Shown: positions 1 through 64,000 of the stretch, piece by piece
How the letters are laid out: each line of letters starts with the position of its first letter
Numbering within the stretch: position 1 is the first letter of the stretch
Virus record (IMG/VR): IMGVR_UViG_3300010356_002264
Reading direction: 5' to 3' (one strand)
Length of the DNA: 64,000 bases
Origin: a virus
Lineage: Duplodnaviria > Caudoviricetes
Made by a program: the position numbers and the translations under genes
The notes under the pieces: generated by a model
Databases searched by the model: none
What the model was told of the DNA's origin: nothing
Seen by the model: the letters and a program-made list of their open reading frames with translations, nothing else

Positions 1-2
1 CA

Positions 3-341
3 CTGCCGCCGCCTTCGGCGTCGTTGTTCGTGGAGGACTCGATCAACCCGGACGACCCAGACCAGGACATGACCCTGCTGCCCATGATGGTCAAGAGTCC
101 CAACGCGGTGCGAGAGGCTCAGTGGTCGCTGTACGCGCTCAGCCCAAGAGCCCGCGCGAACGTGATCCCCCTGCTGCCGCTAGCGGCCGAGATCGTAGAC
201 ACTACGATCACCGTGTACAACGCCGGCCGCCCGGACCTGCGTGGTACGGTGAGTGGTATAGAACGCACCGCCCAGACTGCATCGGGCGAGATGATGTCAC
301 AGCACGACGACGAGGAACCCCCATGGAACGACCTACCTTGA
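3..341 (+). CDS. hypothetical protein, 5'-truncated by window edge
   Basis: Frame open from the window start to TGA 339-341; GC3-rich codons; overlaps the next start. Confidence 0.6.
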   Translation: MPPPSASLFVEDSINPDDPDQDMTLLPMMVKSPNAVREAQWSLYALSPRARANVIPLLPLAAEIVDTTITVYNAGRPDLRGTVSGIERTAQTASGEMMSQHDDEEPPWNDLP

Positions 342-766
342 ATCGACCCCCTCACGCGAGGGAGTCCCAGATCCTGTCGAACATGCGCGAGCGGGGACTG
401 TCGCTTCCGCTCAAGGGCGCGGAGGCGGAGGCTCAGACCCAAGCGACCTCCACCCTCCCTGCGGCGAAGGTCCCGCCCACGACCCCCCTGGGGGTCGTGT
501 CTGCTTCGTCGAAGCCCGTACCGGCGCGGCCACCCGTACCTTTGGCGCCGGTGGTCGCACCGGCACCGGCACCCGCGCCCGCACCCGCGCCCGCACCCGC
601 GCCTGTACCGGTGGTTGCGTCTGCACCAGCACCGGTGGCCGCGCCGGTCGCGCCGGTCGTGACGCCCGAGTCGCCTCCGACCAAGGAGGACGTGGAGACG
701 TCCACCGAGGATGCACCCTCCAAGAAGCCCGTGTCTTCGACCAAGAAGGAGGGGCGTCGTGGATAA
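323..766 (+). CDS. Pro/Ala-rich low-complexity protein
   Basis: ATG 323 after GAGGA; contains an (AP)n tract and a basic C-terminus. Confidence 0.65.
   Translation: MERPTLNRPPHARESQILSNMRERGLSLPLKGAEAEAQTQATSTLPAAKVPPTTPLGVVSASSKPVPARPPVPLAPVVAPAPAPAPAPAPAPAPVPVVASAPAPVAAPVAPVVTPESPPTKEDVETSTEDAPSKKPVSSTKKEGRRG
553..660 (+). repeat. coding microrepeat (GCACCC/GCGCCC/GCACCG) encoding an (AP)n linker
   Basis: Tandem 6-mers visible at about 558-603, with a degenerate continuation. Confidence 0.8.
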
Positions 767-1286
767 CGGCACGAACCCGTTTGGCGGGGGGAACCCGAGC
801 GGCCTGTACGTACCTCTCACGGACGACGAGCGCGACGCGATCGACCGCGCCCGCGATCGTGGAGTGCTGGTCAAGGTCCGTGGGCTCGGGGTGTTCCCGG
901 CAACGACCCTGGTCGTTGGGGACCATCGCGTGTCGGTGGGGTTCGTCGTCAAGACGGACGTGCCCAGGACCCTCTCCGAGTTCTCGCACTCCGTCGAGAC
1001 GGAGGACGGGATCGTGCTCGCCTCTGAGACGATTCCCTGCCTCCAGCAGGGAAGGCCGCTACACCTCCAGCCAGGTGAGGAGGTCGAGATGGAGATCCAC
1101 ATCTCCCTCACGCACCTGGACCCGAAGCTGCTGCGGTGTCTTCGGCCGATGGCCACGGGGCTCACCTCGCGGCGCATCGACCGCGACACCGGGGACTTCA
1201 GCTTCGCGGGCAACATGAAGAACCTGAGCGAGGAGCAGCGCAAGCTCCTCCGCATCCTCATGCCCGACTCCGCAGGAGCGAGGTAG
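759..1286 (+). CDS. hypothetical protein
   Basis: GTG 759 after AAGGAGGGG; overlaps the upstream stop; typical codon bias. Confidence 0.7.
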   Translation: MDNGTNPFGGGNPSGLYVPLTDDERDAIDRARDRGVLVKVRGLGVFPATTLVVGDHRVSVGFVVKTDVPRTLSEFSHSVETEDGIVLASETIPCLQQGRPLHLQPGEEVEMEIHISLTHLDPKLLRCLRPMATGLTSRRIDRDTGDFSFAGNMKNLSEEQRKLLRILMPDSAGAR

Positions 1287-1290
1287 CCCG

Positions 1291-1818
1291 TTGAGCCTGC
1301 CGAGCCAGATCCTGGACTTCATGCGGGACGAGCCCGCCTCGCGTGGCGAGGCGGCGGTCGTGCGGGTCGGGAACCGTGTGCTCGAGCGGGCGTCGCGGGC
1401 GGCAGACCGCGCGTTCCTGGAGAGCCAGAAGATCGACCTCCAGGCGGGCCTTCCGGCCGGGTCCACGGCGGCACGCGTGGTGGGAGAGGCGGCGCGCTGG
1501 GACTTCCTTCCTGCGTCAGACAAGCGATTCCTGCGGGTCTCGCGCCTTCTGGTGACGCGACGAGGCAAGACCCTCTCGATGCTGCGCGAGAACGGGACAG
1601 GAATGGCGGCGGACACTTTGGTCGCGGAGCTCGCCCGAGAGGTTACGAGGCAGGTGCGCGCAGCCGTCGTGCTATCGCTGCGCGTCACCGCGGACAAGAT
1701 CGGCCGCGCACCGCTCGATGTGGGGCGGAGAGTCATGCGGCTCGCTCGCGAGCACCCGAACCTGCTGCGGGACGCGGACCTCACCTGGGAGGTCCTTTCT
1801 GCGGTTTTGGGGAAGTAG
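1291..1818 (+). CDS. hypothetical protein
   Basis: Starts 4 nt after the previous stop; 175 aa, helical-looking. Confidence 0.65.
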   Translation: MSLPSQILDFMRDEPASRGEAAVVRVGNRVLERASRAADRAFLESQKIDLQAGLPAGSTAARVVGEAARWDFLPASDKRFLRVSRLLVTRRGKTLSMLRENGTGMAADTLVAELAREVTRQVRAAVVLSLRVTADKIGRAPLDVGRRVMRLAREHPNLLRDADLTWEVLSAVLGK

Positions 1819-1820
1819 TT

Positions 1821-1856
1821 CAGCTCCGTCCTGCCCTCTTGCGGGTAGACGCTGGT
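1821..1856 (+). promoter_or_regulatory. promoter with both CAGCTC (1821-1826) and GGGTA (1843-1847); predicted +1 at G1857
   Basis: Same geometry as the element in front of ATG 15222; both motifs independently predict +1 at 1857. Confidence 0.7.
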
Positions 1857-2185
1857 GGGTCGGGTTCGCGGCGTGGCAACATGACACGCGGCCCTCACAG
1901 TACCTGAGGGAACGGGCGAACAGGACGAGGCAGCGTCCAGGATAGGCAGGGAGACGGCACCGACGTACACGCGGAGCAACAGGGAAGCCGTATCGGGAGT
2001 CCGTCGAGGGTGGTGAATAGCCACCCGGGTGGCGCACCTGAATCGACAGGAAGAGCGGGGCTGGAATCGACCAGTGATGCGGGTTGGGCAGGACCCTGGG
2101 AGCCCAACCGAATAAGGAAAGCCGCTCACAAAACGTACGGCCACCACGAGCCAAGCCGGGGCAGGACCGGCCGAACCCGACCCAC
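1857..2185 (+). ncRNA. putative novel structured ncRNA (~330 nt), GGA-rich, upstream of rtcB
   Basis: Perfect 14-bp pairing 1855-1868/2172-2185 closes about 10 mutually compatible helices; 13 GGA motifs; no credible ORF; bounded by two promoter motifs. Confidence 0.75.
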
Positions 2186-2186
2186 T

Positions 2187-2222
2187 CAGCTCCAAAATTC
2201 GGCACCCTTTCGACCATCTCCA
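2187..2222 (+). promoter_or_regulatory. CAGCTC-N18-CGAC promoter for rtcB; predicted +1 at 2223, leader GAAAGGGA
   Basis: CAGCTC 2187-2192, CGAC 2211-2214, then an SD-like AAAGGGA and ATG 2237. Confidence 0.7.
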
Positions 2223-2236
2223 GAAAGGGATCCATC

Positions 2237-3652
2237 ATGTCGTTCAAGTACCAGGTCGAGCAGGTCGGCCCGAGCAAGTTCGTTCTCCCGCGCGTAGGGA
2301 CCATGCGGTGCGATGTCACGGCGTTCCTGTCGCCCGAGCTCTACGCGGCCTCCGAGGAGGACATGTGGGCGGACGCGGCGAAGTCTGCGTCTACGCCGGG
2401 CGCGATCGGGATGTACCTCCAGCCCGACTGCCACAAGGGGTACGTCCTCCCCGTGGGAGGGGTGCTCGTGACCGACGGTGTGGTGGCGCAGGCGGGCAGC
2501 GGGTACGACATCTCCTGCGGCGTCGTGTACCTCCGGGTACCGAACCTGCACGCGCGGGACGTCGCCGACTGGGCGCTCCGCGAGCGCTGGGTGCGGGCGG
2601 TCTCGGACCGCGTGGCGCTTGGCTACGACAAGGGAGGGAACCGACCGCGCCTCATGCGGTCGCCCTCGGATCGCAAGGTCAGCGAGGTCCTGCGCTACGG
2701 GGCGAAGGCGGTCGGAGGAAACCTCGACCTCTGCGAGCGCCCCTACATCCCCATCGACGACAACCTGTTCGACGAGAAGCTCATCCCCAAGGCGCTCTCG
2801 AAGGCGGCACCGCAGCTTGGGTCCGTCGGCGGGGGAAACCACTTCGTCGAGCTCCAGGTCGAGCGGTCGACCGGCGAGGTGTGGGTGATGGTTCACTGCG
2901 GGTCGCGCGGCTTCGGCTGGCAGGCGGCCGACTACTTCTTCGACCGTGGGGCGGAGCTAAACGACCTCCCGCGCGGGCGCAAGGAGGAGTCGTGCCTGCG
3001 GCTGGACTCGGAGCTTGGTCGCCTGTACTGGCAGTGGCATAACGCGGCGGCGAACTTCGCCGTCGCGAACCGTCACGTCATCGCGGCTGGCGTCGCGGAG
3101 GCGACCGAGGAGGTCCTCGGTGCGCGTCCCGAGCTCTTCTACGAGATCAGCCACAACCTGGTCCAGGAGGAGACCCTCGTGCTTCCTGACGGCACCACGA
3201 AGAAGGGGCTCGTCCACCGCAAGGGCTCGACCCGCGCGTTCCCGGCGGGGCACCCGGACCTGGTGGGGACCAAGTGGGCCAAGACCGGCCACCCGTGCCT
3301 CATCCCTGGGTCGATGCTGACCGGCGCGGCGATCCTGTGGCCGCAGGAGGGGGCGTACCAGTCGGGCTGCTCGGTGAACCACGGGTCGGGGCGCGTGATG
3401 GGCCGCAACGCGGCCAAGCGCGAGCTCGCGGCGCTGCACGACGACATCGACCACGAGATGCGGACGATCCGCCGCGAGGCGGGTGGCGCGGAGGTCGTGG
3501 GGATCGTCGGGAACTGCGAGCGGACCCCGCTCGACGAGTGTGGTCATGTTTATAAGGATTTGGACGTAGTGCTCAAGGTGCTGGAGGACAACGGCATCGC
3601 GCGCCTGGCACACCGTTTGTGGCCTGTGGCCAACTTGAAGGGAAGCGACTAG
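2237..3652 (+). CDS. rtcB: RNA-splicing/repair ligase RtcB (3'-phosphate or cyclic phosphate to 5'-OH)
   Basis: Motifs PDCHKGYVLPVGG, GYDISCG, QLGSVGGGNHFVE, VHCGSRGFG, SHN, HRKGSTRA, IPGSM, NHGSGR, DE...YKD. Confidence 0.97.
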   Translation: MSFKYQVEQVGPSKFVLPRVGTMRCDVTAFLSPELYAASEEDMWADAAKSASTPGAIGMYLQPDCHKGYVLPVGGVLVTDGVVAQAGSGYDISCGVVYLRVPNLHARDVADWALRERWVRAVSDRVALGYDKGGNRPRLMRSPSDRKVSEVLRYGAKAVGGNLDLCERPYIPIDDNLFDEKLIPKALSKAAPQLGSVGGGNHFVELQVERSTGEVWVMVHCGSRGFGWQAADYFFDRGAELNDLPRGRKEESCLRLDSELGRLYWQWHNAAANFAVANRHVIAAGVAEATEEVLGARPELFYEISHNLVQEETLVLPDGTTKKGLVHRKGSTRAFPAGHPDLVGTKWAKTGHPCLIPGSMLTGAAILWPQEGAYQSGCSVNHGSGRVMGRNAAKRELAALHDDIDHEMRTIRREAGGAEVVGIVGNCERTPLDECGHVYKDLDVVLKVLEDNGIARLAHRLWPVANLKGSD

Positions 3653-4725
3653 CGGTGCTCGCACTCGCCCCGGACGCAGTTCGGGGTGTAGTGCTGGGTC
3701 CAGTGGTCGGGGGAGGTCACCCCGAGGACGCGGCACTTGAGGACGGCGCGCGGGAAGTCGGTGAGGCGGAACGGGCCGAGGGGGCGCACCACGTACCCCT
3801 CGGACGGGTCCTGGCTCCCGGACCGCCGTGCCCCGCGCAGTGCCGCCTGGGTCGTGAGGCCCCGCAGGATGGCCTCGTCGAACGGTCCCCGGTATAGCTC
3901 GGGGATGGGCTGTAGGCCGAGCAGCCGCGCGTAGAGCGCGGTCTCGTCCCACCCGAGCGCCTGGTCTCGGTCCCAGACGGAGAAGACGAAGAAGCGGTCC
4001 GGCGTCCCGTCGTCGGCGCACAGGTCGTGGTACTCGACCGAGTGGAGGGCGTCGACGTTCTCCCCGCACACGCGGAACTCCGGTGGGATGTCGCGCCACA
4101 GGGAGGCGTGGCGCGCGCGCATGCGGGACCGGCTCGGATGACGCGCGTACCCGTCGATCGACCGCGCGTGCAGGTAGTCCGCCTCGGGGCCGAGGGTGGT
4201 GTTCTCGCCGTCGAGCTTCTCCAGCACGACCACCTCCCGCGCCCGGAGCCAGTCGAGGTCCTGCGGACGCACGAACCGGTCGTCGGCGTCCGCGCACGGC
4301 GACCACGGCAGGTGCAGGGTTCGGGGAGGCTTCACCCGCGAGGTGAACTCGTGCCACACGGGCTGGAGGATGCGTCGCACGCTGTCCTCGAAGCCGAGCG
4401 GGCCCAGCGCTCGGCGGCCGTTCGGTAGGTAGGGGTTGCCCCACTTGTCGATGACGGCCTCCGCGTGAAGGTAGTCGGGCACACGCACCGTCTGGATGCG
4501 TGCGGCCTCGCGCACCTGCTCGACCGTCACCTCGGTGCGCTCGCAGCGGAGGTGACAGGGCCCGCACACGGTCGCTCCGTTGTCGAGGTAGTACCCTCCG
4601 TCGGGCCACAGGCGACGGTCTAGGATGTGGTGGGCGTCCTGGCCGGGGTTCCCGCACAGGACGCACCGGCTGCGGTCGCGCGCGAACACCCTCTCGCGAA
4701 AAGCATCTCGGGTGAGGAGGGTCAT
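3649..4725 (-). CDS. HNH endonuclease-like domain fused to an ATP-dependent RNA ligase (Rnl2-like nucleotidyltransferase)
   Basis: N-terminal RD..RCVLC...DAHHI...DNGATVCGPCH; C-terminal PRTLHLPWS, motif I EKLDGEN, RVCGEN, FFVFSVW, EGYVV. Start fixed by CAGCTC 36 nt upstream. Confidence 0.88.
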   Translation of the reverse strand: MTLLTRDAFRERVFARDRSRCVLCGNPGQDAHHILDRRLWPDGGYYLDNGATVCGPCHLRCERTEVTVEQVREAARIQTVRVPDYLHAEAVIDKWGNPYLPNGRRALGPLGFEDSVRRILQPVWHEFTSRVKPPRTLHLPWSPCADADDRFVRPQDLDWLRAREVVVLEKLDGENTTLGPEADYLHARSIDGYARHPSRSRMRARHASLWRDIPPEFRVCGENVDALHSVEYHDLCADDGTPDRFFVFSVWDRDQALGWDETALYARLLGLQPIPELYRGPFDEAILRGLTTQAALRGARRSGSQDPSEGYVVRPLGPFRLTDFPRAVLKCRVLGVTSPDHWTQHYTPNCVRGECEHR

Positions 4726-4761
4726 GCGGAAGGGCATCTCGACGCGCTGGAGGGCGAGCTG
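4726..4761 (-). promoter_or_regulatory. CAGCTC-class promoter of the HNH-ligase gene (leaderless)
   Basis: GAGCTG 4756-4761 on the + strand; 36 nt to ATG 4725. Confidence 0.65.
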
Positions 4762-4764
4762 TCC

Positions 4765-4778
4765 GGGTAAGACCTCCC
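4765..4778 (+). promoter_or_regulatory. GGGTA-class -10-like element of the replication operon
   Basis: GGGTA 4765-4769, 9 nt before ATG 4779; no SD. Confidence 0.6.
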
Positions 4779-6440
4779 ATGGCTGACGCCCCAGACCTGA
4801 TCGCACTCGCCCGGAGCCTCGCCCGCATGCGCGAGATCCGCCGAGACAAGAGCTTCATCCTCAAGAAGAGCAGCCTGCTGCGGGACGAAGTCGAGGTCCC
4901 CGGCGTGGGGAAGGTTCCTTTCCAGCTCCGTCCCTACCAGCAGCAGATGGTCTTTCACCTCATCCTCATGCCCAGGTTTGTCGTGGGAGAAGACACCGGC
5001 TGCGGCAAGACGATCGAGGTGATCGGGGCGCTCGCCCACCTGTGGGAGAAGAACCCCACGATGCGGGTCCTCGTTGTGGGCACCAAGAGCCTGGCCTCCC
5101 AGTGGGAAGAGGAGCTCCGGCGATTCTTCCGCGAGGTGAACGTGTTCGTTGCGGCCGGCGAGGTCGAGAAGCGCCGGAAGGTGCGTGAGGCGTTCCTCAA
5201 GTGCGACCGCTACCCGGTGCTCGTCTACACGTACGGGTCGATCGCCAGGGACTTCACGGACCTTCAGGAGTGGAGCGGGCACCTGCTCGTCGCAGACGAG
5301 GCCACGGTCTTCAAGGAGCCCAAGACCCAGATCCACCAGGTCATGGGTCACCTCGGCGCGACCGCGTCGCGCGCCTGGGCGCTGACCGCCACGCTCCTCA
5401 AGAACAACCTCGTCGAGGGGTACGGGATCTTCAGGGTCATCGTGCCGGGCGTCTTTCCGGCCTCGCCGTCGACCTTCATTAAGAGCTACTGCCTCACGCA
5501 GTTGCGCCTGGTGGCGCGCGGCCGGCGCGTGCCCCAGATCATCGGGTACGCGCCCGACCAGATCGAAGCGTACCGGGAAGCGATCGAGCCCTACTACCTG
5601 GGCCGGTCCAAGCGAGACGTGGCCAGCGACCTACCCAAGGTGCTCCCGCCGGTCGAGATCCCCGTGTCGCTGTCGCCAGCGGAGTGGTCCCTCTACCGGG
5701 ACGCGCAGGCGGGGCTCCTTCAGGTGGGGGAGAAGAAGGACGACGGCACGACCCAGACCAAGATGTCCGCGCTGCTGCGCTGCCAGCAGGTCGTCAATCA
5801 CGCTGGCCTGGTCGAGGTCGCCGACGTGCCATCCTCGAAGCTGTCGGTACTCGTGGACCTGCTCACCTCGGGAGACTACGCGGACCAGCAGGTCATCGTC
5901 TACAGCCGGTTCCGCACCCTCATCGTCAACCACATCGAGCCGGCGCTCCGGGCCCAGCACGTCACGGTGACCCGCGTGACGGGCGGGGAGAATGACGCAC
6001 AGCGTGCGCAGGCGCGTGCGGACTTCCAGGAGGGCCGAGCGCGCGTCATCCTCCTCACCTCGGCCGGTGGTGAGGGGATCAACCTCCAGGCCGCGAGCGC
6101 CATCGTGTTCTACGACACCCCCTGGTCGGCCGGCGACTACGTCCAGATCCTTGGCCGCATGGTGCGCATCGGCAGCGCGCACGAGCGCGCCGTCACCCTT
6201 CACCTAGTGGCCAAGCCGCCCGGGGGATCACGGGCGCAGAAGACGATCGACGACTACACCCTCCAGGTGTTGCGCGGGAAGCTGGCGCTCTTCGAGAAGG
6301 TGCTAGACCGCAAGGTATTCGACGATCCGACGGGTCCCGTGGCTCCCGTCGACCCCAGCGCGTCGATGGAGGGAGAGATCGACACGATCTTCGACATGCT
6401 GCGGGGCGAACAGGGTAGGAGCACGCATGAGCAACAGTAA
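4779..6440 (+). CDS. SNF2-family (SF2) helicase
   Basis: LRPYQ, DTGCGKT, LVADEAT, LTAT, KL..LVDLL, VIVYSRF, GGEGINLQAA, QILGRMVRIG. Confidence 0.93.
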   Translation: MADAPDLIALARSLARMREIRRDKSFILKKSSLLRDEVEVPGVGKVPFQLRPYQQQMVFHLILMPRFVVGEDTGCGKTIEVIGALAHLWEKNPTMRVLVVGTKSLASQWEEELRRFFREVNVFVAAGEVEKRRKVREAFLKCDRYPVLVYTYGSIARDFTDLQEWSGHLLVADEATVFKEPKTQIHQVMGHLGATASRAWALTATLLKNNLVEGYGIFRVIVPGVFPASPSTFIKSYCLTQLRLVARGRRVPQIIGYAPDQIEAYREAIEPYYLGRSKRDVASDLPKVLPPVEIPVSLSPAEWSLYRDAQAGLLQVGEKKDDGTTQTKMSALLRCQQVVNHAGLVEVADVPSSKLSVLVDLLTSGDYADQQVIVYSRFRTLIVNHIEPALRAQHVTVTRVTGGENDAQRAQARADFQEGRARVILLTSAGGEGINLQAASAIVFYDTPWSAGDYVQILGRMVRIGSAHERAVTLHLVAKPPGGSRAQKTIDDYTLQVLRGKLALFEKVLDRKVFDDPTGPVAPVDPSASMEGEIDTIFDMLRGEQGRSTHEQQ

Positions 6441-7398
6441 CGTGCCCACCCGGCTGCCAGGAGACGGCGAGCCTGACTGCCCCAAGTGTCGCGGGAGCGG
6501 GTCCGTGCAGAAGGTCTACACGCCGGCTGAGCTCAAGGCACTCCCGCCCTACATAATCCCATCGACCCACTTCGACACCTGCGTCTGCACCAGGGCGCGG
6601 CGCGAGCGTGAGGCCCTGGAGCGCGTGTGGCGCGGGTACTCGGGCTTCGAGCCCATCGACCGAACGCCGCTCGTCAAGTACGCGCAGCAGGACGTGCTCG
6701 TGAGCGCCTCATCCCCAACGCTACGGACCCACCTGGCCCGCGTCCTGCACCAGGTGCCCAGCCTGCTCCGCTCGACCCGCGTGGTGTCCGACCTCGACCT
6801 GGTGAGCGCGTGGCTCGCGACGGCGGGCCTCGACGTGCTTGACCCGGAGGTCGCGGGCCACACGCGTGACGCGGAGGACGCCTACCTGCGTCTGGTAGAC
6901 CTGGTGGCTCCGCCCTCCCTACTCGTCCTTCGGCTCGGGGTCAAAGCGGCGCGCAACGTCGCCGTTCCCGAGGTCATCCTGGAAGCCCTCCAGTGCCGTG
7001 CGCATCGAGGGCGACCAACCTGGGTCGTCGAGGACCCTTATGTGCCCTTTACCACGGGGGCAATCTTCTGGAGCCCCCAGCTCGTCGCCCACATGGCTCC
7101 GTGGGACCGCGTGGGGATAGACGGGAGTCACGCAGTCGAGGAGTGCGTGGCCTCCCTGGACGGGCTACTCCGAGCGACCGGTCCCGCCGAGCCCGAACCC
7201 CTTCCGCGCGCGCGGCCCGAGAGACAACCCCCCAGGATAGAGGTCATTCCAGCCACGGAGGAGGGGATGCTTCCTGGCGGGATGTCGATCGACAAGAAGG
7301 CACCGAAGAAGGGTGCGGGTAGTAGGAAGTCCTCGTTCGGGGGCGGGAGAAAGCCCTCGTTCGGCGGTGGAAGGATCCGAGAAGTCGATGAAACCTGA
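6427..7398 (+). CDS. putative helicase loader (DnaC/DnaI-like: N-terminal Zn finger plus degenerate AAA+ domain)
   Basis: CPKCRGSG...CVC; later LLVLRLG...EVILEALQCR..RGRPTWV resembles the DnaC/IstB C-terminus; directly upstream of dnaB; no intact Walker A. Confidence 0.55.
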   Translation: MSNSNVPTRLPGDGEPDCPKCRGSGSVQKVYTPAELKALPPYIIPSTHFDTCVCTRARREREALERVWRGYSGFEPIDRTPLVKYAQQDVLVSASSPTLRTHLARVLHQVPSLLRSTRVVSDLDLVSAWLATAGLDVLDPEVAGHTRDAEDAYLRLVDLVAPPSLLVLRLGVKAARNVAVPEVILEALQCRAHRGRPTWVVEDPYVPFTTGAIFWSPQLVAHMAPWDRVGIDGSHAVEECVASLDGLLRATGPAEPEPLPRARPERQPPRIEVIPATEEGMLPGGMSIDKKAPKKGAGSRKSSFGGGRKPSFGGGRIREVDET

Positions 7399-8926
7399 CC
7401 TCATCCGATCGATCGTGCGCTGTCGGCCCGCCGACCCTGCACCGCTGGTGCTCAAGAACGTCCAGGCCGTGCGTGACGCGCAGGTCGAGTTCCTGCTCCC
7501 TGAGGACGGGGAGATCTGGGTGTTCGTCGACCAGTTCACCCGCGACCATGGACACCCGCCAGAGCTCCAGACGACGACCTCCCACCTGCGGTCGGTCGGG
7601 CAGGTGGGGGCAGCGGACCGCATGGAGGCGGTGTCTGTCGGTCCTCTCAAGACCGAGGGGGACTTCTTCCACGTGCTGGAGCAGGTCTGCGAGGAGCGAC
7701 GCATGCGGCTGCTCGAGCAGGCGATGCGGGACGTGCGGCTCATCGCGACCTCCGGCCTGGAGGTCGGAGAGGGGCGGGACAAGCGCGTCCTGCGGGGCGC
7801 TCAGCAGGCCGCCTCGTACGCAGTCGAGGCGATGCGCGAGGTGGCGACCCCCACGCTGTCCTCCCACCTGTCTGGTGAGATCCTGCGGGACGCCGACGAC
7901 ATCGTGGCCGAGTACGAGAGGACGGAGCGCGACCCCCGAGCGGCCTTCGGCCAGTGGACAGGCATCAAGCAGATGGACGAGTCGCTCGGTGGGGCGCGCG
8001 TCGCGGAGCTCTGGATCCACGCGGCCTACTCGGGGCACCTCAAGACGACCTTCGCGCTCAACTGGGCCTACAACCAGGCGATCTGGTTCCACGACAACGT
8101 CCTGTACTTCTCGCTGGAGATGCCCTACCGGCAGGTCCGTCGGTGGATCGTCGCGATGCACTCGTTCCACTCCAAGTTCGCGGAGGTGCGCACCGAGCTC
8201 GGCATCCAGCAGGAGGGGGGGATCAACGTGGGGCTCGACTACAAGCGCATCCGCGACGCCCAGCTCACCCCGGCGGAGAAGCGGTTCCTCGTGAACCACG
8301 TGGTCCCCGACCTCAAGGACCCCGAAAACGGCTACGGACGGATCATCATCGAGGTGGCCGACCCCGACAAGCCCGACGTCACCGTCGACGGCCTGCGGGG
8401 CCGCGCCGAGACCATCTACCCCAAGACGCCATTCTCCACCATCTACCTCGACCACGCCTCGCTCCTCGGGGTGCGCTCGAAGGTGTCCACCTCCGAGCGA
8501 CTCAACGACGCGCTGCGCGACTGCAAGCGGTTCGCGATGCAGTTCCGCCGCGGCCAGGGGATCCCGCTGGTGGCGCTCTTCCAGATCAACCGCGAGGGGC
8601 TCAAGGAGGCCCACAAGCGCAAGGAGAAGGGGCTGCTCCCCACCTACGAGCTCAACAACCTCTCCTACGCCTCGGAGGCCGAGCGCAGCGCGGACGTCGT
8701 CACCACGAGCTACCTCGACAAGGAGTACGCCGAGCGGAACCGGGCGCTCTTCACGTGCCTCAAGAGCCGCGACAACGCCCCCTTCAACCCCTTCCTCGCC
8801 CAGATCGACTGGCCCTGCCGGCGGATCGGGACCTGCTTCGACAACCCGCTCGACGACGTCTCGACGCGCGTCGACCCCGAGCAGGGGGCGGAGATCACGA
8901 GCGCCCTGGACGCGCTCATCCGATGA
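7388..8926 (+). CDS. dnaB: replicative DNA helicase, DnaB family
   Basis: TGIKQMDESLGG, variant Walker A AYSGHLKTT, VLYFSLEM, IYLDH, ALFQINR, AERSADVV, LKSRD. Confidence 0.9.
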   Translation: MKPDLIRSIVRCRPADPAPLVLKNVQAVRDAQVEFLLPEDGEIWVFVDQFTRDHGHPPELQTTTSHLRSVGQVGAADRMEAVSVGPLKTEGDFFHVLEQVCEERRMRLLEQAMRDVRLIATSGLEVGEGRDKRVLRGAQQAASYAVEAMREVATPTLSSHLSGEILRDADDIVAEYERTERDPRAAFGQWTGIKQMDESLGGARVAELWIHAAYSGHLKTTFALNWAYNQAIWFHDNVLYFSLEMPYRQVRRWIVAMHSFHSKFAEVRTELGIQQEGGINVGLDYKRIRDAQLTPAEKRFLVNHVVPDLKDPENGYGRIIIEVADPDKPDVTVDGLRGRAETIYPKTPFSTIYLDHASLLGVRSKVSTSERLNDALRDCKRFAMQFRRGQGIPLVALFQINREGLKEAHKRKEKGLLPTYELNNLSYASEAERSADVVTTSYLDKEYAERNRALFTCLKSRDNAPFNPFLAQIDWPCRRIGTCFDNPLDDVSTRVDPEQGAEITSALDALIR

Positions 8927-9741
8927 GCCTGCGCGAGGAGGTCGCCGAGCGCATGGCGAGGGCGCTCGGGGCCGAGGTGCTCGGCGCGGGGGAGGCGGCC
9001 CGCCGGCCCCCCGGGAGCCTCCGGGCGCTCGTGCTGCGCGGGACTCCCTCTCCCGCCGAGTGGGGCGCGATCGAGGCCGCGCTCCTGCCGGGGGCGCTCG
9101 TCGCGCTTCTCCCTGGCGACCCGGAGGGGGAGGAGGCGATCCTCGCGGAGGAGGTCGGGCTGGAGGTGTGGGACGCGATCCTGGTGGCCGACGACCCGCG
9201 CACCGTCCTCCCCGCCGCCAAGGCGACCCGCACCGAGAAGGAGGCGGGCCTCGCGGGGGTCGTGGCCCCGCGCGCGGGCCACGAGGCCGTCAAGCGGAAG
9301 GAGGGGAGCGCTGGGGTGCGCAACGCGCGCGCCGGCGCCGGCCGCACGGCCAAGGCGGTGCTCAACGACCACCCGACGGTCAAGTCGGTCGGGGCGGTGA
9401 GGGCCGCGATGCGCGTCGCCGGAGCGTACGAGGAGGACGCGGCGGGCCCCGTCCTCGACCTGTTCTCCGGGTCGGGGACGACGGGGGTGGTGTGCGTGGA
9501 GGACGGGATACCGGTCGTCCTCGTCGACAAGCTGCGGCGCTACGCGGACCTCGCCGCGGGGCGCATGCGGGGAGCCGTTGCCCGTTCCCCGCAGGTGCGG
9601 GTGGTGTGTGCCGTAGATCTGGGTATCGCGCCCCCCATGGGAGAGAACCCCCAGGAAGGAGCTCCCCATGCCACGCCCGCTGAACGTCGCCGCAACCCTC
9701 CGCGGCGCAAGCTACGAGTTCCCCCCGACCCCCGACCATGA
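8923..9741 (+). CDS. DNA amino-methyltransferase, SAM-binding (C-terminal) half; lacks DPPY
   Basis: AKATRTEKEAGL, NDHPTVKS, VLDLFSGSGTTG; ATGA overlap with the dnaB stop. Confidence 0.75.
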   Translation: MSLREEVAERMARALGAEVLGAGEAARRPPGSLRALVLRGTPSPAEWGAIEAALLPGALVALLPGDPEGEEAILAEEVGLEVWDAILVADDPRTVLPAAKATRTEKEAGLAGVVAPRAGHEAVKRKEGSAGVRNARAGAGRTAKAVLNDHPTVKSVGAVRAAMRVAGAYEEDAAGPVLDLFSGSGTTGVVCVEDGIPVVLVDKLRRYADLAAGRMRGAVARSPQVRVVCAVDLGIAPPMGENPQEGAPHATPAERRRNPPRRKLRVPPDPRP

Positions 9742-11005
9742 CCTCCGCTTCATGGGGGGCCGCACGATCCCCCACTTGACCTACACGAACCTCTACCTGG
9801 GCGGACGCGACGCCTGGGTGCCCGACGAGGTGCGGCAGATCGACCAGTCGCTCCTGGCGGCGATGACCGACCCCGGCCTCACCAACGTGATGCGGCAGTA
9901 CTTCAAGAACGCCCCCATCACGACGCAGTTCGCCCCGTCGCGGGTGCTCGACGGGACCCCTCCCGCGACCTTCGGGCAGAAGGACGTCGAGGACCTGGTG
10001 CTCAAGCTGCACCGAGACAGCCAGCTCGCCAGGTTCCACCTGAACCTCGGCTCGACCCTGGTGAACCTCGTCCTGCCGCGCGGGTCCGTCCTCACGCTCG
10101 ACGAGGACGCCTCGGACATCCGGCGCGTCCTCCCGCGCGCGACCGAGCACGAGGAGGCCTCGAGCCTCTACGGGCTCGGGGGCTACCACGGGTCGGTGCA
10201 CCCGCGCCCCGGCGTGACCGTCTACTACGCGGTGAGCGTCTACTCGGAGCGGACCGCGGAGCGCGAGAACGGGATCGTGGCGTTCGACGCCCCGTGGAAG
10301 AACGTCGTCGCGACCCTGTACCACGAGCTGTGCGAGGCCCGAACGGACCCTGATGTTGGGGACGCGATACGCCTCGGTGACGACCCGGCGGCCCAACGGC
10401 TGCTCGGGTGGATCTCCGACCAGGGGGAAGAGGTGGGAGACTTCCCCGTCTTCGAGGCGGGACCCGACCTGTCCAGCGTGATGCGGGAGGTCCCGCTTGT
10501 CTCTGGCACGGGCACTGTGCCCGTGCAGATCATGTACTCGAACGCCCACCACGGTCCGGCCGGGCCGCTGGCGTACCTGTGCGACCTCCAGGCCCCTCGC
10601 GTCAACGTGCAGGTGCTCGCTCCGCCCCCGCCGCCAGAGCGGCTCGTGGTTCCTCCCGATGAGTTCTGGGAGGAGGCTGCGCGTCAGGCCGAGGACCCCG
10701 CTCCCCTGGAGGTCCCGGAGAGCGGACGGACCGAGCCGGTCGCCGAGGCATCTCCGTCGGAGACGAACGAGGGAACGAACGACGTGAAGTCCACCCTGGA
10801 CGCCTTGTCGCACGAGGAGGCCAAGTCGATGCTCGCCACGTGCGAGCAGACGACGCCTGGTGAGTCCCCGCAGAGCGAGCATGGCTCGGGTGTCACCACG
10901 CAACCCATGCTCATCGATCCGGAGGGCGCAGGCGCGCAGGACATCGATCCGGAGGTCGAGCCGGAGGTCGTCTCAGGGCCTGCGGTCTCAGGGGGCCTCG
11001 CGTAG
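9668..11005 (+). CDS. Phi-1/EXORDIUM-like HExxE protein with an acidic disordered tail
   Basis: GGYHGSV, VYYAV, HELCEARTDPD, GW...GEEVGD pattern; SD GAAGGAG. Confidence 0.55.
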   Translation: MPRPLNVAATLRGASYEFPPTPDHDLRFMGGRTIPHLTYTNLYLGGRDAWVPDEVRQIDQSLLAAMTDPGLTNVMRQYFKNAPITTQFAPSRVLDGTPPATFGQKDVEDLVLKLHRDSQLARFHLNLGSTLVNLVLPRGSVLTLDEDASDIRRVLPRATEHEEASSLYGLGGYHGSVHPRPGVTVYYAVSVYSERTAERENGIVAFDAPWKNVVATLYHELCEARTDPDVGDAIRLGDDPAAQRLLGWISDQGEEVGDFPVFEAGPDLSSVMREVPLVSGTGTVPVQIMYSNAHHGPAGPLAYLCDLQAPRVNVQVLAPPPPPERLVVPPDEFWEEAARQAEDPAPLEVPESGRTEPVAEASPSETNEGTNDVKSTLDALSHEEAKSMLATCEQTTPGESPQSEHGSGVTTQPMLIDPEGAGAQDIDPEVEPEVVSGPAVSGGLA

Positions 11006-11024
11006 GCGTACAGGTAGTCGTGCA

Positions 11025-11666
11025 TCACTTCTCCTCGTTCCACTCAACATAGTCCTCGGGGTCCAGGTCGCCACGGGCAATCGCCTCCTTGACGGCCGCG
11101 TGCGTGTCGGGGTTCGCCCCCACGACGAGGACCACGTGGGGGCTCGCGACGCCGCAGAGCACGGTGGCCAGGCGCTTGTGCGCCGAGTAGCTGCCGTGCA
11201 GCTTCCCAGACACCACGTCGGGGAGCAGGACGATCGAGGGGATCGCGTCGACCATCGCGTCGGCCACGCAGCGCGCGAGCCTCAGGTTGAACGCGTCCCC
11301 GTCGCTGGGATCCACCACGTCGCGTACCTGCGTCCCCGTCAGGGTCTCGAAGATCGAGTGCGAGTCCAGGCTCTTCGACCAGCTCTGGAACCAGGACGCG
11401 GCGCGCAGCGAGTCTCCGTTCGAGGGGCGCAAGGATAGTATGCAGCGCAGGTAGGGTGCGGCACCGCTCGGAACAGGCGCCTGGTAGGTCGTCCCGTTCT
11501 CCGTGAGGCGGGCACGCACGACGGGAGACTGGAGGGGTCCTTTCAGCGAGAGCAGGGCCTTCCGTATGAGGTCCACTCGCTCCGCGCAGTCGGCTCCAGT
11601 CACGAGGGTGAGGGGCTTCAGGTTCAAGCCCTGTCGGGGGAGGCCGTTGGCCGCGAGGAGGATCAT
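11025..11666 (-). CDS. hypothetical protein
   Basis: 213-aa ORF; CAGCTC-N18-CGAC exactly 36 nt upstream (11702). Confidence 0.75.
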   Translation of the reverse strand: MILLAANGLPRQGLNLKPLTLVTGADCAERVDLIRKALLSLKGPLQSPVVRARLTENGTTYQAPVPSGAAPYLRCILSLRPSNGDSLRAASWFQSWSKSLDSHSIFETLTGTQVRDVVDPSDGDAFNLRLARCVADAMVDAIPSIVLLPDVVSGKLHGSYSAHKRLATVLCGVASPHVVLVVGANPDTHAAVKEAIARGDLDPEDYVEWNEEK

Positions 11667-11703
11667 GCGTGGGAGTCGGCGACGCCGCTCCCTGCGGAGC
11701 TGA

Positions 11704-11892
11704 CTACTTGGGCGGGGCGGGCGGCGGGGTCGCGGGCACGAACGTGACCCGCTGGTTGAGCGCCTGCGCGCGTTCCTTGCACGCCCCGCAGGGCTTGATG
11801 CCGACCGCGCTCGTCACGCGGGCGATCGCGTTGCCGAGCGGCAGGGGTTGGTTGATGAAGGGAAGAGGGATGCGAAGGGGACGACGCGCCAT
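11704..11892 (-). CDS. small CxxC protein
   Basis: Strong SD GAAGGAGG; LGNAIARVTSAVGIKPCGACKERAQALN. Confidence 0.75.
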   Translation of the reverse strand: MARRPLRIPLPFINQPLPLGNAIARVTSAVGIKPCGACKERAQALNQRVTFVPATPPPAPPK

Positions 11893-11978
11893 GGGAACCT
11901 CCTTCAACGACCCTACGCCTTGCGAACGGATCCTCCAGCGTGCGGATCGAGTTCGGACCGCATCGGGTAGCAGAGCCC

Positions 11979-12245
11979 GTGAGCTTCGTCCTCTACCTGA
12001 TACGTAAACCCGCTCCGGTCGTGGAGGCCGCCCGGCTCCATGGTACGGGTGGGATCGACCTGGACGTACTCCGTCCACTCAGCGGCACATGGCCCACCAA
12101 CGTGATGCTCGTCCACCTGTCCAACTGCACCCGAGGAGGGTGTGCGACAGGATGCCCCGTGCGTACCGCGCAGGACGTCCTTGGGGACAACGTGCGGTCC
12201 GTGTCGATCGTCCGCGATCTGCCCGACGAGGAGTCTCCATGGTAG
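11979..12245 (+). CDS. small Cys-containing hypothetical protein
   Basis: GGGTA 11965-11969, 9 nt before GTG 11979; overlaps the next start. Confidence 0.55.
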   Translation: MSFVLYLIRKPAPVVEAARLHGTGGIDLDVLRPLSGTWPTNVMLVHLSNCTRGGCATGCPVRTAQDVLGDNVRSVSIVRDLPDEESPW

Positions 12246-12742
12246 ACGCGCTAGTCATCGTCGGAGACAACATGATTGTCACCCCGACCCTTGGGCCTGC
12301 AACGATGCGGGCGGTCGTGACGGACCCCCCTTACGGGATCAGCTACATGGGAGAGGAGTGGGACGACCCTCGCAAGGGGTCTGACGACACCCTGCACCCA
12401 GGACGGCGGTTCCAGGTGTGGTGCGAGCGCTGGATGCGGGAGTGCCTCCGGCTTCTTCGTCCTGGGGGCCGGATGGCGTGCTTTGCGGCGGCGCGACAGG
12501 TTCACCGAGTCCGTCAGGCCGTGGTGGTCTCGGGGTTCTGTGAGGTAGAGGTCCACGGGTGGCTCTACCTCACGGGACATCCGAAGTTCCTCGACCTACT
12601 ACGGGAGGTCGAACGTCGGTGGGGTCGAGAGGAGGCCGATCGGCTACGTCGGCAACGACACACCGCCCTAAAGCCTGCCTGGGAGCCCGTCATCGTTGGT
12701 CGCAAGCCCCTCGGGCTCGCACACGACCCCGTAGAAGTCTGA
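12239..12742 (+). CDS. DNA amino-methyltransferase, catalytic (N-terminal) half; lacks FxGxG
   Basis: AVVTDPPYGISYMGEEWD, CLRLLRPGG, WLYLTGHPK, TALKPAWEPVIVGRKPL, then stops within about 8 codons. Confidence 0.85.
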   Translation: MVDALVIVGDNMIVTPTLGPATMRAVVTDPPYGISYMGEEWDDPRKGSDDTLHPGRRFQVWCERWMRECLRLLRPGGRMACFAAARQVHRVRQAVVVSGFCEVEVHGWLYLTGHPKFLDLLREVERRWGREEADRLRRQRHTALKPAWEPVIVGRKPLGLAHDPVEV

Positions 12743-13099
12743 CTTGTAGACCACCTGACGGACAAACGGCGGGGACACGGCCGCGATGACTCCGTAGCTT
12801 ATCGCGCCGATCTCCCTTCCCTGCTCCCTCTCCAGGTACGCTTTGAGTCCCTTCCCCTCTGCCTCAAGGGAGGCTGTCCAGACCACGAAGTCGACGCACT
12901 GCTTGGCTAGCGGCGTAACAAGGGCCGTGCGCTCCTCTATCGGCCTGGAGCGAAGTACCAGATGGATCTCCCACCACATACGCTCCTGCCAACCGGAATG
13001 CTCCCTGTACCGTCGAACGAGAGTGTCCAGGGCTGCCGTGAGCGGCTCGGACCTCATCTCCGTGACGATCAGCACCCCACGTGCGGGTAGGTCAACCAT
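12668..13099 (-). CDS. hypothetical protein
   Basis: CAGCTC (13135) exactly 36 nt upstream of ATG 13099. Confidence 0.6.
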   Translation of the reverse strand: MVDLPARGVLIVTEMRSEPLTAALDTLVRRYREHSGWQERMWWEIHLVLRSRPIEERTALVTPLAKQCVDFVVWTASLEAEGKGLKAYLEREQGREIGAISYGVIAAVSPPFVRQVVYKSDFYGVVCEPEGLATNDDGLPGRL

Positions 13100-13110
13100 G
13101 AGGATAGGAC

Positions 13111-13722
13111 GTGGAATCCCCGACGATCAGAGCTGAAGGCGCGGCAAAGCGTCCTGTGCGCCTCACGCGCAACGATCGCCGACTGCGCCGGCTGCGGCGC
13201 GTCCCCTTGGTCCGCCTGCTCGCTCGCCTCGGCTACGAGGTCGACCCGGACGGTGAGGACATCGAGCAACCCTTTCGATGCAACCTCCACGGGACGGGGC
13301 AGGACCACAAACCATCGGCCCGCACCTACCCAAAGTCCCCCCGGTGGCACTGCTTCGCGTGCTCGCGATCACGGGACATCGTCGACACGTTTCGAGAGCG
13401 CACGGGAGCGACGCTTGAGGGTGCGCTCGACCGGCTCGAAGAGCTGGCGGGCCTGCCCCCGATGTCGTTCGAGGAGCCGGACGAGGAGGCAGCCTCCCCA
13501 AGCTGGGGAGAGGACGACCCAGCCCCCACGGAGGACCCCATCACCATGCTCGACCGTCTCGCAAGGATGATGGCGCGGGCGAGGGCACTCCCCCTATCCA
13601 CGCTCCTGCATGCGTGGGAGCTCATCGACCACGCGCGCCAGGACCCTGAGTTCGCCGACAAGCTGCGCCCGCGCGTAGATGAGCTCAGGGAGAAGTTCGC
13701 GCGGTCTGCCCAGGGAGGGTAG
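13111..13722 (+). CDS. stand-alone CHC2 zinc-finger protein (DnaG primase Zn-binding domain)
   Basis: FRCNLH...DHKPSA...WHCFAC...DIVDTF......LEGALDRL; no TOPRIM domain follows. Confidence 0.85.
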   Translation: MESPTIRAEGAAKRPVRLTRNDRRLRRLRRVPLVRLLARLGYEVDPDGEDIEQPFRCNLHGTGQDHKPSARTYPKSPRWHCFACSRSRDIVDTFRERTGATLEGALDRLEELAGLPPMSFEEPDEEAASPSWGEDDPAPTEDPITMLDRLARMMARARALPLSTLLHAWELIDHARQDPEFADKLRPRVDELREKFARSAQGG

Positions 13723-13729
13723 TCAGCAC

Positions 13730-14086
13730 ATGGACATCCTGCACGCCAAGGTCCTCACGGCCCTGTCCCTGTACGACCCCATCCCCGGCACCCAGGTGCG
13801 CGCGGGCTTCCTGCCGGTCGGGGTTCAACAGACCGCGGACGGGTACGACCTCGACGAGGCGTTCCTGTTCGACCCGCTCGTCGAGACTGGATACCTACAA
13901 CGTCGGTACTTCATCGGGAACATGGACGACGAGGGCATGCGATCGTTCGGCCCGGAGATCCCCCCCTCGGAGGTCCACAGGACCGAGGCGGTCGAGGTGG
14001 GTTACTTCGCCACGGACAAGATCCCGCGGTTCGCCGTCGTGTCGGGGTCGAAGATCATCCCCGCCGGCCTATGGTTGTCCCTGTGA
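13730..14086 (+). CDS. hypothetical protein
   Basis: ATG after GGAGGG; typical codon bias. Confidence 0.65.
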   Translation: MDILHAKVLTALSLYDPIPGTQVRAGFLPVGVQQTADGYDLDEAFLFDPLVETGYLQRRYFIGNMDDEGMRSFGPEIPPSEVHRTEAVEVGYFATDKIPRFAVVSGSKIIPAGLWLSL

Positions 14087-14532
14087 TCCGTCCGCTCCTT
14101 CGGCTCGCGGCACGGAACCGTCACGGGGACGAAGTCCTGCTGGCGCGTCCGCTGCCGGGATCTATCGACCCCTGGGGTGATCTGGCGGTCCTGCGCGACA
14201 CTCCGTGGGGTCCGCTCATCCCGGAGGTGAGCGGGGAGGTGATGAGCCTCGCCGTTCATGGCTACCTCGAGCCGCTGCGCGCCGCCGGCCTGCGAGACCC
14301 GCGAGCCTGCCTGCGTGCGCTCGACCCTCCCGTCATGCGCTGTGCGCAGCAGTACTCATGCGTCGCACACAACCCCCGACACTGTCTCCCCTGCCTGAAG
14401 GTTCCCGACTGCTACGATCCTCCCGGGCTCTCCGAGGGGGCCAATCTGGCCGCGCGGGATGTCACCCTGTGCTGGCGGGAAGGGCGCTACGTGGTGGTCG
14501 TCGTCGGGGAGGAGTTCGTTCCGGGGCAGTAG
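14083..14532 (+). CDS. Cys-rich hypothetical protein
   Basis: GTGA overlap with the upstream stop; cluster of Cys residues. Confidence 0.65.
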   Translation: MIRPLLRLAARNRHGDEVLLARPLPGSIDPWGDLAVLRDTPWGPLIPEVSGEVMSLAVHGYLEPLRAAGLRDPRACLRALDPPVMRCAQQYSCVAHNPRHCLPCLKVPDCYDPPGLSEGANLAARDVTLCWREGRYVVVVVGEEFVPGQ

Positions 14533-15163
14533 GCCCCGTACTGCTCGATGATCTTGTGGAGACGCGCGTCGAGTTCGGATCGAATCGAATCGTGAGCCTT
14601 CCAGCCTCCCGCTCCATGCGAAGCAGGAGGTCGATCTCCTGAGCACGAGCTTCGGGAGTCACCTGGACGTACAGGCGCGCGGCCTTCGTCTCGTCAGCGC
14701 TGGGTAGCGCCCAGGACATCAGGCCCGCCAGGTAGGCGCGGTCGGTCCCAGACATCTCTCCGGGCGCGATCACGCAGCGGGCAGCTCTCTGGATCCAGTC
14801 GAGCACCACGCTGGTCACCTCGGTCAACCGCCCGATCCAGAAAGTTCCCTGCGGGACGTGGTGGCTCCCCGCAGGAACCGCAGGCAGGGGAGGTCCGTGA
14901 GGGACCCCACGAATGTAGTCCGCGAAGCGGTCTCCCAACCAGCCGGCGACGAAATCTTCCGGTACGTCGTGGATGGGAACTTCTGGGCACAGGAGAACCG
15001 CGTGCCCATCCTCCACGAGGGCCTGCACATCCTCCTCGTGGAGGACATGGTTGCGGGGCAGCCCGTGGGTGTGCAGGACCCCCCGCGAGTTGCGCGTGAT
15101 GAACGCGACCCGCCCGAAAGACTTGGGGTTTGGACGGTCCAGCAGTGCGACGACCTGGCTCAT
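14462..15163 (-). CDS. hypothetical protein
   Basis: CAGCTC (15199) exactly 36 nt upstream of the ATG. Confidence 0.65.
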   Translation of the reverse strand: MSQVVALLDRPNPKSFGRVAFITRNSRGVLHTHGLPRNHVLHEEDVQALVEDGHAVLLCPEVPIHDVPEDFVAGWLGDRFADYIRGVPHGPPLPAVPAGSHHVPQGTFWIGRLTEVTSVVLDWIQRAARCVIAPGEMSGTDRAYLAGLMSWALPSADETKAARLYVQVTPEARAQEIDLLLRMEREAGRLTIRFDPNSTRVSTRSSSSTGPTAPERTPPRRRPPRSALPASTG

Positions 15164-15221
15164 ACCTCATGCTACTTCTGGACCGCAGCTCCGGAGCTGA
15201 CTGGTCGGGGTAGAACCTCGT
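15164..15221. promoter_or_regulatory. overlapping divergent promoters centred on palindrome CAGCTCCGGAGCTG (15186-15199)
   Basis: Each CAGCTC half lies exactly 36 nt from a start codon (15222 on +, 15163 on -). Confidence 0.75.
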
Positions 15222-15800
15222 ATGGACGGTCTCTCCCCTCTTGCAGAACGTGCGCTCGCCCACATAAAGTCCACCCACACCAGCGTCGGGCACCTGATGG
15301 TGTACCGCAACTTCCAGCCCTACCCGGAAGTGCAGACGCAGTTCCTGCCTGTGATGGACGAGCTCACCGCGGCGGGCTACCTCACCCGTACGGTCTACCT
15401 GGTGGACCGCACGCGACCCGGTACGTTCGGCGAAGACTACGCGAACGTCACGCTGTCGGACGACGAGGCGGCGGAGGCGATCGCGTGTCAGCGGGACCGC
15501 AAGCCGTTCGTCAACCCCGACACGGGAGACGAGCGAGTACCAGGTCCCGAGGACATCTTCATGTTCTACTGCACGACCGCCAAGGTTCCCGTCCTCCCGC
15601 CGCCGCCGGACCCTAGGGGGGTCGAGATCCATGCTCGACTGTTGCGGGAGCGGAAGCAGGTACTGGCGGCGATCCGCGCGGAGGGAGACCCACTCGTCTA
15701 CCACGAGGCGCGACTTGCGGGTCGGGCCGAGGCGTTCAAGGAGGCCGCGGAGATCGTCGCGGCGGCCTACGGGTTCAAGCCGCCTGTCGAGCCGGCTTGA
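15222..15800 (+). CDS. hypothetical protein
   Basis: Leaderless start with both CAGCTC and GGGTA elements. Confidence 0.75.
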   Translation: MDGLSPLAERALAHIKSTHTSVGHLMVYRNFQPYPEVQTQFLPVMDELTAAGYLTRTVYLVDRTRPGTFGEDYANVTLSDDEAAEAIACQRDRKPFVNPDTGDERVPGPEDIFMFYCTTAKVPVLPPPPDPRGVEIHARLLRERKQVLAAIRAEGDPLVYHEARLAGRAEAFKEAAEIVAAAYGFKPPVEPA

Positions 15801-16341
15801 ACTGGGCTAGCTCGCCCGCACCGGGGCGCTTCCACCCGACGATCTGCCCGCTGTCCACGTCGATGTCCATCTCGACGTAGTCGTCGTCCCCCGCGTGGCA
15901 GCAGGACAACGCGTAGCCGTCGTACTCTCCGATCACGCGGTCTTCCGCGTCGTACAGCGTGGCCAGGAACAGGTCGGAGCACTTTCCCTGGATGTTGATC
16001 CAGCGCGTGTTCTCGTTGCGGGGCACTCGTAGGTGGCCCTCTCGCTGACGGAACTTGTAGAGGTCCACAGGGTCGGGGCGCTTCCACCCGACGATCCGAC
16101 CCGTCTGGACGTCGATGTCAAACTCCAGGTAGTCGTTGTCGCCCTGGCAGAAGATCGAGGGCACTGAGCCCTCACGAGACCCTATCGCGCGCCCCTGCTC
16201 GTCGAGCAGTTGGCCGAAGAACAGGCCCGTCACCTTCGCCGACATGTGCAGCGTCTTGGGGGTGGGCTTCCGAGCCCGCCGCGCGCGCTTGGGGGTGTCG
16301 GACAGAGTGCCGGTCGTGGCCGTGGTGATTGTTCTTGGCAT
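15775..16341 (-). CDS. phage protein with two tandem copies of a ~70-aa domain
   Basis: DYLEFDIDVQTGRIVGWKRP and DYVEMDIDVDSGQIVGWKRP; CAGCTC-N18-CGAC 36 nt upstream (16377). Confidence 0.8.
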   Translation of the reverse strand: MPRTITTATTGTLSDTPKRARRARKPTPKTLHMSAKVTGLFFGQLLDEQGRAIGSREGSVPSIFCQGDNDYLEFDIDVQTGRIVGWKRPDPVDLYKFRQREGHLRVPRNENTRWINIQGKCSDLFLATLYDAEDRVIGEYDGYALSCCHAGDDDYVEMDIDVDSGQIVGWKRPGAGELAQFKPARQAA

Positions 16342-16417
16342 ATGTTCTCGTCGAGACTCCGACGAGAAATAGAGCTGACAATCGACGCAAAGGATGGCTT
16401 TTCGGGTAGTAGACCGC

Positions 16418-19156
16418 ATGAGCCTAGCCGACCTGTTTGATACGAATCCGAACCAACCGATCGCCGTGGTCCCCGCGTGGGCCAAGGAGTGCGAGTTCAT
16501 CCTCCTGACCGCTGAGACGCTGCCCGCCTTCGTCGACGAGTGCATCGCGAGCGGGGAGTACGGGCTCGACTCCGAGACGACGGGCCTCGACAAGCGGGTG
16601 CGCAACGGCCGCACGATGGACAAGATCGTCGGGCTGTCGTTGTCTCCGGACGGCAAGCGCGCGGGTTACGTGCCGATCCGACACCAGGAGGGGTCCGAGC
16701 ACAACGTGCCCTGGAGCGTGGTGTCCAGGGAGCTCCACCGTCTCCAGGTGGCGATGGAGCAGAAGCAAACCACGTGCGACTTCTTCAACGGGGCATTCGA
16801 CGGAGAGATGTTGGAGTTCTGCGGCGACGAGCAGCCCTGGAACCCGATGGAAGACGTGGCCACCTGGCGAGACGGGCTCATGCTCGCCTACCTCTCCAAC
16901 CCGGCGCGGAAGAAGATCGGCCTCAAGACCCTCGCCAAGGAGGACCTCAAGCTGGAGGTGATCGACCTGGTGAGCCTCTTCCCGCCGGGCACCACGCAGA
17001 TCGACTTCTCGCTCCTGAACCCCGCACGTCTGGACGTGCTCGCCTACGGGTGCATCGACGCGATCCTGCATCGCCGGATCGCTCGTCACTTCGAGCCCAA
17101 GGCTCGACAGCCCGCCGAGGGGCATCCGCAGTACCGGCAGGACGCGGTCATTCGCATCGAGCAGCTATGCCTGCTGGCGACCCGCTGGATGGTGCGCAAC
17201 CGCGTGGGGATCGACCGCCAGCGTGCCCGGGAGCTCATCGAGCTTGGACAGCGGGAGTGGGTGGAGGCCGTGCGGTCCTTCTACGAGGAGGCGAGCACGA
17301 TCCTCGGGCGCAACGTCGCGCCAGGGGCTTTCCGGCTGCTCTTCGAGAACTTCAAGCCCGACGTCAGCAAGACCTTCGACGAGATGCTGGCGGAGCGCAG
17401 GAACCTCGCGGCCAACCTGTATGGACCCGACCCGACCGAGCTCATCGTCAAGGGGACGCAGGAGTTCCCGGCGGTGTGCGAGATGACCTCCCCCGCGCAG
17501 CTTGGCGACCTGCTCACCGAGCTGGGCGTGCCTGGCCTGCGGATGACCGAGAAGGAGACCCAGGTCGACACCAGCAAGGAGGAGATCGAGCGGATCGCCG
17601 AGGAGTACGGCGACAAGTTCCCGTTCGTCAAGAAGGTCCGCAAGGCACGGCAGGCCGCCGCCGCGCTCACCAACTGGCTCCTGCCTCTCTACGACGAGTG
17701 CGACGAGGATGAGACGGCCGCCTTCCCGTTCAAGCAGTACGGGACGGAGACGGGACGTTTTGCCTCGCCTCAGGACAAGAACCTGCCCAAGGGCTGGCCG
17801 AAGATGAACTTCCAGAACATCTCGACGCCCCGCAAGGACCGGCCCGAGTGCATGAACCGCACGCGCGAGTGCATCCGGGCGCGCAACCCCGAGGGGGTCA
17901 CGCCCGCGAAGCGTCGCTACATCGTGAGCGTCGACATGTCGGGCGTCGAGCTCCGCATCGTGACCAACCTGTCGCGCGAGCCCAAGTGGGTCGAGGCGTT
18001 CTTCACCTGCGCAGAGTGCGGGATGCAGTTCTCTCGCGGAGATGGAGTCGAAACCCCCGACCCCCCTCCACCGCGCTGCCCCAAGTGCGGGTCCGACCGC
18101 ATTGGGGACCTCCACGCCTCCACGGCGATTGAGGTGCTCGGAGCCCGCCAGAGCGACGCCGACTGGAAGGACAAGCGAGGCAAGGGCAAGATCCTGAACT
18201 TCGCCCTCTGCTACGGGGGCGGGGGGGACGCGGCGGCCCGCGCGATGGGGACCGCAGACAAGAACGAGGGCTGGCGGATCAAGAAGAAGTTCGACGAGAA
18301 GTACTCGGGCCTGCGCGCCTGGTGGGACTACGTCCGCGACCTAGCTCGCCAGGTGGGTGGAGTTTTCTCCGCGCTGGGTCGCTGGATCCCCACGCCGGGC
18401 ATCCACGACAAGAACGGCTACATCCGGTCGACCGCTGAACGCAACGCCCTCAACGGGCCGGTCCAGGCGACCTCGGCCGACCTCACCAAGCTCGCGATGG
18501 GCCTGGTGTACAAGGACTTCAGGCGTCGCGGGTGGCTAGAACGCGCGCCGCTCATCGCCTGCATGCACGACGAGCTCGTGTTCGAGATGGAGGCCGAGAT
18601 CATGGAGGAGGCGATCGACGTGATCGTCGACCTCATGGCTCGCAACGGCATCGTGGTGAAGCTCAAGTGGCTCGTCCCCCTCACCTGCGACATGGAGATC
18701 GGCACGAACTGGTCGGTCCCCTGGAACCTCACCGAGATGCGCGCGGGAGAGGTCCGGTTCGTTGGCGACAAGAAGTACAAGAAGCGCGAGGACGCCGAGA
18801 AGGACGGGCACCGGTGGGAGGACCTCCCGAGCTTCCCCGAGTGCCTGCGGCCGTTCTTCAAGCGCCAGACGCTGGGGTACGAGGTCAAGGGGCACGAAGA
18901 GAAGTCTGCGCCTCCCAAGTCGGTCCAGGTGGCCTGCCTCGTGCTGGAGGTTCCAGCGCTCTCGGAGATTTGGGCCGAGCGGGTGGCCTCCATGATCGTC
19001 GCGTGTACAGGCAGCGGGGACGTCCTCCTGCGCGTCGAGTCGGGGGGCGTCACGCTGGGGATCCTGGACGCCCAGGACGCCCCGATCAAGACGAGCCGCG
19101 AAGTCGCTGAACGCACCGCACGCGCCTACGGGATGACCCTACGGAACCAGGAGTAA
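16418..19156 (+). CDS. polA: DNA polymerase family A with 3'-5' exonuclease
   Basis: ExoI LDSETTGLD, FNGAFD, YGCIDA; TETGRFAS, NFQNI, motif A VDMSGVELRI, motif B RGKGKILNFALCYG, NGPVQATSADLTK, motif C MHDEL; GGGTA 9 nt upstream. Confidence 0.96.
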   Translation: MSLADLFDTNPNQPIAVVPAWAKECEFILLTAETLPAFVDECIASGEYGLDSETTGLDKRVRNGRTMDKIVGLSLSPDGKRAGYVPIRHQEGSEHNVPWSVVSRELHRLQVAMEQKQTTCDFFNGAFDGEMLEFCGDEQPWNPMEDVATWRDGLMLAYLSNPARKKIGLKTLAKEDLKLEVIDLVSLFPPGTTQIDFSLLNPARLDVLAYGCIDAILHRRIARHFEPKARQPAEGHPQYRQDAVIRIEQLCLLATRWMVRNRVGIDRQRARELIELGQREWVEAVRSFYEEASTILGRNVAPGAFRLLFENFKPDVSKTFDEMLAERRNLAANLYGPDPTELIVKGTQEFPAVCEMTSPAQLGDLLTELGVPGLRMTEKETQVDTSKEEIERIAEEYGDKFPFVKKVRKARQAAAALTNWLLPLYDECDEDETAAFPFKQYGTETGRFASPQDKNLPKGWPKMNFQNISTPRKDRPECMNRTRECIRARNPEGVTPAKRRYIVSVDMSGVELRIVTNLSREPKWVEAFFTCAECGMQFSRGDGVETPDPPPPRCPKCGSDRIGDLHASTAIEVLGARQSDADWKDKRGKGKILNFALCYGGGGDAAARAMGTADKNEGWRIKKKFDEKYSGLRAWWDYVRDLARQVGGVFSALGRWIPTPGIHDKNGYIRSTAERNALNGPVQATSADLTKLAMGLVYKDFRRRGWLERAPLIACMHDELVFEMEAEIMEEAIDVIVDLMARNGIVVKLKWLVPLTCDMEIGTNWSVPWNLTEMRAGEVRFVGDKKYKKREDAEKDGHRWEDLPSFPECLRPFFKRQTLGYEVKGHEEKSAPPKSVQVACLVLEVPALSEIWAERVASMIVACTGSGDVLLRVESGGVTLGILDAQDAPIKTSREVAERTARAYGMTLRNQE

Positions 19157-19208
19157 CCGGGAACATCGAGGGCTGCACGCGTTTTTGCTCGCGTGCTACG
19201 AACCAGAC

Positions 19209-20123
19209 ATGACAGGACGTCAAAGGCCGATTCCTCTGTGTGGGGGGATCGTCAACATATCGACCATCCCTCAACGAAGTCCCTTCCGATATCCAGGGGG
19301 GAAAACTTGGCTGATTCCGCGCATCCGGCAATGGCTACGCTATCGTCGGCCGTCCGTGTTGGTCGAGCCCTTCACAGGAGGCGGGATCGTGGGTCTTACG
19401 GCCGTCTTCGAGGGTCTCGTAGACCACACAATCTTTGCCGAGATTGATGATGAGGTAGCGGCAGTGTGGTCAACGATACTAGAGGGAGGATCTGAGTGGC
19501 TGGCGGGCCGCATCTTGTCTTTTGACCTGAACATAGACAACGTGCGTGACCTCCTCCTGCGCACTCCTTGTGACACAGCTGAGAAAGCATTTCAGACCAT
19601 CGTTCGTAATCGGACCCACCATGGAGGCATCCTGGCTCCAGGGTCCTCGCTCACCAAACGGGGAGAGAATGGGAAGGGTTTAGGGCAGCGTTGGTATGCG
19701 AAAACGCTAGCCCAACGCGTCAGGGCAATCGGAAGTCAGCGCCACCGGTTTACCTTCCTACACGGAGATGGCATTGAGGTGATGAAGTCGCACGCGACGG
19801 ACCCCCAAACCGCCTTCTTCATCGACCCGCCCTACACCGCAGGAACGACGGAGGATGGAAGCAAGAGGGCTGGATCTCGACTGTACCGACATCACGAGGT
19901 GGACCATAAGCACCTTTTTGCGGTGGCTTGTAACTCCGTGGGAGACGTTCTTCTGACGTACGACGACACCCCAGAGATTCGAGAGATCGCGAACCTACAT
20001 ACGTTCGTAGTGAAACGCGTAGCCATGCAAAACACCCACAACACGAAACTGTCGGAGCTCCTAATAGGCCGAGACCTGTCTTGGTTCCGTCCCAGCTTGA
20101 CGCAACAGGAGTTTTTTTCGTGA
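19209..20123 (+). CDS. Dam-like (D12 class) DNA adenine methyltransferase
   Basis: SPFRYPGGKTWL, VEPFTGGG, FFIDPPY; visibly lower GC than its neighbours; start uncertain. Confidence 0.9.
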   Translation: MTGRQRPIPLCGGIVNISTIPQRSPFRYPGGKTWLIPRIRQWLRYRRPSVLVEPFTGGGIVGLTAVFEGLVDHTIFAEIDDEVAAVWSTILEGGSEWLAGRILSFDLNIDNVRDLLLRTPCDTAEKAFQTIVRNRTHHGGILAPGSSLTKRGENGKGLGQRWYAKTLAQRVRAIGSQRHRFTFLHGDGIEVMKSHATDPQTAFFIDPPYTAGTTEDGSKRAGSRLYRHHEVDHKHLFAVACNSVGDVLLTYDDTPEIREIANLHTFVVKRVAMQNTHNTKLSELLIGRDLSWFRPSLTQQEFFS

Positions 20124-20686
20124 GCGAAATCAGGAAGACGATCGAGCGGGTCGCCTGCGACCTACACACCGACGACAACGCCGCGACGGCCGATCCCTTG
20201 TTCTGCGTGTTCCAGAAGCAGCGCGTATACGGGGTGTCGAGCGACTACACCGACGACTTCGTCTGGGTCATCCCCGACGGGGAGGGCACGGAGGCCGACC
20301 TCGAAGAAGCGGCTCACCTGGAGAAGATCGGGAGGGAGGCGGCGGAGGCCCTCGGGTGGCGGCGCGTCGGCTACAAGGAGTTCGACGCGTTCGTGACGGC
20401 GTGCCTCACGCGCGCGGGCGCCGAGGCGTGCATCGCCCGCGACGGACACAACCTGCGGCAGCCCTTCGTCTACGTGACCAGCCTGTACCGCAACGAGGAG
20501 ATGATCTCGGTGCGGAAGCACCTCATGACGCTGAAGCCCGTCCCCCCACCGCCTCCGAAGTACGCCCCGAACACGTGCAACCGCCACGACGACTGCGCAG
20601 CCGCGGACGAGAAGGCCCAGGCGAAGGGTTGCCTCTTCGCAGTCCACTGCCGCGACGAGGATTGTGAGGACTGCTTCGGGCAGTAG
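20120..20686 (+). CDS. phage protein, ead/Ea22-associated domain-like, with Cys/His tail
   Basis: DNAATADPLFCVFQK...FVTACLT......RDGHNLRQPFVYV.S.YRN.EM; GTGA overlap. Confidence 0.6.
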   Translation: MSEIRKTIERVACDLHTDDNAATADPLFCVFQKQRVYGVSSDYTDDFVWVIPDGEGTEADLEEAAHLEKIGREAAEALGWRRVGYKEFDAFVTACLTRAGAEACIARDGHNLRQPFVYVTSLYRNEEMISVRKHLMTLKPVPPPPPKYAPNTCNRHDDCAAADEKAQAKGCLFAVHCRDEDCEDCFGQ

Positions 20687-21355
20687 CTAGCGGCCCTTCT
20701 TGGCGGGAGCCTGGGGCGTGGTCCTGGGCTTCCCCGCGGGGGGCTTCTTGGCCGCGGGCTTCCCCGCGGGGGGCTTCTTGGGGGCGGACTTCCGCGTGGC
20801 GGGCTTGGCCTGAGCGAGGCCCGCGTGGCTCACCGCTACGCTCATCTCGCCGAGCTCGATCGCGGCGTCCACCTTCTTCCACTGGGCGATGAGGAGACCC
20901 CACTCGGACGAGGCGGTCGCCAGGACGCCACGGAACCGCTTGCCCTCGGGGGAGTTGAGGATGCGGCGCAGCTCGACGAGGTCAGCCTCCGTGGCGGGAA
21001 CGGGGACCTTCCCGCGGCAGGACACGCGACCGTGCGCGATGGCGGACCGGGCGACGTGCTCGTCCACCTCCTGCCCGTAGGCGCTCGTGTCGGCCGCGTG
21101 CCTGATGACGGCCTGGGCGAACTTCCCGACGGGGAGGTTCGAGTCCGGGTCGGGGTCGCGGGGCTTGGGCTCCGGGGGGCGGTGCAGGTTCGGGTTCGTG
21201 CGCGCCACCTGCACGTCCTCACGGGCGACCTGCATCGCTCGCGCCACGATGCTCGCTCGCTTGTCCCCGCTGAGTCCTGGGTACAGCGCGTGCACCCAGG
21301 CGTCGAGGGACGTGCGCGCGTTGTTCTCGTGAGACTTGTTGGTCAGTTCGCTCAT
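20687..21355 (-). CDS. hypothetical protein with a histone H1-like K/P/A-rich tail
   Basis: GGGTA 10 nt upstream; KKPPAGKP repeated. Confidence 0.7.
   Translation of the reverse strand: MSELTNKSHENNARTSLDAWVHALYPGLSGDKRASIVARAMQVAREDVQVARTNPNLHRPPEPKPRDPDPDSNLPVGKFAQAVIRHAADTSAYGQEVDEHVARSAIAHGRVSCRGKVPVPATEADLVELRRILNSPEGKRFRGVLATASSEWGLLIAQWKKVDAAIELGEMSVAVSHAGLAQAKPATRKSAPKKPPAGKPAAKKPPAGKPRTTPQAPAKKGR
20726..20781. repeat. 30-bp-period coding tandem repeat (GGGCTTCCCCGCGGGGGGCTTCTTGG x2)
   Basis: Copies start at 20726 and 20756. Confidence 0.85.
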
Positions 21356-21396
21356 GCCGGCATGATACCCCGATATAATCACCACACCCCAAGCAG

Positions 21397-21942
21397 ATGC
21401 CTGACCTACTACAGACCTGCCTCGACGACATGCGACCCCAGGCCCCGGACATCACCCCGGACCTGCTGGCGCGCTTCTACTGCGTGCGGTGCAAGAACCT
21501 CGAGTGCGACCGGTCTGGCTGGCGCAGCGACCCGCTGAGCGAGCGGGTGCGCACCCAGGCCGAGCGCCTGCTGAACCCCAGGCAGGCGGACCCGAAGTCC
21601 TCGCGGTACGCGCCCATCGTCCAGCACGACTTCGTCGACAAGCGCGAGGAGGCGGAGGCGTGGTCGCGCTCGCGACCGTCCCCTCCCAACTTCCTGGAGG
21701 CGTCCGAGACTCCGGCCGGAGTGCCCCTGGCGACCCCGGCGCGACGTCCCGTGCTGCGAGCGGTGCCCATGCAGTCGGTGTGGGAGGTGGGCTCCCCCAC
21801 CCCGACGTCGGCAGGGCCGGTCCGCGACCCCTGGGACCCACGGAGCGGGCGCACGGTCGCGCCGCGCGCCACGCTCAAGTTCCGCGAGGACGGGACGATC
21901 GACCTCGGTACGGGCGGGGACAAGGGAGGCGAGACACCATGA
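21397..21942 (+). CDS. hypothetical protein with N-terminal CxxCxxxxC
   Basis: FYCVRCKNLEC; coupled to the next gene. Confidence 0.7.
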   Translation: MPDLLQTCLDDMRPQAPDITPDLLARFYCVRCKNLECDRSGWRSDPLSERVRTQAERLLNPRQADPKSSRYAPIVQHDFVDKREEAEAWSRSRPSPPNFLEASETPAGVPLATPARRPVLRAVPMQSVWEVGSPTPTSAGPVRDPWDPRSGRTVAPRATLKFREDGTIDLGTGGDKGGETP

Positions 21943-22949
21943 GCGCCATCGTCGTCCGCAGCCACGCCCTGGAGATCGCGCGGGCGCGCGTCGACTGCGT
22001 GCGCGCGGACGGGACCCCCATGCGAAACCCGCTCCTCTCCGCGATGGAGGCGGAGCGGGCAAGCGTGGACCGGCTCGCCACCGCGGACCCCTCCACGCGT
22101 GCGCTCGCGGCGGAGCGCGCCGCGCAGGGGGACCTGCGGGGGGCGGGGGACCTCGGCGTCGACGCTAGGCTCATCTCGGGGGCCCGGGAGCAGCGCCTGC
22201 TCCCGGGCGTGGTCGAGGAGATGCCCGCGTACTTCGAGCACCGGACCACCCGGGCGCTCGCGCCCCCGGACGCTTCCCGGCAGGAGCGGGCGGTCGTCGC
22301 GGTGGGCGTGGGGATGATGTCGAGCGTGGCGCGCGCCGGCGCCGTCCGCCCCCTGTTCGACCTGGTGGCCGAGGCGGTGCGCGCGCGCACCGGCGTGCGC
22401 GTCGAGCCGAGGGAGGCGCGGTCCGGTCAGGCCGCTCCCTGGCGAAGCTGGACGATCCACCTGTGGGGGGCCGACGCGGCGAGCGGCCAGTTCGGCTACC
22501 TGAGGACGGCCGCCGCCGTCCTGGCGGCGAAGGTCGCTCCCGACCTCACGGGCTACCCGCTCGACGAGCCCGCGTGGCTGGAGGTGCGCGACGTGGAGGA
22601 CCTGGGGGGCCGAGAGTTCGGCTGGGCGGCGCGGGTGGGCGCGTGGCGAGAGGCGCAGGCGCTCGCCGCGGGGGACGGGCTGGATCCCGCGCCCCTCTCG
22701 ATCGTCCCTGATCCGCCCCCGGAGCGCGCCCCGGATGACCTGCCGGCCTACCACACCCTCCTCATCGAGGGGGGGCAGGAGGTGCACGTCCTCTGCCCCG
22801 GTGGCCCTCCGATCCACCACCGAGGGGGTGAGGCTCAGACGGTTCGGTCCATCATCGCGCACACCGACGAGCTTGACCGCCTGTGCGGCTACCTGCGGGA
22901 GCTCGGGTGCCTGGTGCAGGTCGACCCGGCGGAGTGCGATCTTGCATGA
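21939..22949 (+). CDS. hypothetical protein
   Basis: ATGA overlaps at both ends; SD GGAGG. Confidence 0.65.
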   Translation: MSAIVVRSHALEIARARVDCVRADGTPMRNPLLSAMEAERASVDRLATADPSTRALAAERAAQGDLRGAGDLGVDARLISGAREQRLLPGVVEEMPAYFEHRTTRALAPPDASRQERAVVAVGVGMMSSVARAGAVRPLFDLVAEAVRARTGVRVEPREARSGQAAPWRSWTIHLWGADAASGQFGYLRTAAAVLAAKVAPDLTGYPLDEPAWLEVRDVEDLGGREFGWAARVGAWREAQALAAGDGLDPAPLSIVPDPPPERAPDDLPAYHTLLIEGGQEVHVLCPGGPPIHHRGGEAQTVRSIIAHTDELDRLCGYLRELGCLVQVDPAECDLA

Positions 22950-23728
22950 TCGCTCTTTGGGACAAGAACACGTCAGGAGGCACGATGTTCCCCCAGAGAT
23001 CCCTCAGCGCCGCGGACGAGACCTACGACTTCGCCGAGTGGGCGCTCAACGTCCGCCCCACCCCCGTGTCCAGCCACGACGTGCGCCGCTGGGCTGAGTC
23101 CAAGCTGCGCCTGAAGACGCGACCCCCCGTGGTCAAGCGCCCGGGCTCCCGGTTCCAGGTGGGGGATGAGGTGCGGGTTGACGCCAACAAGCACAAGGAC
23201 CTCACGACGGTCATGCCCTACGTCAGCGTGGACTCCGAGGTCGGAGAGGTCACCAAGGTCAACGGCCCCGACGTGACGGTGAAGTTCCAGGGCGGCAAGG
23301 AGGTCCTGCTCCAGAACGCCAACGTCGCGACGGGGTCGGGGCTGTTCCGGTACTCGGAGCCGGAGGTCGTCGAGGGGTCGCCGCGCTTCGAGATGGTCTA
23401 CACCGCGGACCCGACGGCGACCACGTCCAGCGACCAGAGGCTCGTCGTGGAGCTCTACGTCCAGCGGGGCGCGGAGCGCGGCGACATGAAGCGCCACGTC
23501 TCCTACTACAGCGGCTACGCCTACTTCGGGCGCGAGACCCAGGGGGGTGGGTGGCTGCTCGTCGCGGGTCCGCACCAGCGTGCCGACCCGAGCGGCCGGC
23601 AGCAGATCCGCAGCTTCAACCCCGCCAAGGGCAAGGTCCACTACCTGGGCCTCATGGGACATCGCCCTACGGGATGGAAGCAGGACCTCGCGGACTTCCG
23701 GGAAGGTCAGCAGGCCGCGGCCGTGTGA
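22946..23728 (+). CDS. hypothetical protein with KOW/SH3-like segment
   Basis: RFQVGDEVRV...GEVTKVNG.DVTVKF. Confidence 0.7.
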   Translation: MIALWDKNTSGGTMFPQRSLSAADETYDFAEWALNVRPTPVSSHDVRRWAESKLRLKTRPPVVKRPGSRFQVGDEVRVDANKHKDLTTVMPYVSVDSEVGEVTKVNGPDVTVKFQGGKEVLLQNANVATGSGLFRYSEPEVVEGSPRFEMVYTADPTATTSSDQRLVVELYVQRGAERGDMKRHVSYYSGYAYFGRETQGGGWLLVAGPHQRADPSGRQQIRSFNPAKGKVHYLGLMGHRPTGWKQDLADFREGQQAAAV

Positions 23729-23844
23729 TCCGCGACGGGAAACTCCCGCACCGAGGAATCGTAGATTTTTTCCTTGACGTTGCCCCTCGTTGGTCAGCTC
23801 CAAGTCCGATGTCTACCTCCACTGGAGGGAGGAGGTACCACTAC

Positions 23845-24327
23845 ATGCGACCACGAAAGACTTCTCCCTTGTTGACCCACTTCGCCCTCGGAGCCCTGCT
23901 CCTTGGGATCGCGGGGTGCGGTCTTGGCAGCGAGGGGGGTGGCGAGTATCCGTTCGTCACCCTCAAGGTGGCGGCGCTCAGCCTGGAGACGCGCTACGTC
24001 AACGTGACGGGAGACGCGGACTGTCGGCCCGGCCCCTACCCTGTCACCTACCGCTGGGGAGCTGCGGCGCTGGAGGGGTGCTTCAAGATCCCGGCCCAGT
24101 GCTTCGTGGGCGCACCGAGCTACTCGGTCTCCCTCCTGGGGATCAACGACAGCGGGGTCGTCATCCAGACGGGGACCGGCACGGTCAAGGGGACCACCGA
24201 CATCCTGCGCCCCCCGGCCGGACCGGCCCAGACGGTCGTGCTCCTCATGACCCCCCGAACCCCTCCCGCCAAGCTGAACGGCTTCCGCCCGAACGAGGCG
24301 TGGCCGGAGATGACCCCATGTCAGTAG
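23845..24327 (+). CDS. putative lipoprotein
   Basis: Basic N-terminus, hydrophobic stretch, lipobox IAGC; SD GGAGG; upstream CAGCTC (23795) predicts +1 at 23831. Confidence 0.75.
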   Translation: MRPRKTSPLLTHFALGALLLGIAGCGLGSEGGGEYPFVTLKVAALSLETRYVNVTGDADCRPGPYPVTYRWGAAALEGCFKIPAQCFVGAPSYSVSLLGINDSGVVIQTGTGTVKGTTDILRPPAGPAQTVVLLMTPRTPPAKLNGFRPNEAWPEMTPCQ

Positions 24328-24527
24328 CCCGGATGATCGAGGTGGTCAGCGGCGCGCTGCTCCTGGCGATCCCCCTCACCCTCGCCGTGTGGTGGAACGG
24401 TGCGGTCGTGAAGCCCCGCGACCGCCTCCTTGAGTGCGGTCCTGACAAGGCGTGTCGCGCCGAAGCGCTGCGCGACTTCACCGCCCATCATGTGGTGGCC
24501 GCGAGGCTCAACCAGCTATCGCGCTAG
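24318..24527 (+). CDS. small membrane-anchored protein
   Basis: One TM segment (VVSGALLLAIPLTLAVWW). Confidence 0.6.
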   Translation: MSVARMIEVVSGALLLAIPLTLAVWWNGAVVKPRDRLLECGPDKACRAEALRDFTAHHVVAARLNQLSR

Positions 24528-24563
24528 CAGCTCCGATCCGTCCGTCGACATCGACCCTCCGGC

Positions 24564-24923
24564 ATGTCCGCCCCCAACTTCCGTCTGCGCCTGTCGGACC
24601 GAGCGCAGTCCGTCCTGGAGATATTCGTGCTGGACTCGGCGATCCCCGACGAGGAGTTCCCGCGGCTGCGAGCCTGCGCGGACCTCGCTCACGGGGTCCT
24701 CGTCGTTCCTCGCGCCCAGGTGGACGAGGTGCTCCGCGAGCTAACGGAGCTCGCCAACGCGGAGGACGATCGAGCCAACCCTCGGGACGAGCCGGACCCG
24801 GAGCGGCGGGCGCACGCGCGCTACGGGCGGGACGCCATCACCGCGGTCGGGTCCCGGCTGCTGCGGGAGGCGTACCCTCGTCCTCCGGCGTTCGGGGGGG
24901 ACGGGTCGCCTGGTAGAGCTTGA
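24564..24923 (+). CDS. hypothetical protein
   Basis: CAGCTC-N18-CGAC (24528) exactly 36 nt upstream. Confidence 0.7.
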   Translation: MSAPNFRLRLSDRAQSVLEIFVLDSAIPDEEFPRLRACADLAHGVLVVPRAQVDEVLRELTELANAEDDRANPRDEPDPERRAHARYGRDAITAVGSRLLREAYPRPPAFGGDGSPGRA

Positions 24924-25560
24924 AGTTGTCCAGGGTGATCTTGCGTATGTCCGCCCGGGTACGGAACGTGGACGCGAGGCTCCCGTGTTCGACGACGGTG
25001 TCGTGCCACACCCCGAGCCGTAGCCCCGTCGCGCGCACCCGGTCCGAGTAGTCGTTGTCGTCGTAGCCGTACCCGACGAACCGCTCGTCCAGGGGTCCCA
25101 CGCGGGCGTACACCTCGCGCGGGATGAGGACGCACACGAACATGAGGGCGGTCGGCTCCTCCCGCAGGCCCGCGGCCCCTGGGTACCAGCGCTGGCGGTC
25201 GTTCCCCACGACCCCCTTGACGGCGGGGGAGCACAGGCCGAGCTCGGGGCGCTGGCGGACGGCCTCGACCATCGTGGTGAGGCCGCGCGGGGTCTGGAGG
25301 AGGGCGTCGTCGTTGAGGAGCACCACGTCGCTGTCGGCCGCCGCGATCCCGAGGTTCGCGTTGCGCGCGAACACGAAGGGCTTCGCCCCCTGCACCCAGC
25401 AGAGACCGGGGAGGGCAGGCTCGGCCTCGGAGCGAGCCCCGTCGTCCACGACCACCACGTGGTCAGGGGGCAGGTCGGGCTCCATCGCCTGGAGGGCGCG
25501 GACGCAGGGCACGAGGTTGCTCGCGCGCGCGGAGAGGATCACTACCTTGTAGGACGTCAT
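24838..25560 (-). CDS. glycosyltransferase family 2
   Basis: VVVVDDG, FARNANLGI, VVLLNDD, VGPLDERFVGYGYDDNDY. Confidence 0.9.
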   Translation of the reverse strand: MTSYKVVILSARASNLVPCVRALQAMEPDLPPDHVVVVDDGARSEAEPALPGLCWVQGAKPFVFARNANLGIAAADSDVVLLNDDALLQTPRGLTTMVEAVRQRPELGLCSPAVKGVVGNDRQRWYPGAAGLREEPTALMFVCVLIPREVYARVGPLDERFVGYGYDDNDYSDRVRATGLRLGVWHDTVVEHGSLASTFRTRADIRKITLDNFKLYQATRPPRTPEDEGTPPAAAGTRPR

Positions 25561-25591
25561 GGGGGCAGCCTCCCAGGTTTGCGCTACGTCA

Positions 25592-26605
25592 TCAAGCCCG
25601 CGCCTGGAGGGCGCTGGTGATCGTCTGGTCGCGGTGCAGGTAGAGGTTGTTCGCCCCCGCGTCCTCCGCGCACGACACGGCCGAGCGCCTGTGGGTTCCC
25701 ACGACGGCCTGGCCCAGGTGTCCCGTCGCGACGGCGCAGGAGATCGCCTTGACGACGAGGAGGAAGGCGCGCTCGCCCAGCAGGGCGTCCACGCAGTCGA
25801 CGAGGAGCAGGTCCCCCCCACGGTGCAGCGCGACGAGCAGGTGCGCGACGAGGTGCGCCTGGTCCCCGCGGGGGAGGCGGCCGTCGCAGGGAGCCCCGAC
25901 GACTCGGAGCAGGTCGCGAGCGGACTCCTGCTGCACGACCTCCCGCATCGCGACCTCGTCGACAGGGGTGCGGGCGCTCCCGACGTCCACGAGGGTCGTG
26001 CCCGAAGGCTGCGCGTAGGTCGTACCAGGCCAGACCCAGCCCTCCTGGGCGTGCACCATCTGGACGGGCTGGAGCGTCCGGGTGACCTCGTAGGTCACCT
26101 GCACGGCTCCCGCGCAGGGTCCCCGAACATGGGGGGTGACCGAGGACACGACGGCGATCGTGTCGGTTCGGGCCTCGACGCGCGCGGCCGACACGCGACC
26201 TCCGGACCGCTCCGCGCGCCAGAGCGCGCCCCCGAGCGGGTCCCGCAGGAAGTCCAGGAGGGACAGGGCCGTCGTCACGCCCCCTCCCGGGTCGGCCCAC
26301 ACGACCGAGAACCGGGTCAGGTCGCGCAGCTCGCACGCCCGCCGCCCCATCCAGGGCTCGGCCCGCGCGTAGAGGATGGGCTCGGGGACGAGAGGGACCG
26401 AGGGGACCACGGGGCGCGCGAGCGCCGCGTGCAGGCGCAGCAGCGTGTCGTAGCGCGGGGTCCCTCGCCCGTGCAGGAGGTTGTAGAGGGCGGAGTACGA
26501 GACCCCGACCCTGGCGCAGTAGCGGTGCAGGGACTCGCCAGCCCCGAGGGCCGCGCGCACGGGACGGAGGATCTGCTCGACGACCTCGGGGAGGGACGAG
26601 TTCAT
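25592..26605 (-). CDS. XRE-type HTH fused to a degenerate ABC/AAA_21-like ATPase
   Basis: HTH YCARVGVSYSALYNLLHGRGTPRYDTLLRL; relic motifs WADPGGGVTTAL, LPRGD, LLLVDCVD, QAVVGTHR. Confidence 0.55.
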   Translation of the reverse strand: MNSSLPEVVEQILRPVRAALGAGESLHRYCARVGVSYSALYNLLHGRGTPRYDTLLRLHAALARPVVPSVPLVPEPILYARAEPWMGRRACELRDLTRFSVVWADPGGGVTTALSLLDFLRDPLGGALWRAERSGGRVSAARVEARTDTIAVVSSVTPHVRGPCAGAVQVTYEVTRTLQPVQMVHAQEGWVWPGTTYAQPSGTTLVDVGSARTPVDEVAMREVVQQESARDLLRVVGAPCDGRLPRGDQAHLVAHLLVALHRGGDLLLVDCVDALLGERAFLLVVKAISCAVATGHLGQAVVGTHRRSAVSCAEDAGANNLYLHRDQTITSALQARA

Positions 26606-26678
26606 GGCGCAAGGACGCGGGGTGGAGGCGGGGCGGAGCTGTCAGCTCTGCTTCGAGGACCTGCTCCGACCAGCAGTC
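26606..26678. promoter_or_regulatory. back-to-back divergent promoters on palindrome GAGCTGTCAGCTC (26636-26648)
   Basis: 36 nt to ATG 26605 (-) and 36 nt to ATG 26679 (+); -10 positions read CGTC and CGAC. Confidence 0.78.
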
Positions 26679-27506
26679 ATGCCCACGAACACCCTCTTCG
26701 CTCCCGAAGACTACCCGTTTGGTACGACCCCGCTGCGGGCCACCGCGAGGTCCGTGCTCGATACCCTGGCGCGCGCGGTGCGCGCCTTCCCAGCCTTCGA
26801 GGCGGGAGACTGCGACCCGGTCGCGCTGACCGCCTCCTCGGTGCGTGACCTCAAGCCCGACCAGCTAGAGAGCCTTCGCCAGTTCATGAAGGACAGCGGC
26901 CTCTGCACGCTGTCCATCTCCGTACGACCCGGCAAGCCGCAGGACTCCATCCGACTTCTCCCCGACGGGGCGAACTTCCCCGCGCTGCGCGCCTGCTGGC
27001 TGGCGGGCAACGTGGACGGCCTGGTCCGGTGGCTCGCCCCCCTGCTGAAGACGGAGCAGAACGTCCCGCTCACCGACCAGGGACGCGTGCTGGCCGCGAT
27101 GCTCGGCAGACGGGTCGACCACACGCTCGGCGGAGGCTCCACGCCAGGCAACGGGAACCCCACCCTGGAGAACGTGGCGCGCGTGCTGCGCGCTCGCGCC
27201 CAAGGGGAGCACCTGCCCGCCAAGAAGCGCACCGGTGAGATCCCGGCCCGCGAGGCGTACCTCGTGCTGGCCCAGGAGCTCGGAGTCTCCCCCATGCGTG
27301 CCGGCGCGGTCCTGGCCCATATGCTGCGCGCGGGACGCCTTCCCGGGCTCGTGGGCGTGGAGGGGTCCCCCGCGGCGAACACGGCGTACGCGGTGCAGAA
27401 GGTGATCGCGACCCTTGAGGACGGTTCGTGGAGCGCGGGGCGGTACGTGCTCGACTACCTGGGCAAGTACACCTCGGTGCGCCTCGAAGCCACCCCGAGC
27501 ACGTAG
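26679..27506 (+). CDS. hypothetical protein
   Basis: Start defined by the CAGCTC-N18-CGAC promoter; typical codon bias. Confidence 0.7.
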   Translation: MPTNTLFAPEDYPFGTTPLRATARSVLDTLARAVRAFPAFEAGDCDPVALTASSVRDLKPDQLESLRQFMKDSGLCTLSISVRPGKPQDSIRLLPDGANFPALRACWLAGNVDGLVRWLAPLLKTEQNVPLTDQGRVLAAMLGRRVDHTLGGGSTPGNGNPTLENVARVLRARAQGEHLPAKKRTGEIPAREAYLVLAQELGVSPMRAGAVLAHMLRAGRLPGLVGVEGSPAANTAYAVQKVIATLEDGSWSAGRYVLDYLGKYTSVRLEATPST

Positions 27507-27515
27507 GGAGATCGC

Positions 27516-28520
27516 ATGTCCAACTCACATGGAGGCGGCCTGCGCGTCGTGCTGGTCGCCCTCACCGTCAACCTCCTCATCGCGGCCTTCAAGTTCGTCG
27601 CCGCGTTCCTCAGCGGGTCGGCCGCGATGCTCGCCGAGGCGGTCCACTCGCTCGCCGACACCACCAACCAGGTGCTCCTGATCGTGGGGATGCGGCGGTC
27701 GAGTCGACCGCCGGACGCCCTGCACCCGTTCGGTCACGGGACCGAGACCTACTTCTGGGCGTTCATCGTCGCGGGCTGCATATTCCTCGTAGGTGGCACC
27801 GTGAGCATGTGGGAAGGCGTGGAGAAGCTGTGGCAGGTCCACAAGGGGACCTTCCATCCACACGGCGATGTCAGGTGGGCGCTTGGGACCCTTGGGGTGT
27901 CGTTCGCCCTGGAGTCTCTGTCCCTGCGCGCCGCGTGGCGCGAGTTCACCCAGATGCGAGGGTCTCGGACGATACGGCAGGCACTGCGCGACGTGCGGGA
28001 CACCACCGTCCTCACGGTCCTGCTGGAGGACCTGGCGGCCCTGCTGGGCCTCGCGGTGGCGTTCCTTGGTGTGGTACTGACGCTCCTGACGGGCAATCCG
28101 CTTTGGGACGCGCTGGCCTCCGTCCTGGTCGGCGTCACGCTCTGCGGGGTAGCCTTCCTGCTGGGGCGAGACTCGATGAGTCTGCTCCTAGGGGAGGCTG
28201 TCCCCGAGGAGGAGCACGCTCGCATCTTGGAGATCGTCAAGGAACACCCTCGGGTCCTCGCGGTGGTCCACGCACGAACCATGCACATCGGGCCGCGCGA
28301 CGTGCTGCTTGCCATCAAGCTACAGTTCGACCGCACCTTGACGATGGACCTGCTGGAACAGTGCATCAACGATCTGGAGCGTAATCTCCGTGCCGCCCTG
28401 CCCCACCTGCGCCGCATCTACGTGGAGCCGGGGTTCGATGAGCATCAGTCGTCGAACTCCGACTTGACCACGAGCGCACCCTCGGGCACATCGGGCACGG
28501 GAGCCTCTGGCCGCGCGTAG
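27516..28520 (+). CDS. cation diffusion facilitator (CDF) divalent metal transporter
   Basis: SGSAAMLAEAVHSLADTTNQ, HPFGHG, EDLAA, WDALAS; about 6 TM segments plus cytosolic C-terminal domain. Confidence 0.95.
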   Translation: MSNSHGGGLRVVLVALTVNLLIAAFKFVAAFLSGSAAMLAEAVHSLADTTNQVLLIVGMRRSSRPPDALHPFGHGTETYFWAFIVAGCIFLVGGTVSMWEGVEKLWQVHKGTFHPHGDVRWALGTLGVSFALESLSLRAAWREFTQMRGSRTIRQALRDVRDTTVLTVLLEDLAALLGLAVAFLGVVLTLLTGNPLWDALASVLVGVTLCGVAFLLGRDSMSLLLGEAVPEEEHARILEIVKEHPRVLAVVHARTMHIGPRDVLLAIKLQFDRTLTMDLLEQCINDLERNLRAALPHLRRIYVEPGFDEHQSSNSDLTTSAPSGTSGTGASGRA

Positions 28521-28807
28521 TACCCTCGACGTGCTCGGCGACTCGCCTTGTGGCGTAGGGCGATCGCATCCATGCCTGTTGCGGGGGGGCGCGACCGCAC
28601 GTCCGCCAGGGCCTTCGCCTGGCAGGGAGAGAGCCCACGCTCGGCCTCGTCGTCGTCGTCGGCTTCCCTCCACACCGACCCCTCAACGGGGACGACCTGG
28701 CCGCTGGCGAGCATGGCGGTCTCCCCTCCGTCAACAGACACTGCGAAACGCCCCCGTCCGTTAGACAGGAACACCACCTGGGACTCGTACTGGACCTCGA
28801 TCGCCAT
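28445..28807 (-). CDS. hypothetical protein
   Basis: SD GAGGT; overlaps the CDF 3' end. Confidence 0.45.
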   Translation of the reverse strand: MAIEVQYESQVVFLSNGRGRFAVSVDGGETAMLASGQVVPVEGSVWREADDDDEAERGLSPCQAKALADVRSRPPATGMDAIALRHKASRRARRGYYARPEAPVPDVPEGALVVKSEFDD

Positions 28808-28845
28808 TGTTACCTCTCGCTGTCTACCCTGCGGGTAAGCTCGGC

Positions 28846-29394
28846 ATGAGCAAAGCCAAGGATCTGGGCCGCTACCTCTCCTACGTTCTTCGTCATAACC
28901 CCGGCGAACTCGGACTGACTCTCGATGCGGGAGGTTGGACGAGCTCGACCGTCCTGCTCGCAGCGCTCCAAGCAGGACGCCCCAACACGACGATGAACGA
29001 CCTTCGTGAGGTCGTCCTCAAGGACAGCAAAGGCCGCTTCTCCTTCTCACCAGATGAGACCCTGTTCCGCGCGAATCAGGGGCACTCGGTCGACGTAGAC
29101 CTCAAGCTCACCAAGCATATTCCCCCGGCTACCCTCTACCACGGGACTTCCTCGGACCTCATCCCTACCCTCCTCGTCGAGGGCCTGCGGAAGATGCAGC
29201 GGCACCACGTTCACCTCTCAGCGGACCTCGCGACGGCGCTCCAGGTCGCGCGCCGTCGCCCGCGGCCGGTGGTCTTGGTGGTGCGGGCAGACCGGATGAG
29301 CGAAGACGGGATCGCGTTCTACCTGTCCGCGAACGACGTGTGGTTGGTCGACGCGGTGGCCCCCACCTACCTGTCCGTAACCCCCCAGCATTAG
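28846..29394 (+). CDS. kptA: RNA 2'-phosphotransferase (Tpt1/KptA)
   Basis: LSYVLRHNP, LDAGGW, KGRF, RANQGHS, LYHGT, RHHVHLS, SANDVWL; GGGTA 8 nt upstream. Confidence 0.96.
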   Translation: MSKAKDLGRYLSYVLRHNPGELGLTLDAGGWTSSTVLLAALQAGRPNTTMNDLREVVLKDSKGRFSFSPDETLFRANQGHSVDVDLKLTKHIPPATLYHGTSSDLIPTLLVEGLRKMQRHHVHLSADLATALQVARRRPRPVVLVVRADRMSEDGIAFYLSANDVWLVDAVAPTYLSVTPQH

Positions 29395-29484
29395 CTTTGT
29401 CATCCACCAGCACACGTGATCCGCTATAGATCCCAATCTCGACCGAGATAACCTCAAACTCGCTGGGCCCTCTACTGTTCATTC

Positions 29485-30135
29485 ATGCACACAACTTGTG
29501 GTGGATCTCGTGGATCAATAGGGCCGATTGGACTAACAGGGCCGGCTGGAAGTACAGGTCCTACGGGACCGCGAGGAGCTACTGGTGATATGGGGCCAAG
29601 GGGATCCACTGGACCAGTGGGTCCAACAGGTCCTGTTGGACCCACTGGCGCTGACAGCAGTGTTCCCGGCCCCACCGGCCCCACCGGTGCTACAGGGGAT
29701 GTGGGACCCACCGGCCCTACAGGGCCTTCTGATCCTGGCGGAGCTTTCGAGTCCTCCTTCGGTCATATCATCGCCCTGCAAGGCGACGGACCATTTATTG
29801 GGATGGGGATCAATGGACAATCTGGGGGGTCTAGCCTTGGAGGACTCGACGGAAGACGCCTAAACAACGCGCGCACGTTTAGCCGCATCGAAGCCAGTAT
29901 TGACGGAGAGTTTCCGTTGGCTCCAGGGCAGGCGATGGCTATCACGCTCGCTATGAGTACCAACAACGGATTCTTCTACACGGTTATCACGCAGGTTACG
30001 ATCCTAGCAGGCACATCTCATATCGCGGGGACCTTCGGCCCAACCGTTTTTCCTGCGGGATCCGAGCACGTGATAGCCGCCATCCTCACCGGACCCGGCG
30101 TGTATAATGGTCCGTTGAAAGTCACTATCTCCTGA
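29485..30135 (+). CDS. collagen-like (Gly-X-Y) protein with globular C-terminus, possible fibre
   Basis: About 25 GXT/GPT triplets; lower GC than flanks. Confidence 0.8.
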
Positions 30136-30153
30136 CCTAAGCCGGAGGAACCC

Positions 30154-30696
30154 ATGAAGTGTCCCGCCCTGCTCACCCTGCTCACCCTGATCGCCTGTGA
30201 TCCGGTGGGGAATCCCACTCCCCCCGACGCGGGGGGTTTGCCGGCCAACTGCCAGCGAATCGATCCCAGCACCGACCTGTACCTCGGATGCACAGGCACC
30301 TTCTTGAAGGGGCAAGTGGCCAAGCTGTGCCCCCAAGGTTATGTGGTGATGTTCCGGGACATGCCATCCAGCCTGAGGACGATCTGCGACCTGACGCTGT
30401 CCACGACGAAGCCCGACGTGTTCTACGCGGTGGACGTGGGGAGCTGGAGCGACCCTGCCTCACCGTTCAGCAAGACGGCCTGCGCAGCCTCTGCGACCTA
30501 CAGCATGCCTGGTCTGATGGGGTGTGGGACTGCACAGAACGCTACGGCTTTCACGGGGCAAGGTGCCACGGCCTGCCAGAACTGGCCCCACGCGGTCGTG
30601 TGCCCAAAAAGTTCCGGATGGAACTGCCCGGACGGCATCCTGCAAACGGCAACGAACTCGAACCCCGCGCATGGGGTTGTCTGTACGCGTCTATAG
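30154..30696 (+). CDS. Cys-rich putative lipoprotein
   Basis: MKCPALLTLLTLIAC lipobox; PPDAGG; about 11 Cys; SD GGAGG. Confidence 0.75.
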   Translation: MKCPALLTLLTLIACDPVGNPTPPDAGGLPANCQRIDPSTDLYLGCTGTFLKGQVAKLCPQGYVVMFRDMPSSLRTICDLTLSTTKPDVFYAVDVGSWSDPASPFSKTACAASATYSMPGLMGCGTAQNATAFTGQGATACQNWPHAVVCPKSSGWNCPDGILQTATNSNPAHGVVCTRL

Positions 30697-30758
30697 GCGC
30701 GACGACCTGCGCCTAAACCCACCCTATCCGACCTACCTACTGGCGGGTAGAGTGGGGC

Positions 30759-31724
30759 ATGACTCAAGAATCGCCCTCCCCCATCATCTCGGTTGGTTAT
30801 GACCCTCACGCGCTGGCGTGCATAAGCCCGTACTTCCCGGAGGTGTTTCACTTCCCGCTGCCCGGCTGGCCCGCGTTGACGGCCGATGACGGATATGCGA
30901 GCTACGCACTCAAGATCGCGGAGGCGCAGGAGGCGCTCCTGCCCGCAAACTGCGGGGTGCGCGTAGGCCCCAACTTGGAGGGAGCGGACCTTCGCCTGGC
31001 GGCCGTGCTCCTCGTGATCCGCGCGAACGGGGGTCCGAACGCCCTGACCCCTGCGCTGCGTGATCGAGCCGCTGAGATCGCACCACGGCTTGCCACGGTC
31101 ACACGGGTTGCGGAGCGTCCGTGGACGTTGGGGTCTCGGACGTCGGGGGTCGCCGACACCGACCTCGACCTTCCCGAGGTCACAGCGTTCAGGTATCACC
31201 CGAGCACGCAGGCGGCCCTGGCGCTGCTCACCAACCAGTGGGCGCAGTTCCTGCTTGCCGTTCTCGACGATCAAGAACACGACAAGATCCCCCTGGGGAT
31301 CGAGGGGGAGGCAGCGCGCGCACTGCTGATCGACAAGCTCCCCGAGTGTCGTGCGGCGTCCCTCACGGTCCCTCCTGACGACTTCCGCCGGCTTGGCCAT
31401 CACGTGGCGACCTACATGTACGTGGACACCCGGTGGAGTCCCGTCATCGTGCTGGACCGGGCCCATGAAATCCACTTCCACCCGGGCTTCCTGCACACGG
31501 ACCTCTCGGTGCCGCTCGACGGGTCGCTCGCCGCCCTCACGCCCCTCGCTCGCCGCCTGTCGGACCGTGAGCGTCAGATTGGGTCGACTGCGGCCTGGCG
31601 CGCGGTAGCGAACCCACGCTGCGTGTTCCGCAACCAGCCCGAGGCAACCCCGTCGATGTCGGTCGATGAGCTTGGGTCGATCGTCGAGTCGTTCATCGGC
31701 GAGAAGATGTCCCCCACCACCTAG
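30759..31724 (+). CDS. hypothetical protein
   Basis: GGGTA 9 nt upstream; 321 aa. Confidence 0.7.
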   Translation: MTQESPSPIISVGYDPHALACISPYFPEVFHFPLPGWPALTADDGYASYALKIAEAQEALLPANCGVRVGPNLEGADLRLAAVLLVIRANGGPNALTPALRDRAAEIAPRLATVTRVAERPWTLGSRTSGVADTDLDLPEVTAFRYHPSTQAALALLTNQWAQFLLAVLDDQEHDKIPLGIEGEAARALLIDKLPECRAASLTVPPDDFRRLGHHVATYMYVDTRWSPVIVLDRAHEIHFHPGFLHTDLSVPLDGSLAALTPLARRLSDRERQIGSTAAWRAVANPRCVFRNQPEATPSMSVDELGSIVESFIGEKMSPTT

Positions 31725-31762
31725 ATCAGCTCCCTCCGCCTCGCGTCCCTCCCCTTTCGTCC

Positions 31763-31984
31763 GTGAGAGACAACGATCTCCTCAAACTGGCGAGTGACAC
31801 GCAAGTCACGACCCTACTCGCCGCCGTCAGACAACTCCACAAAGCGGGACGCCTTCGAGCGGCGCTCACCCAGGATCAATGGGTGAGCGCACTGGCGCTT
31901 ACTTCCGCCGTGGAGGAGGAGGCTGCTCGACGGAGGGCTTTGAAGCCGGCCCAGCGAAGAGCCGGGCCGGCAAAAGCGGGTTAG
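31763..31984 (+). CDS. small hypothetical protein
   Basis: CAGCTC (31727) exactly 36 nt upstream of the GTG. Confidence 0.6.
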   Translation: MRDNDLLKLASDTQVTTLLAAVRQLHKAGRLRAALTQDQWVSALALTSAVEEEAARRRALKPAQRRAGPAKAG

Positions 31985-34900
31985 CGGAACCGGTCGTCCT
32001 GAGACAGGGGCGCGAGACGTACCCCGCTGGGCAGGCGCAGGGGCGCGCGGTCGTGACCTCCGCGGTACAGCGGATGGGCGGGAAGGCGGAAGCGGTCGGC
32101 CGCGGCGAACCCCTCTCCGTAGCCGGAGGGTGAGATCTGACCCCCGAGCTTGACGCCCACCTGGGTGGTGCTGCCGTCCCCGAAGACGGCGTAGGTCGCC
32201 ACGATCATCTGGATCTCATCCCCGTAGGTGGTCACGTAGGGGGAGGGGTTGAACGCCTCCTCGCGGAAGGCGCGCACGAGGAACGCGCGCGACACCAGGA
32301 CGGCCCCCTTGAGGACCGGCCGGAGCGCTGGGGGCCATGAACCGCTCGACCACTCAACCGGGCCTCCGGGGCGCACGCCATGCAGCACGAACAGGGACCC
32401 GCCGCCCCGGTAGAGACGGAAGCGCCTGGAACCTGTCGGAACGTCGGTCGAGTAGGGGGTGTACTGGAGGATGGACCCGTCCCCCATGCCGAACAGCTCA
32501 CCAGGAGCTCCGAGCGACCGGTCGTACTCGAGCCCACCATCTGCGAGGGGCAAGAGGCGCTGGACCGAGCCAAGGCCCGCCCGTCCCCCGCGTAGCGAGG
32601 AGGAGTCGTCACGCAGCGGGGACTCCCCGAGGAAGTCCGAGTCCTGCACGAGCAGTCCGAGCGGGAGGCGCTCCGTGATGCCACCCAGGCTCACCTGAGT
32701 GACTCCAGAGCCGGCGTCGGACGGTTCGTCCTCCGCCCCGCGGAACGGAGCTCCGGTTGAGGTCCAGCGGTCTGGGGCCCATGCGGGACGTGGGCTACGG
32801 ATGCCGAGCACCTTGTCCGGCATCCCGAACGGCTCGTCGCTCGTGAGGGTCTCGACGCGCAGGAGGGTCGCTTCCACGAAGGTTGCGTTTCCTGCCGCAC
32901 CCACTTCCTCCGCCTCCAGGCGGACGGAGGACCCGCCACCCCAGGTGGCGCGCGCGATGAGGTGCGCGCGCGGATGCGCTGAGATGGCCGCGGAGAGGGC
33001 CTGCGCGGTGAGGGTACGGTCCCCTCGTTCCCAGGACAACGACACGAGCGCGGAGGCCACCGAGAGGTTGACCTGCCAGGTGACGACGTCCGGCTCTTCC
33101 AGGAGCGCCACCACGAAGTTCTGCGCGGGCAGCGTGACGGGCGCTGCGGTGAGGTTGGTGAGCCGCAGCCGCACCGTGCCCGCCGCGGTGACGTACCCGC
33201 TGACGAGCAGCCCAGGGGCCAGGGGGGCCACGGCCGCCACCACGCAGACGGACTTCTTGGCGGGACTGGCTCCGAACCAGGTGACTTCCTTCTCGTCGAA
33301 GGCTCCCGGGGCTACGGCGGCGAATCCGACGGGGAACGTCCTCACATTTCCCGTCGGGTACGTGAGGAGAGCCTGCGCCGACGCCAGGTAGTGAGCCTGG
33401 AGGTAGACCTTCTGCTTGTCGCGACGGCCCGTCAGCACGACTCCCCCGTACGGAGGAGGGGTGAAGTTGGTAAGCGTGGCGGCGACCGCCACGGGCACTC
33501 GGGTTGGAGGGAGCTCCAGGAGCGCCGGCATCTGGCTGGCGTCGACTGCGACCTCTGGAGAGGACAACGCGCCGACAGCAGGCCCAAGCGTACCGAAGTT
33601 GAGCTTGTCCACGACCTGCTGAGCCTGCTCGGTGCGACCTGCCTGGTCGATGATCACCAGGTCTGTGGGGGCCGCGAAGAGCCTGATCCGGATCGAGGGC
33701 GCGAACTCCGTCGTGGTGAGGAACAACCCGACGGGGCCCACCACACCAGGACCGTGGAACAGGATCGCGTAGCACCACCCGCTCTGACAGGCGGCCTCCA
33801 GCGCGTTGTTGTCGAGCACGTCGATGAGGGCGGTCGCGCGGCTGGAGCTCCGCGACTGCCGCAGCGTGAAGGTGGAGGGCTCGATGCGCCAGCCCCGCGC
33901 GGGGTCGGGAGGGTAACGGTCAGCGGCCTCCGGCGTGGCCTCCGTGTGCCCCGCGTCGGTGAGGGTGCCCGGCCATACGCGTCCGCCGATCTTGCCGGTC
34001 CCGAGCGTCGTGTAGAAGTCCAGCGCGGCGAGCACCTGGAAGGCGCGCGCGTTGGGCACCTCAGGGATGGGGTTCCCGAACTCGTCCTGCTGCTGGATGG
34101 GCTTGTGGGCTTCCCGCTGGAGCTGCGGGGGGATCTCGCCGAGCCGGTGCTCGTAGTCCCCCGTCACGCGGCTGGTCACGCCTCGTGTCCCGTAGGGGTC
34201 ACCCTGGTAGGGCGTGCGGTCGAACGCCGCGTACAGGTGGTCTCCCTCTCCAGCGGGGCAGGGAATGACGGTCTTTATCCCCTCGATCTCCTGCGGCTGG
34301 GTGTCGACCTGCGCGCGCCCCGCCCCGTCGTGCGCGCGCAGCAGGACGAGACTGTTCTGTGACACGAACCCTCGCGCGAACCCGAAGATCGTCGCCACCA
34401 CCACGTAGTCGAAGTCGTCGAACCCGCGCCCCGGTACCCAGCCAGGGATTCGCGTGAGGTCGAGGGTCCCCTCGGGAATGATGTACGTGTGGTCGCCCGT
34501 CTCCTGCGTGAGGTCTTTGGCTCCGTCGCGGAACAAGAACAGCGTCTGGACCTGGGCGTCCTCACGCAGCAGGTTCGTCGCTGGATCGTCCTCCACCCGC
34601 ACGCGGTCGCGTCGGAACGTCCGACCCCCCTTGCCGATGAAGTCGTTGCGCTCGTACACGCCGAGCAGGCGACACACCCCGTAGTAGGGAGGAAGCTGGA
34701 TGCCCCGCAGGCCGCGCCCGGCGTCCGAGGACCCGACCGCGCGCAGCGCGGCGAGGATGTCCTTAGCGAACTTGACGTTCGGGTCGATGCGCGTCGTCTT
34801 GCGCGCCGCCACGTTGGGCAGCGGGTTGATGACCCCAAGGATCGTCGCTGAGGTCCCGTACGTGGTGGGGCCACCCGTCGAGAAGTGCATGAGCGTAGCC

Positions 34901-37900
34901 TCGGCTCCGCCGCTGGTGTTGTCGCGCCCCCCTCCGATCACCATGAAGGTCGGATCGGTCGGGTCAGCACCGTCGAGGAACAGGTGGTTGATCCCTGACA
35001 GGAACGGTCCGCGACCCGCCTGAACATCCCGGTAGTAGGGGATGTCCAGACGGCCGAAGCGCGGCGTGATCTCCGGGGGAATAGGCACCCCACTGCGCTT
35101 GCCCGAGGTCGGCGTGCCCGTCCACAGCTGGAGCCCGTCCTTGGGGACCCCGTTGGGGTACGCGTAGGGCCCGAGGAGGCAGGTTCCTGCCGGCAGCACG
35201 TCGTCGTAGGAGACCGCGTGCATGGTGAGCTCGCGCCGCCGCATGGGTCGGAACACGATCGTCTTGGACCCCAGGTCCACCAGGAGCTGCCCCTCTCGCT
35301 CGACCTCTGTCCCGCCGGCCATCGCCCCCCCGTAGGCTGGTGCGACGGGGGCAGGGAGGCCCAGGGAGGAGAGGTTGTTCCACGTCTGCACGTGGGAGAA
35401 CCGGAACGGGACCTCACCGGCAGGCACCCCAGCTTCCGCCGAGAACGCGCGGTCGATCTCCGCTGGGTCCTGCTGGAGGTAACCCCCCTGGTCCCGCCCG
35501 CCGCCGGAGCGCAGCGCGAACCGCACGAGCCGGTCGGCAACCCGCGCGGTTCCACCGCGGCCCGGGTGGTAGAGCAGCGTGAGGTCCACGAGCAGCTTGC
35601 GCGCGACGGCTACCCGACCGAGCGTCACGTCCACCTGTGGGGCCTCACTCTTGAGGAGGGCGGCCGACCACCGGTGGTCAGTAGCCATCCCACCGAGGTC
35701 CGTGAACACGAGGGCCGCGTCCCCGATGCGCGCCGAGTAATCCCCCATGTCGTCGCTGTTGCACTCCTGACTACGCACCTCCACCGTGAGGGTGTTCTTG
35801 GTCCCCGAGTCGAAGCCGGCCGCAGCGAAGTCGGTCGATAGCGGTTCCACCACGACGCTCGTCGCGTTGGACGCGGAAACGAGCGTGAGCCCTACCGTCC
35901 CAACCCCCACCACGCGGAACGCCCCGTTGTTCTGGAGGCTATCTGAGTCACCGAACCCGATGAGGTAGACCTCGGAGGATGACCCCGTCCTGTCCCGCCC
36001 GCCGGCCGTGAGCATGTCGAGGAGCGTTCGTCGACCCCTCGCGAGGGGCCTGGAGACGTGCTCGGGGATGTTCTCGATGCCCCCTACCGCGTCCGTCGAG
36101 TAGTAGACTCCGTCTACGTCGAAGTTGATCCCGAGGTCTATCTCGTGCCTTCCGGCCTTGCTGCGAAACCCGCTCGCGGGTACCGACACGCGCAGGGACG
36201 GGTGCAGAAGTCCCCCGAGGAAGAGGTAGGGGCGCTCGAACCCGCTGCGCCGTGATGGGGCCATGGGACCAGGGTGCAACGGGTCGCGCACCGTGCCCGT
36301 GGGTGGGGACTCGTAGGTGCGCATCCCCAGGAACCGCGCCCATACAGGTTCCTGGTTGCCCACCTCCTTGGGATCGTCGTCGCTGCGCCACGCCTCGCGC
36401 GGGGATACGAACCGAACCGCGCGGGTCCCCGCGTCACGGAAGGTCCCGCGAGCTCCCTCGCTCCCGTTCTCCCCGCCCAGGTGGATAAACACCATCGACC
36501 CGTTGGTGAACGCCTTGATCCCGGACCGAGCGACGTTGAGGAACCCCGTAGGCTTGAAGTCCGCCCCAAGGTCCCACCTGGTCGTGGTGTCGAACTGGTC
36601 TGCCGTCGACAGACCCACCCCGTTCTGGTTCGTCGTGGCCTCGTTGTCGAGGAGCATCGTGACGAATGGCTGCGGAGAGGCCGCGTCACTCCAGACGGTG
36701 CGAATGCCGTCAGGCCCGTCGAGCGCCTCCGTCTGGTTGGGGACCGCAACGAGGATGTCCGACTGGAGGTAGGACACCTCGTGGACCACCGCGCCCTCGA
36801 CGTCGCCCGGGGCGCACCGCTTCCAGGTGCTTCGCAGGGTTCCGTTGATGAGCGAAGCGACGGCGCTTTCGAGCAGCCGCCCGTAGTCCCAGTCCGCTCG
36901 CGCGACCGCATGGCGAAGGTCGAGGACGTCCTCCGCGCGCACCTGGTCCGCGTAGACCCCGTCGGGACGTCCATCAAACAGCTTCACGACCGCGCCCGCC
37001 AGGTGTCCCGAGTCGGCGGTCGCCCACCGCCCACGCGCGGTCACCGTCAAGGTGCCTGCCACAGGGTCGGCAGCGGTGACCTCCATGATCTCCTGGTCCA
37101 CCACCACGAAGCGACGCAGCGGGCCTCGGCCCAGATCCTCCAGCCCAGAGCCAGGCAGCCCAGCAACGCGGACGCTGACCGGTGCCATCTTTCCCGCACC
37201 CGCGACCAGCAGGTCTCGCAGCGTCACCACGGACAGGGGCGTGGAGCCCGCGGTGGGGTCGGGAAGCAGGCGAGCTCGTGCGTTGCGGTCCGCCGCCCCG
37301 CCCTGATTGGGGTTGCCCGCGGGAACGACCGCCGCGTACGGGGCCGAGTTACGACGAAACACCGCGCAGATGGGAACCGCGTAGCTGTAGCCATCCACGG
37401 TGCCTAGCTTGTTGCGTGGGTCACCATCTCCCGCGCGCCACAGGCCCGGGTCTCCGGCGTCGGCCTGATTCAGGTAGTAGAACCCCGACACGGGGTCCTG
37501 CGCGGTTCCTTGCCCCGCGATGCTCGGGTCGCCTAGGCCGTCCGGATAGACGTCGAGAGCGACGCCAGCCCCGCGGCCTGATCCGCGCCCATGGACGCGG
37601 ATGCGATACTGCACCTGGACGCGCCGGGTCGACGGCACCCCGTCCACTGGGTGGACGAGGTCATCCGGCAGGTGTGGACCTCCGTGCAGCACGTTCCCGT
37701 AGCGCCACAGGCGATCCGGAGCGGGCTTGGCGAAGCTCGAAGGAGCTCCCTCAAGCAGGGCGAGCCACACCTCCAGGAACACGAAGTCCACGCGCCCGCC
37801 AGACTCCGGGGGAGGATACAGGCGCACGTAGTTCAGCGGGTCTCCCTCCGAGTGGGTGCCCGCGACGGGAATAAACCACCCGTTGACGCACGCCCACAGC

Positions 37901-38187
37901 AGTGACCCCTGCCCGTGAGGCTGACGATCGCGTCCGACCGCGAGGAGGTTGCTCCACTGAGGGTCGAAGACGTAGTCGTAGAACGCGCGCGTCGGGTCGG
38001 AGATGAATCCCGAGGGCAGGGTGGCCTGCGACGCCATCCTGTGACGCTCCGCGTCCGCCTCGGACAGGAGTGCCAGGTCGCAGTCGAACAGGGGGGCTCC
38101 GTCGATGAACGGCACCGCGTCGAACTGGCGATCGGTGGGGGACAGAACGCGCGTGACGCCAGGTCCGTAGCTCAGCTTCTCGCTCAT
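31981..38187 (-). CDS. very large putative virion (baseplate/tail) protein, 2068 aa
   Basis: N-terminal blocks (RVDFVFLEVW, RVQVQYRIR, GLWRAGDG, LGTVDG..YAVPICAVFRRN) shared with 51907..55446; structural-gene context. Confidence 0.65.
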   Translation of the reverse strand: MSEKLSYGPGVTRVLSPTDRQFDAVPFIDGAPLFDCDLALLSEADAERHRMASQATLPSGFISDPTRAFYDYVFDPQWSNLLAVGRDRQPHGQGSLLWACVNGWFIPVAGTHSEGDPLNYVRLYPPPESGGRVDFVFLEVWLALLEGAPSSFAKPAPDRLWRYGNVLHGGPHLPDDLVHPVDGVPSTRRVQVQYRIRVHGRGSGRGAGVALDVYPDGLGDPSIAGQGTAQDPVSGFYYLNQADAGDPGLWRAGDGDPRNKLGTVDGYSYAVPICAVFRRNSAPYAAVVPAGNPNQGGAADRNARARLLPDPTAGSTPLSVVTLRDLLVAGAGKMAPVSVRVAGLPGSGLEDLGRGPLRRFVVVDQEIMEVTAADPVAGTLTVTARGRWATADSGHLAGAVVKLFDGRPDGVYADQVRAEDVLDLRHAVARADWDYGRLLESAVASLINGTLRSTWKRCAPGDVEGAVVHEVSYLQSDILVAVPNQTEALDGPDGIRTVWSDAASPQPFVTMLLDNEATTNQNGVGLSTADQFDTTTRWDLGADFKPTGFLNVARSGIKAFTNGSMVFIHLGGENGSEGARGTFRDAGTRAVRFVSPREAWRSDDDPKEVGNQEPVWARFLGMRTYESPPTGTVRDPLHPGPMAPSRRSGFERPYLFLGGLLHPSLRVSVPASGFRSKAGRHEIDLGINFDVDGVYYSTDAVGGIENIPEHVSRPLARGRRTLLDMLTAGGRDRTGSSSEVYLIGFGDSDSLQNNGAFRVVGVGTVGLTLVSASNATSVVVEPLSTDFAAAGFDSGTKNTLTVEVRSQECNSDDMGDYSARIGDAALVFTDLGGMATDHRWSAALLKSEAPQVDVTLGRVAVARKLLVDLTLLYHPGRGGTARVADRLVRFALRSGGGRDQGGYLQQDPAEIDRAFSAEAGVPAGEVPFRFSHVQTWNNLSSLGLPAPVAPAYGGAMAGGTEVEREGQLLVDLGSKTIVFRPMRRRELTMHAVSYDDVLPAGTCLLGPYAYPNGVPKDGLQLWTGTPTSGKRSGVPIPPEITPRFGRLDIPYYRDVQAGRGPFLSGINHLFLDGADPTDPTFMVIGGGRDNTSGGAEATLMHFSTGGPTTYGTSATILGVINPLPNVAARKTTRIDPNVKFAKDILAALRAVGSSDAGRGLRGIQLPPYYGVCRLLGVYERNDFIGKGGRTFRRDRVRVEDDPATNLLREDAQVQTLFLFRDGAKDLTQETGDHTYIIPEGTLDLTRIPGWVPGRGFDDFDYVVVATIFGFARGFVSQNSLVLLRAHDGAGRAQVDTQPQEIEGIKTVIPCPAGEGDHLYAAFDRTPYQGDPYGTRGVTSRVTGDYEHRLGEIPPQLQREAHKPIQQQDEFGNPIPEVPNARAFQVLAALDFYTTLGTGKIGGRVWPGTLTDAGHTEATPEAADRYPPDPARGWRIEPSTFTLRQSRSSSRATALIDVLDNNALEAACQSGWCYAILFHGPGVVGPVGLFLTTTEFAPSIRIRLFAAPTDLVIIDQAGRTEQAQQVVDKLNFGTLGPAVGALSSPEVAVDASQMPALLELPPTRVPVAVAATLTNFTPPPYGGVVLTGRRDKQKVYLQAHYLASAQALLTYPTGNVRTFPVGFAAVAPGAFDEKEVTWFGASPAKKSVCVVAAVAPLAPGLLVSGYVTAAGTVRLRLTNLTAAPVTLPAQNFVVALLEEPDVVTWQVNLSVASALVSLSWERGDRTLTAQALSAAISAHPRAHLIARATWGGGSSVRLEAEEVGAAGNATFVEATLLRVETLTSDEPFGMPDKVLGIRSPRPAWAPDRWTSTGAPFRGAEDEPSDAGSGVTQVSLGGITERLPLGLLVQDSDFLGESPLRDDSSSLRGGRAGLGSVQRLLPLADGGLEYDRSLGAPGELFGMGDGSILQYTPYSTDVPTGSRRFRLYRGGGSLFVLHGVRPGGPVEWSSGSWPPALRPVLKGAVLVSRAFLVRAFREEAFNPSPYVTTYGDEIQMIVATYAVFGDGSTTQVGVKLGGQISPSGYGEGFAAADRFRLPAHPLYRGGHDRAPLRLPSGVRLAPLSQDDRFR

Positions 38188-38235
38188 GGGGCCAATGTAC
38201 CTCTGTCATGAGCCGCCTGATTGAGCGATCTGGAG

Positions 38236-39483
38236 TTATAGGGTCGCGACGAGACGTGGGATCTCGTCCGGATCCTTGCGGCTGCGTGACAGCACGCTCT
38301 GCCAGTCGGAGGCGGTCATCTCGCGGTGCTCGGCTGCGATTCCGCGCACGACCTCGGCGACGTCCTCCCGGCCCGGAAAGAAGCGGAGAGCCATATCTCC
38401 CGCACGCTCTGGCGACATGGGCCCGAACTTCCATCGACGGTCCACGCGGTTCCTGCGCACCAGGGCGGCGTCGAGGTTCTCCGGGTGGTTCGTGGTGAGC
38501 ACGAGAAGGCGGCCGTCCGCGGACGCGACCCCGTCGATCGCGTTGAGCAGCCCGGAGAGCGTGATGCCTTTGGACTCCTTGGACTCCGGCACGCTAGGGT
38601 CCGCCGTGGGCCCGGAGGACTCGGTCCGCTCGTTAGTGATGCGAACTGCGTCAATGTCCTCGATGATGAGGATGGACGCCGGGTCGGCGGTCGTGAATGC
38701 TGCGAGCAGCGTGTTGTCGTCGGTGACAGTGGCCAGGTTTAGGATGAAGATGGGGCGATCAAACTTGCACGCGATGGCCATCGCGAGGGTGGTCTTGCCG
38801 GTGCCGGGCGGCCCCTCAAAGAGCCAACCAAGGCGGTAGGGGATGCCGAGCGACTGGTGCCAGGGGCCCGCACCGAAGAACCACTTGGCGTCAGCGAGGA
38901 CCTCCTCCAGCATCCCGTCTTCGAGGAAGACCGACTCCAGCGGGCGCTTCGCTTTTCGGGCGAGCGGCTGCCACCAGCCCCCCTGCCAGAGCCGCACCTC
39001 CATCTTGTCCCGCTTCTGTCGCAGGCGGTTCGCCTTGTCGATGGTGGCCCGCAGACGCTCCTGGGAGCGCCCTAACGACGTGAGGATGAACTGCTCCCGG
39101 GGACGTCCGAGCACGTTCGCAGACCCCGGCTTGTCGACGGGCTGACGATCCACGAGGATCGGCGTCCCCTCCTCCCACAGCAGGTGCCGACCAAAGCCCG
39201 GCGCGAGCACCCAGTCCGACTGGACGGACCGGCTCGTGATCTTCAGCTTGCGCGCCGTCCGGGTGTACTTGTGGCGGGCGAGCCAGTCGTTGATCCAGTC
39301 GAACACCTCGTCGTCGCTCGACACCACGACCTCGACGGTGATGGCGTCCATGAGGAGGCCGAGGAGGAACCGCGGTACCGCCTTGAAGAGCCACAGGAGG
39401 CTGCCGGTGATCATCGCGCCGACAAGCGCGACCAGGATGGGGTTCTCGGCGTACTGGGTCTGGACGAACTGGATGGGGTGCAT
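38236..39483 (-). CDS. BCS1-like membrane-anchored AAA+ ATPase
   Basis: N-terminal TM; DEVFDWINDWL, PGFGRH, KRPLESVFL, GIPYRLGWLFEGPPGTGKT, IIEDIDA, ITLSGLLNAIDG, TTNH..LDAALVR..RVD. Confidence 0.92.
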   Translation of the reverse strand: MHPIQFVQTQYAENPILVALVGAMITGSLLWLFKAVPRFLLGLLMDAITVEVVVSSDDEVFDWINDWLARHKYTRTARKLKITSRSVQSDWVLAPGFGRHLLWEEGTPILVDRQPVDKPGSANVLGRPREQFILTSLGRSQERLRATIDKANRLRQKRDKMEVRLWQGGWWQPLARKAKRPLESVFLEDGMLEEVLADAKWFFGAGPWHQSLGIPYRLGWLFEGPPGTGKTTLAMAIACKFDRPIFILNLATVTDDNTLLAAFTTADPASILIIEDIDAVRITNERTESSGPTADPSVPESKESKGITLSGLLNAIDGVASADGRLLVLTTNHPENLDAALVRRNRVDRRWKFGPMSPERAGDMALRFFPGREDVAEVVRGIAAEHREMTASDWQSVLSRSRKDPDEIPRLVATL

Positions 39484-39530
39484 GTCCTCGCAGATACCCT
39501 ACGACCGGGAGTCTGCGACTGGGACCCGAC

Positions 39531-39746
39531 TCACTCGCGGTCGTACCCGCAGGTCTTGCAGACGTAACCGTCCGTGGGATACACGTGGCGGCACCGTTGC
39601 TGAAGGAGATTGATCACCTCGATACGGTCGTCGATCTCGCGCCTGCGCGCCCGGACCTCTGCTCGGAGCTGGTCGCAGGCCGCCTTGATTCCTGCGGGGT
39701 CGTTGGGGAGGCTGGGGACGAGGTTTGGTGGCGGGAGGTTGCTCAT
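39531..39746 (-). CDS. small coiled-coil/Zn-ribbon protein
   Basis: CRH...CKTCG; CAGCTC 38 nt upstream. Confidence 0.65.
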   Translation of the reverse strand: MSNLPPPNLVPSLPNDPAGIKAACDQLRAEVRARRREIDDRIEVINLLQQRCRHVYPTDGYVCKTCGYDRE

Positions 39747-39786
39747 GTTCTTGTAGGAAACGTGTCGTCGACGGACAGGAGCTGTC

Positions 39787-40578
39787 CTAGAACAGGATCG
39801 CGTAGTGCAGGAGGTAGACGCGCTGGGCGGAGTCGTTGCGGAAGGCAAGCGTGATGCTCTTGGCGGGCGCGCAGAGCACCACGGGGTCGAGGAGCTTGGT
39901 GCGACAGAAGGACTTCCCGCTCCCCGAGGCGACGAGCACGTGGAACCCCTCGACCGCACCGGGCTCGACGTGGTAGCGCCGACTCGCGTTGACCTTCCCT
40001 GCGAGCGCCCCGAAATCAGAGTTCCAGTCGTGGGTGCGCTCGACGAGTCCGAGCCGCCAGTAGACGCGCACCCACGAGACCCCGTCCTTGCGACACTCCC
40101 CGAGGTACGGGGTGAGGTCGATGGGCTTGGTGACGAGCAGGCCGGGCAGCGGGGGGGTATCGACAAGGCTCGCGGGAAGAACTGAGACGAGCCCCGGCGC
40201 GCCCCCGCCCTGTGGGCCCGTGCCGCGCCCAGCACAGAACCGCGCTGGAAGGCTGCGGGCCACCTTGGACACGTCGTCCGGGATGCTCCCGTCGAAGTCC
40301 AGCTGGTCGATGTCCCCCGGCGTGAGGAAGGGGTTGACGACGGCCGTTCCTGCCCCAACACGTTGTGCCAGGCGACCAAACGACGAGCTCACCACGTCGA
40401 GTCCGTCGCGGGGGGCCATGTGGGGGGCCACCCACCGGAGGTCCCCCGCCTGCGGAGGTGTGGGGAAGAGGAACTTCCCCGACACGTCAACTCGGTCCCC
40501 CGGATCGAGGTCGGGGCCGACGCGCACCACGTGCGCGGAACCAGTGAGGAAGGGTCCGAGGTTGCTCTCGACGATCAT
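39787..40578 (-). CDS. hypothetical protein, possibly virion-associated
   Basis: 263 aa; CAGTATGAT element upstream of a leaderless ATG. Confidence 0.6.
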   Translation of the reverse strand: MIVESNLGPFLTGSAHVVRVGPDLDPGDRVDVSGKFLFPTPPQAGDLRWVAPHMAPRDGLDVVSSSFGRLAQRVGAGTAVVNPFLTPGDIDQLDFDGSIPDDVSKVARSLPARFCAGRGTGPQGGGAPGLVSVLPASLVDTPPLPGLLVTKPIDLTPYLGECRKDGVSWVRVYWRLGLVERTHDWNSDFGALAGKVNASRRYHVEPGAVEGFHVLVASGSGKSFCRTKLLDPVVLCAPAKSITLAFRNDSAQRVYLLHYAILF

Positions 40579-40599
40579 GCCCCCATCATACTGCGCCAG

Positions 40600-41190
40600 C
40601 TACTCGGGGCTTAGGTCTTTAGTCACGACCTCCACGATGAACTTCCAGCCCGTATACTCAAAACGGGAGACAGAAAGGCCGTCGAGGTATGCGTTGGCGA
40701 TGTCAAACATGACCTTCGCTGCACCGGGACATGCCGCGATCTTGTCCCACGGGAGTGATCGTAGCCGCGCGGTCAGTCGGTCGACCTCCTTGAGCTTGGA
40801 CACTTCAACGGATGCGGTGCTGAGGTCTTGACGCACGACCACTCCCTCGGGACGTTTTCTCTCTAGGAGGGTCAAAAAGAGGGTCTCGTGAATCCCGAGC
40901 GGGATCACCTGGCTGCGCAGGACCAGCACGCGACGCATACCGTCCGGCATGACGGAGTCCTTCATGGCCGGCTCGTCGACGTGGAAGCTCTGAGCACGCC
41001 ACGGTCCCTGGCCGCTCTTGTTGGTCCGGTAGACGCGACCCCCAACGAACCCATCCTGGGTCCGTTGGAGGGACAGCGCCTGGTGCGCTTCCTCCTCACT
41101 CTTGTGGTCCCCAAGGACCTGGAGGAGCCAGAGGCTTCCAGGGGGGCGCGGGGGATCCAGCGTGGGGAACGCGGGGTTTGCTGGGCTCAT
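40600..41190 (-). CDS. hypothetical protein
   Basis: CAGCTC-N18-CGAC (41226) exactly 36 nt upstream. Confidence 0.65.
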   Translation of the reverse strand: MSPANPAFPTLDPPRPPGSLWLLQVLGDHKSEEEAHQALSLQRTQDGFVGGRVYRTNKSGQGPWRAQSFHVDEPAMKDSVMPDGMRRVLVLRSQVIPLGIHETLFLTLLERKRPEGVVVRQDLSTASVEVSKLKEVDRLTARLRSLPWDKIAACPGAAKVMFDIANAYLDGLSVSRFEYTGWKFIVEVVTKDLSPE

Positions 41191-41227
41191 GCTATGGGGT
41201 CGGGGATCCGCATCCGACCGGAGCTGA

Positions 41228-41389
41228 CTACAGGGTGTTGAGCCAGGCTGTACCCTCGAAGAACACCTCGTCGTAGCGGGGTGGCGTGTAGGCGGGTGCG
41301 AGGCGGTCGCGCTCCGCACGCTTCTCCCGCAGGCGCTCCTGGATGCGCGCGCGAAGTGCCTCGGCCTGTTCCTCTCTGGTGTTGCTCAT
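41228..41389 (-). CDS. 53-aa protein missing from the ORF track (MSNTREEQAEALRARIQERL...)
   Basis: TGATG overlap with the stop of the 1735-aa gene; fills the gap up to the next promoter. Confidence 0.6.
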   Translation of the reverse strand: MSNTREEQAEALRARIQERLREKRAERDRLAPAYTPPRYDEVFFEGTAWLNTL

Positions 41390-44300
41390 CAGGTCCCCAC
41401 GTTGTTCCGGCGTCCCTGCCCGTCGGGTGCTGCGCCGAAGATGAGGGTCGCGCGGTTACCAGACACCATGCTCTTCTGGGGCGGCGTCGGGTCGGGGTCC
41501 CCGCCGCCGTCGGCGGCGATGTTGCGGGCGTGGTTTCCCACCACGATGAAGCTCGCGGGAGTGTCCCTGGGGAGCAGGATGTCCGCGCCGCGCGTGGCGT
41601 TCCCGACCAGGATGATGAGGTTGGACTTGGCCGTGAGGCCGCCCGAGACGACAGAGTTGCCCGTGAAGATGGACTGGTGAGCCGCGTTCGCGAGGATCGC
41701 TCCGGACGAGTTGCCCGTCATGACCGTCCCCACGTGCCCGTCCGCAAGTACGGACGCCAGGTGGTTACCCGCGATGATCGACCTTGAACCGGTCGCGGAG
41801 AGCTTGAGCTGCCCCTGCGCGCGGTTGCCCGACAGGACGAGTGTACCTCCGTCGACCGTAACGGTCCCGGCCACGTCCGACCCAGCCAGGATGCCAAAGG
41901 CACTCAAGAACTCTACGCTCCCGTGGCGGCCTCCCGTCACGACGCAGTCTGCATCTACCAGGAGCGGACCCGTCACGTTGGCCGAGACGACGGATCGAGG
42001 TGCGCGCACCGTCATCAAGGAGGCCCAGTTGCCGTTGACGAGGGCCTCCTCGGTCGTCCCCCCCACCACGACGCCGAGACCAATACCGAACAGGGCCCGG
42101 TTGTTCCTGACCATGGCCTGCTGGCCCGTCACGACGATCGAGAGGGCCGTGCCGGAGGTCGTCTCGAACGAGGTCAGGTGGTTCCCGTCCACCTCACACT
42201 GGTCTCCGTCGAGCCATATGCCCCCCTCGCCCGTGAACCGGTTGCCTCGCAGGATGTTTCCGACCCCGCGACCACCAGACCTCCTGACGAGGAGGTTCCC
42301 TTGGTGGTTGATGGTGCAAGACTCGACGAGGTTGTTCGACCCTTCAAGGGTGAGCCCCTTGATCAGAGTGCAGCCCCTGAAAGCCCCGTTGTCTCCGACC
42401 GCGCTCACGTTCTTGCGGAACAAGCAGCTGGCGAACTCCGGGAGGGTTCCGTCGCGTAGCAGCACGTCCGTGAAGTCGCAGTGGGAGAACCGGATGAGGA
42501 GTCCCGAGGTGATGAGGTCGAGGAATGCAGAATCGGACACGACACAGTTGTCCGTAACGAGGCTGACCCCACCAGGGACCTGCACGAAGCCCTTGATCAC
42601 GCAGCGGCTGGCCGCCTCCAGGGCGGAGGACCTGCTGTCCGTCAGCGTCGTCTCGAGCTCTAAGCGGATCACACCGCTCGCGATGATCCGGTCCCCGTAG
42701 TTCTGGCGCCCGAGCTGCACGTCGGCGTTCGTCGTGAAGTCGACGACCCGCGAGAGCGGGGAGTCCACGCGCAGGCCGGTGACTCCAGGCGCGACGGCGG
42801 CCACGTCAACACGACACCCGCTCACCACGGGCATCTCGCCATTACGCACGTGGAAGCCCGTGCGGGGGATGATCATCGGGTCGAAGGCGAGCTCGCGTCC
42901 CGTGCAGCGGTCGAACGTAACGCCAGCTCCTGCGGTTGTCCCGATGACGAACCCAGCCCCCCTTGACCCCAGGGCGGCACACTCGGAGAAGTTATCGCGC
43001 GTACCGTCGGTGTAGTAGCAGTGTAGGAACCCCGACACCGTGCAAGCTCGCACGACGTTACCCAGGCCAAGGTCGCCGGTGATTCCAAGCGAGATCCCGG
43101 CCTGACGAGGGATCGCCGTCTGGGCGGGAGCCTCCTGGCGGAACGTGCAGGCGTCGACGTTGCACCCGTTCGACCGGTCAATCATGACCCCGAAGTCGGT
43201 GACGCGGTTGGCCGCGCAGCGACGTATGGTTGAGTTCGTGAGGGTGACGGGAGGTCGAAGGAGAAGCATCCCGTGCGCGAGGTTGGCTCCCTCCATGTTG
43301 ATGCCGTCCAGGACAAGCCGGTCGATGAGGTTTCCTGGTCCCGAGTGGACGAAGGCCACCCGGTTAGGGTTGGGGTTGAGGCCCTGCCCTCGGTCCAGGT
43401 AGTGGATGCGCAGGTTGCGGAACTCACACCCGTTGCGCCCCTGGATGTCGAACAGCGCCTCGTCGGGGTGGTCCCAACTTACGCCGCTCAGGTCCGTCCG
43501 GTTGAAGTCCGCTGACACCACACCCTCGACAAGGATACCGTCGCAGGGCAGTCGAACAGGGACCAACGGTGCCCGCTCTTCCGTCAACCCCACCACGAGG
43601 ATCCGAACCTGGTAGCCGGACAACCCCGCCTCAGGGTTGACGAGCTCCCCCACGTACCCCATCGCCTCTGCCACCGTGGAGAAGTGCGGCTCGGGGATGC
43701 CGTACGGCATCAGGTCAGGCCGGCGGCCCACGATGACGTCGAGCCGGTAGTCCACCTCGCGCAGTGGGTACCGCAGGTCGAGCAGCTCCGTGATGCCGCC
43801 ACCAGCAGCGTGCACACGACCCACGAGGATGTCGTCGCGCCCAGGTAGGGGACGAGCTACTGGACTGACGCTGAGGCGTACGTCGCATGGGTCCGTCCCC
43901 ACGAGGTAGACGTACGAGGTCGCATTGTCGGGCACGATGGTCAGGCGACTGCGCACGGGCACGCGTCGACCCCCAATGAGCGCCCAACCGGGGTCGATCG
44001 TGACGACAAGGCCGCCGGCCGCAGTGGGTCGGCATCCCTGGAGGATGTTCGGGGCGAAGAGGTCGTGGAAGAGTGGTGCGGCCTCGTGCGTGCGCGTATC
44101 GACGGAGGTTGTCCCGTCACCGTGCCACGTGACCCGAGCGCCAGGAAATCGAATCCCTTGAGTGCGGGCCGCCCGGCCGTAGGCGAGGTCGTTTCGGTAG
44201 TCGACCTGCGGAACGCCGCCGCTCTTGGAGTAGTGGCGACGCAGGACCGCAGAGGCCGGAGCCATCGCGCTGATGGTCTTGGTGTCGCCCGCAACGCCAC

Positions 44301-46596
44301 CGCCCGAGCACCCGAGCAGTCGAATCGTGGGGCGGGGCCCCCCCCAGGCGACGAAGGACTCGTAGTGGAAGGACGAGGCCCTCACGGTCGGGTCTCCGGA
44401 GTCGAACAGTGGAGGACCCTCCGCTGAAGTCCCCAGAACCAGGTCCACCACGCCGGACGGCGGGATAGCGACGGGCGTGTAGGGGGCGTCGAGGTCGAGG
44501 TCAAACCGGTCCGGATAGGCGGGAATCGTGATGGTCTGCGGGGTGACCGGCATCACCACCCGCTGAGAGAAGGGTGGGGCTGTGTCGAACCCCCCCACCC
44601 CACAGGGATCCACCTCAGTCCCCGGGTCGGCGGCCCCGAACAGCGTGACCTCTCCCTCGTTCTCGACGCTTGCGGGCACGAAGCTCGCGAACACCACCAC
44701 CTCGTGCCGCGGGTTGTCTGGCGTGTTGAGCGTCCTGGGGTCCGGGCAGAGGTCGCAGCTTGGACCAGGTGCTGGAACGTGGGAGAGGCGCAGGATGCCC
44801 TCCTCGTAGTCTACCTCCCAGGACTGGGGCTCCGAGGACCCGATGTCGAGCGTCAGCTCGCGCGAGGAGATGGGCCGGTCGAAGTCGGGCTCGAGCGTGC
44901 CTCCCGCTCCGATGCGCGCGGGGAACAGCACCGCGCGGAACCCGAGCTCCAGCAGACTGCCTGGATTGGCGTTGGTGCCCGGACGCCCGCGGCCGGCGCT
45001 CGTCGTGTTGAAGACCACGCGGTCCGGTCGGTGCGGAGTCATTCCCGCGACGTGCGGCCACCCCTGCACGGACCTGCCCGACAGGAGTGGCGGTAGCAGG
45101 GGGCGTAGCCGGGTCGAGTCGAGCGCGTCCACGTCGATCGTCGAGGATGTCCACAAGGACGACACGGGTGGATGGATGGTGTAGGTGAGCTTGACACGCT
45201 GTCCCAGCAGCGCGGCGTCGAGCCAGAACGCGTCAGCAGAGGCGTCGAACGGCATGCCGGTGTTCGGGTCGATCTCGATGAGTCGCCGGCAGATGACCAG
45301 GTAGGTCCCAGCCGCGGGAACCACGATCTCCAGCACCTCGAACCAGCCGGTCAGGCGCTCTAGGCCGGGGTCGAGGAGCATCGACTTACCCGCGCTCCAG
45401 ATAGAGGCGTCGAGGATCTTCTCGACGCTGTGGATGCGCACCACCTGACCAACCTGGGGGCGCGTACCCTCGTCCGCGAAGAAGGCCCACCTTCCGATGG
45501 ACAGCTCGACCGGTGTCGGGTCGGTGGTCTCCCCTTGCAAGTGCCCCACTCCCGCTCCCAGCGGCCTGCGCACCGGCAGCAGCGCGGTGTCCCCGTAGTC
45601 CTGCGGCTGGCCCTGGTACTTCTGGACCGGGTTACCTGCCCACGGCAGGGGGGACCCAGGGTCCTGGAACGTCCACAGCGCACTGGGGGGCTGGAGGTCG
45701 GAGGGCAGCGACCGGGCCGGGGGGACGAACCCGTAGGCGCGGGACCGGTGTCCGTCGCGCGAGGGCAACGCGACGAGCCGCGCGGCTTCGGGACGGAGGA
45801 GATGAACCAAGCGCACGATCGCTCGGGTCGCGGAGGGAAAGTCGAAGTAGGCCGCGAGTCGCTTGCCGGGGTCGAGGGTGAGTGTGTCGCCCGATATCTC
45901 GACGACACGAAACACCTCGTGCCGCGACTCAGGCCCGCGGGCGCGCAGGGCGGCGCGAGAGGTGAGACCCTCCGAGCCGATCGCCCAGTCACCAAGGCCG
46001 GCGTCGTTGACGCCCACGACGCCAGCTTCCCCCGTCATCGCCACGACGAGGTACAGCCCGGAGGACGGGATCTGGTCGGTCCCGTAGATCCACAGGATGG
46101 CTGGAGTGAGCGAGTAGATGGGCTTGATGGGGCCCGATGACGGAGTCGTGCGCGGGGAGATGGTGTCGAGGGTGAGTGTATCCCCGCCGGCCTTACCGGA
46201 GTTGTCGACAGCCACCCACTGGATGTCGAGCATGGGTCCGCTCTGACCCGTAGGCCCCAGGAACGAGAAGGACACGGGTCGCCCCGCGAAGGAGGGGCCG
46301 CGAGAACCCACGCGGTTCGTCTCCCGGTCGTACGGGCGGAAGTTCACCTCGGGGAACCCGGGGAGACCGAGCTGGTTGCGTACGAACTCCCGGTGTCCGG
46401 ACGGACGAGCGACGGAGGCGTCGAGCACGCCATCCTCTCTCCACCAGGAGCTTGCCCAGGACCCCCCACCAAACCCGGAGGGTGCGGCAGGAGACCGACG
46501 GACAGGCTCCTGCCAGGGTGTTAGGGACTCGGTGGTCGCGACGGTCCCGTCGCGTTCTTTGCGGATGAGGTCGAGGAGGTCGTCGTTCTGGCTCAC
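41389..46596 (-). CDS. large tail fibre/tailspike-like protein with C-terminal right-handed beta-helix, 1735 aa
   Basis: C-terminal third has many xxGN/xxxC beta-helix turns (ILRGNRF, VDGNHL, VRNNRA, LSGNRA, IAGNHL); VTIDPGWALIGGR tail-fibre-type block; GGGTA 10 nt upstream. Confidence 0.7.
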   Translation of the reverse strand: MSQNDDLLDLIRKERDGTVATTESLTPWQEPVRRSPAAPSGFGGGSWASSWWREDGVLDASVARPSGHREFVRNQLGLPGFPEVNFRPYDRETNRVGSRGPSFAGRPVSFSFLGPTGQSGPMLDIQWVAVDNSGKAGGDTLTLDTISPRTTPSSGPIKPIYSLTPAILWIYGTDQIPSSGLYLVVAMTGEAGVVGVNDAGLGDWAIGSEGLTSRAALRARGPESRHEVFRVVEISGDTLTLDPGKRLAAYFDFPSATRAIVRLVHLLRPEAARLVALPSRDGHRSRAYGFVPPARSLPSDLQPPSALWTFQDPGSPLPWAGNPVQKYQGQPQDYGDTALLPVRRPLGAGVGHLQGETTDPTPVELSIGRWAFFADEGTRPQVGQVVRIHSVEKILDASIWSAGKSMLLDPGLERLTGWFEVLEIVVPAAGTYLVICRRLIEIDPNTGMPFDASADAFWLDAALLGQRVKLTYTIHPPVSSLWTSSTIDVDALDSTRLRPLLPPLLSGRSVQGWPHVAGMTPHRPDRVVFNTTSAGRGRPGTNANPGSLLELGFRAVLFPARIGAGGTLEPDFDRPISSRELTLDIGSSEPQSWEVDYEEGILRLSHVPAPGPSCDLCPDPRTLNTPDNPRHEVVVFASFVPASVENEGEVTLFGAADPGTEVDPCGVGGFDTAPPFSQRVVMPVTPQTITIPAYPDRFDLDLDAPYTPVAIPPSGVVDLVLGTSAEGPPLFDSGDPTVRASSFHYESFVAWGGPRPTIRLLGCSGGGVAGDTKTISAMAPASAVLRRHYSKSGGVPQVDYRNDLAYGRAARTQGIRFPGARVTWHGDGTTSVDTRTHEAAPLFHDLFAPNILQGCRPTAAGGLVVTIDPGWALIGGRRVPVRSRLTIVPDNATSYVYLVGTDPCDVRLSVSPVARPLPGRDDILVGRVHAAGGGITELLDLRYPLREVDYRLDVIVGRRPDLMPYGIPEPHFSTVAEAMGYVGELVNPEAGLSGYQVRILVVGLTEERAPLVPVRLPCDGILVEGVVSADFNRTDLSGVSWDHPDEALFDIQGRNGCEFRNLRIHYLDRGQGLNPNPNRVAFVHSGPGNLIDRLVLDGINMEGANLAHGMLLLRPPVTLTNSTIRRCAANRVTDFGVMIDRSNGCNVDACTFRQEAPAQTAIPRQAGISLGITGDLGLGNVVRACTVSGFLHCYYTDGTRDNFSECAALGSRGAGFVIGTTAGAGVTFDRCTGRELAFDPMIIPRTGFHVRNGEMPVVSGCRVDVAAVAPGVTGLRVDSPLSRVVDFTTNADVQLGRQNYGDRIIASGVIRLELETTLTDSRSSALEAASRCVIKGFVQVPGGVSLVTDNCVVSDSAFLDLITSGLLIRFSHCDFTDVLLRDGTLPEFASCLFRKNVSAVGDNGAFRGCTLIKGLTLEGSNNLVESCTINHQGNLLVRRSGGRGVGNILRGNRFTGEGGIWLDGDQCEVDGNHLTSFETTSGTALSIVVTGQQAMVRNNRALFGIGLGVVVGGTTEEALVNGNWASLMTVRAPRSVVSANVTGPLLVDADCVVTGGRHGSVEFLSAFGILAGSDVAGTVTVDGGTLVLSGNRAQGQLKLSATGSRSIIAGNHLASVLADGHVGTVMTGNSSGAILANAAHQSIFTGNSVVSGGLTAKSNLIILVGNATRGADILLPRDTPASFIVVGNHARNIAADGGGDPDPTPPQKSMVSGNRATLIFGAAPDGQGRRNNVGT

Positions 46597-46628
46597 CCGC
46601 TAAGCATACCCAACGGGCCCCTACCTCG

Positions 46629-47030
46629 TCATGGAGAGGTTGGGCTCGCGGGCTCGGTGCGAGGCCACTCCTGCACGATGGCCCCCATCTGCTCCCCTAC
46701 GCGCCGCCGCTGGAGCTGGTCGATCCCCTCGCTGACAAACTCCCGGTACCGGTAAACGACGTGGTTTGAGATCGGGACCGCGCGGTAGTTCCCGTCAGCC
46801 CCCACGTACTCCAGGCCGTCGAGCGCGCCCCCGATGCGCTGGGCCGGCAGGGCGAGCGCGGGGTTGGGGGGAGGGTCCATGACGACACGATCCTGCCCGT
46901 CCCCGTCGAACTGCATCCCGAAGATCGTGCTGTGGCCCGCGTTGTAGTGGAGGAAGGCGAGGAACCGCTCCAGGCGACGATGCACGCTGGGAGAGGCGGT
47001 GATGGTGAAGGTCTTCGTCTCCATTGTCAT
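46629..47030 (-). CDS. hypothetical protein
   Basis: GGGTA 10 nt upstream; FDGDG motif. Confidence 0.65.
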   Translation of the reverse strand: MTMETKTFTITASPSVHRRLERFLAFLHYNAGHSTIFGMQFDGDGQDRVVMDPPPNPALALPAQRIGGALDGLEYVGADGNYRAVPISNHVVYRYREFVSEGIDQLQRRRVGEQMGAIVQEWPRTEPASPTSP

Positions 47031-47039
47031 GCCGTAACC

Positions 47040-47330
47040 CTACCCTGCGCGCTCCGCTCGAACAGGTGCCATACGAGCCGTCCCACACTCATCTGAACCG
47101 TCCCCCCGGTCGGGCTCGCGCGGGGACAGCAGCACTCGAACCACGCGAACCTCAACCTCAACGATCCCACACTCGAACAGGCAAACCGCGCGCCTCTCGG
47201 CGAGCGCTCGGGCCGTCGGGTAGACGGGAACCTCAGGGGCTCCCTCCAGCTCGAAGGCGAAGTCCGTAAGGTCCATGAACCCGCGCCGAGGTTTGAAGTT
47301 CTTGGGCTTGCAGTGACGTCGAGCGCTCAC
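47040..47330 (-). CDS. small hypothetical protein
   Basis: ORF between neighbours; start uncertain. Confidence 0.45.
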   Translation of the reverse strand: MSARRHCKPKNFKPRRGFMDLTDFAFELEGAPEVPVYPTARALAERRAVCLFECGIVEVEVRVVRVLLSPREPDRGDGSDECGTARMAPVRAERAG

Positions 47331-47356
47331 GGGTCAAGTAGCTCACGGGTCAAGTA
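47325..47356. repeat. exact 16-bp tandem duplication GCTCACGGGTCAAGTA
   Basis: Copies at 47325-47340 and 47341-47356, spanning the deacetylase stop codon. Confidence 0.9.
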
Positions 47357-48263
47357 GCCCACGCAACAGGTACTCTGCGCTCTCCGCCGTCGCCTCTCGG
47401 TGGTAGCCCCCCTCCAGCACGGCGGCCAGCCTCGGCTGGAGCTTGAGGAGGTCGCGGACCAGCACCCCGTAGTCAGCGGACTCCAGCTCAAGCTCCGCCT
47501 CAGGGTCGAGCCGGTGCGCGTCGAACCCCGCCGACAGGAGAATGATGTCTGGCTGGAATCCTCCAACGAACGGGAGCACGAAGCGCTGCCACTGGGTCAT
47601 GTAGTCGGCGGTCGTGGTCCCGCCACGCAGCGGGACGTTCAGGTTCATCCCCCGCCCATCCCCCTGACCGTACTCGTTCGCCCTCCCGCTGAAGGGGTAG
47701 AACGGGTGCTGGTGGGTGCTCACGAACAGCACGTCTGGGTTGGAGTAGAAGAGGTCCTGCGTGCCGTTGCCGTGGTGCGCGTCGATGTCGACGATCGCGA
47801 CGCGTGCTCCGCGCGCCTGACAGGCCGCAGCGGCGATCGCCACGTTGTTGAGCAGGCAGAAGCCCCCCGCGTGGTCTCGCCCCGCATGGTGGCCCGGCGG
47901 ACGCACGACGGCAAACCCGTTGTCCTGCGCGGAGGCAAGCACGCGAGTCGCGACCTCTGTCGCGCTGCCCGCGGCAAACAGGGCAGTCCGCAGGCTCCCC
48001 GGACCAAGGTACGTGTCCTGGTCCAACCACCCTGAAGATCGGGAAGCAAGGTATGCCCCGTAGGTGTCCGAGTGGATACGGCGCACCTCATCTACCTCAG
48101 CCGTACGAGGGGCCACCCGCACGCATCGATCGGCCAGCCCCGCGGCTTCCAGGCGACGCATGATCGTCCGTACACGGTCTGGTCGTTCTGGGTGGTCAGA
48201 ATCGCCATCCGGCGGTTCGTGGGCCGCGCAGAAGACCTCATCCATGCACAAGTTGGTACTCAT
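47343..48263 (-). CDS. histone deacetylase family (class II-like) Zn-dependent amidohydrolase
   Basis: HPERPDR, DTY, RPPGHHA, GFCLLNN, VDIDAHHGNGTQ, SAGFDAH, LEGGY; CAGCTC (48299) 36 nt upstream. Confidence 0.96.
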   Translation of the reverse strand: MSTNLCMDEVFCAAHEPPDGDSDHPERPDRVRTIMRRLEAAGLADRCVRVAPRTAEVDEVRRIHSDTYGAYLASRSSGWLDQDTYLGPGSLRTALFAAGSATEVATRVLASAQDNGFAVVRPPGHHAGRDHAGGFCLLNNVAIAAAACQARGARVAIVDIDAHHGNGTQDLFYSNPDVLFVSTHQHPFYPFSGRANEYGQGDGRGMNLNVPLRGGTTTADYMTQWQRFVLPFVGGFQPDIILLSAGFDAHRLDPEAELELESADYGVLVRDLLKLQPRLAAVLEGGYHREATAESAEYLLRGLLDP

Positions 48264-48460
48264 GGGGTGGAAGCGCGCGGACCCTGTGACCTGGAGCTGT
48301 CTGTTCGCTTCCGCCGCAAGATGCCACGGTCCGCGATCTCCCCAGAGACTGCGCGCAGTCGTTCTCGGTCCCAAGGACGACCCGCCTTGGCGAGCAGGAT
48401 GGTCTCCATGAGCTCGGTGCAGAGGTCGTCGTCAGACATCTCGGAGGGAGGCTGGGGCAT
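48260..48460 (-). CDS. small hypothetical protein
   Basis: CAGCTC-N18-CGAC (48496) exactly 36 nt upstream. Confidence 0.6.
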   Translation of the reverse strand: MPQPPSEMSDDDLCTELMETILLAKAGRPWDRERLRAVSGEIADRGILRRKRTDSSRSQGPRASTP

Positions 48461-48496
48461 GGGGAAGCGTCGATGACCCCTCGTGACCCGGAGCTG

Positions 48497-51400
48497 CTAC
48501 GGGACCTCCCTTCGGATCCCCACGACTCCGCGCACGAAGAGGTTCGGGGCCGTCACGTCGGAGGTCCCGAAGGTCCCCGTGAGGGGGTTCTTCGGGTGGG
48601 AGAGGTCGTACGGGAGGGCTTCCGGCGTCATGGTGACCCGAACGAGCAGGGGCACCTCCTCGAGGAACCCGGAAGGACGGAGGGCCGCGAAGTCTCCAAG
48701 GTTCAGCCGGAGACGGCAGTACACGAGCCCCGTGTCGGGGTCGACTCCGCTCTCCGTGCCAGGTCCGTGGATGAGGCAGCCAGCTCCATCCTCGGTCGGG
48801 CTCTGCTTTCCAGGCCCAGTTCCGTCTCGGCGACCCGCATCCATCCACGTCGTCAGCCCCGGCACCTTCACGTGGACGGCGACCACGCCCCGCTGCCCAG
48901 GGCCGGGCGCAACGTACCCGATGTCACTGAGGTCTACCCCGTCGACGCGCAGCGTGACGACCGAGCGCCCCGCGTACTCGTAACCCATGTCGATCGCGCG
49001 GACGTATGCGCGCGGTCCCAGCGCCTTGGAGTAGTCGGGCTGGTCTACGGAGAGACCGTCGTCGGCCTTCGACGGACGCACGCCGGCCGCCGCGTAGTCG
49101 ACCGCGGGGTAGCGAACGACTCCTGTGGACGGGTGAGGGTAGGCGGCTTGCTCCACGGCAGATGGAGCCCTGTGCGGCAGCCCCGCGACCTGGAGGTGAC
49201 CGAGCTTGAGCGGGTCGAGGTGGCGGCCCAGCCGGACCCAGGACATCTCCTGCCACCCCGCCGTGTGCGCGATGCGCACAGGAAGGGCGAGGTAGGCTGG
49301 CAGCCAAGTCCCCAGGCCAGGTCCGGAGAGGGCTTGGCTGGCGGGGAAGGCGTAGATGCTGTCCACGGGGGTCCACTCGTTCGTCCAGCGATAAACCTCG
49401 TCGAGGAACCTCTCATCCTTGTCGCGGTCCGTGTTCGCCAAGCTGGCCGGAACCCCGTAGGGCACAGCCCCGCCGGTCGTGTAGTTGCCCGTCCGCGGCA
49501 GGGAGGCCCCAAAGTTCCCCGCCGTGTGAAGCATGACCTGCGCGGGGGGATCGAGCGTGAGCTCCACCCCGCGGTCGGAGGGCCACAACCCCCCGTCATG
49601 ACGCGACCGCACGAACGCGCGGATCCGCGCGTCGCTGGAGAACGACGGCGTGTCCGTGTCCCCCCGCAGGGGCATAGTGGTCGTGCAGGAGACGTCCAGC
49701 GTGTCGGTCGGGTCCGGTGCGTTGAGGCCCCCGTACGTGCCTCGGGCGTTGTTCCCACAGTGGGTCAGGGGCACCTCCACGCGTCGAAGCCGTGGGTCCC
49801 CCGCAGACCCGGCGAACGAGGTGAGCGCAGCAGGTGGGCTGGCTCCCTCGGGGACCTCGATCGAAGGTTGGCCTGGGATGGTTGGGTGCTCGCCCCAGCC
49901 GAACGCCGCGAGAGACAGCACCACCGGGCATGGAGGGGCAATGACCGCGGGAGGAATGACGCGCGCGAACAGGCGCGCGTCGTCGACACCGAACACGCCG
50001 GTCTCAAACACGCCCATGGCACCCTGTAGACCGACGGAGAGCAAACCGATCAGGGAGTCCCCCGTTGTGGGGTCGGTGGGCACGTAGTAGGCGACTCCCG
50101 AGACCCACATGACGGGAGGGGTTGCCGCCACGGACCACTTGGCGGACCCCGTGGCGGAAGCGGGCGTCGTGGGCTCGGCGGGCACCGATACCTCCGCGCG
50201 CACGGCATGGTAGGAGACGGACGCATACCCGTACGTGGGGGCGGGGCCGCGCGGGGGTCTTGCCCCCCCACCATCGAAGTTGGAGACGTTGCTCATGTAG
50301 CCGGGCCGTATGGTGTCGGCGACGCGTGCCCCATACAGGTCTCCGAGGTCGAGCGCCCCCGTGAGGACGAACTTCTCGAACGCCCCCTCAGTACGGAAGT
50401 GCAGCAGCAGGTAGGTCCCCACGCGCACCAGTCCCGCCCCCGGAGCCGGCGCGAGGAACGCGTGCCGGTACCGTGCTATCTGTCGCGACCAGCCGTCCTG
50501 ATGGAAGAGCCCCCCGTAGAGCCCGGCCGTCGGGAGGATGGCGGGTAGGAGCGTGCCGTCAGGCAGGATGTTCGCCGCCGGCAGCTTCTTCTCGAAGAAG
50601 CGGAACGTCTCGCGGGATCGCAGGACATCCATCCCCCTGGGCGTGTAGGGCAGGGTCGCGTAGTCGGCGACCTGAGGGAGCCGGTAGGCAAGGAAGTTAG
50701 GCTCTGCTCCCTTCCTGGTGAGCAGCACCGTCGAACCCAGCACGACCTGACCGCTCGCGTCGGGAGGAGGGGCAGGGGAGTAGCCAGATAGGGAGGCCCC
50801 CAGGATGGGGATTCCATACGGGAGGACAGGGCCCGCACCCCCGTCGGTTCCGAGGCGGACTTGACCCGCCGCGGGCCAGGTTGCGCCCGGCGCGCGACGT
50901 GCCCCCTGCTTGCCGTCCGCGTCGTAGTCGTCGTACGGCGCGCGCAGCAGCAGCCCGTCGAGGCTGTCCACACCGAGCAGGATCTCCCGCAGGTCGTACT
51001 GACCGCTGGCGCGCCCCGGAAAGGCGAGGGGGTCGTAGTTACCGTCCTCGTCCCGGCCTGGGTCAAAGATACCCCCGGGGCTTCCGTCGCAGGCATCGTT
51101 GCAGCCCGAGCACTGACGCGGCTTGGGCGGCGGGGGTGGGAGGATACCCTGTCCGAGCAGGACCGCTGCGACGACGCGGTCCTCGAAGGGCTGGGCCAGA
51201 AAGTCCGCTGCCTCGGTGAGCTTGCCGTCCGGTCTCGTTGCGGGCCACTTGACGAGGGCGAGCACGCCACGGTCGGCCGGGTGGATGATGCCGGACACCA
51301 CGACGGGAACGTACTCGTAGCGCGTCGCGGTCGCTGGATCGATCCAGCGACGCACCGCGCGCAAGGTACGTACAGTCGGACCTGCACCGGCGGCGACGCC

Positions 51401-51910
51401 AGCGGACAGGGCCTGCCCCACTCCAGCTCCGGGGAGGTCGAACACGGAGACGCCCGTATTCCACACCCAGTCGGACGGGGGATCGACCCCCTCGCGGGGA
51501 AACGGCCTCGGGTCGACGGCAGGCCCTGGCGGGATCTGGTACCCGGGGTAGCGCTCCGGCCGACCTGACGGGTCCGACAGCTTCAGGGACCCCCAGTCGG
51601 GAACCCCCGACGCCTGCGTCCACGGAGGAGCGTACCTTCCGACCTGCGGAGGGGGAGGGGGAAGAGCGCCCGCCAGCGCGTCGATCGCCGACTGGACGCT
51701 CCCAGCCGGAAGCGTGTCTCCACCTCCACGAGCGGTCGCCGCGGAGGCTGCGGGCGGGGCGGGCACGAAGGGGCCACCCCCGCGCTCGACAGCACCCGTC
51801 GATGTCAGGTCGCCCGGATGGACGACTAGCGGTCCTCGCGACTCTACCACGGCGGCAGCGGGGTCGCCGGCCGGCGCGGGGGACCTTCCCGGTCCAGTCT
51901 CTGGGATCAC
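48497..51910 (-). CDS. large putative virion structural protein (~1137 aa)
   Basis: GTGA overlap with the upstream structural gene, SD GGAGG; VQSAIDAL and FLDEVYR blocks. Confidence 0.6.
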   Translation of the reverse strand: MIPETGPGRSPAPAGDPAAAVVESRGPLVVHPGDLTSTGAVERGGGPFVPAPPAASAATARGGGDTLPAGSVQSAIDALAGALPPPPPQVGRYAPPWTQASGVPDWGSLKLSDPSGRPERYPGYQIPPGPAVDPRPFPREGVDPPSDWVWNTGVSVFDLPGAGVGQALSAGVAAGAGPTVRTLRAVRRWIDPATATRYEYVPVVVSGIIHPADRGVLALVKWPATRPDGKLTEAADFLAQPFEDRVVAAVLLGQGILPPPPPKPRQCSGCNDACDGSPGGIFDPGRDEDGNYDPLAFPGRASGQYDLREILLGVDSLDGLLLRAPYDDYDADGKQGARRAPGATWPAAGQVRLGTDGGAGPVLPYGIPILGASLSGYSPAPPPDASGQVVLGSTVLLTRKGAEPNFLAYRLPQVADYATLPYTPRGMDVLRSRETFRFFEKKLPAANILPDGTLLPAILPTAGLYGGLFHQDGWSRQIARYRHAFLAPAPGAGLVRVGTYLLLHFRTEGAFEKFVLTGALDLGDLYGARVADTIRPGYMSNVSNFDGGGARPPRGPAPTYGYASVSYHAVRAEVSVPAEPTTPASATGSAKWSVAATPPVMWVSGVAYYVPTDPTTGDSLIGLLSVGLQGAMGVFETGVFGVDDARLFARVIPPAVIAPPCPVVLSLAAFGWGEHPTIPGQPSIEVPEGASPPAALTSFAGSAGDPRLRRVEVPLTHCGNNARGTYGGLNAPDPTDTLDVSCTTTMPLRGDTDTPSFSSDARIRAFVRSRHDGGLWPSDRGVELTLDPPAQVMLHTAGNFGASLPRTGNYTTGGAVPYGVPASLANTDRDKDERFLDEVYRWTNEWTPVDSIYAFPASQALSGPGLGTWLPAYLALPVRIAHTAGWQEMSWVRLGRHLDPLKLGHLQVAGLPHRAPSAVEQAAYPHPSTGVVRYPAVDYAAAGVRPSKADDGLSVDQPDYSKALGPRAYVRAIDMGYEYAGRSVVTLRVDGVDLSDIGYVAPGPGQRGVVAVHVKVPGLTTWMDAGRRDGTGPGKQSPTEDGAGCLIHGPGTESGVDPDTGLVYCRLRLNLGDFAALRPSGFLEEVPLLVRVTMTPEALPYDLSHPKNPLTGTFGTSDVTAPNLFVRGVVGIRREVP

Positions 51911-54900
51911 GACAGCACCTCCCTCTCTCCTGTCCACGCCATCCAGCGGCCCTCCACCCTGTAGAGGGCTGCGGAGCTATGTTCCGGGACTCCGCCCGGC
52001 CCCACCTCGACCGAGCTGCTCGCGTCGAGCACCCCGTAGCGGGATAGGACCACCAGCACCACCTCAGACCTGCGGAGGAGCAGGCCATTGCTCGTCGTGT
52101 ACACGTCCTCCAGGGCACGGCACAGCAGCGGGACCGCCGCCCGGTGACAGGACGGACCTGACAGCTCGGAGGCGAGGGCGCGCACGGCCTCGTCGTCCTG
52201 GCTCGCAGCGGGGTAGTAGGCGCGCCCCTCTGCGTCGCGTCGAGGGAGCGCGCCCGGGTCCCCACCTCCCAGCACCAGGACAGCCCCACACGGAACCGGC
52301 AGCAGGGTAGGCAGCCGAAGCGCCCCGGCAAGGGCCTGGAGCCCCGACACGGACACCGTGGACCCAGCAGACAGCGCGTCGTCTCGCGTCACGTCGCCAA
52401 GGAACCGGCCATCGCGCAGGGGCAGGAGGTCTCCCCTTGGGAAGGGGCGATCAGACTCAGGGCTTCCCGCCCCAGCCTGGAGAAGCCAGGCTGACGCCTC
52501 TGCCAGAACCTCCACCCGAACGGCTGGAGGCATCGAGTTTGCCCCGTCGTGCACGCCTGCCGTCTGCGGGGCCGCTGCGGGGTAGAAGATCGCCACCTGA
52601 TAACCCGCCGCCCCGTAGTTGGGGATCGGGTCCTGGGGGAAGTAGGTCACGATGCAACGGCGTGACCCCGGTGACGGAAACGGGTTCAGCAGGCGCACGA
52701 CGCGCTCGCTCGACCCGTACGGCGTGTTCACCTCGTCGACCGGAAGCACCGCTCCCGTCACCACGTCGGTCACCGTGACGAGACCCGCGCCACCGAAGAC
52801 CCGTCGTGGTAGCACGAGTTCGTAGCGGTTTCGGCTCACCACGACCTCGTCGACCGGAGTGCCAGGCTTGCCGGCGCCGGCCTTGTGAGTGCGGGTCACG
52901 TTCGCCACGTACTCGACGCGCGCCTCTCGCGCAGGGGCTGTGACGCGTCCCCGCGCGAGGCGCTCGAAGTCCGCAGGCCGCTGGGCGGGGTCTGCCTCGA
53001 TGACGGGACCCAGCCCTGCTGCTTTACCGTCGTAGACAATGTTGTCGGGGTACGCCTCCCCCTCCGGGGTCGCGGCGAGACCACCCGCAGGGGGGTAGCT
53101 CACCTCGAGCTCCAGGAAGATGCGCCGGTCGGAACCAGGTAGCCCCCCGTCATCACGGCCCACGAGTCGGTACAAAGTGGCCCCGCCGTAGCCGCTGTCG
53201 GCCGCCTGGTCGTTGCGCAGCAGGCACACCTCTACGTGTCGAGTCCCCAGGCCCCGCACCCACCGGATCTCCACTTCGCGCGAGGTGTCTGCGGAGGACA
53301 GTCCGTCGTCATGCTCCCCAAACACTACGTCCGTGATGACCGTGCCGGGCGGAGCGAGGTCAGGAAACAGCACCTTGGCGGCGGGTGCGCTCGTCCCGTC
53401 TCCTCCCCGACCGTCGAACTCTGAACCAAGCTGCGAGCAGTCCATGCGGTCCAGGTCCACGTGCAGGACGTCGCCCTCCGTCCATGTGTCGATGGCGAGG
53501 GGCTTTCCGCCCTTCTCCGACTTGACGACGTAGAGGGCGGGGTCCTCTCTTCCAGGTTTGGCCGGGCCTCCCTGAGCGGTTGCGGTGGGGCGATCTCCCG
53601 GCCACAAGGCGAAGCACACGCGCTCGACCGTCGAGCGCCCCGAGAAGGTGCGAGCGACGTGGTCGAGGTTGCGCGCGCAGCGCCCGATGCCGGTGTCTCC
53701 AGAGCTCGGAGGCGCGCCTCCCTGGGCCGCGGTCCGTCCGAACTCCTCTGCCATGAGGTGCGAGGTTCCCACCTCGCCCGTCTGCGCGCCCGCTCGCCCG
53801 GACGCATCGCCGGCCCAGGTGCGCAGCTCCCCACGAAGCAGGCGCTGGGACTGGTGCGCCAGGTCGGCGACGAAGTCGTTCCCCGCCAGGGCCGTGTGGT
53901 GCCGCACGTCAAGAAGGTCGTGCGGGCGCAGCACGTCGGCGAACGACCCGTCTGGACGATCAGATCGTCCCGCGGGCACCACGAGTCCAGAGGCTGTGGT
54001 GTAGCCTCCATGGTCCGACGTGGGAGCGCCGTTCGCGTTGTTGCGAGGGTCGAAGCCGAGCGCCGCGGCCCCAGCCGACGAGCAGTCGTTACGTCGGAAC
54101 ACCAGGCAGACCGGCAGCGCGAGGACGAACCCATCCACGCTCCCAAGGTCGGCAGCGGCCTGCGCGGTCCCGTCCCCCGCTACCCAGAGGCCATCGTCCT
54201 GGTCCCCATAGCGCGCGGCGGAGCTCTCCAGCCAGGAGGATCGTCCGTCAGCGGGGACGAACGGGTAGGAGCGCTTGTCGATCAGGTTCCCCGTCCATAC
54301 GGGCTGCTTGCGCCCTCCCTGGGCGAACACAGCCGGGTGCGGGCCTCCTGACGAGGGTGACGAGAACCCATCGGGGTGGTCGCGGAACGATACCGCCTCG
54401 TCCACTCCGGTGGCACGCAGGCGGTACTGCGTCTGAACCCGGAGGCACGTCTCCTGGTTCGACGTGAGGTCGAGGATCTCGTCGGGCAGCGCTAGGGCCC
54501 CAGGCGACAGCACGTTACCGTGCCGGTACACCGTGGTGGGAGAGGGGCGCGCGGGCTGGTCGTACCCGCCAGAGAACGTCGCGCCGGACACCTTGAGCGC
54601 TCCGGGCTGGGCGGTGACGACCGTGATGGGGATCGAGTTGCCCGCCACGCCTGGAGACGCGTAGAAGTCCACCTCGGAAGCGTTAGCGCGCGCCGTGACG
54701 AGCGCCGACCCAGGCCACAGGGGGTCAGAGGCAGCCATCTCGATGTTAATGGCCGTGGCCTCCGGGGTCGCCCCCACCTGGAACTCGCCGGGCGCGGCGG
54801 GCGCCGCCGACCGTGCGGTGAGCACGAACCCTCCAACGTCGATGGTGTCGCCGTCCGAGAGGGCCTTCACGTCGATCACCACCACGAAAGCCGTCGCTCG

Positions 54901-55446
54901 CCCTGCGGGAGCGACGAGCGCCCGCCACACCTCCAGGAACACGAAGTCGGTCCGCTTGACCGTCTTCGGTGTGCCGTCGTAGATCGTGGGTGGATCGAGG
55001 GGGATGATGTTCCAGCCAGGGGTCTTGGTGTTCGTGTACTCGACGACGATCGGCATCCCGGCCACGAGCGCATCCAGCCGCCGGATGACGAGCCCGTTGC
55101 GCAGGACCCCCCCGGTGATGACCTTCCTCCCGCTGTCGTCGGACAAGCGCCACGGAGCGGGCCCCACAGCAAGGTCGAGCGCCGGGCTCACGCGCCGGGA
55201 GGCCCGGAGCCAGCCCGATGGGGCCTGGTGCGACAGCACGTCGGCCCAGCGCTCGTCGAGGTTCAGCTGCGCGAGGTTGAGGTCCCGGTCGAGGACGGGC
55301 TTTCCCGCCTGGAGGACAACGAGGTTGGTCGCGCGCGACCCGGTGTGCCACCCCGTCGTCGTCGAGGTACCCACGACGCGTACCTCCTTGGGGGTGGTCC
55401 CCAGGGCGAGGGCGTCGTAGTAGTCGGTGCGGTCGATCTTCGGCAT
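51907..55446 (-). CDS. large putative baseplate/tail protein, 1179 aa (paralog of 31981..38187)
   Basis: LQAGKPVLDRDLN, RTDFVFLEVW, RVQTQYRLR, GLWVAGDG, LGSVDG...LPVCLVFRRN, RPDGSFAD. Confidence 0.65.
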   Translation of the reverse strand: MPKIDRTDYYDALALGTTPKEVRVVGTSTTTGWHTGSRATNLVVLQAGKPVLDRDLNLAQLNLDERWADVLSHQAPSGWLRASRRVSPALDLAVGPAPWRLSDDSGRKVITGGVLRNGLVIRRLDALVAGMPIVVEYTNTKTPGWNIIPLDPPTIYDGTPKTVKRTDFVFLEVWRALVAPAGRATAFVVVIDVKALSDGDTIDVGGFVLTARSAAPAAPGEFQVGATPEATAINIEMAASDPLWPGSALVTARANASEVDFYASPGVAGNSIPITVVTAQPGALKVSGATFSGGYDQPARPSPTTVYRHGNVLSPGALALPDEILDLTSNQETCLRVQTQYRLRATGVDEAVSFRDHPDGFSSPSSGGPHPAVFAQGGRKQPVWTGNLIDKRSYPFVPADGRSSWLESSAARYGDQDDGLWVAGDGTAQAAADLGSVDGFVLALPVCLVFRRNDCSSAGAAALGFDPRNNANGAPTSDHGGYTTASGLVVPAGRSDRPDGSFADVLRPHDLLDVRHHTALAGNDFVADLAHQSQRLLRGELRTWAGDASGRAGAQTGEVGTSHLMAEEFGRTAAQGGAPPSSGDTGIGRCARNLDHVARTFSGRSTVERVCFALWPGDRPTATAQGGPAKPGREDPALYVVKSEKGGKPLAIDTWTEGDVLHVDLDRMDCSQLGSEFDGRGGDGTSAPAAKVLFPDLAPPGTVITDVVFGEHDDGLSSADTSREVEIRWVRGLGTRHVEVCLLRNDQAADSGYGGATLYRLVGRDDGGLPGSDRRIFLELEVSYPPAGGLAATPEGEAYPDNIVYDGKAAGLGPVIEADPAQRPADFERLARGRVTAPAREARVEYVANVTRTHKAGAGKPGTPVDEVVVSRNRYELVLPRRVFGGAGLVTVTDVVTGAVLPVDEVNTPYGSSERVVRLLNPFPSPGSRRCIVTYFPQDPIPNYGAAGYQVAIFYPAAAPQTAGVHDGANSMPPAVRVEVLAEASAWLLQAGAGSPESDRPFPRGDLLPLRDGRFLGDVTRDDALSAGSTVSVSGLQALAGALRLPTLLPVPCGAVLVLGGGDPGALPRRDAEGRAYYPAASQDDEAVRALASELSGPSCHRAAVPLLCRALEDVYTTSNGLLLRRSEVVLVVLSRYGVLDASSSVEVGPGGVPEHSSAALYRVEGRWMAWTGEREVLS

Positions 55447-56163
55447 CTAAGCGGCCTTCGCGCGAGCTTCCGCGCCCCTCGTGTAGGTTCGTACCCGGTG
55501 GCAGTTCGCGCACACGAGCTCGCACTTGGCGATCTCGGCGAGGACCTTGGAGCGACTCCAGGACCACATGTCGGTCACCTCGGAGTGCTTCTCTCCTCGC
55601 ACGTGGTCGAAGTCCATCGCGACTGATGGGTAGGTGCGCGTGCAGTCCATGCAGGGGTTTGATTTCAATACAAACAACCAATCACGAAACTCGATTAGCT
55701 TCTTTGTCTTAGGGGTGGACCGCCCCTCATGCGTCTTAATGCGATGACACACACAGCAGAGAAGGTCGCACTTCGCGATCTCCTCCAGAACAAGCTCGCG
55801 ACGATAGTTCGTCATACTACTTACTGTGTACTTCTTCACCCCGCGTACATGGTCGAACTCCATGACGTAGTGCGGATACAGGTTTACGCACCGCCCGCAG
55901 GACTTCCCCTCCTTCAAAGAGCGGAGGAACTCGACGAAGTCAGCCTGCTTCCGTCGGTAGTAGGTGAGCATCTTCTCGCGGTTCTCTGCGGTCCACGCCT
56001 GACGCGCAGGCTCATATCGCTCCTTGTTAGCGTGGTAGCGCTCGCGACTCCTGGCGTTGTGTGCCTTGGGGTCCGCGTAGTATTGCTCCATAGCACGCGC
56101 GATGGCTTGCTCTCTATGCTCGATGTAGTATTGAGCGTTATATGCTCGTTTTCTTTCTGACAT
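55447..56163 (-). mobile_element. free-standing homing endonuclease gene with two tandem HNH-like domains
   Basis: CGRC...MEFDHVRG.K...EIAKCDLLCCVCHR and CMDC...MDFDHVRG.K...EIAKCELVCANCHR; AT-rich; inserted in the structural operon. Confidence 0.88.
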
Positions 56164-56173
56164 AGTTGTTATG

Positions 56174-56773
56174 TTAAAAACTTATTCTCCACGTGATCTT
56201 GAGCCGGCCCCTCGCGGGTTTGTTAATTACACCGAATGTGAAGTAGTTAAATAGTAAATCCTTACCGCGAACATCCACGGTCGGATCATATTGAAGCGGT
56301 TTTTGACTAATTGGATTCGTCACCGCGGGGTTCGGAGAGGCCGGCAGGAGGAGCGCCATCTCGTTGAGGGGGGCGACCGCCTCGCCGTCCGCCAGGACGG
56401 TCACGAAGTCCACCACGTTGGTGTCGTAGGAGACGGCTCGTCCCGCCTGGTCCCGATTTTGGACGGCCGCGAACGTCTTGCGAAACACCTCGCGGTTCAG
56501 CCGACGCTGCTCGGGCTGGGGGCGGTCGGGGTTGTTGGGGTCCTCGCCGGTCGCGCCAGTCCCCACGGCGAGCATCGTGACCCCGTTGTTCTGCCCCGCC
56601 GTCGGCAGGCGCGAGTCGCGTACCAGCCGACACATCGCGATCGAGGCGTCGTACACGATCGTGTTGGGAATGAGGCGGGTGAGGACGAGCTCATCCTCCG
56701 CGTCGTATAGCTCCAGCAGGACGACGCCCTTGGCGTCCTGCGTGGTGCGCTGGTCATGCTGGAAGATGTGCAT
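56174..56773 (-). CDS. putative tail-collar/baseplate fibre-attachment protein
   Basis: NTIV, MLAVGTG, LNREVFRK, GEA...LNEMAL, LFNY.TF..INK, ITWRISF pattern. Confidence 0.7.
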   Translation of the reverse strand: MHIFQHDQRTTQDAKGVVLLELYDAEDELVLTRLIPNTIVYDASIAMCRLVRDSRLPTAGQNNGVTMLAVGTGATGEDPNNPDRPQPEQRRLNREVFRKTFAAVQNRDQAGRAVSYDTNVVDFVTVLADGEAVAPLNEMALLLPASPNPAVTNPISQKPLQYDPTVDVRGKDLLFNYFTFGVINKPARGRLKITWRISF

Positions 56774-56953
56774 GCGGGTCCTCTCGTATAATGGGCGCAG
56801 TCATGGAACAGGAACACAATACGCAGCGGGACTGGGAGGTCATCCACCAAGGTCCCCATCGTCTCCTGACGACGTCCTCCATGGAGTCTCACACCATCAC
56901 CTACCCTGCGCAGGTCGTGGGGCAGGCGATCGTCGTCGGGGGTAAACCACTCC

Positions 56954-57109
56954 ATGAGGATCCTCCTGTTCAACGTGTTCATCCTGTGGGTCGGGTGTAG
57001 CTGCGGCACCTCAGGGCGAAAGATCCCCTCCATCCAGGAGCCTAAGGCCCCGCCGGGGCCAGACGTCCCCTCGAGTGGTGGGTGCGAGCAGATCAAGCGC
57101 TGCGCGTAG
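56954..57109 (+). CDS. 51-aa putative lipoprotein missing from the ORF track (MRILLFNVFILWVGCSCG...)
   Basis: GGGTA 56940-56944, 9 nt before the ATG; hydrophobic signal and WVGC lipobox-like site; stop is followed directly by the next CAGCTC promoter. Confidence 0.55.
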   Translation: MRILLFNVFILWVGCSCGTSGRKIPSIQEPKAPPGPDVPSSGGCEQIKRCA

Positions 57110-57146
57110 TCAGCTCTGGACGGGCCCCCGCGTTCGATGTGGGATT

Positions 57147-57425
57147 ATGAGCGAGCCCACAAAACTATCAGACCAGGCTCAGAGCCTGGATGAGATCGAA
57201 CGGCGCATCCGCCTCGCGGCCTACAAGCTGGCCGATGACGCAGCCCGAGGCGGCTTAGCCTCCGATGGAGGCGCTAGGGAACTGCTGACCACCCTCAAGA
57301 TCTGGCAGCAGGGGCTGCGCGGAGAGATCCCAGAGTCGATCCGCGCCACCCTGACGAACCCGAACTATCCCACCTACTTCGAGGATGTGCAGACCCCGGA
57401 CTTACGCAAGCCGCCTCCGGGCTAG
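57147..57425 (+). CDS. small hypothetical protein
   Basis: CAGCTC-N18-CGAT (57111) exactly 36 nt upstream. Confidence 0.65.
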   Translation: MSEPTKLSDQAQSLDEIERRIRLAAYKLADDAARGGLASDGGARELLTTLKIWQQGLRGEIPESIRATLTNPNYPTYFEDVQTPDLRKPPPG

Positions 57426-60400
57426 GGGAGTAGCTCGATCGACACGAGCCAGGGGGCCGGCGCGAGCACGTAGGCGGGTCCCTGACCCCTGCGGTCGAGT
57501 GTGGGGGTTCCCGGATGCTTCCCTCCGCGCGGGCGGAACAGGCCCCCGACCAGCATCGCCCCGACGTTGGTGCCGTCCCGCGGGCGCGGGAACGTCTCCT
57601 CGTAGCCCTCAAGCTCGATGTTCGGCCCTCCACCCCCGTCGTCGCCCGGCCCGTCGCCTGTCGTTGGAGGTCCGTCATCTGGGTCGTCGCTCGCGACCCA
57701 GACGCGCTGACGAACACCCCCGTCCTCGATGCGGCGCTCCGCCTGTAGGAGCAGCGAGCGGTCCACGTCGAGGGGGTCGTAGCCCGCGGACTTTCCCGTC
57801 GAGTCAGGGTCCGCGTAGTCCCTGCGCGTGGGGCGGCTCATCCACAGGGGGTAGAAGGGCGGGGTGCCCTCCCCGTGCTCGTGCGGCGACCCCGCGACGG
57901 CCATCGACTCCAGCGTCTCGGGGTGGGTCATGCGCGCGGGCACTCCCTCCACCTCCACAACGCCCTCGTACACCACAGGTAGCTGGACCGCACCGTCGTC
58001 GCGCAGCTCGACCACGGGGGGTTCCCACCAGTGAGTCGTGCCTAGGGGGCGTGCGCGGAACAGGCGCGCGAGGCGAACGCCGGCCGCATCCATCGAGGCC
58101 ACGCCAGCGCGTGCGGGCACGCTGAACCTTGCGGGCAGCGCGTCTGAGAGGTGGTCGCCCGAGGAGGTCATCGCGCTGCGTCCGAGGACCGCAGCACGCT
58201 GCGGTCCCACCTCGCCGGGAACGTCACGAGCCGCAACGCGCACGCGCGCACCCAGGTGCTCGACCAGGCCGAGAGAGGCGGGTCCGACGCCTACGAGCAC
58301 TCCCTGAGCGGACCCGTTCGCACTCGGGGCCTCCTCGTACCCGGCGCGAACCACCACGCTCGCGTCGTCGATCCTGTCAGATAGCCACCCGGAGGGGAGT
58401 GGGGTGCCTGGGGCCTGTACCACCGCTCCCCAGGCTGGGTCGAGCAGGACGCGAAGGTTCGTTGACACCCGCGGGTCTACGTCCTTGAGGGGCAGCCGCC
58501 AGGACGCGAGGGCACCAGGGTTAGCGGGGTCGAGCAGCAACCCCACCGTGCGACGAGCCCCGGCGGGTGGGGGCAGGAAGACCGCAACGCGGTACAAGCG
58601 GGCTCCCGAGGTCGCGGCCACAGTGGCCCCCGGCGAGGCGCGGACGGATCCCGCCAAGTCGACAGGCGAGAGGGGGATAGGGGGGGCCCCCTCGACGAAC
58701 ACGATGCCTCCCACGAAGGAGATACCCACCTCGACGCGCACGGGACCCGCGAGGATGGGGACGCTCGTGCGGAAGGCCGCACCCGCGCGGACCTCCGCGA
58801 CCCCGCGCCGCAGGTGCACCTCGACTCCGTGGTCGGCGTCGCCGAGCACGAGGCGTACGTCCGATCCCCCCGGGTCCACCCGCGCCGACATGCGCAGCAG
58901 GAACGCGGTGGGCAGGTCGATGTCGGAGGACGGGCTTCCGTCCGCGCGCAGCGCGACGGGAGAGGACACCCATCTCCCCCCGGTCGTCATCCACCCGGAC
59001 AGCGCAGGATCGGTACCAGACGACAACCCAGCTCCGTCCGGCAACCAGACGCGCTCGACGCCTCCGTCCATGACGGTGACGAGGGAGGCGAGGACAACCC
59101 GACGATCCCCGTCGCACACGTCGACCCACAGGTCGCCAGTTCCCGTCTCCTCTCTTACGGCCGCGGTCGAGACCACCTGCACCATCGCGCCCCGCTCCAT
59201 GAGCGGGGTTAAGAGGGCCGCGCCGGCCGGATGAGCTCCTCCGTCCCCTCGCAGGGTGACAAGACCCACGGAGGGCGTCACCTCTGCGGGAGGTACTTCG
59301 ACCCAGTCGGCCGATGGAAAGGCAACCGGTAAGGGGGAGTCGACGACGAGAGCACGGTCGGGAAGGCGCGCGCCGTACGCCTCTCCCACGACAGCCTGCC
59401 AGGTGGACCGACCCACGATAGACCCGAACATCCCAGCGCCCTGCGTCAGAGGGTCCGCGACGCCCCGAAGGAGGAGGGGCGCGCGGAGCGGAGGTCTCGC
59501 GCCTCCGCTGGCTTGGACGAGCGCGGCCTCCGCGGAGGCTGCGGAGGCCGACACCTCCGCTCCGCGCACGTCGACCCGGAGGATCCAGGTCGAGGACGTC
59601 ACGCCGAGGTCCAGGGTTCCTCGAAGGCTGCGTCCTCCCTCCTCGTCCGGGTCTACCGGCAGGGGATCGACGAGGTCCAGCAGCACCTGAGACAGGTCGT
59701 TCCGGTGCACGCGTGCGATCACGAGAGCTCCCGCCTGAGGCCCGGAGGCAATCCGTAGGCGGTCTCCCGGTCGAAGCGCCCTGGTGAGTCCTGTCTGGCT
59801 GACGACACGCAGCGTCGTGGGGGTCTCCGCCCGCAGGTCAAGGGCCGGAAAGAGCCCCCACGCGGACGCGTCGGTCCATTCCCCGTTGCCCGTGAGGAGG
59901 CCCAGGTGACGAAACCCCTCGACGTCAACGACGGCCGCAAGGGCCATCGTCCCTCCGTCATGCACGCCGATGGCCGCGCGGGGGGAGAAGGCGGGGGAGT
60001 CGGGAGGGTCTACGACGACGCGCCCCGTGAGGAAGCTGCGCCCCGCGTCGCGCGCAGGAATTGGCGTGGTGGCGAACACCGCGTCAGGGTCAGCCATCAC
60101 CACCACACCATCCTGGGTGGGTCTGGCGTCTCCAGACCCACGCACGTCCCAGAGAGAGGCGAACGCCGCGGGGTCGAGCGAGACGCGCACCCGGACGAAG
60201 CGCCCTGACAGGGGAGTGGGTGGAGAGTAGCCGAGGCGGCGACCTACTCGCATCCCGATGGGGTCTCCGAGGAGGCTTGCACGAGAGCGGTCCTGCGCGA
60301 GGTACCGATGGGCGACCCGCAGGGGCTGCGGGTTTGGAACCGGACCTCCCACCACGAGCGTCATGCGCCCGCGCGACCCGGGGGGTCCCACGGGCATCCC

Positions 60401-60664
60401 GACCTGCCCGAGGCGTGCACCGGGGAGACCGACGCGCATCGGGAGGACCGCGTGGGGAACCGAGATGGCCTCGATCTCCACCAGCGTGCCCGGCGGGACG
60501 GGGGTCTTGGGGCGCACCGCTCCGAGGTAGGGGTCAAGGTCCTCGACCTCGGCGACCTTCCCCGCGACCCGAAGCACCACGTCAGCGATCGTCGCGGGAA
60601 GGTGGGGACCTAGCCGCGAGACCCAGGGACCACCACCGAACACGAGGGGGAATCGCTTGGACAT
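57422..60664 (-). CDS. large putative virion structural protein, 1080 aa
   Basis: Long beta-rich ORF co-oriented with the structural genes; CGGTAGGAT element upstream of the ATG. Confidence 0.55.
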   Translation of the reverse strand: MSKRFPLVFGGGPWVSRLGPHLPATIADVVLRVAGKVAEVEDLDPYLGAVRPKTPVPPGTLVEIEAISVPHAVLPMRVGLPGARLGQVGMPVGPPGSRGRMTLVVGGPVPNPQPLRVAHRYLAQDRSRASLLGDPIGMRVGRRLGYSPPTPLSGRFVRVRVSLDPAAFASLWDVRGSGDARPTQDGVVVMADPDAVFATTPIPARDAGRSFLTGRVVVDPPDSPAFSPRAAIGVHDGGTMALAAVVDVEGFRHLGLLTGNGEWTDASAWGLFPALDLRAETPTTLRVVSQTGLTRALRPGDRLRIASGPQAGALVIARVHRNDLSQVLLDLVDPLPVDPDEEGGRSLRGTLDLGVTSSTWILRVDVRGAEVSASAASAEAALVQASGGARPPLRAPLLLRGVADPLTQGAGMFGSIVGRSTWQAVVGEAYGARLPDRALVVDSPLPVAFPSADWVEVPPAEVTPSVGLVTLRGDGGAHPAGAALLTPLMERGAMVQVVSTAAVREETGTGDLWVDVCDGDRRVVLASLVTVMDGGVERVWLPDGAGLSSGTDPALSGWMTTGGRWVSSPVALRADGSPSSDIDLPTAFLLRMSARVDPGGSDVRLVLGDADHGVEVHLRRGVAEVRAGAAFRTSVPILAGPVRVEVGISFVGGIVFVEGAPPIPLSPVDLAGSVRASPGATVAATSGARLYRVAVFLPPPAGARRTVGLLLDPANPGALASWRLPLKDVDPRVSTNLRVLLDPAWGAVVQAPGTPLPSGWLSDRIDDASVVVRAGYEEAPSANGSAQGVLVGVGPASLGLVEHLGARVRVAARDVPGEVGPQRAAVLGRSAMTSSGDHLSDALPARFSVPARAGVASMDAAGVRLARLFRARPLGTTHWWEPPVVELRDDGAVQLPVVYEGVVEVEGVPARMTHPETLESMAVAGSPHEHGEGTPPFYPLWMSRPTRRDYADPDSTGKSAGYDPLDVDRSLLLQAERRIEDGGVRQRVWVASDDPDDGPPTTGDGPGDDGGGGPNIELEGYEETFPRPRDGTNVGAMLVGGLFRPRGGKHPGTPTLDRRGQGPAYVLAPAPWLVSIELLP

Positions 60665-60696
60665 GCCCCCATCCTACCGCGGGGGTGACGGGCTCC

Positions 60697-61002
60697 CTAC
60701 CAGTGGAAGCGGAAGCTGTGCGTTGGCCCGCGCTTCTCCACGATGATCTTGTCGGCCTCCAGGCGGGCAATCGTGTCGGCGTGGAGCTCGCCGTAACGGT
60801 CCTCTGACGTGTGCCGGCTCTGCTCGGCGTAAGGCTTACAGAACACCAGGACGTCGTTGTACTGCTGCGTCACCAGGCGCTCGTGCGCGGTATTGCGGGC
60901 CTGCTCGGCGCGCTCGGTGATGTCGCGCAGGCCCTGCGCGGTGAGGGGTTCGGCGGACGGGGTGGATGTTGACTTGCGGGTGCGCGGCTTAGCCTTGGTC
61001 AT
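60697..61002 (-). CDS. small hypothetical protein
   Basis: SD AAGAGGA before ATG 61002. Confidence 0.65.
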   Translation of the reverse strand: MTKAKPRTRKSTSTPSAEPLTAQGLRDITERAEQARNTAHERLVTQQYNDVLVFCKPYAEQSRHTSEDRYGELHADTIARLEADKIIVEKRGPTHSFRFHW

Positions 61003-61028
61003 GGCAGTCCTCTTGGTCGGATGGACGG

Positions 61029-61268
61029 GGCGCGGAGGAACCCAGAAGCTGGGTCCTGACTTCCTCCGCGCCTTCGTGATCCTTTGGATCTTCTGGGCGG
61101 CCGTTATCGCCCACGGGTCGTAGGTCCCTAGCGACCACATCTCCCGCACGAGGGAGTCAGCGCGAGACCTCTTGACGGAGCTGACGATCTGGGGGGAGGA
61201 TGCCGCCCATGCGCGATACAGTGTTCTCGTGGGCGGACGGGGCGCACATCTCGCAGGAGATCGCCCCG
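61029..61268. ncRNA. hairpin-dense intergenic element (candidate structured RNA/leader or DNA element)
   Basis: Eight back-to-back inverted repeats, including a perfect 12-bp stem 61029-61040/61061-61072. Confidence 0.45.
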
Positions 61269-61314
61269 ACCTTCTAGTCAGCTCGGCTCCTCCGGGCCGC
61301 CTCGGTTCTCCCCC

Positions 61315-61614
61315 ATGGCCACGACACGAGAAGACATCAAGCGGTGGGTCGCCACGGGGGTTGAGAACGGGTCGACCCACGTGATCGTGCTGTGCGACAG
61401 CTTCAGCTACGAGGACTTCCCCGTCTACGTGCAGCCCGGTGAGGACGTGCGCGAGGTGGAGCGGGCGCACCTGCGGAACCCCATGACGCGCACAATGGAG
61501 GTCATCGACCTGCGGCCCCTCGCGGGGACCTGCAAGGCCCTGCCCGCGCCCCAGGCTCCCGAGCAACCCGATCAGTTTCCCGTGGACCTCGGGTCGGTGG
61601 TCGACGAGCTGTAG
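61315..61614 (+). CDS. small phage protein
   Basis: THVIVLCDSFSYEDFPVYV; CAGCTC (61279) exactly 36 nt upstream. Confidence 0.75.
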   Translation: MATTREDIKRWVATGVENGSTHVIVLCDSFSYEDFPVYVQPGEDVREVERAHLRNPMTRTMEVIDLRPLAGTCKALPAPQAPEQPDQFPVDLGSVVDEL

Positions 61615-61746
61615 CGCCCGACCAGGGTGGGGCTGTTTGAACGAAGTCCCCCCACAGGACGGCCGGCTGCTCGGGTGCTACGACGAGGCCGAGGTTGTTG
61701 TCGCGCATGCCCCTACGTCGAAGAGACGGGCGGGGCGGATCTGTTC

Positions 61747-62583
61747 CTACTTGGCGAAGTACTTGGCCCAGTTCTCCTCGGGCGTCAGCTTGGGGTCGTA
61801 TAGGCCACAGTCGTCCGCGTGACTCACGTCGTCCGTGCGCTCCTGTATGTTGTAGTGGTATCCCGCAAGGTAGGGCAGGGCCTCGCCACCGAGATCCCGC
61901 ACCGTGGGGATCGCGCACGCATCATAGGGCGCGGTGACGGGCCGGTCCCGATAGTCCAGCCACACGTTCTCCCGACGGGTCGACATCGCCTTGCCGGTCA
62001 CCACGTCGCGCGTGGACCCGAACGCCCGCTCCCCCCGCGCGAGGATCACCTCGTCGAAGACGGGATCGACCTTGAATCCGTAGACCTTCTCGATCTGGTG
62101 GTGGAGCGTCACCATATGTACGTCCACGCAGCAGTTCCGAGACATGAGCACCGGGTCGAGCAGCTCGTTTTCCAGGTCGTCGAGCACGCGATCGTCCAGG
62201 TAGTGGTCTCCCCACTGGGATTCGAGGGTGGACATCGCGAGGGGGCGTGCCCCCACCCAACGTACACCCCGGACCAGCCTGACCATGTTGTCCTCGGACA
62301 TCGCCCACTGAAGGGCGGCCTCCTTGACCGTGATGAGCTTGTGTAGCTGGAGGACGGACCTCCAGGCCCAGCGTAGGTGCCGTCCGTCCTTGTCCCGCAG
62401 GGGGTAGCGAGCGTTTTTGTCCTGGCTCCAGGTACGTTCGACCAAGTGGATGGAGGCCGCGTTGACCTCGATCCCATGGAGCTCGAACATCGTCTCGGCG
62501 GTCGCGTAGGGGTCGACGACTCGCTTGAAGCGGTCGCGCAGGTCCGCGAAGGCGGCCCACTCGGGAGGCGTCTCGATTGTCAT
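61747..62583 (-). CDS. hypothetical protein
   Basis: 278 aa; ATGA-coupled to the upstream gene. Confidence 0.7.
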   Translation of the reverse strand: MTIETPPEWAAFADLRDRFKRVVDPYATAETMFELHGIEVNAASIHLVERTWSQDKNARYPLRDKDGRHLRWAWRSVLQLHKLITVKEAALQWAMSEDNMVRLVRGVRWVGARPLAMSTLESQWGDHYLDDRVLDDLENELLDPVLMSRNCCVDVHMVTLHHQIEKVYGFKVDPVFDEVILARGERAFGSTRDVVTGKAMSTRRENVWLDYRDRPVTAPYDACAIPTVRDLGGEALPYLAGYHYNIQERTDDVSHADDCGLYDPKLTPEENWAKYFAK

Positions 62584-63089
62584 GCTGGGAACGCCTTGTC
62601 AGCGAGCTCCTGCCGCATCTGGGGAATGAACAGCTCATACTCGGCCCAGGCCGTCAGGTCGGGGAACCGTGACTCATTCCCGTCGTCAAGCACGTCGAGC
62701 AGCATGGGCAAGAGCTGGTTGTTGTAACGGTTCACGACCTGCATTAGCTCGCCGCGAAACGAGTGGTAGCGCGTGAGGAACGGCCCCACCTCGACGCCTC
62801 TTCGCCGGAGCTCTTCGGTTAGGTTCGGAGCGAGTGCGTCGGTCAGCAGGTCCATCCCCTGGGCCTGCGACCACTCGCCGAGCGTCCGCGTCCCTTGGTT
62901 CTCCATGCGAAACCCGAAGTGCGGCACGTCCTCGGGGATACCGCTCGCGGGGTCACACAGGCGAGCCCGCAGCAGGTCGGGGACTGAGTAGCTCGCGTTG
63001 GTGTTCGACAGCAGCCAGCGCCACTTGCGTGGGCTGTCGATGATTCCGAAACCTGAGTTGCAGTCGAAGTGGAACGTCCTGAACGGCAT
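62580..63089 (-). CDS. hypothetical protein
   Basis: 169 aa; tightly packed in an operon. Confidence 0.7.
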   Translation of the reverse strand: MPFRTFHFDCNSGFGIIDSPRKWRWLLSNTNASYSVPDLLRARLCDPASGIPEDVPHFGFRMENQGTRTLGEWSQAQGMDLLTDALAPNLTEELRRRGVEVGPFLTRYHSFRGELMQVVNRYNNQLLPMLLDVLDDGNESRFPDLTAWAEYELFIPQMRQELADKAFPA

Positions 63090-63091
63090 GG

Positions 63092-63286
63092 CTACGCCTT
63101 GGTCTTGGGTGGGGACATCCTGTGGCTGAGGCGGTGAATGAACCGCAGGACCTGCGCGGTTGAGTCCTCACCTGGCAGGGGGTTGTTGAAGGTGTCGATC
63201 GCGAGGGCCGCCACATCAAAGATCGGGTCCCGCGAGGGTTTTGGTTGGTCCGGGGCCTCGTAGATCACCTTGGGGTCCTTGCTCAC
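63092..63286 (-). CDS. small hypothetical protein
   Basis: GTGA overlap with the ATPase stop; SD GGGGAGG. Confidence 0.6.
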   Translation of the reverse strand: MSKDPKVIYEAPDQPKPSRDPIFDVAALAIDTFNNPLPGEDSTAQVLRFIHRLSHRMSPPKTKA

Positions 63287-64000
63287 GAGAACCTCCCCTT
63301 CAGCGCGACGCGCACCTCCTCTAGGTACCCCGGCGTGAGCTCGATGTAGTGCGCGTCGGGGATGTCGGTCGCGAACACGCTGTGCGTGGCGCAGATCACC
63401 TGGAGGTTCTTGTCCTGCATGATGCGCGGCATTGCGCCCCAGAGGCGGGCCTGCATGTCGAGGTCTAGCGACTGGTCGGGCTCGTCGAGGATCACCGTGT
63501 AGGGGCCTGCCGGGATCTGCGGGGTGAACAGCTTCTCCCGCATCTTGCGCACGCGGTTGGCCCAGAGGTCGTTGACGCCCTGCTCGGTGACCCTCCAGTC
63601 GATCATGGGCCACTCAGGAACAGGGGGCGCGGCGGCCCCACGCCGCATGAGAGGCGTCCGCCCAGTTGGCTCTGAGGGCTGCGCCTTGGGGCGCGCGATC
63701 GTCATGTACTGCGAGAGCGCGCGGTCCAGCAGGCCCATCTGGTTCTGTCCTGAGCTTCCCTTCTGGTTCATGGTGAGGAACCCCTCGAAGAAGAAGTCGT
63801 CGTCGAACCCTCCGAGGCTCAACCCATAACGGGTGCCGGCCGACGCGGTCACGGTGGCTTGCGCATCGTGCTCAAGAAGCAGGCCGAAGTTATCCTCCTC
63901 ATCCGCCCCAAAGCCGGGGAAGAAGGCGCGGATCGCATCCTCGGTCACCACGCTCCGCCCGCCCTGCTCGGAGCAGGTGAGGCGAGAGAGCGCCTTGAGG
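63283..64000 (-). CDS. ABC/AAA_21-type ATPase, C-terminal part (5' end outside window)
   Basis: Signature SSGQ, Walker B/D-loop VILDEPDQSLD, H-loop QVICATHS. Confidence 0.85.
   Translation of the reverse strand, partial: LKALSRLTCSEQGGRSVVTEDAIRAFFPGFGADEEDNFGLLLEHDAQATVTASAGTRYGLSLGGFDDDFFFEGFLTMNQKGSSGQNQMGLLDRALSQYMTIARPKAQPSEPTGRTPLMRRGAAAPPVPEWPMIDWRVTEQGVNDLWANRVRKMREKLFTPQIPAGPYTVILDEPDQSLDLDMQARLWGAMPRIMQDKNLQVICATHSVFATDIPDAHYIELTPGYLEEVRVALKGRFS

What the first reader, a model, noticed from the sequence alone, without database searches (positions are those of the whole stretch)
1821..2236. Candidate novel ~330-nt structured ncRNA with its own promoter, directly upstream of rtcB
SEEN: the gap between two + strand genes folds into one nested structure. 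A perfect 14-bp closing stem (1855-1868/2172-2185) encloses 1871-1875/1885-1889, 1892-1897/1905-1910, 1923-1927/1934-1938, long-range 1987-1993/2135-2141, 2008-2013/2021-2026, 2037-2040/2047-2050, 2053-2058/2122-2127 (itself enclosing 2061-2064/2071-2074 and 2082-2089/2102-2109) and 2155-2159/2167-2171. Both promoter motifs of this genome predict +1 at G1857, inside the 5' strand of the closing stem. The next promoter (for rtcB) begins at 2187, just after the 3' strand, so the unit is delimited at both ends. KNOWN: RtcB joins 2',3'-cyclic or 3'-phosphate ends to 5'-OH ends, and bacterial rtcB loci can carry RNA partners (Y RNA/Ro60, tRNA-like RNAs). INFERENCE: this is a stand-alone phage RNA that I cannot match to a family I know. 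Its juxtaposed ends could make it an RtcB circularisation substrate, a scaffold or a nuclease decoy.
Basis: partly seen in the sequence, partly recalled or inferred. Interest (0 to 1): 0.9.

Follow-up and report, generated by a model that had tools for sequence, protein, structure and literature searches.

The report
New folded RNA gene beside rtcB
The gap in front of the RNA-ligase gene rtcB in this giant wastewater phage holds a real, conserved, intricately folded RNA gene of about 330 bases with its own promoter; it matches no catalogued RNA family and its job is still unknown.

Summary
Window 1854-2186 (+) is non-coding and folds into a closed, 14-helix structure (z -3.8 against shuffles). 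Four other versions, from close relatives of this roughly 0.2-0.4 Mb activated-sludge phage, keep that structure. 96% of pair cells are paired, and 17 pairs carry compensatory double changes against 7.0 +/- 1.9 in shuffles. The junctions are invariant.

The CAGCTC promoter code is real: 60 of 178 sites on the contig have ATG/GTG at exactly +36. One good copy places +1 at about 1857, and a second copy (2187) serves rtcB. Related phages without the RNA have a single promoter there, so promoter plus RNA is an inserted cassette.

Rfam 15 gives no hit on three versions. ARAGORN finds no tRNA or tmRNA. No Ro60, DUF2828, DUF6847 or phrog_1491 partner gene was found on the phage. Homologs occur only in a narrow clade. 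Phages with rtcB 62-82% identical lack the RNA.

So a stand-alone new RNA family is well supported. The functional link to RtcB rests only on adjacency and on co-occurrence with an HNH-RNA ligase. The 3' end, the expression and the circularisation idea remain untested.

Another reader in this scan noted the same stretch. Similar-looking closed RNAs noted in other phages (T5 type) showed no likeness to this one in limited tests.

The parts
1820..1827 (+). Upstream promoter element TCAGCTCC of the RNA gene
   Evidence: The CAGCTC code is real: 60 of 178 sites on C242 have ATG/GTG at +36. This site's PWM score is 15.2. It is conserved in all five homologs.
1844..1849 (+). -10-like element GGTAGA (GGTATA in L012 and L036), at +23..+28 from CAGCTC
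   Evidence: The same variant occurs at the same offset in leaderless genes of the contig. It is conserved in the homologs.
1857..1857 (+). Predicted transcription start (inferred from the +36 rule, +/-3 nt)
   Evidence: In L012 and L036 the same rule gives the first G of the stem, 3 nt further out. No read evidence bears on it.
1854..2186 (+). Structured RNA, 14 helices, closed by P1 (1854-1868 with 2172-2186)
   Evidence: z -3.78, 96.3% of cells paired, and 17 pairs with double changes against 7.0 +/- 1.9 in shuffles.
1869..1938 (+). 5' hairpins P2 (1869-75/1885-91), P3 (1892-97/1905-10) and P5 (1923-27/1934-38), plus the invariant junction around 1911-1922
   Evidence: P3 has one compensatory pair (C-G to U-A). 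P2 and P5 hardly vary.
1939..2027 (+). Invariant junction (1939-1952), P6 (1953-68/1990-2005) with variable tip P7, and variable hairpin P8 (2008-14/2021-27)
   Evidence: P6, P7 and P8 each have two pairs with double changes. The tips are replaced wholesale between relatives but still pair.
2028..2145 (+). 3' domain: P9 (2028-33/2140-45) encloses P10 (2037-40/2047-50). P9 also encloses P11 (2053-58/2122-27), which holds P12 (2060-64/2071-75, loop AAUCGA) and P13 (2082-89/2102-09).
   Evidence: P9, P11 and P12 have two compensatory pairs each and P13 has four. The A-rich junctions are invariant. Model R1 was built from this domain.
2155..2171 (+). P14 hairpin (5 bp, invariant 7-nt loop GGCAGGA), abutting the 3' strand of P1
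   Evidence: invariant in all five versions, so there is no covariation evidence.
2187..2236 (+). rtcB's own promoter (CAGCTC 2187-2192, CGAC at +24, predicted +1 at 2223) and a 14-nt leader with a Shine-Dalgarno sequence
   Evidence: PWM score 18.8. The same promoter and leader stand alone before rtcB in L014, which lacks the RNA.
2237..3652 (+). rtcB (471 aa)
   Evidence: Pfam RtcB, 3e-81.
3649..4725 (-). HNH-RNA ligase, tail to tail with rtcB. Present in every RNA-bearing locus seen.
   Evidence: phrog_24030 at 6.6e-87, HNH phrogs over residues 6-67, and Pfam RNA_ligase at 3.5e-23. The gene is absent behind rtcB in L013 and L054.

Best explanation
Window 1854-2186 is a gene for a stable, structured, non-coding RNA of about 330 nt. 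It belongs to an uncatalogued family and is carried as a 'promoter + RNA' cassette by a narrow clade of giant (about 0.2-0.4 Mb) activated-sludge phages.

Shown:
- The stretch is non-coding.
- Five versions keep one 14-helix closed fold through compensatory changes, while the junctions stay invariant.
- A copy of the phage's own promoter code sits so that transcription would start at the foot of the closing stem.
- rtcB keeps a separate promoter behind it.

Inferred: the RNA is made as a discrete molecule and acts in trans as a protein-binding scaffold or decoy within the phage's RNA-repair module (RtcB plus the HNH-RNA ligase that flanks rtcB on the other side). This would be comparable to how Y RNAs accompany Ro60 and RtcB in bacterial operons.

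My odds: about 0.85 that it is a functional stand-alone RNA gene, and about 0.3-0.35 that its function is tied to RtcB and the ligase.
For: Fold:
- z -3.78 for the window, -4.17 for L036 and -2.48 for L012.
- The + strand is 9 kcal/mol more stable than the - strand.
- There are 22 G-U cells against 9 A-C cells.

Non-coding: the GC-frame plot is flat, and indels break every frame between homologs.

Conservation:
- Five distinct versions are 77-81% identical by blastn.
- 93 consensus pairs are 96.3% paired.
- 17 pairs have double changes, against 7.0 +/- 1.9 in shuffles (0 of 500) and 0-3 in slid controls.
- Variation is concentrated in helices and hairpin tips, and long single-stranded junctions are invariant.

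Promoter:
- The +36 rule holds, and PWM scores are 15.2 and 18.8.
- The same promoter class also precedes a tRNA-Met gene on the contig.

Cassette: L014 has ORF176, one promoter and rtcB with nothing between.

Link to repair: the RNA is directly before the rtcB promoter in all RNA-bearing loci, even where extra ORFs are inserted upstream. The HNH-RNA ligase is present in all of these and absent in the two RNA-less loci whose downstream side is visible.

Weak hint of expression: three runs carry a metatranscriptomic or RNA-Seq label, though the tool itself rates them 'probably DNA'. In these, the contigs that resemble the stretch are short (163-266 nt) and lie inside the RNA. A DNA run has a contig bridging both borders, 1726-2605.
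Against: - There are only five versions (about four independent), all from close kin, so the covariation statistics are modest.
- P1, P2, P5, P10 and P14 never covary. P1 carries one mismatch each in L012 and L018.
- No terminator or defined 3' end was found.
- No proven RNA reads, ends or strand are available.
- No homolog turned up in IMG/VR, JGI metagenomes, GTDB genomes, 60 related genomes or three related jumbo-phage records.
- rtcB occurs without the RNA in relatives.
- The HNH-ligase occurs in other jumbo phages without the RNA.
- The RNA/ligase co-occurrence is counted on kin and may be plain shared descent.
Confidence: 0.5

Rival explanations
1. It is an orphan 'ornate' phage RNA whose job has nothing to do with RtcB, for example a self-assembling or host-protein-binding RNA like ROOL, GOLLD or the T5-type closed RNAs. 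It sits before rtcB only because the ORF176-rtcB gap is an insertion hot spot.
For: - The gap also takes up ORFs of 134, 146 and 110 aa and a LAGLIDADG gene in relatives.
- rtcB is found without the RNA in six other lineages.
- The RNA has its own promoter.
- Invariant junctions and an invariant loop with the self-complementary UCGA would fit tertiary or intermolecular contacts.
Against: The RNA keeps its exact place against the rtcB promoter in every version. It also co-occurs with the HNH-ligase. However, these loci are kin.
Confidence: 0.3
2. It is a substrate of RtcB. The RNA is cut at the foot of P1 and its juxtaposed ends are joined into a circle, or it is a decoy that is cut by a host nuclease and re-sealed.
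For: P1 brings the 5' and 3' ends together, and the RNA is adjacent to two RNA ligases.
Against: - No self-cleaving ribozyme family was hit, even at E up to 10.
- P1 is a plain duplex without a bulge-helix-bulge motif.
- The primary 5' end would be a triphosphate.
- No back-splice joint was seen. The only joint is a relative's replaced variable region.
- The 16 loose letters on one contig match nothing nearby.
Confidence: 0.08
3. It is a cis-acting 5' leader (riboswitch-like or processing element) of the rtcB mRNA.
For: It is always directly upstream of rtcB on the same strand, with no terminator between them.
Against: A full, high-scoring rtcB promoter with the same short Shine-Dalgarno leader lies between the RNA and rtcB. 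That promoter is the sole promoter in relatives without the RNA. There is no expression platform overlapping the ribosome-binding site.
Confidence: 0.07
4. It is a very divergent member of a known family: tmRNA, RNase P RNA, Y RNA/YrlA, or the T5-type RNA that follows phrog_1491/DIP1984-like genes.
For: - Its size is close to that of tmRNA, and its ends are paired.
- A 5-bp, 7-nt-loop hairpin abuts the 3' strand, and ACCA follows the stem in 3 of 5 versions.
- The phage carries 43 tRNAs.
- There are short look-alike strings: an AAGGAAAGCC string, and GGCGAAC against the YrlA motif (PMC4201824).
Against: - There is no Rfam hit at E up to 10 in the window or up to 1 in L012 and L036.
- ARAGORN finds no tmRNA.
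- There is no G3-U70 pair and no T-loop consensus.
- There is no TROVE, DUF2828, DUF6847 or phrog_1491 gene on the phage contigs.
- Model R1 finds nothing in T5 or beside DUF6847 genes.
Confidence: 0.04
5. It is a DNA-level element (origin, recombination or homing site) or a chance fold in G+C-rich DNA. Alternatively it is a CsrA-type sponge.
For: - It lies in a variable region with homing endonuclease genes nearby.
- The - strand also folds well (z -2.95).
- There are several GGA motifs.
Against: - G-U cells outnumber A-C cells (22 against 9), and the + strand is more stable.
- There is a promoter in the right place.
- Single-stranded junctions are invariant.
- Only one conserved GGA lies in a hairpin loop.
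- No CsrA gene was found in the bin, although the bin need not be the host.
Confidence: 0.03

Closest known systems
Bacterial Y RNAs (YrlA/YrlB) of rsr-yrlBA-rtcBA operons (Chen et al. 2014, PMC4201824; Rfam RF02553)
   Same: Both are structured non-coding RNAs encoded next to rtcB. In both, the 5' and 3' ends pair in a long stem. Y RNAs also occur in phages, and they act as protein-binding partners in RNA repair and decay.
   Different: - This RNA is three times larger.
- It has no Ro60/TROVE gene on the phage contigs.
- It has no YrlA or Deinococcus Y RNA model hit, whereas contig C179 of the same bin does give such hits beside a Ro60 gene.
- No tRNA-like domain was detected.
ROOL and GOLLD large ornate phage/prophage RNAs (Rfam RF03087, RF01998)
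   Same: All are large, multi-helix phage-borne RNAs with invariant junctions, their own transcription and unknown function.
   Different: There is no model hit. This RNA is about half their size. It is not next to the tRNA array, which lies more than 60 kb away on C242.
T5-type closed RNA (about 350 nt) behind the phrog_1491 / DIP1984-like gene, as noted by earlier agents of this scan
   Same: Similar size, a long terminal stem, a hairpin abutting its 3' strand, and a home in large phages. T5 43065-43504 (-) folds with z -6.8.
   Different: - No partner gene (phrog_1491, DUF6847) was found in G000.
- ORF175 shows no likeness to the T5 protein.
- Model R1 finds nothing in T5.
- The interleaved 5' pseudoknot seen in T5 has no counterpart here.
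- Membership could not be tested with a model of that family.
tmRNA (ssrA)
   Same: Both are about 330 nt with paired ends and a hairpin directly before the 3' strand. Giant phages rich in tRNAs often carry a tmRNA (my own knowledge of the huge-phage literature).
   Different: ARAGORN and Rfam find nothing. The terminal stem is 12-15 bp rather than 7. There is no G-U at pair 3, no T-loop sequence and no conserved tag frame, because indels shift the frame.

Membership tests
Any Rfam 15 family (4227 models) | Covariance-model score at or near the gathering threshold | tested here: not met
   No hit at gathering over the whole window. None at E up to 10 on 1700-2400. None at E up to 1 on homologs L012 and L036.
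tmRNA | tRNA-like domain: 7-bp acceptor stem with G3-U70, a T-arm with T-loop consensus, and a 3' ACCA | tested here: not met
   ARAGORN finds none in the window or on C242. The stem is 12-15 bp and pair 3 is G-C or U-A. The loop is GGCAGGA. ACCA follows the stem in only 3 of 5 versions.
tmRNA | Conserved tag-peptide reading frame | tested here: not met
   Frames are shifted by indels between homologs. The GC-frame plot is flat.
Y RNA / YrlA | Encoded beside a Ro60 (TROVE) gene | tested here: not met
   TROVE occurs only on contig C179, which lacks the phage promoter code. None was found in the related jumbo phages G061-G063.
Y RNA / YrlA | tRNA-like D/T module and the GNCGAAN0-1G motif (PMC4201824) | tested here: inconclusive
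   No YrlA model hit. The invariant junction contains GGCGAAC followed by A, which is one position off the motif.
RNase P RNA | Model match, and a P4 pseudoknot formed by the conserved CR-I and CR-V strands in that order | tested here: not met
   No hit to any RNase P model. The GGAAAGCC string is the 3' strand of a nested helix, P11.
T5-type closed RNA with phrog_1491 / DIP1984 (DUF6847) partner | Directly follows the partner protein gene | tested here: not met
   No DUF6847 or phrog_1491 match in G000. The gene upstream of the RNA differs between relatives. hhalign of ORF175 against the T5 protein gives probability 0.1.
T5-type closed RNA with phrog_1491 / DIP1984 (DUF6847) partner | RNA sequence and structure likeness | tested here: inconclusive
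   The 3'-domain model R1 finds nothing in T5 or beside two DUF6847 genes. No model of that family was at hand.
Riboswitch / cis leader of rtcB | Part of the rtcB 5' UTR, with an expression platform acting on the terminator or ribosome-binding site | tested here: not met
   A separate rtcB promoter lies behind the RNA. There is no terminator.
Self-cleaving ribozyme or BHB-flanked RNA circularised by RtcB | A ribozyme or bulge-helix-bulge motif at the ends, and a circular junction | tested here: not met
   No ribozyme family was hit. P1 is a plain duplex. No back-splice joint appears in the contigs, although contigs are poor evidence on this point.
Stand-alone ncRNA gene (generic) | Discrete transcript with defined 5' and 3' ends | not testable with these tools
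   Only assembled contigs of runs with an uncertain RNA/DNA label were available.

The most novel reading that the evidence does not exclude
The RNA, RtcB and the HNH-RNA ligase form one three-part phage machine. In it, the RNA is either a guide or scaffold that directs the two ligases (and the HNH nuclease domain) to damaged or chosen RNAs, or is itself cut and re-joined into a circle. This would be an RNA-centred repair or counter-defence device with no described counterpart.
Probability: 0.12. Interest if true: 0.85.

Novelty: new variant of a known kind. Interest (0 to 1): 0.58.

Why it matters
Large, intricately folded RNAs with invariant junctions are rare, and they have repeatedly turned out to be ribozymes, protein-RNA machines or self-assembling particles. 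This one is new to Rfam. It has a clean promoter, a compact size and a defined genomic partner set (RtcB and an HNH-RNA ligase) in a phage that also carries 43 tRNAs. It therefore offers a concrete handle on how giant phages protect or manipulate RNA during infection. It also confirms that the phage's unusual CAGCTC promoter code drives RNA genes as well as leaderless mRNAs. Its weakness is its narrow distribution and the lack of a cultured host.

Tried and rejected
Searches for homologs that found nothing:
- blastn of the element and of 8 kb against 50,697 phage records.
- 60 related genomes gave only chance hits of 17-40 nt.
- Five IUPAC pattern scans of IMG/VR.
- One scan each of JGI metagenomes and GTDB genomes returned 15 loci matching only the 19-26-nt seed.
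- nhmmer and model R1 found no second copy in G000, in three jumbo-phage records or in T5.

Sequencing runs:
- No RNA holder is listed.
- Lack of cover on the flanking genes in the RNA-labelled runs, contig depths and contig ends cannot be used as evidence. Unitigs break at strain variants.
- The 16 loose letters before 1870 in one contig match nothing in the phage.

Partner-protein ideas:
- TROVE is only on C179.
- RtcA, DUF2828, DUF6847, phrog_1491 and CsrA were not found in G000.
- ORF175 and the inserted ORFs have no Pfam, NCBIfam or PHROG family.
- The ORF175 profile has no PDB relative.
- The AlphaFold model of ORF175 is too poor to search (pLDDT 45).
- The Atlas gave no usable hit.

HNH-ligase neighbourhoods in CcrBL9 and RsoM2USA: no R1 hit. 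The 502-nt CcrBL9 gap folds no better than shuffles (z +0.78).

Other:
- A pseudoknot screen across all column pairs found no covarying extra helix.
- DNA could not be fetched for two further lineages (P0122 and P0123 contigs, file too large). One of these has a LAGLIDADG gene between the RNA-sized gap and rtcB.

Full report
WHAT IS THERE

The window is the minus strand of contig C242 (194,784 bp, 67% G+C) of a 7.2-Mb metagenomic bin. C242 is phage-like:
- It carries a DNA polymerase, a DnaB-type helicase, an SNF2 helicase and an HNH-RNA ligase.
- It has very large ORFs without families.
- It encodes 43 tRNA genes.

Exact copies of its proteins lie on contigs of up to 331,503 bp elsewhere. The runs that hold the DNA are activated-sludge and wastewater metagenomes.

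Window 1801-2220 lies between a 175-aa ORF of unknown family (1291-1818) and rtcB (2237-3652, Pfam RtcB 3e-81). This stretch has no codon-position G+C signal, while both neighbours have strong GC3.

THE FOLD

Positions 1855-1868 and 2172-2185 are perfectly complementary. The 331-nt RNA folds at -146 kcal/mol against -126.2 +/- 5.2 for dinucleotide shuffles (z -3.78). The reverse strand is 9 kcal/mol weaker (z -2.95).

HOMOLOGS

No DNA match was found in several places:
- cultured and GenBank phages;
- 60 related genomes;
- three IMG/VR jumbo phages whose RtcB is 62-67% identical.

Protein searches with RtcB and ORF175, followed by contig look-ups, gave four further distinct versions of the element. 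These are L012, L018 (identical to L019), L036 (identical to L037, L038 and L039) and L040. All come from phages whose RtcB falls in the same 90% cluster. By blastn they are 77-81% identical to the window.

The element is absent between the ORF176 homolog (or whatever gene lies upstream) and rtcB in these loci:
- L013 (RtcB 82%);
- L054 (74%);
- L044 (69%);
- L014-L017.

In L014 the ORF176 stop is followed by one CAGCTC promoter and then rtcB. The window therefore carries an inserted unit of promoter plus RNA.

Relatives have further insertions in the same gap:
- ORFs of 134, 146 and 110 aa before the RNA;
- a LAGLIDADG gene after the RNA-sized gap in a lineage whose DNA could not be fetched.

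CONSERVED STRUCTURE

RNAalifold on the five versions gives 93 pairs in 14 helices. Counting on that structure gives:
- 96.3% of cells are standard pairs, against 91.6 +/- 0.7 in shuffles.
- 17 pairs have changes on both sides, against 7.0 +/- 1.9 in shuffles (0 of 500) and 0-3 when the partners are slid by 1-3 columns.

Double changes lie in P3, P6, P7, P8, P9, P11, P12 and P13 (four in P13). P1, P2, P5, P10 and P14 do not covary, and P1 has one mismatch each in L012 and L018.

Variation is concentrated in helices and hairpin tips. The junctions, the P12 loop AAUCGA and the P14 loop GGCAGGA are invariant. That pattern is what one expects of an RNA with tertiary structure or bound partners.

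G-U cells outnumber A-C cells 22 to 9, which favours the + strand. Homolog folds give z -4.17 (L036) and -2.48 (L012).

It competes with P6 and with P9, and P9 is the better supported. With about four independent, closely related sequences this is good but not conclusive evidence. A screen for extra covarying helices found none.

PROMOTERS

On C242, 60 of 178 CAGCTC sites have ATG/GTG exactly 36 nt downstream, against about 4 at other offsets. Contigs C37 and C103 share the code.

A PWM from 120 such sites gives T-CAGCTCC, a spacer, then ATCGACTA. It scores the site at 1821 at 15.2 (above 89% of CAGCTC sites without a start codon) and the site at 2187 at 18.8.

The 1821 site uses the GGTAGA variant at +23..+28, as some leaderless genes do, and predicts +1 at G1857. 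In L012 and L036 three extra bases put +1 at the first base of the stem, and three extra bases on the 3' side (ACC) pair with them.

The same promoter class sits 8 nt before a tRNA-Met gene, so it does drive RNA genes. No intrinsic terminator follows the element, so the 3' end is unknown.

EXPRESSION

No run on record as RNA holds the stretch. Three runs carry a metatranscriptomic or RNA-Seq label, though the tool rates them as probably DNA. In these, contigs of 163-266 nt lie inside the element, from the window's own strain and from relatives. A DNA run has an 880-nt contig crossing both borders. By the tool's own rules this is at most a weak hint. Depths, ends and uncovered flanks are not evidence.

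WHAT IT IS NOT

- Rfam 15 gives nothing on the window or on two homologs.
- ARAGORN finds no tRNA or tmRNA.
- The tmRNA-like traits are its size, its paired ends, a 5-bp/7-nt hairpin against the 3' strand and ACCA in 3 of 5 versions. They are not backed by G3-U70, a T-loop or a tag frame.
- Ro60/TROVE is found only on contig C179. That contig lacks the promoter code and does give weak Y-RNA model hits beside the gene.
- RtcA, DUF2828, DUF6847, phrog_1491 and CsrA were not found in the bin.
- Earlier agents of this scan described an RNA of about 350 nt, closed by a long stem, that follows a phrog_1491/DIP1984-like gene in T5 and many large phages. I located the T5 copy (z -6.8). I found no likeness of protein or RNA. 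I had no model of that family, so membership is not excluded.

LINK TO RNA REPAIR

In every RNA-bearing locus the order is RNA, rtcB promoter, rtcB, then an HNH-RNA ligase on the opposite strand. That ligase matches phrog_24030 at 6.6e-87 and Pfam RNA_ligase. In the two RNA-less loci whose downstream side is visible (L013, L054) the ligase is missing too. These are kin, so the pattern may be shared descent. The ligase occurs in other jumbo phages (SCTP-2, RsoM2USA, CcrBL9, ME3) without this RNA.

VERDICT

It is a real, new, structured RNA gene with its own promoter (about 0.85). Its mechanism is open. My best guess is a trans-acting protein-binding RNA of the RtcB and HNH-ligase repair module (about 0.3-0.35). 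Close behind is an orphan ornate RNA unrelated to RtcB (about 0.3). Circularisation by RtcB, a cis leader, a diverged known family and a DNA-level element are each unlikely.

Noticed in passing
C242:38930-39047 (outside the window): A high-scoring CAGCTC promoter (PWM 20.5) predicts a start 8 nt before a tRNA-Met gene. The phage's leaderless-mRNA promoter class therefore also drives RNA genes. C242 carries 43 tRNA genes at 39-57 kb and no tmRNA.
   Followed up: partly
Contigs C37 (155 kb) and C103 (61 kb) of G000: Both share the CAGCTC-N30-ATG code (34 and 29 sites), while all other contigs have 3 sites or fewer. The bin therefore holds about 411 kb of this phage type, either one genome in pieces or two sister phages.
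   Followed up: partly
G000:C179:10705-14643 (L041): A Ro60/TROVE gene is preceded by sub-threshold Rfam hits to Deinococcus Y RNA and YrlA (two copies). It is embedded in an array of 12 tRNA genes on a 16.8-kb contig without the CAGCTC code. This looks like a separate Ro60/Y RNA/tRNA module, probably from another phage or element.
   Followed up: partly
window 1819-2236 and the same gap in L012, L018, L040, L037: The ORF176-rtcB interval is an insertion hot spot. It holds extra ORFs of 134, 146 and 110 aa, a LAGLIDADG gene in one lineage, and an HNH_3/NUMOD4 homing-endonuclease gene right after rtcB in another.
   Followed up: partly
window 3649-4725 (-): An HNH domain (residues about 6-67) is fused to an Rnl-type RNA ligase. 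This is a family shared with cultured jumbo phages (Salicola SCTP-2, Ralstonia RsoM2USA, Caulobacter CcrBL9 group, Acinetobacter ME3), where it is mostly annotated as hypothetical.
   Followed up: partly
window 2041-2046 and 2065-2070: The twin AAUCGA loops hold only in this phage. In relatives the first loop reads AACUGA or GACUGA, while the second (P12) is invariant over covarying stems.
   Followed up: yes
T5 (AY543070) 43065-43504, minus strand (L050:3065-3504): The gap behind the 212-aa phrog_1491 gene folds far better than shuffles (z -6.8). This agrees with earlier notes of an unannotated closed RNA in T5.
   Followed up: partly

Follow-up and report, generated by a model that had tools for sequence, protein, structure and literature searches.

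A two-part promoter class, predicted to be mostly leaderless, in an uncultured giant phage and a candidate phage-encoded sigma factor that may read it

The window, a 64,000-nt stretch of viral DNA, carries the hexamer CAGCTC exactly 36 nt upstream of 15 start codons listed in an earlier note, which raises the question of whether these copies are promoters and which protein reads them. All 15 copies were found at that distance, 14 of them before an ATG and one before a GTG (31763). The hexamer itself was not over-represented in the window (58 copies versus 51.6 +/- 7.2 in shuffled sequences), while an ATG stood at +36 for 14 of the 58 copies when ~0.5 was expected (binomial P=4.8e-17); the other offsets averaged 0.48 and never exceeded 4. 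Since CAGCTC is not enriched and the ATG at +36 is, the signal lies wholly in the fixed distance.

The genome under study is a metagenome bin, and statements below on host DNA refer strictly to the remaining contigs of that bin. A genome-wide spike at 36 nt had been predicted, and the spike is real but confined to ~428 kb of giant-phage contigs. On these contigs an ATG was present at +36 for 123 of 399 CAGCTC copies, as compared to 1-5 at the remaining in-phase offsets; the 6.8 Mb of the bin outside these contigs was flat (61 of 5589 at +36 versus 51-68 at other offsets), indicating that the genome-wide spike stems entirely from the phage contigs. Only five contigs, 428 kb in all, carry the motif; they deviate in composition and have the gene content of a giant phage, and the three main ones form a tight tetranucleotide outlier cluster within the bin. 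C37 is identical to the IMG/VR viral contig IMGVR_UViG_3300009687_000006, and C128 bridges C37 and C242. The genes include RtcB, an RNA ligase, SNF2 and DnaB-like helicases, a family A DNA polymerase and an AAA+ ATPase also found in CcrColossus and phiKZ-like phages; the Pfam families Terminase_6N, Phage_sheath_1 and Phage_capsid had no match on the phage contigs. The identity of C37 with the IMG/VR contig, the AAA+ ATPase homologues, the composition and the presence of relatives of the phage sigma factor described below on IMG/VR contigs of 200-600 kb indicate that the motif contigs belong to an uncultured giant phage and ended up in a bacterial metagenome-assembled genome through binning. 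The phage genome measures at least 350 kb and probably about 430 kb.

The CAGCTC class, referred to here as the class I promoter, has the form T(-37)CAGCTCCG, a 15-nt non-conserved gap, TCGACT (-13 to -8) and C(-1)A(+1)TG, that is, a -35 block TCAGCTCCG (-37 to -29) and a -10 block TCGACT, or TCAGCTCC-N17-CGAC in shorthand. In the consensus of 117 sites, information was present only at -38 to -27 and -13 to -7, with none at -26 to -14, and most of it sits in the -35 block; the base counts were 85 for T-37, 82 for C-30, 92 for A-10, 98 for C-1 and 113 for A+1. The spacing between the two blocks, and between them and C(-1)A(+1), is rigid. Among 155 copies of TCAGCTC on the phage contigs, the ATG was at offset 36 in 86 and at 37 in 12, and CGAC was at offset 24 in 58 and at any other offset in at most 3, in agreement with the proposed recurrence of CGAC 18 nt after the hexamer. 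A promoter-only matrix covering -38 to +1, in which the start codon beyond its A was excluded from scoring, gave ~160 sites on the phage contigs, 105 of them in a leaderless position, and about one third of the phage genes have the same two-part promoter. At a score of at least 18, the three main phage contigs had 110 matches and all other contigs together had 8. Of these 8, four were on a single 15.8-kb contig that is evidently phage-derived, leaving only 4 in the remaining 6.8 Mb of the bin, none with the leaderless ATG pattern. The promoters usually start 0-8 nt past the stop of the upstream same-strand gene. The remark that many copies sit right after a TAG was correct as to placement, but the TAG is merely the stop codon of the neighboring gene; it is the commonest stop of the phage (55%).

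At the leaderless genes the promoter occupies the whole 36 nt before the ATG. An SD-like 4-mer at -16 to -4 was found in 11 of the 105 class I genes as compared to 186 of 406 other genes, and the 5' coding ends of class I genes were G-poor (21% versus 34%). From the fixed distance to the ATG and the preference for C(-1) and A(+1), we infer that transcription starts on the A of the ATG. The suggestion that the regulon consists mostly of accessory genes holds loosely, the targets being short (median 152 aa) and mostly without a family match. Words with AGCT in them may serve as targets of restriction or methylation, and the motif might in principle act in RNA processing, translation, recombination or packaging, or belong to a repeat element. 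We regard this as extremely unlikely, since the sites are strand-specific, share the orientation of the downstream gene at a fixed distance from its start codon, and consist of two short conserved blocks around a freely varying spacer with C(-1)/A(+1) preferred, while the copies are too dissimilar over their length for a mobile repeat. The two blocks, the rigid non-conserved spacer, C(-1)/A(+1), the lack of an SD and the co-orientation with genes fit a sigma-70-family promoter.

When the window was scored with the matrix, 14 of the 15 listed sites reached 10.6-26.7, the exception being 4725(-). Leaderless ATGs follow the class I promoters at 24527..24564(+) (score 26.7; ATG 24564, 119 aa), 41190..41227(-) (26.7; ATG 41190, 196 aa), 11666..11703(-) (25.8; ATG 11666, 213 aa, no family match), 13099..13136(-) (25.2; CGTC as -10; ATG 13099, 143 aa), 61278..61315(+) (21.0; CGGT; ATG 61315, 99 aa) and 57110..57147(+) (17.6; CGAT; ATG 57147, 92 aa). 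The same arrangement was seen at 16341..16378(-) (23.6; ATG 16341, 188 aa), divergent from the family A DNA polymerase gene, and at 48263..48300(-) (16.4; ATG 48263), where the product is a 306-aa histone-deacetylase-domain protein (PF00850, 7.6e-87). The promoters at 26642..26679(+) (26.6; leaderless ATG 26679, 275 aa) and 26605..26642(-) (19.7; CGTC; leaderless ATG 26605) lie back to back, and the 337-aa product of the latter weakly matches the phage transcriptional regulator family phrog_18104. Those at 15163..15200(-) (16.9; leaderless ATG 15163) and 15185..15222(+) (10.6; leaderless ATG 15222, 192 aa), both with GTAG as -10, are divergent and their -35 regions cross. The site at 48460..48497(-) scored 20.0 and precedes an ATG (48460) followed by 66 codons with a weak coding score; the weak site at 31726..31763(+) (11.1) precedes GTG 31763 of a 73-codon ORF with a poor coding score of 2.1. 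At 4725..4762(-) there is a weak variant (score <8) with CAGCTC at -36, poor flanks and a poor -10, located before the leaderless ATG 4725 of the RNA ligase. The ligase read from this motif-predicted ATG aligns from residue 1 with phrog_24030, in keeping with the view that the motif fixes ambiguous starts.

Five further copies had been taken to predict +1 at 1857, 2223, 23831, 39748 and 61147, and all five were matrix matches. The promoter at 1820..1857(+) (13.5; GTAG; predicted +1 G1857) has no start codon after it and heads a non-coding gap upstream of rtcB. The next, at 2186..2223(+) (20.4; CGAC), would start transcription at 2223 and give a 14-nt SD leader to the rtcB ATG at 2237 (RtcB Pfam match, 3e-81). 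Similarly, the predicted +1 at 23831 of 23794..23831(+) (15.4) opens a 14-nt leader with GGAGG first and then ATG 23845, and that at 61147 of 61147..61184(-) (19.4; TGAC) leaves a 7-nt leader to an in-frame ATG at 61140. The weak site at 39748..39785(-) (11.1) has an ATG 2 nt downstream (39746, 71 aa).

The proposal that one sigma factor reads the motif called for a search of the remaining genome, and this search identified a complete, divergent ECF-like sigma factor, P0001 (257 aa), outside the window at C242:20701-21474. P0001 matched phrog_1740 'RNA polymerase sigma factor' (1.1e-6), and its family profile matched sigma-H (PDB 3mzy) over regions 2 to 4 at 7.8e-12, profile positions 120-276 aligning with sigma-H residues 2-158 with regions 2 and 4 in order. 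In Pfam, P0001 alone gave only a weak r4_2 match (E=0.042) and Sigma70_r2 had no match on the phage contigs, while 18 of 60 relatives matched Sigma70_r2 and 12 matched Sigma70_ECF. The AF2 model had a pLDDT of 88.6 and its top structural matches were almost all sigma factors; the sigma-4 domain gave Z 8.2-8.5 and an rmsd of 1.9-2.7 over 61-68 residues, a Z of ~8 (VIA) being modest for helical proteins, and the whole-model Foldseek E-values were weak (0.01). A conserved N-terminal domain of ~110 aa precedes regions 2 and 4, and the family has at least 570 cluster representatives. With a complete divergent ECF-like sigma on the very contigs that bear the motif, and a promoter geometry that fits it, the best reading is a single phage-encoded sigma factor. 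No class I match was found upstream of the P0001 gene on its own strand, the sole nearby copy driving the divergent gene; P0001 is thus not autoregulated as typical ECF sigmas are. Instead, a conserved GGGTA lies 14-15 nt before its start codon, resembling a second promoter class of the phage, which is -10-only (TAnnnT) and has the leaderless form GGGTAnnnT-N6-ATG. In the relatives, no family is recorded for the neighbors of the P0001 gene, and no anti-sigma was recognized among these neighbors.

At least two further phage proteins have sigma region 4 alone and could take part in class I transcription: one of 209 aa (C37:128341-128970(-)) with an N-terminal Sigma70_r4 (7.2e-12) and a second weaker copy, and one of ~127 aa with a C-terminal r4, near C37:98.2 kb. 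In T4 middle promoters the host sigma is remodeled by MotA/AsiA. By analogy, the host primary sigma might read class I promoters after being remodeled by a phage activator or appropriation factor, the region 4-only proteins, which are sigma region 4-like HTH domains and nothing more, binding the TCAGCTCC box that holds most of the motif information. We consider this unlikely, as the -10 block TCGACT is unlike TAnnnT and P0001 is complete, having both region 2 and region 4; moreover, the existence of a separate TAnnnT class suggests that class I needs a different -10 reader. An unrecognized phage-encoded RNA polymerase is very unlikely. The window does encode proteins of 1146, 1179 and 1080 aa without any family match, but a Pfam search of the phage contigs with E allowed up to 1 gave no match to RNA_pol_Rpb2_6 (beta) or RNA_pol_Rpb1_2 (beta'), a search that very divergent phage polymerases could slip past. 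Two blocks around an uninformative spacer of 15-17 nt point to a sigma-70-family holoenzyme and, to our knowledge, are not a signature of known phage polymerases. Very divergent multisubunit polymerases are encoded by many giant phages. Sigma factors are missing from the giant phages that have an RNA polymerase of their own (group 1), and group 2 phages, which all encode sigma factors, lack an RNA polymerase (PMC7824862).

We compared five lineages of P0001 relatives and found that the promoter word changes together with the sigma lineage. On the contigs with orthologues at 83% and 63% identity, TCAGCTCC was kept at -37 of leaderless ATGs. The contig of the 40% orthologue had TCAGATC(C/T/A) at -37 of 8 leaderless ATGs, the word being TCAGATCC, and that of the 34% orthologue had CAGCTCGG, displaced by 1 nt. 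An unrelated word (GGTTAC...CCGTGG) was present with the 33% orthologue, in ~12 copies of cgattcttGGTTAC-N..-CTCCGTGGTG-N5-ATG. Judging from this co-variation and from their co-occurrence, P0001 is most likely paired with the class I motif. The bin encodes ~30 sigma genes, many of ECF type, and one of these might have been the reader, with the phage copying a host regulon signal. Such an origin is highly unlikely given that the motif word shifts with the phage sigma lineage, that the distance spike is missing outside the phage contigs and that the 4 high-scoring matches in 6.8 Mb lack the leaderless pattern.

Start site, reading protein and timing can be combined into the following inferred scheme. 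We consider it fairly probable that class I is the main promoter class of the giant phage and that host core RNA polymerase carrying P0001 produces leaderless mRNAs from it. The holoenzyme would read the -35 block and TCGACT and begin on the A of the ATG, giving leaderless single-gene messages for ~105 mostly short genes of unassigned function; about a dozen further genes would have SD-only leaders of 11-17 nt. Because the P0001 gene has GGGTA before its start codon and no class I promoter, a two-step cascade is likely, in which the second class would drive P0001 and P0001 would drive class I.

For a giant phage that otherwise resists annotation, the motif yields testable predictions of ~160 gene starts and transcription units, settles ambiguous start codons such as that of the RNA ligase, and indicates that three large contigs of a 'bacterial genome' are viral. 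It also pairs an uncharacterized phage sigma family with readable, lineage-specific promoter words. Confirmation would place this with the most extensive programs of leaderless transcription known in a virus and make it a source of orthogonal sigma/promoter parts. It is quite possible, though we lean slightly against it, that the P0001 family comprises a large, apparently undescribed group of huge-phage sigmas with a private promoter word per lineage, and that in this phage the ~40-nt intergenic regions are promoter only and every message starts on its start codon. If true, orthogonal pairs of sigma factor and promoter would be available ready for use, and leaderless translation on a large scale during infection could be studied in a natural setting.

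Among known systems, canonical ECF (group 4) regulons likewise combine a two-domain sigma with rigidly spaced promoters whose -10 is short and contains CG (CGAC/CGTC). Typical ECF sigmas are autoregulated; here, in contrast, no autoregulatory copy precedes the sigma gene on the same strand, and the targets number >100 and not a handful. The class I -35 word has no 'AAC' core, and we know of no catalogued ECF consensus that it fits. Bacillus phage SPO1 gp28 and T4 gp55 (late) are phage sigma factors; gp55 promoters are -10-only and require gp33 and the sliding clamp, unlike the bipartite class I motif with its dominant -35 block. As in SPO1, T4 and group 2 jumbo phages (PMC7824862), a phage sigma is proposed here to redirect the host core polymerase, and the promoter sequences are likewise absent from host DNA (here, the rest of the bin). 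The phage is not an evident group 2 member, since it has a family A DNA polymerase and its contigs gave no match to a gp23-type capsid or other hallmarks.

Middle and late mRNAs of Thermus phage P23-45 are leaderless, and leaderless units are found in Actinobacteria and Deinococcus-Thermus; all of these use the host primary sigma and a TAnnnT -10. They resemble the second phage class (GGGTAnnnT-N6-ATG) and not the CAGCTC class. These units, including the mycobacterial leaderless transcripts (PMC4633059), share with class I a start at the A of the start codon (predicted here), the lack of an SD and a fixed -10-to-ATG distance. A lytic phage that lacks a polymerase of its own has a small region 2 plus region 4 sigma, gp36, which it uses for its own promoter class; that sigma is an outlier among ECF groups (2008 study, as cited in PMC7881722). 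Compared with that system, P0001 has the extra conserved ~110-aa N-terminal domain, and TCAGCTCC-N17-CGAC occurs in ~160 copies in ~430 kb, ~2/3 of them predicted to be leaderless. This is most likely a known strategy, a phage sigma with its own promoters, used at an unusually large and regular scale.

The hexamer CAGCTC was no more frequent in the window than in shuffled sequence (58 copies versus 51.6 +/- 7.2). A start codon lay exactly 36 nt past the first C in 15 of the 58 copies (14 ATG and one GTG); these were the 15 that an earlier note had reported, and each was recovered at the same nucleotide. The ATG count at offset 36 had a binomial P of 4.8e-17, with a mean of 0.48 and a maximum of 4 at the other offsets from 6 to 119. 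We aligned 117 sites on the relevant contigs, each opening an ORF of at least 60 codons. The consensus had a -35 block of T (-37, 85 of 117 sites), CAGCTC, C (-30, 82) and G (-29, 69), about 15 spacer positions without information, a -10 block reading T(-13)CGA(-10, 92 sites)CT(-8), and a start region of C (-1, 98 sites) followed by A(+1)TG. The proposal that CGAC recurs at a fixed distance from the hexamer also held, since among 155 copies of TCAGCTC it was found 24 nt past the hexamer's first C in 58 and in at most 3 at every other offset. The ATG offset in the same 155 copies was 36 in 86 and 37 in 12. The spacing of this promoter class (class I, with its predicted +1 36 nt past the hexamer's first C) is rigid. 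The promoters read by sigma-70-family holoenzymes have two blocks spaced by about 24 nt, and transcription begins at a pyrimidine-purine step 7-8 nt past the -10 block; class I promoters have this geometry.

The assembly holding the window's contig (C242) comprises 7.2 Mb in 260 contigs, with a completeness of 94.7% and a contamination of 7.45%. The predicted peak at 36 was present in the assembly-wide offset histogram (184 versus ~60), but it was supplied by the phage contigs: more than half of the ORF-bearing sites were located on just three contigs, C242, C37 and C103. On all the phage contigs (C242, C37, C103, C98 and C128; 428.5 kb), ATG occurred at +36 in 123 of 399 CAGCTC copies, as compared to 1-5 at other in-phase offsets, while the remaining 6.78 Mb gave no peak at +36 (61 of 5589 copies versus 51-68 at other offsets). 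We then scored the contigs with a matrix built from promoter positions -38 to +1 alone, so that an ATG was not required. At a score of at least 12 the phage contigs had 155-160 matches, where the density in the rest of the assembly would predict ~9. A score of at least 18 was reached by 110 matches on C242, C37 and C103 and by 8 on other contigs; since 4 of those 8 fell on the 15.8-kb contig C98, we assigned it to the same element. The reading of the motif as a regulon found support, corrected in one respect: the regulon is restricted to a giant phage instead of being genome-wide. Exact-pattern scans of metagenome and genome contigs returned one match per contig among the matches listed, a chance level that is uninformative on relatives, and the scan of viral contigs found multiple matches solely on the IMG/VR copy of the phage's own C37.

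The three main contigs clustered tightly as outliers by tetranucleotide composition, and C37 was 99.9-100% identical to IMGVR_UViG_3300009687_000006. The 1958-bp contig C128 had a 141-bp overlap with the end of C37 and another of 141 bp with the start of C242, which places both on a single molecule of 350 kb or more. C37 and C103 start with an identical 141 bp in the same orientation, indicating an assembly-graph fork (repeat or variant). The window encodes RtcB, an RNA ligase, a SNF2 helicase, a DnaB-like helicase, a methyltransferase-like protein, a family A DNA polymerase, a 1735-aa beta-helix protein and several proteins of 1000-2000 aa without a family match. Its AAA+ ATPase has relatives at 31-37% identity in CcrColossus, Brevundimonas jumbo phages, and Pseudomonas phage PA1C and its kin. 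Pfam terminase, sheath and HK97 capsid models had no match on the phage contigs, so the virion genes have either diverged strongly or lie on contigs outside the bin. The identification as a giant phage is well supported, though not proven by hallmark genes. Comparison of the phage contigs with the rest of the bin for short, CRISPR spacer-like matches gave nothing useful. The window differs from C242 of the assembly at seven single bases, all within the AAA+ ATPase gene (38569-39205), which suggests phage strain variants in the sample. Predicted genes on the three main contigs end in 261 TAG, 161 TGA and 52 TAA stop codons, a TAG lead that is unusual at 67% GC.

In 105 of the 160 phage-wide matrix matches, the predicted +1 coincided exactly with the start codon of a well-scoring ORF; about 13 had leaders of 10-17 nt and 16 had no ORF. 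Short-leader examples in the window are rtcB (+ strand; predicted +1 at 2223, ATG at 2237) and the gene at 23845 (+ strand; predicted +1 at 23831), whose leader starts with GGAGG. We infer that class I transcription starts at the A of the start codon or at the short-leader +1. A Shine-Dalgarno-like 4-mer was present at -16 to -4 in 11 of the 105 predicted leaderless genes versus 186 of 406 other predicted genes, and the first nine codons of these leaderless candidates contained 21% G versus 34% within genes, in keeping with an unstructured 5' end. Of 475 predicted genes, about 91 begin at a class I +1, and roughly 30% of genes in the window carry a class I promoter of any kind. Class I targets are short (median 152 aa versus 196 aa for all genes) and include only 1 of the 23 genes of at least 700 aa. 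Family matches among the window's targets were limited to three proteins, namely the RNA ligase, a protein with a histone-deacetylase domain and a protein with a weak resemblance to a regulator. The deacetylase-family protein (PF00850, 7.6e-87), at 47343-48263(-), has a predicted class I leaderless promoter.

It had been remarked that many copies of the motif sit right after a TAG stop. Indeed, class I promoters usually start 0-8 nt past the stop of the upstream same-strand gene, mostly a TAG, and the promoter takes up nearly all of the ~40-nt intergenic gap; TAG is the stop in 55% of all this phage's genes. At divergent class I pairs the -35 boxes stand back to back (26605/26679) or cross (15163/15222). 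A class I promoter without an ORF also heads a 366-nt gap (1857-2222) immediately 5' of rtcB, a gene with a separate class I promoter and a 14-nt leader. Rfam at gathering thresholds had no match in this gap; as Y RNAs accompany RtcB operons elsewhere, it may be a structured RNA gene.

The earlier note had proposed one sigma factor or activator, phage- or host-encoded, as the reader of the motif, and a complete candidate was found on phage contig C242. On the phage contigs, Pfam found neither Sigma70_r2 nor, even at E up to 1, a beta or beta' domain of RNA polymerase, although very divergent proteins could escape these searches. A search for sigma region 4 gave weak or partial matches in four ORFs, and the only one with a full architecture was P0001, a 257-aa protein encoded outside the window at C242:20701-21474(-) (locus L074:1702-2475). 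Its sequence has a ~110-aa N-terminal domain followed by region 2-like and region 4.2-like segments, and it matched phrog_1740, 'RNA polymerase sigma factor' (1.1e-6). An exhaustive profile search recovered a family of 570 cluster representatives at E <= 1e-3. A profile of 60 family sequences matched the Fusobacterium sigma-H sequence (3mzy) over regions 2 to 4 (7.8e-12), and individually 18 of the 60 matched Pfam Sigma70_r2 and 12 matched Sigma70_ECF. The AF2 model had a pLDDT of 88.6 with the 60-sequence alignment and was poor (pLDDT 54) with 4 sequences. Foldseek with the whole model listed almost entirely sigma factors, with an E of only ~0.01 owing to the different orientation of the two domains. 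By VIA-align, the C-terminal domain superposed on sigma-4 domains with Z 8.2-8.5 and rmsd 1.9-2.7 A, and up to 153 residues aligned with ECF sigmas. P0001 is probably the sigma factor that reads the class I motif, and its family, with this N-terminal domain, appears to be undescribed. The other matches were proteins with region 4-like helix-turn-helix (HTH) domains alone, which could be its co-factors, sigma-appropriation factors or rivals. One has 209 aa with two tandem such domains at the N-terminus (C37:128341-128970(-), L072:1841-2470), and another ~127 aa with one (C37 near 98.0-98.3 kb, L076:1443-1823). The gene for the 209-aa protein is translationally coupled to an upstream gene for a 221-aa protein without a known family. 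In three lineages, the region 2/4 linker of the sigma gene contains a conserved class I-like match (TTCAGCTCC...TCGAT; scores of 11-18), which may be a mere by-product of a conserved SAPSALD peptide.

We compared promoter words among loci encoding relatives of P0001 (the TCAGATCC-lineage sigma is P0006). Loci L078 and L077, whose sigmas are 83% and 63% identical to P0001, both had TCAGCTCC at -37 of predicted leaderless ATGs that are called gene starts, including that of the gene divergent from the sigma. In L079 (57% GC; sigma 40% identical), TCAGATC(C/T/A) was found exactly at -37 of eight leaderless ATGs, a single base change from class I in the -35 word together with a different -10. L080 (34%) had palindromic GAGCTG-N-CAGCTCGG divergent promoters with a 1-nt shift. 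L110 (IMGVR_UViG_3300023174_000096; 33%) had about 12 copies of cgattcttGGTTAC-N13-CTCCGTGGTG-N5-ATG in a 10-kb cassette adjoining the sigma gene; the pattern matched 14 times in this record and its reversed control 0 times. The cassette, at 1.3-11.3 kb of the record, is an array of ~13 small genes, each with its own copy of the pattern, and it illustrates the same design independently with another promoter word. The region 4.2 recognition helices differ as well (RVRERAREW in this phage, QIRQAASDW in L079), and the promoter word therefore changes together with the sigma lineage, as a cognate pair predicts, in what is a small sample of five lineages. A screen for k-mers at a fixed distance in 63 IMG/VR loci encoding sigma relatives, which is blind to promoters with leaders, found clear leaderless motifs in few of them (L079, L110). 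Most sigma relatives may use leaders. Signals in L103/L104 and L111 were rejected as promoters since they were coding tandem repeats.

On the phage contigs, about 40 genes carried a second pattern, GGGTA 14-15 nt before the ATG; no such peak was detectable in the rest of the bin. It places TAnnnT at about -12 to -7, has no -35 block and reads GGGTAnnnT, 5-6 nt, start codon. GGGTAnnnT is a second phage-private predicted leaderless promoter class. It heads most of the window's largest genes, including those for proteins of 1080 aa (60664(-)), 1735 aa (46596(-)) and 2068 aa (38187(-)) and the AAA+ ATPase gene (39483(-)), with further sites at 47030(-) and 40578(-). No class I promoter was found upstream of the sigma gene on its own strand, while GGGTA occurred 14-15 nt before the sigma gene's GTG or ATG start in four of five lineages examined. 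Tentatively, the host primary sigma might read the -10-only GGGTA class, which might in this way switch on the phage sigma, and the phage sigma might then fire the class I genes. The opposite order of the two classes, or a packaged sigma, could also apply.

Phage sigmas that redirect host polymerase are well known, as in SPO1 gp28 and T4 gp55, and leaderless phage messages occur in Thermus phage P23-45. An outlier ECF-type sigma is known from phiEco32-like phages (PMC7881722), sigma factors are common in jumbo phages that have no polymerase of their own (PMC7824862), and sigma-70 and AsiA-like proteins have been reported to be encoded in huge-phage genomes (PMC7162821). A full-text literature search combining 'phage-encoded sigma factor', 'leaderless' and 'promoter' retrieved no paper. 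As a class, the mechanism is familiar; the consensus is new. Also new are the scale, with ~160 promoters in one genome of which ~105 are predicted to be leaderless, and the near-perfect rule by which the intergenic gap is the promoter and the predicted +1 is the start codon.
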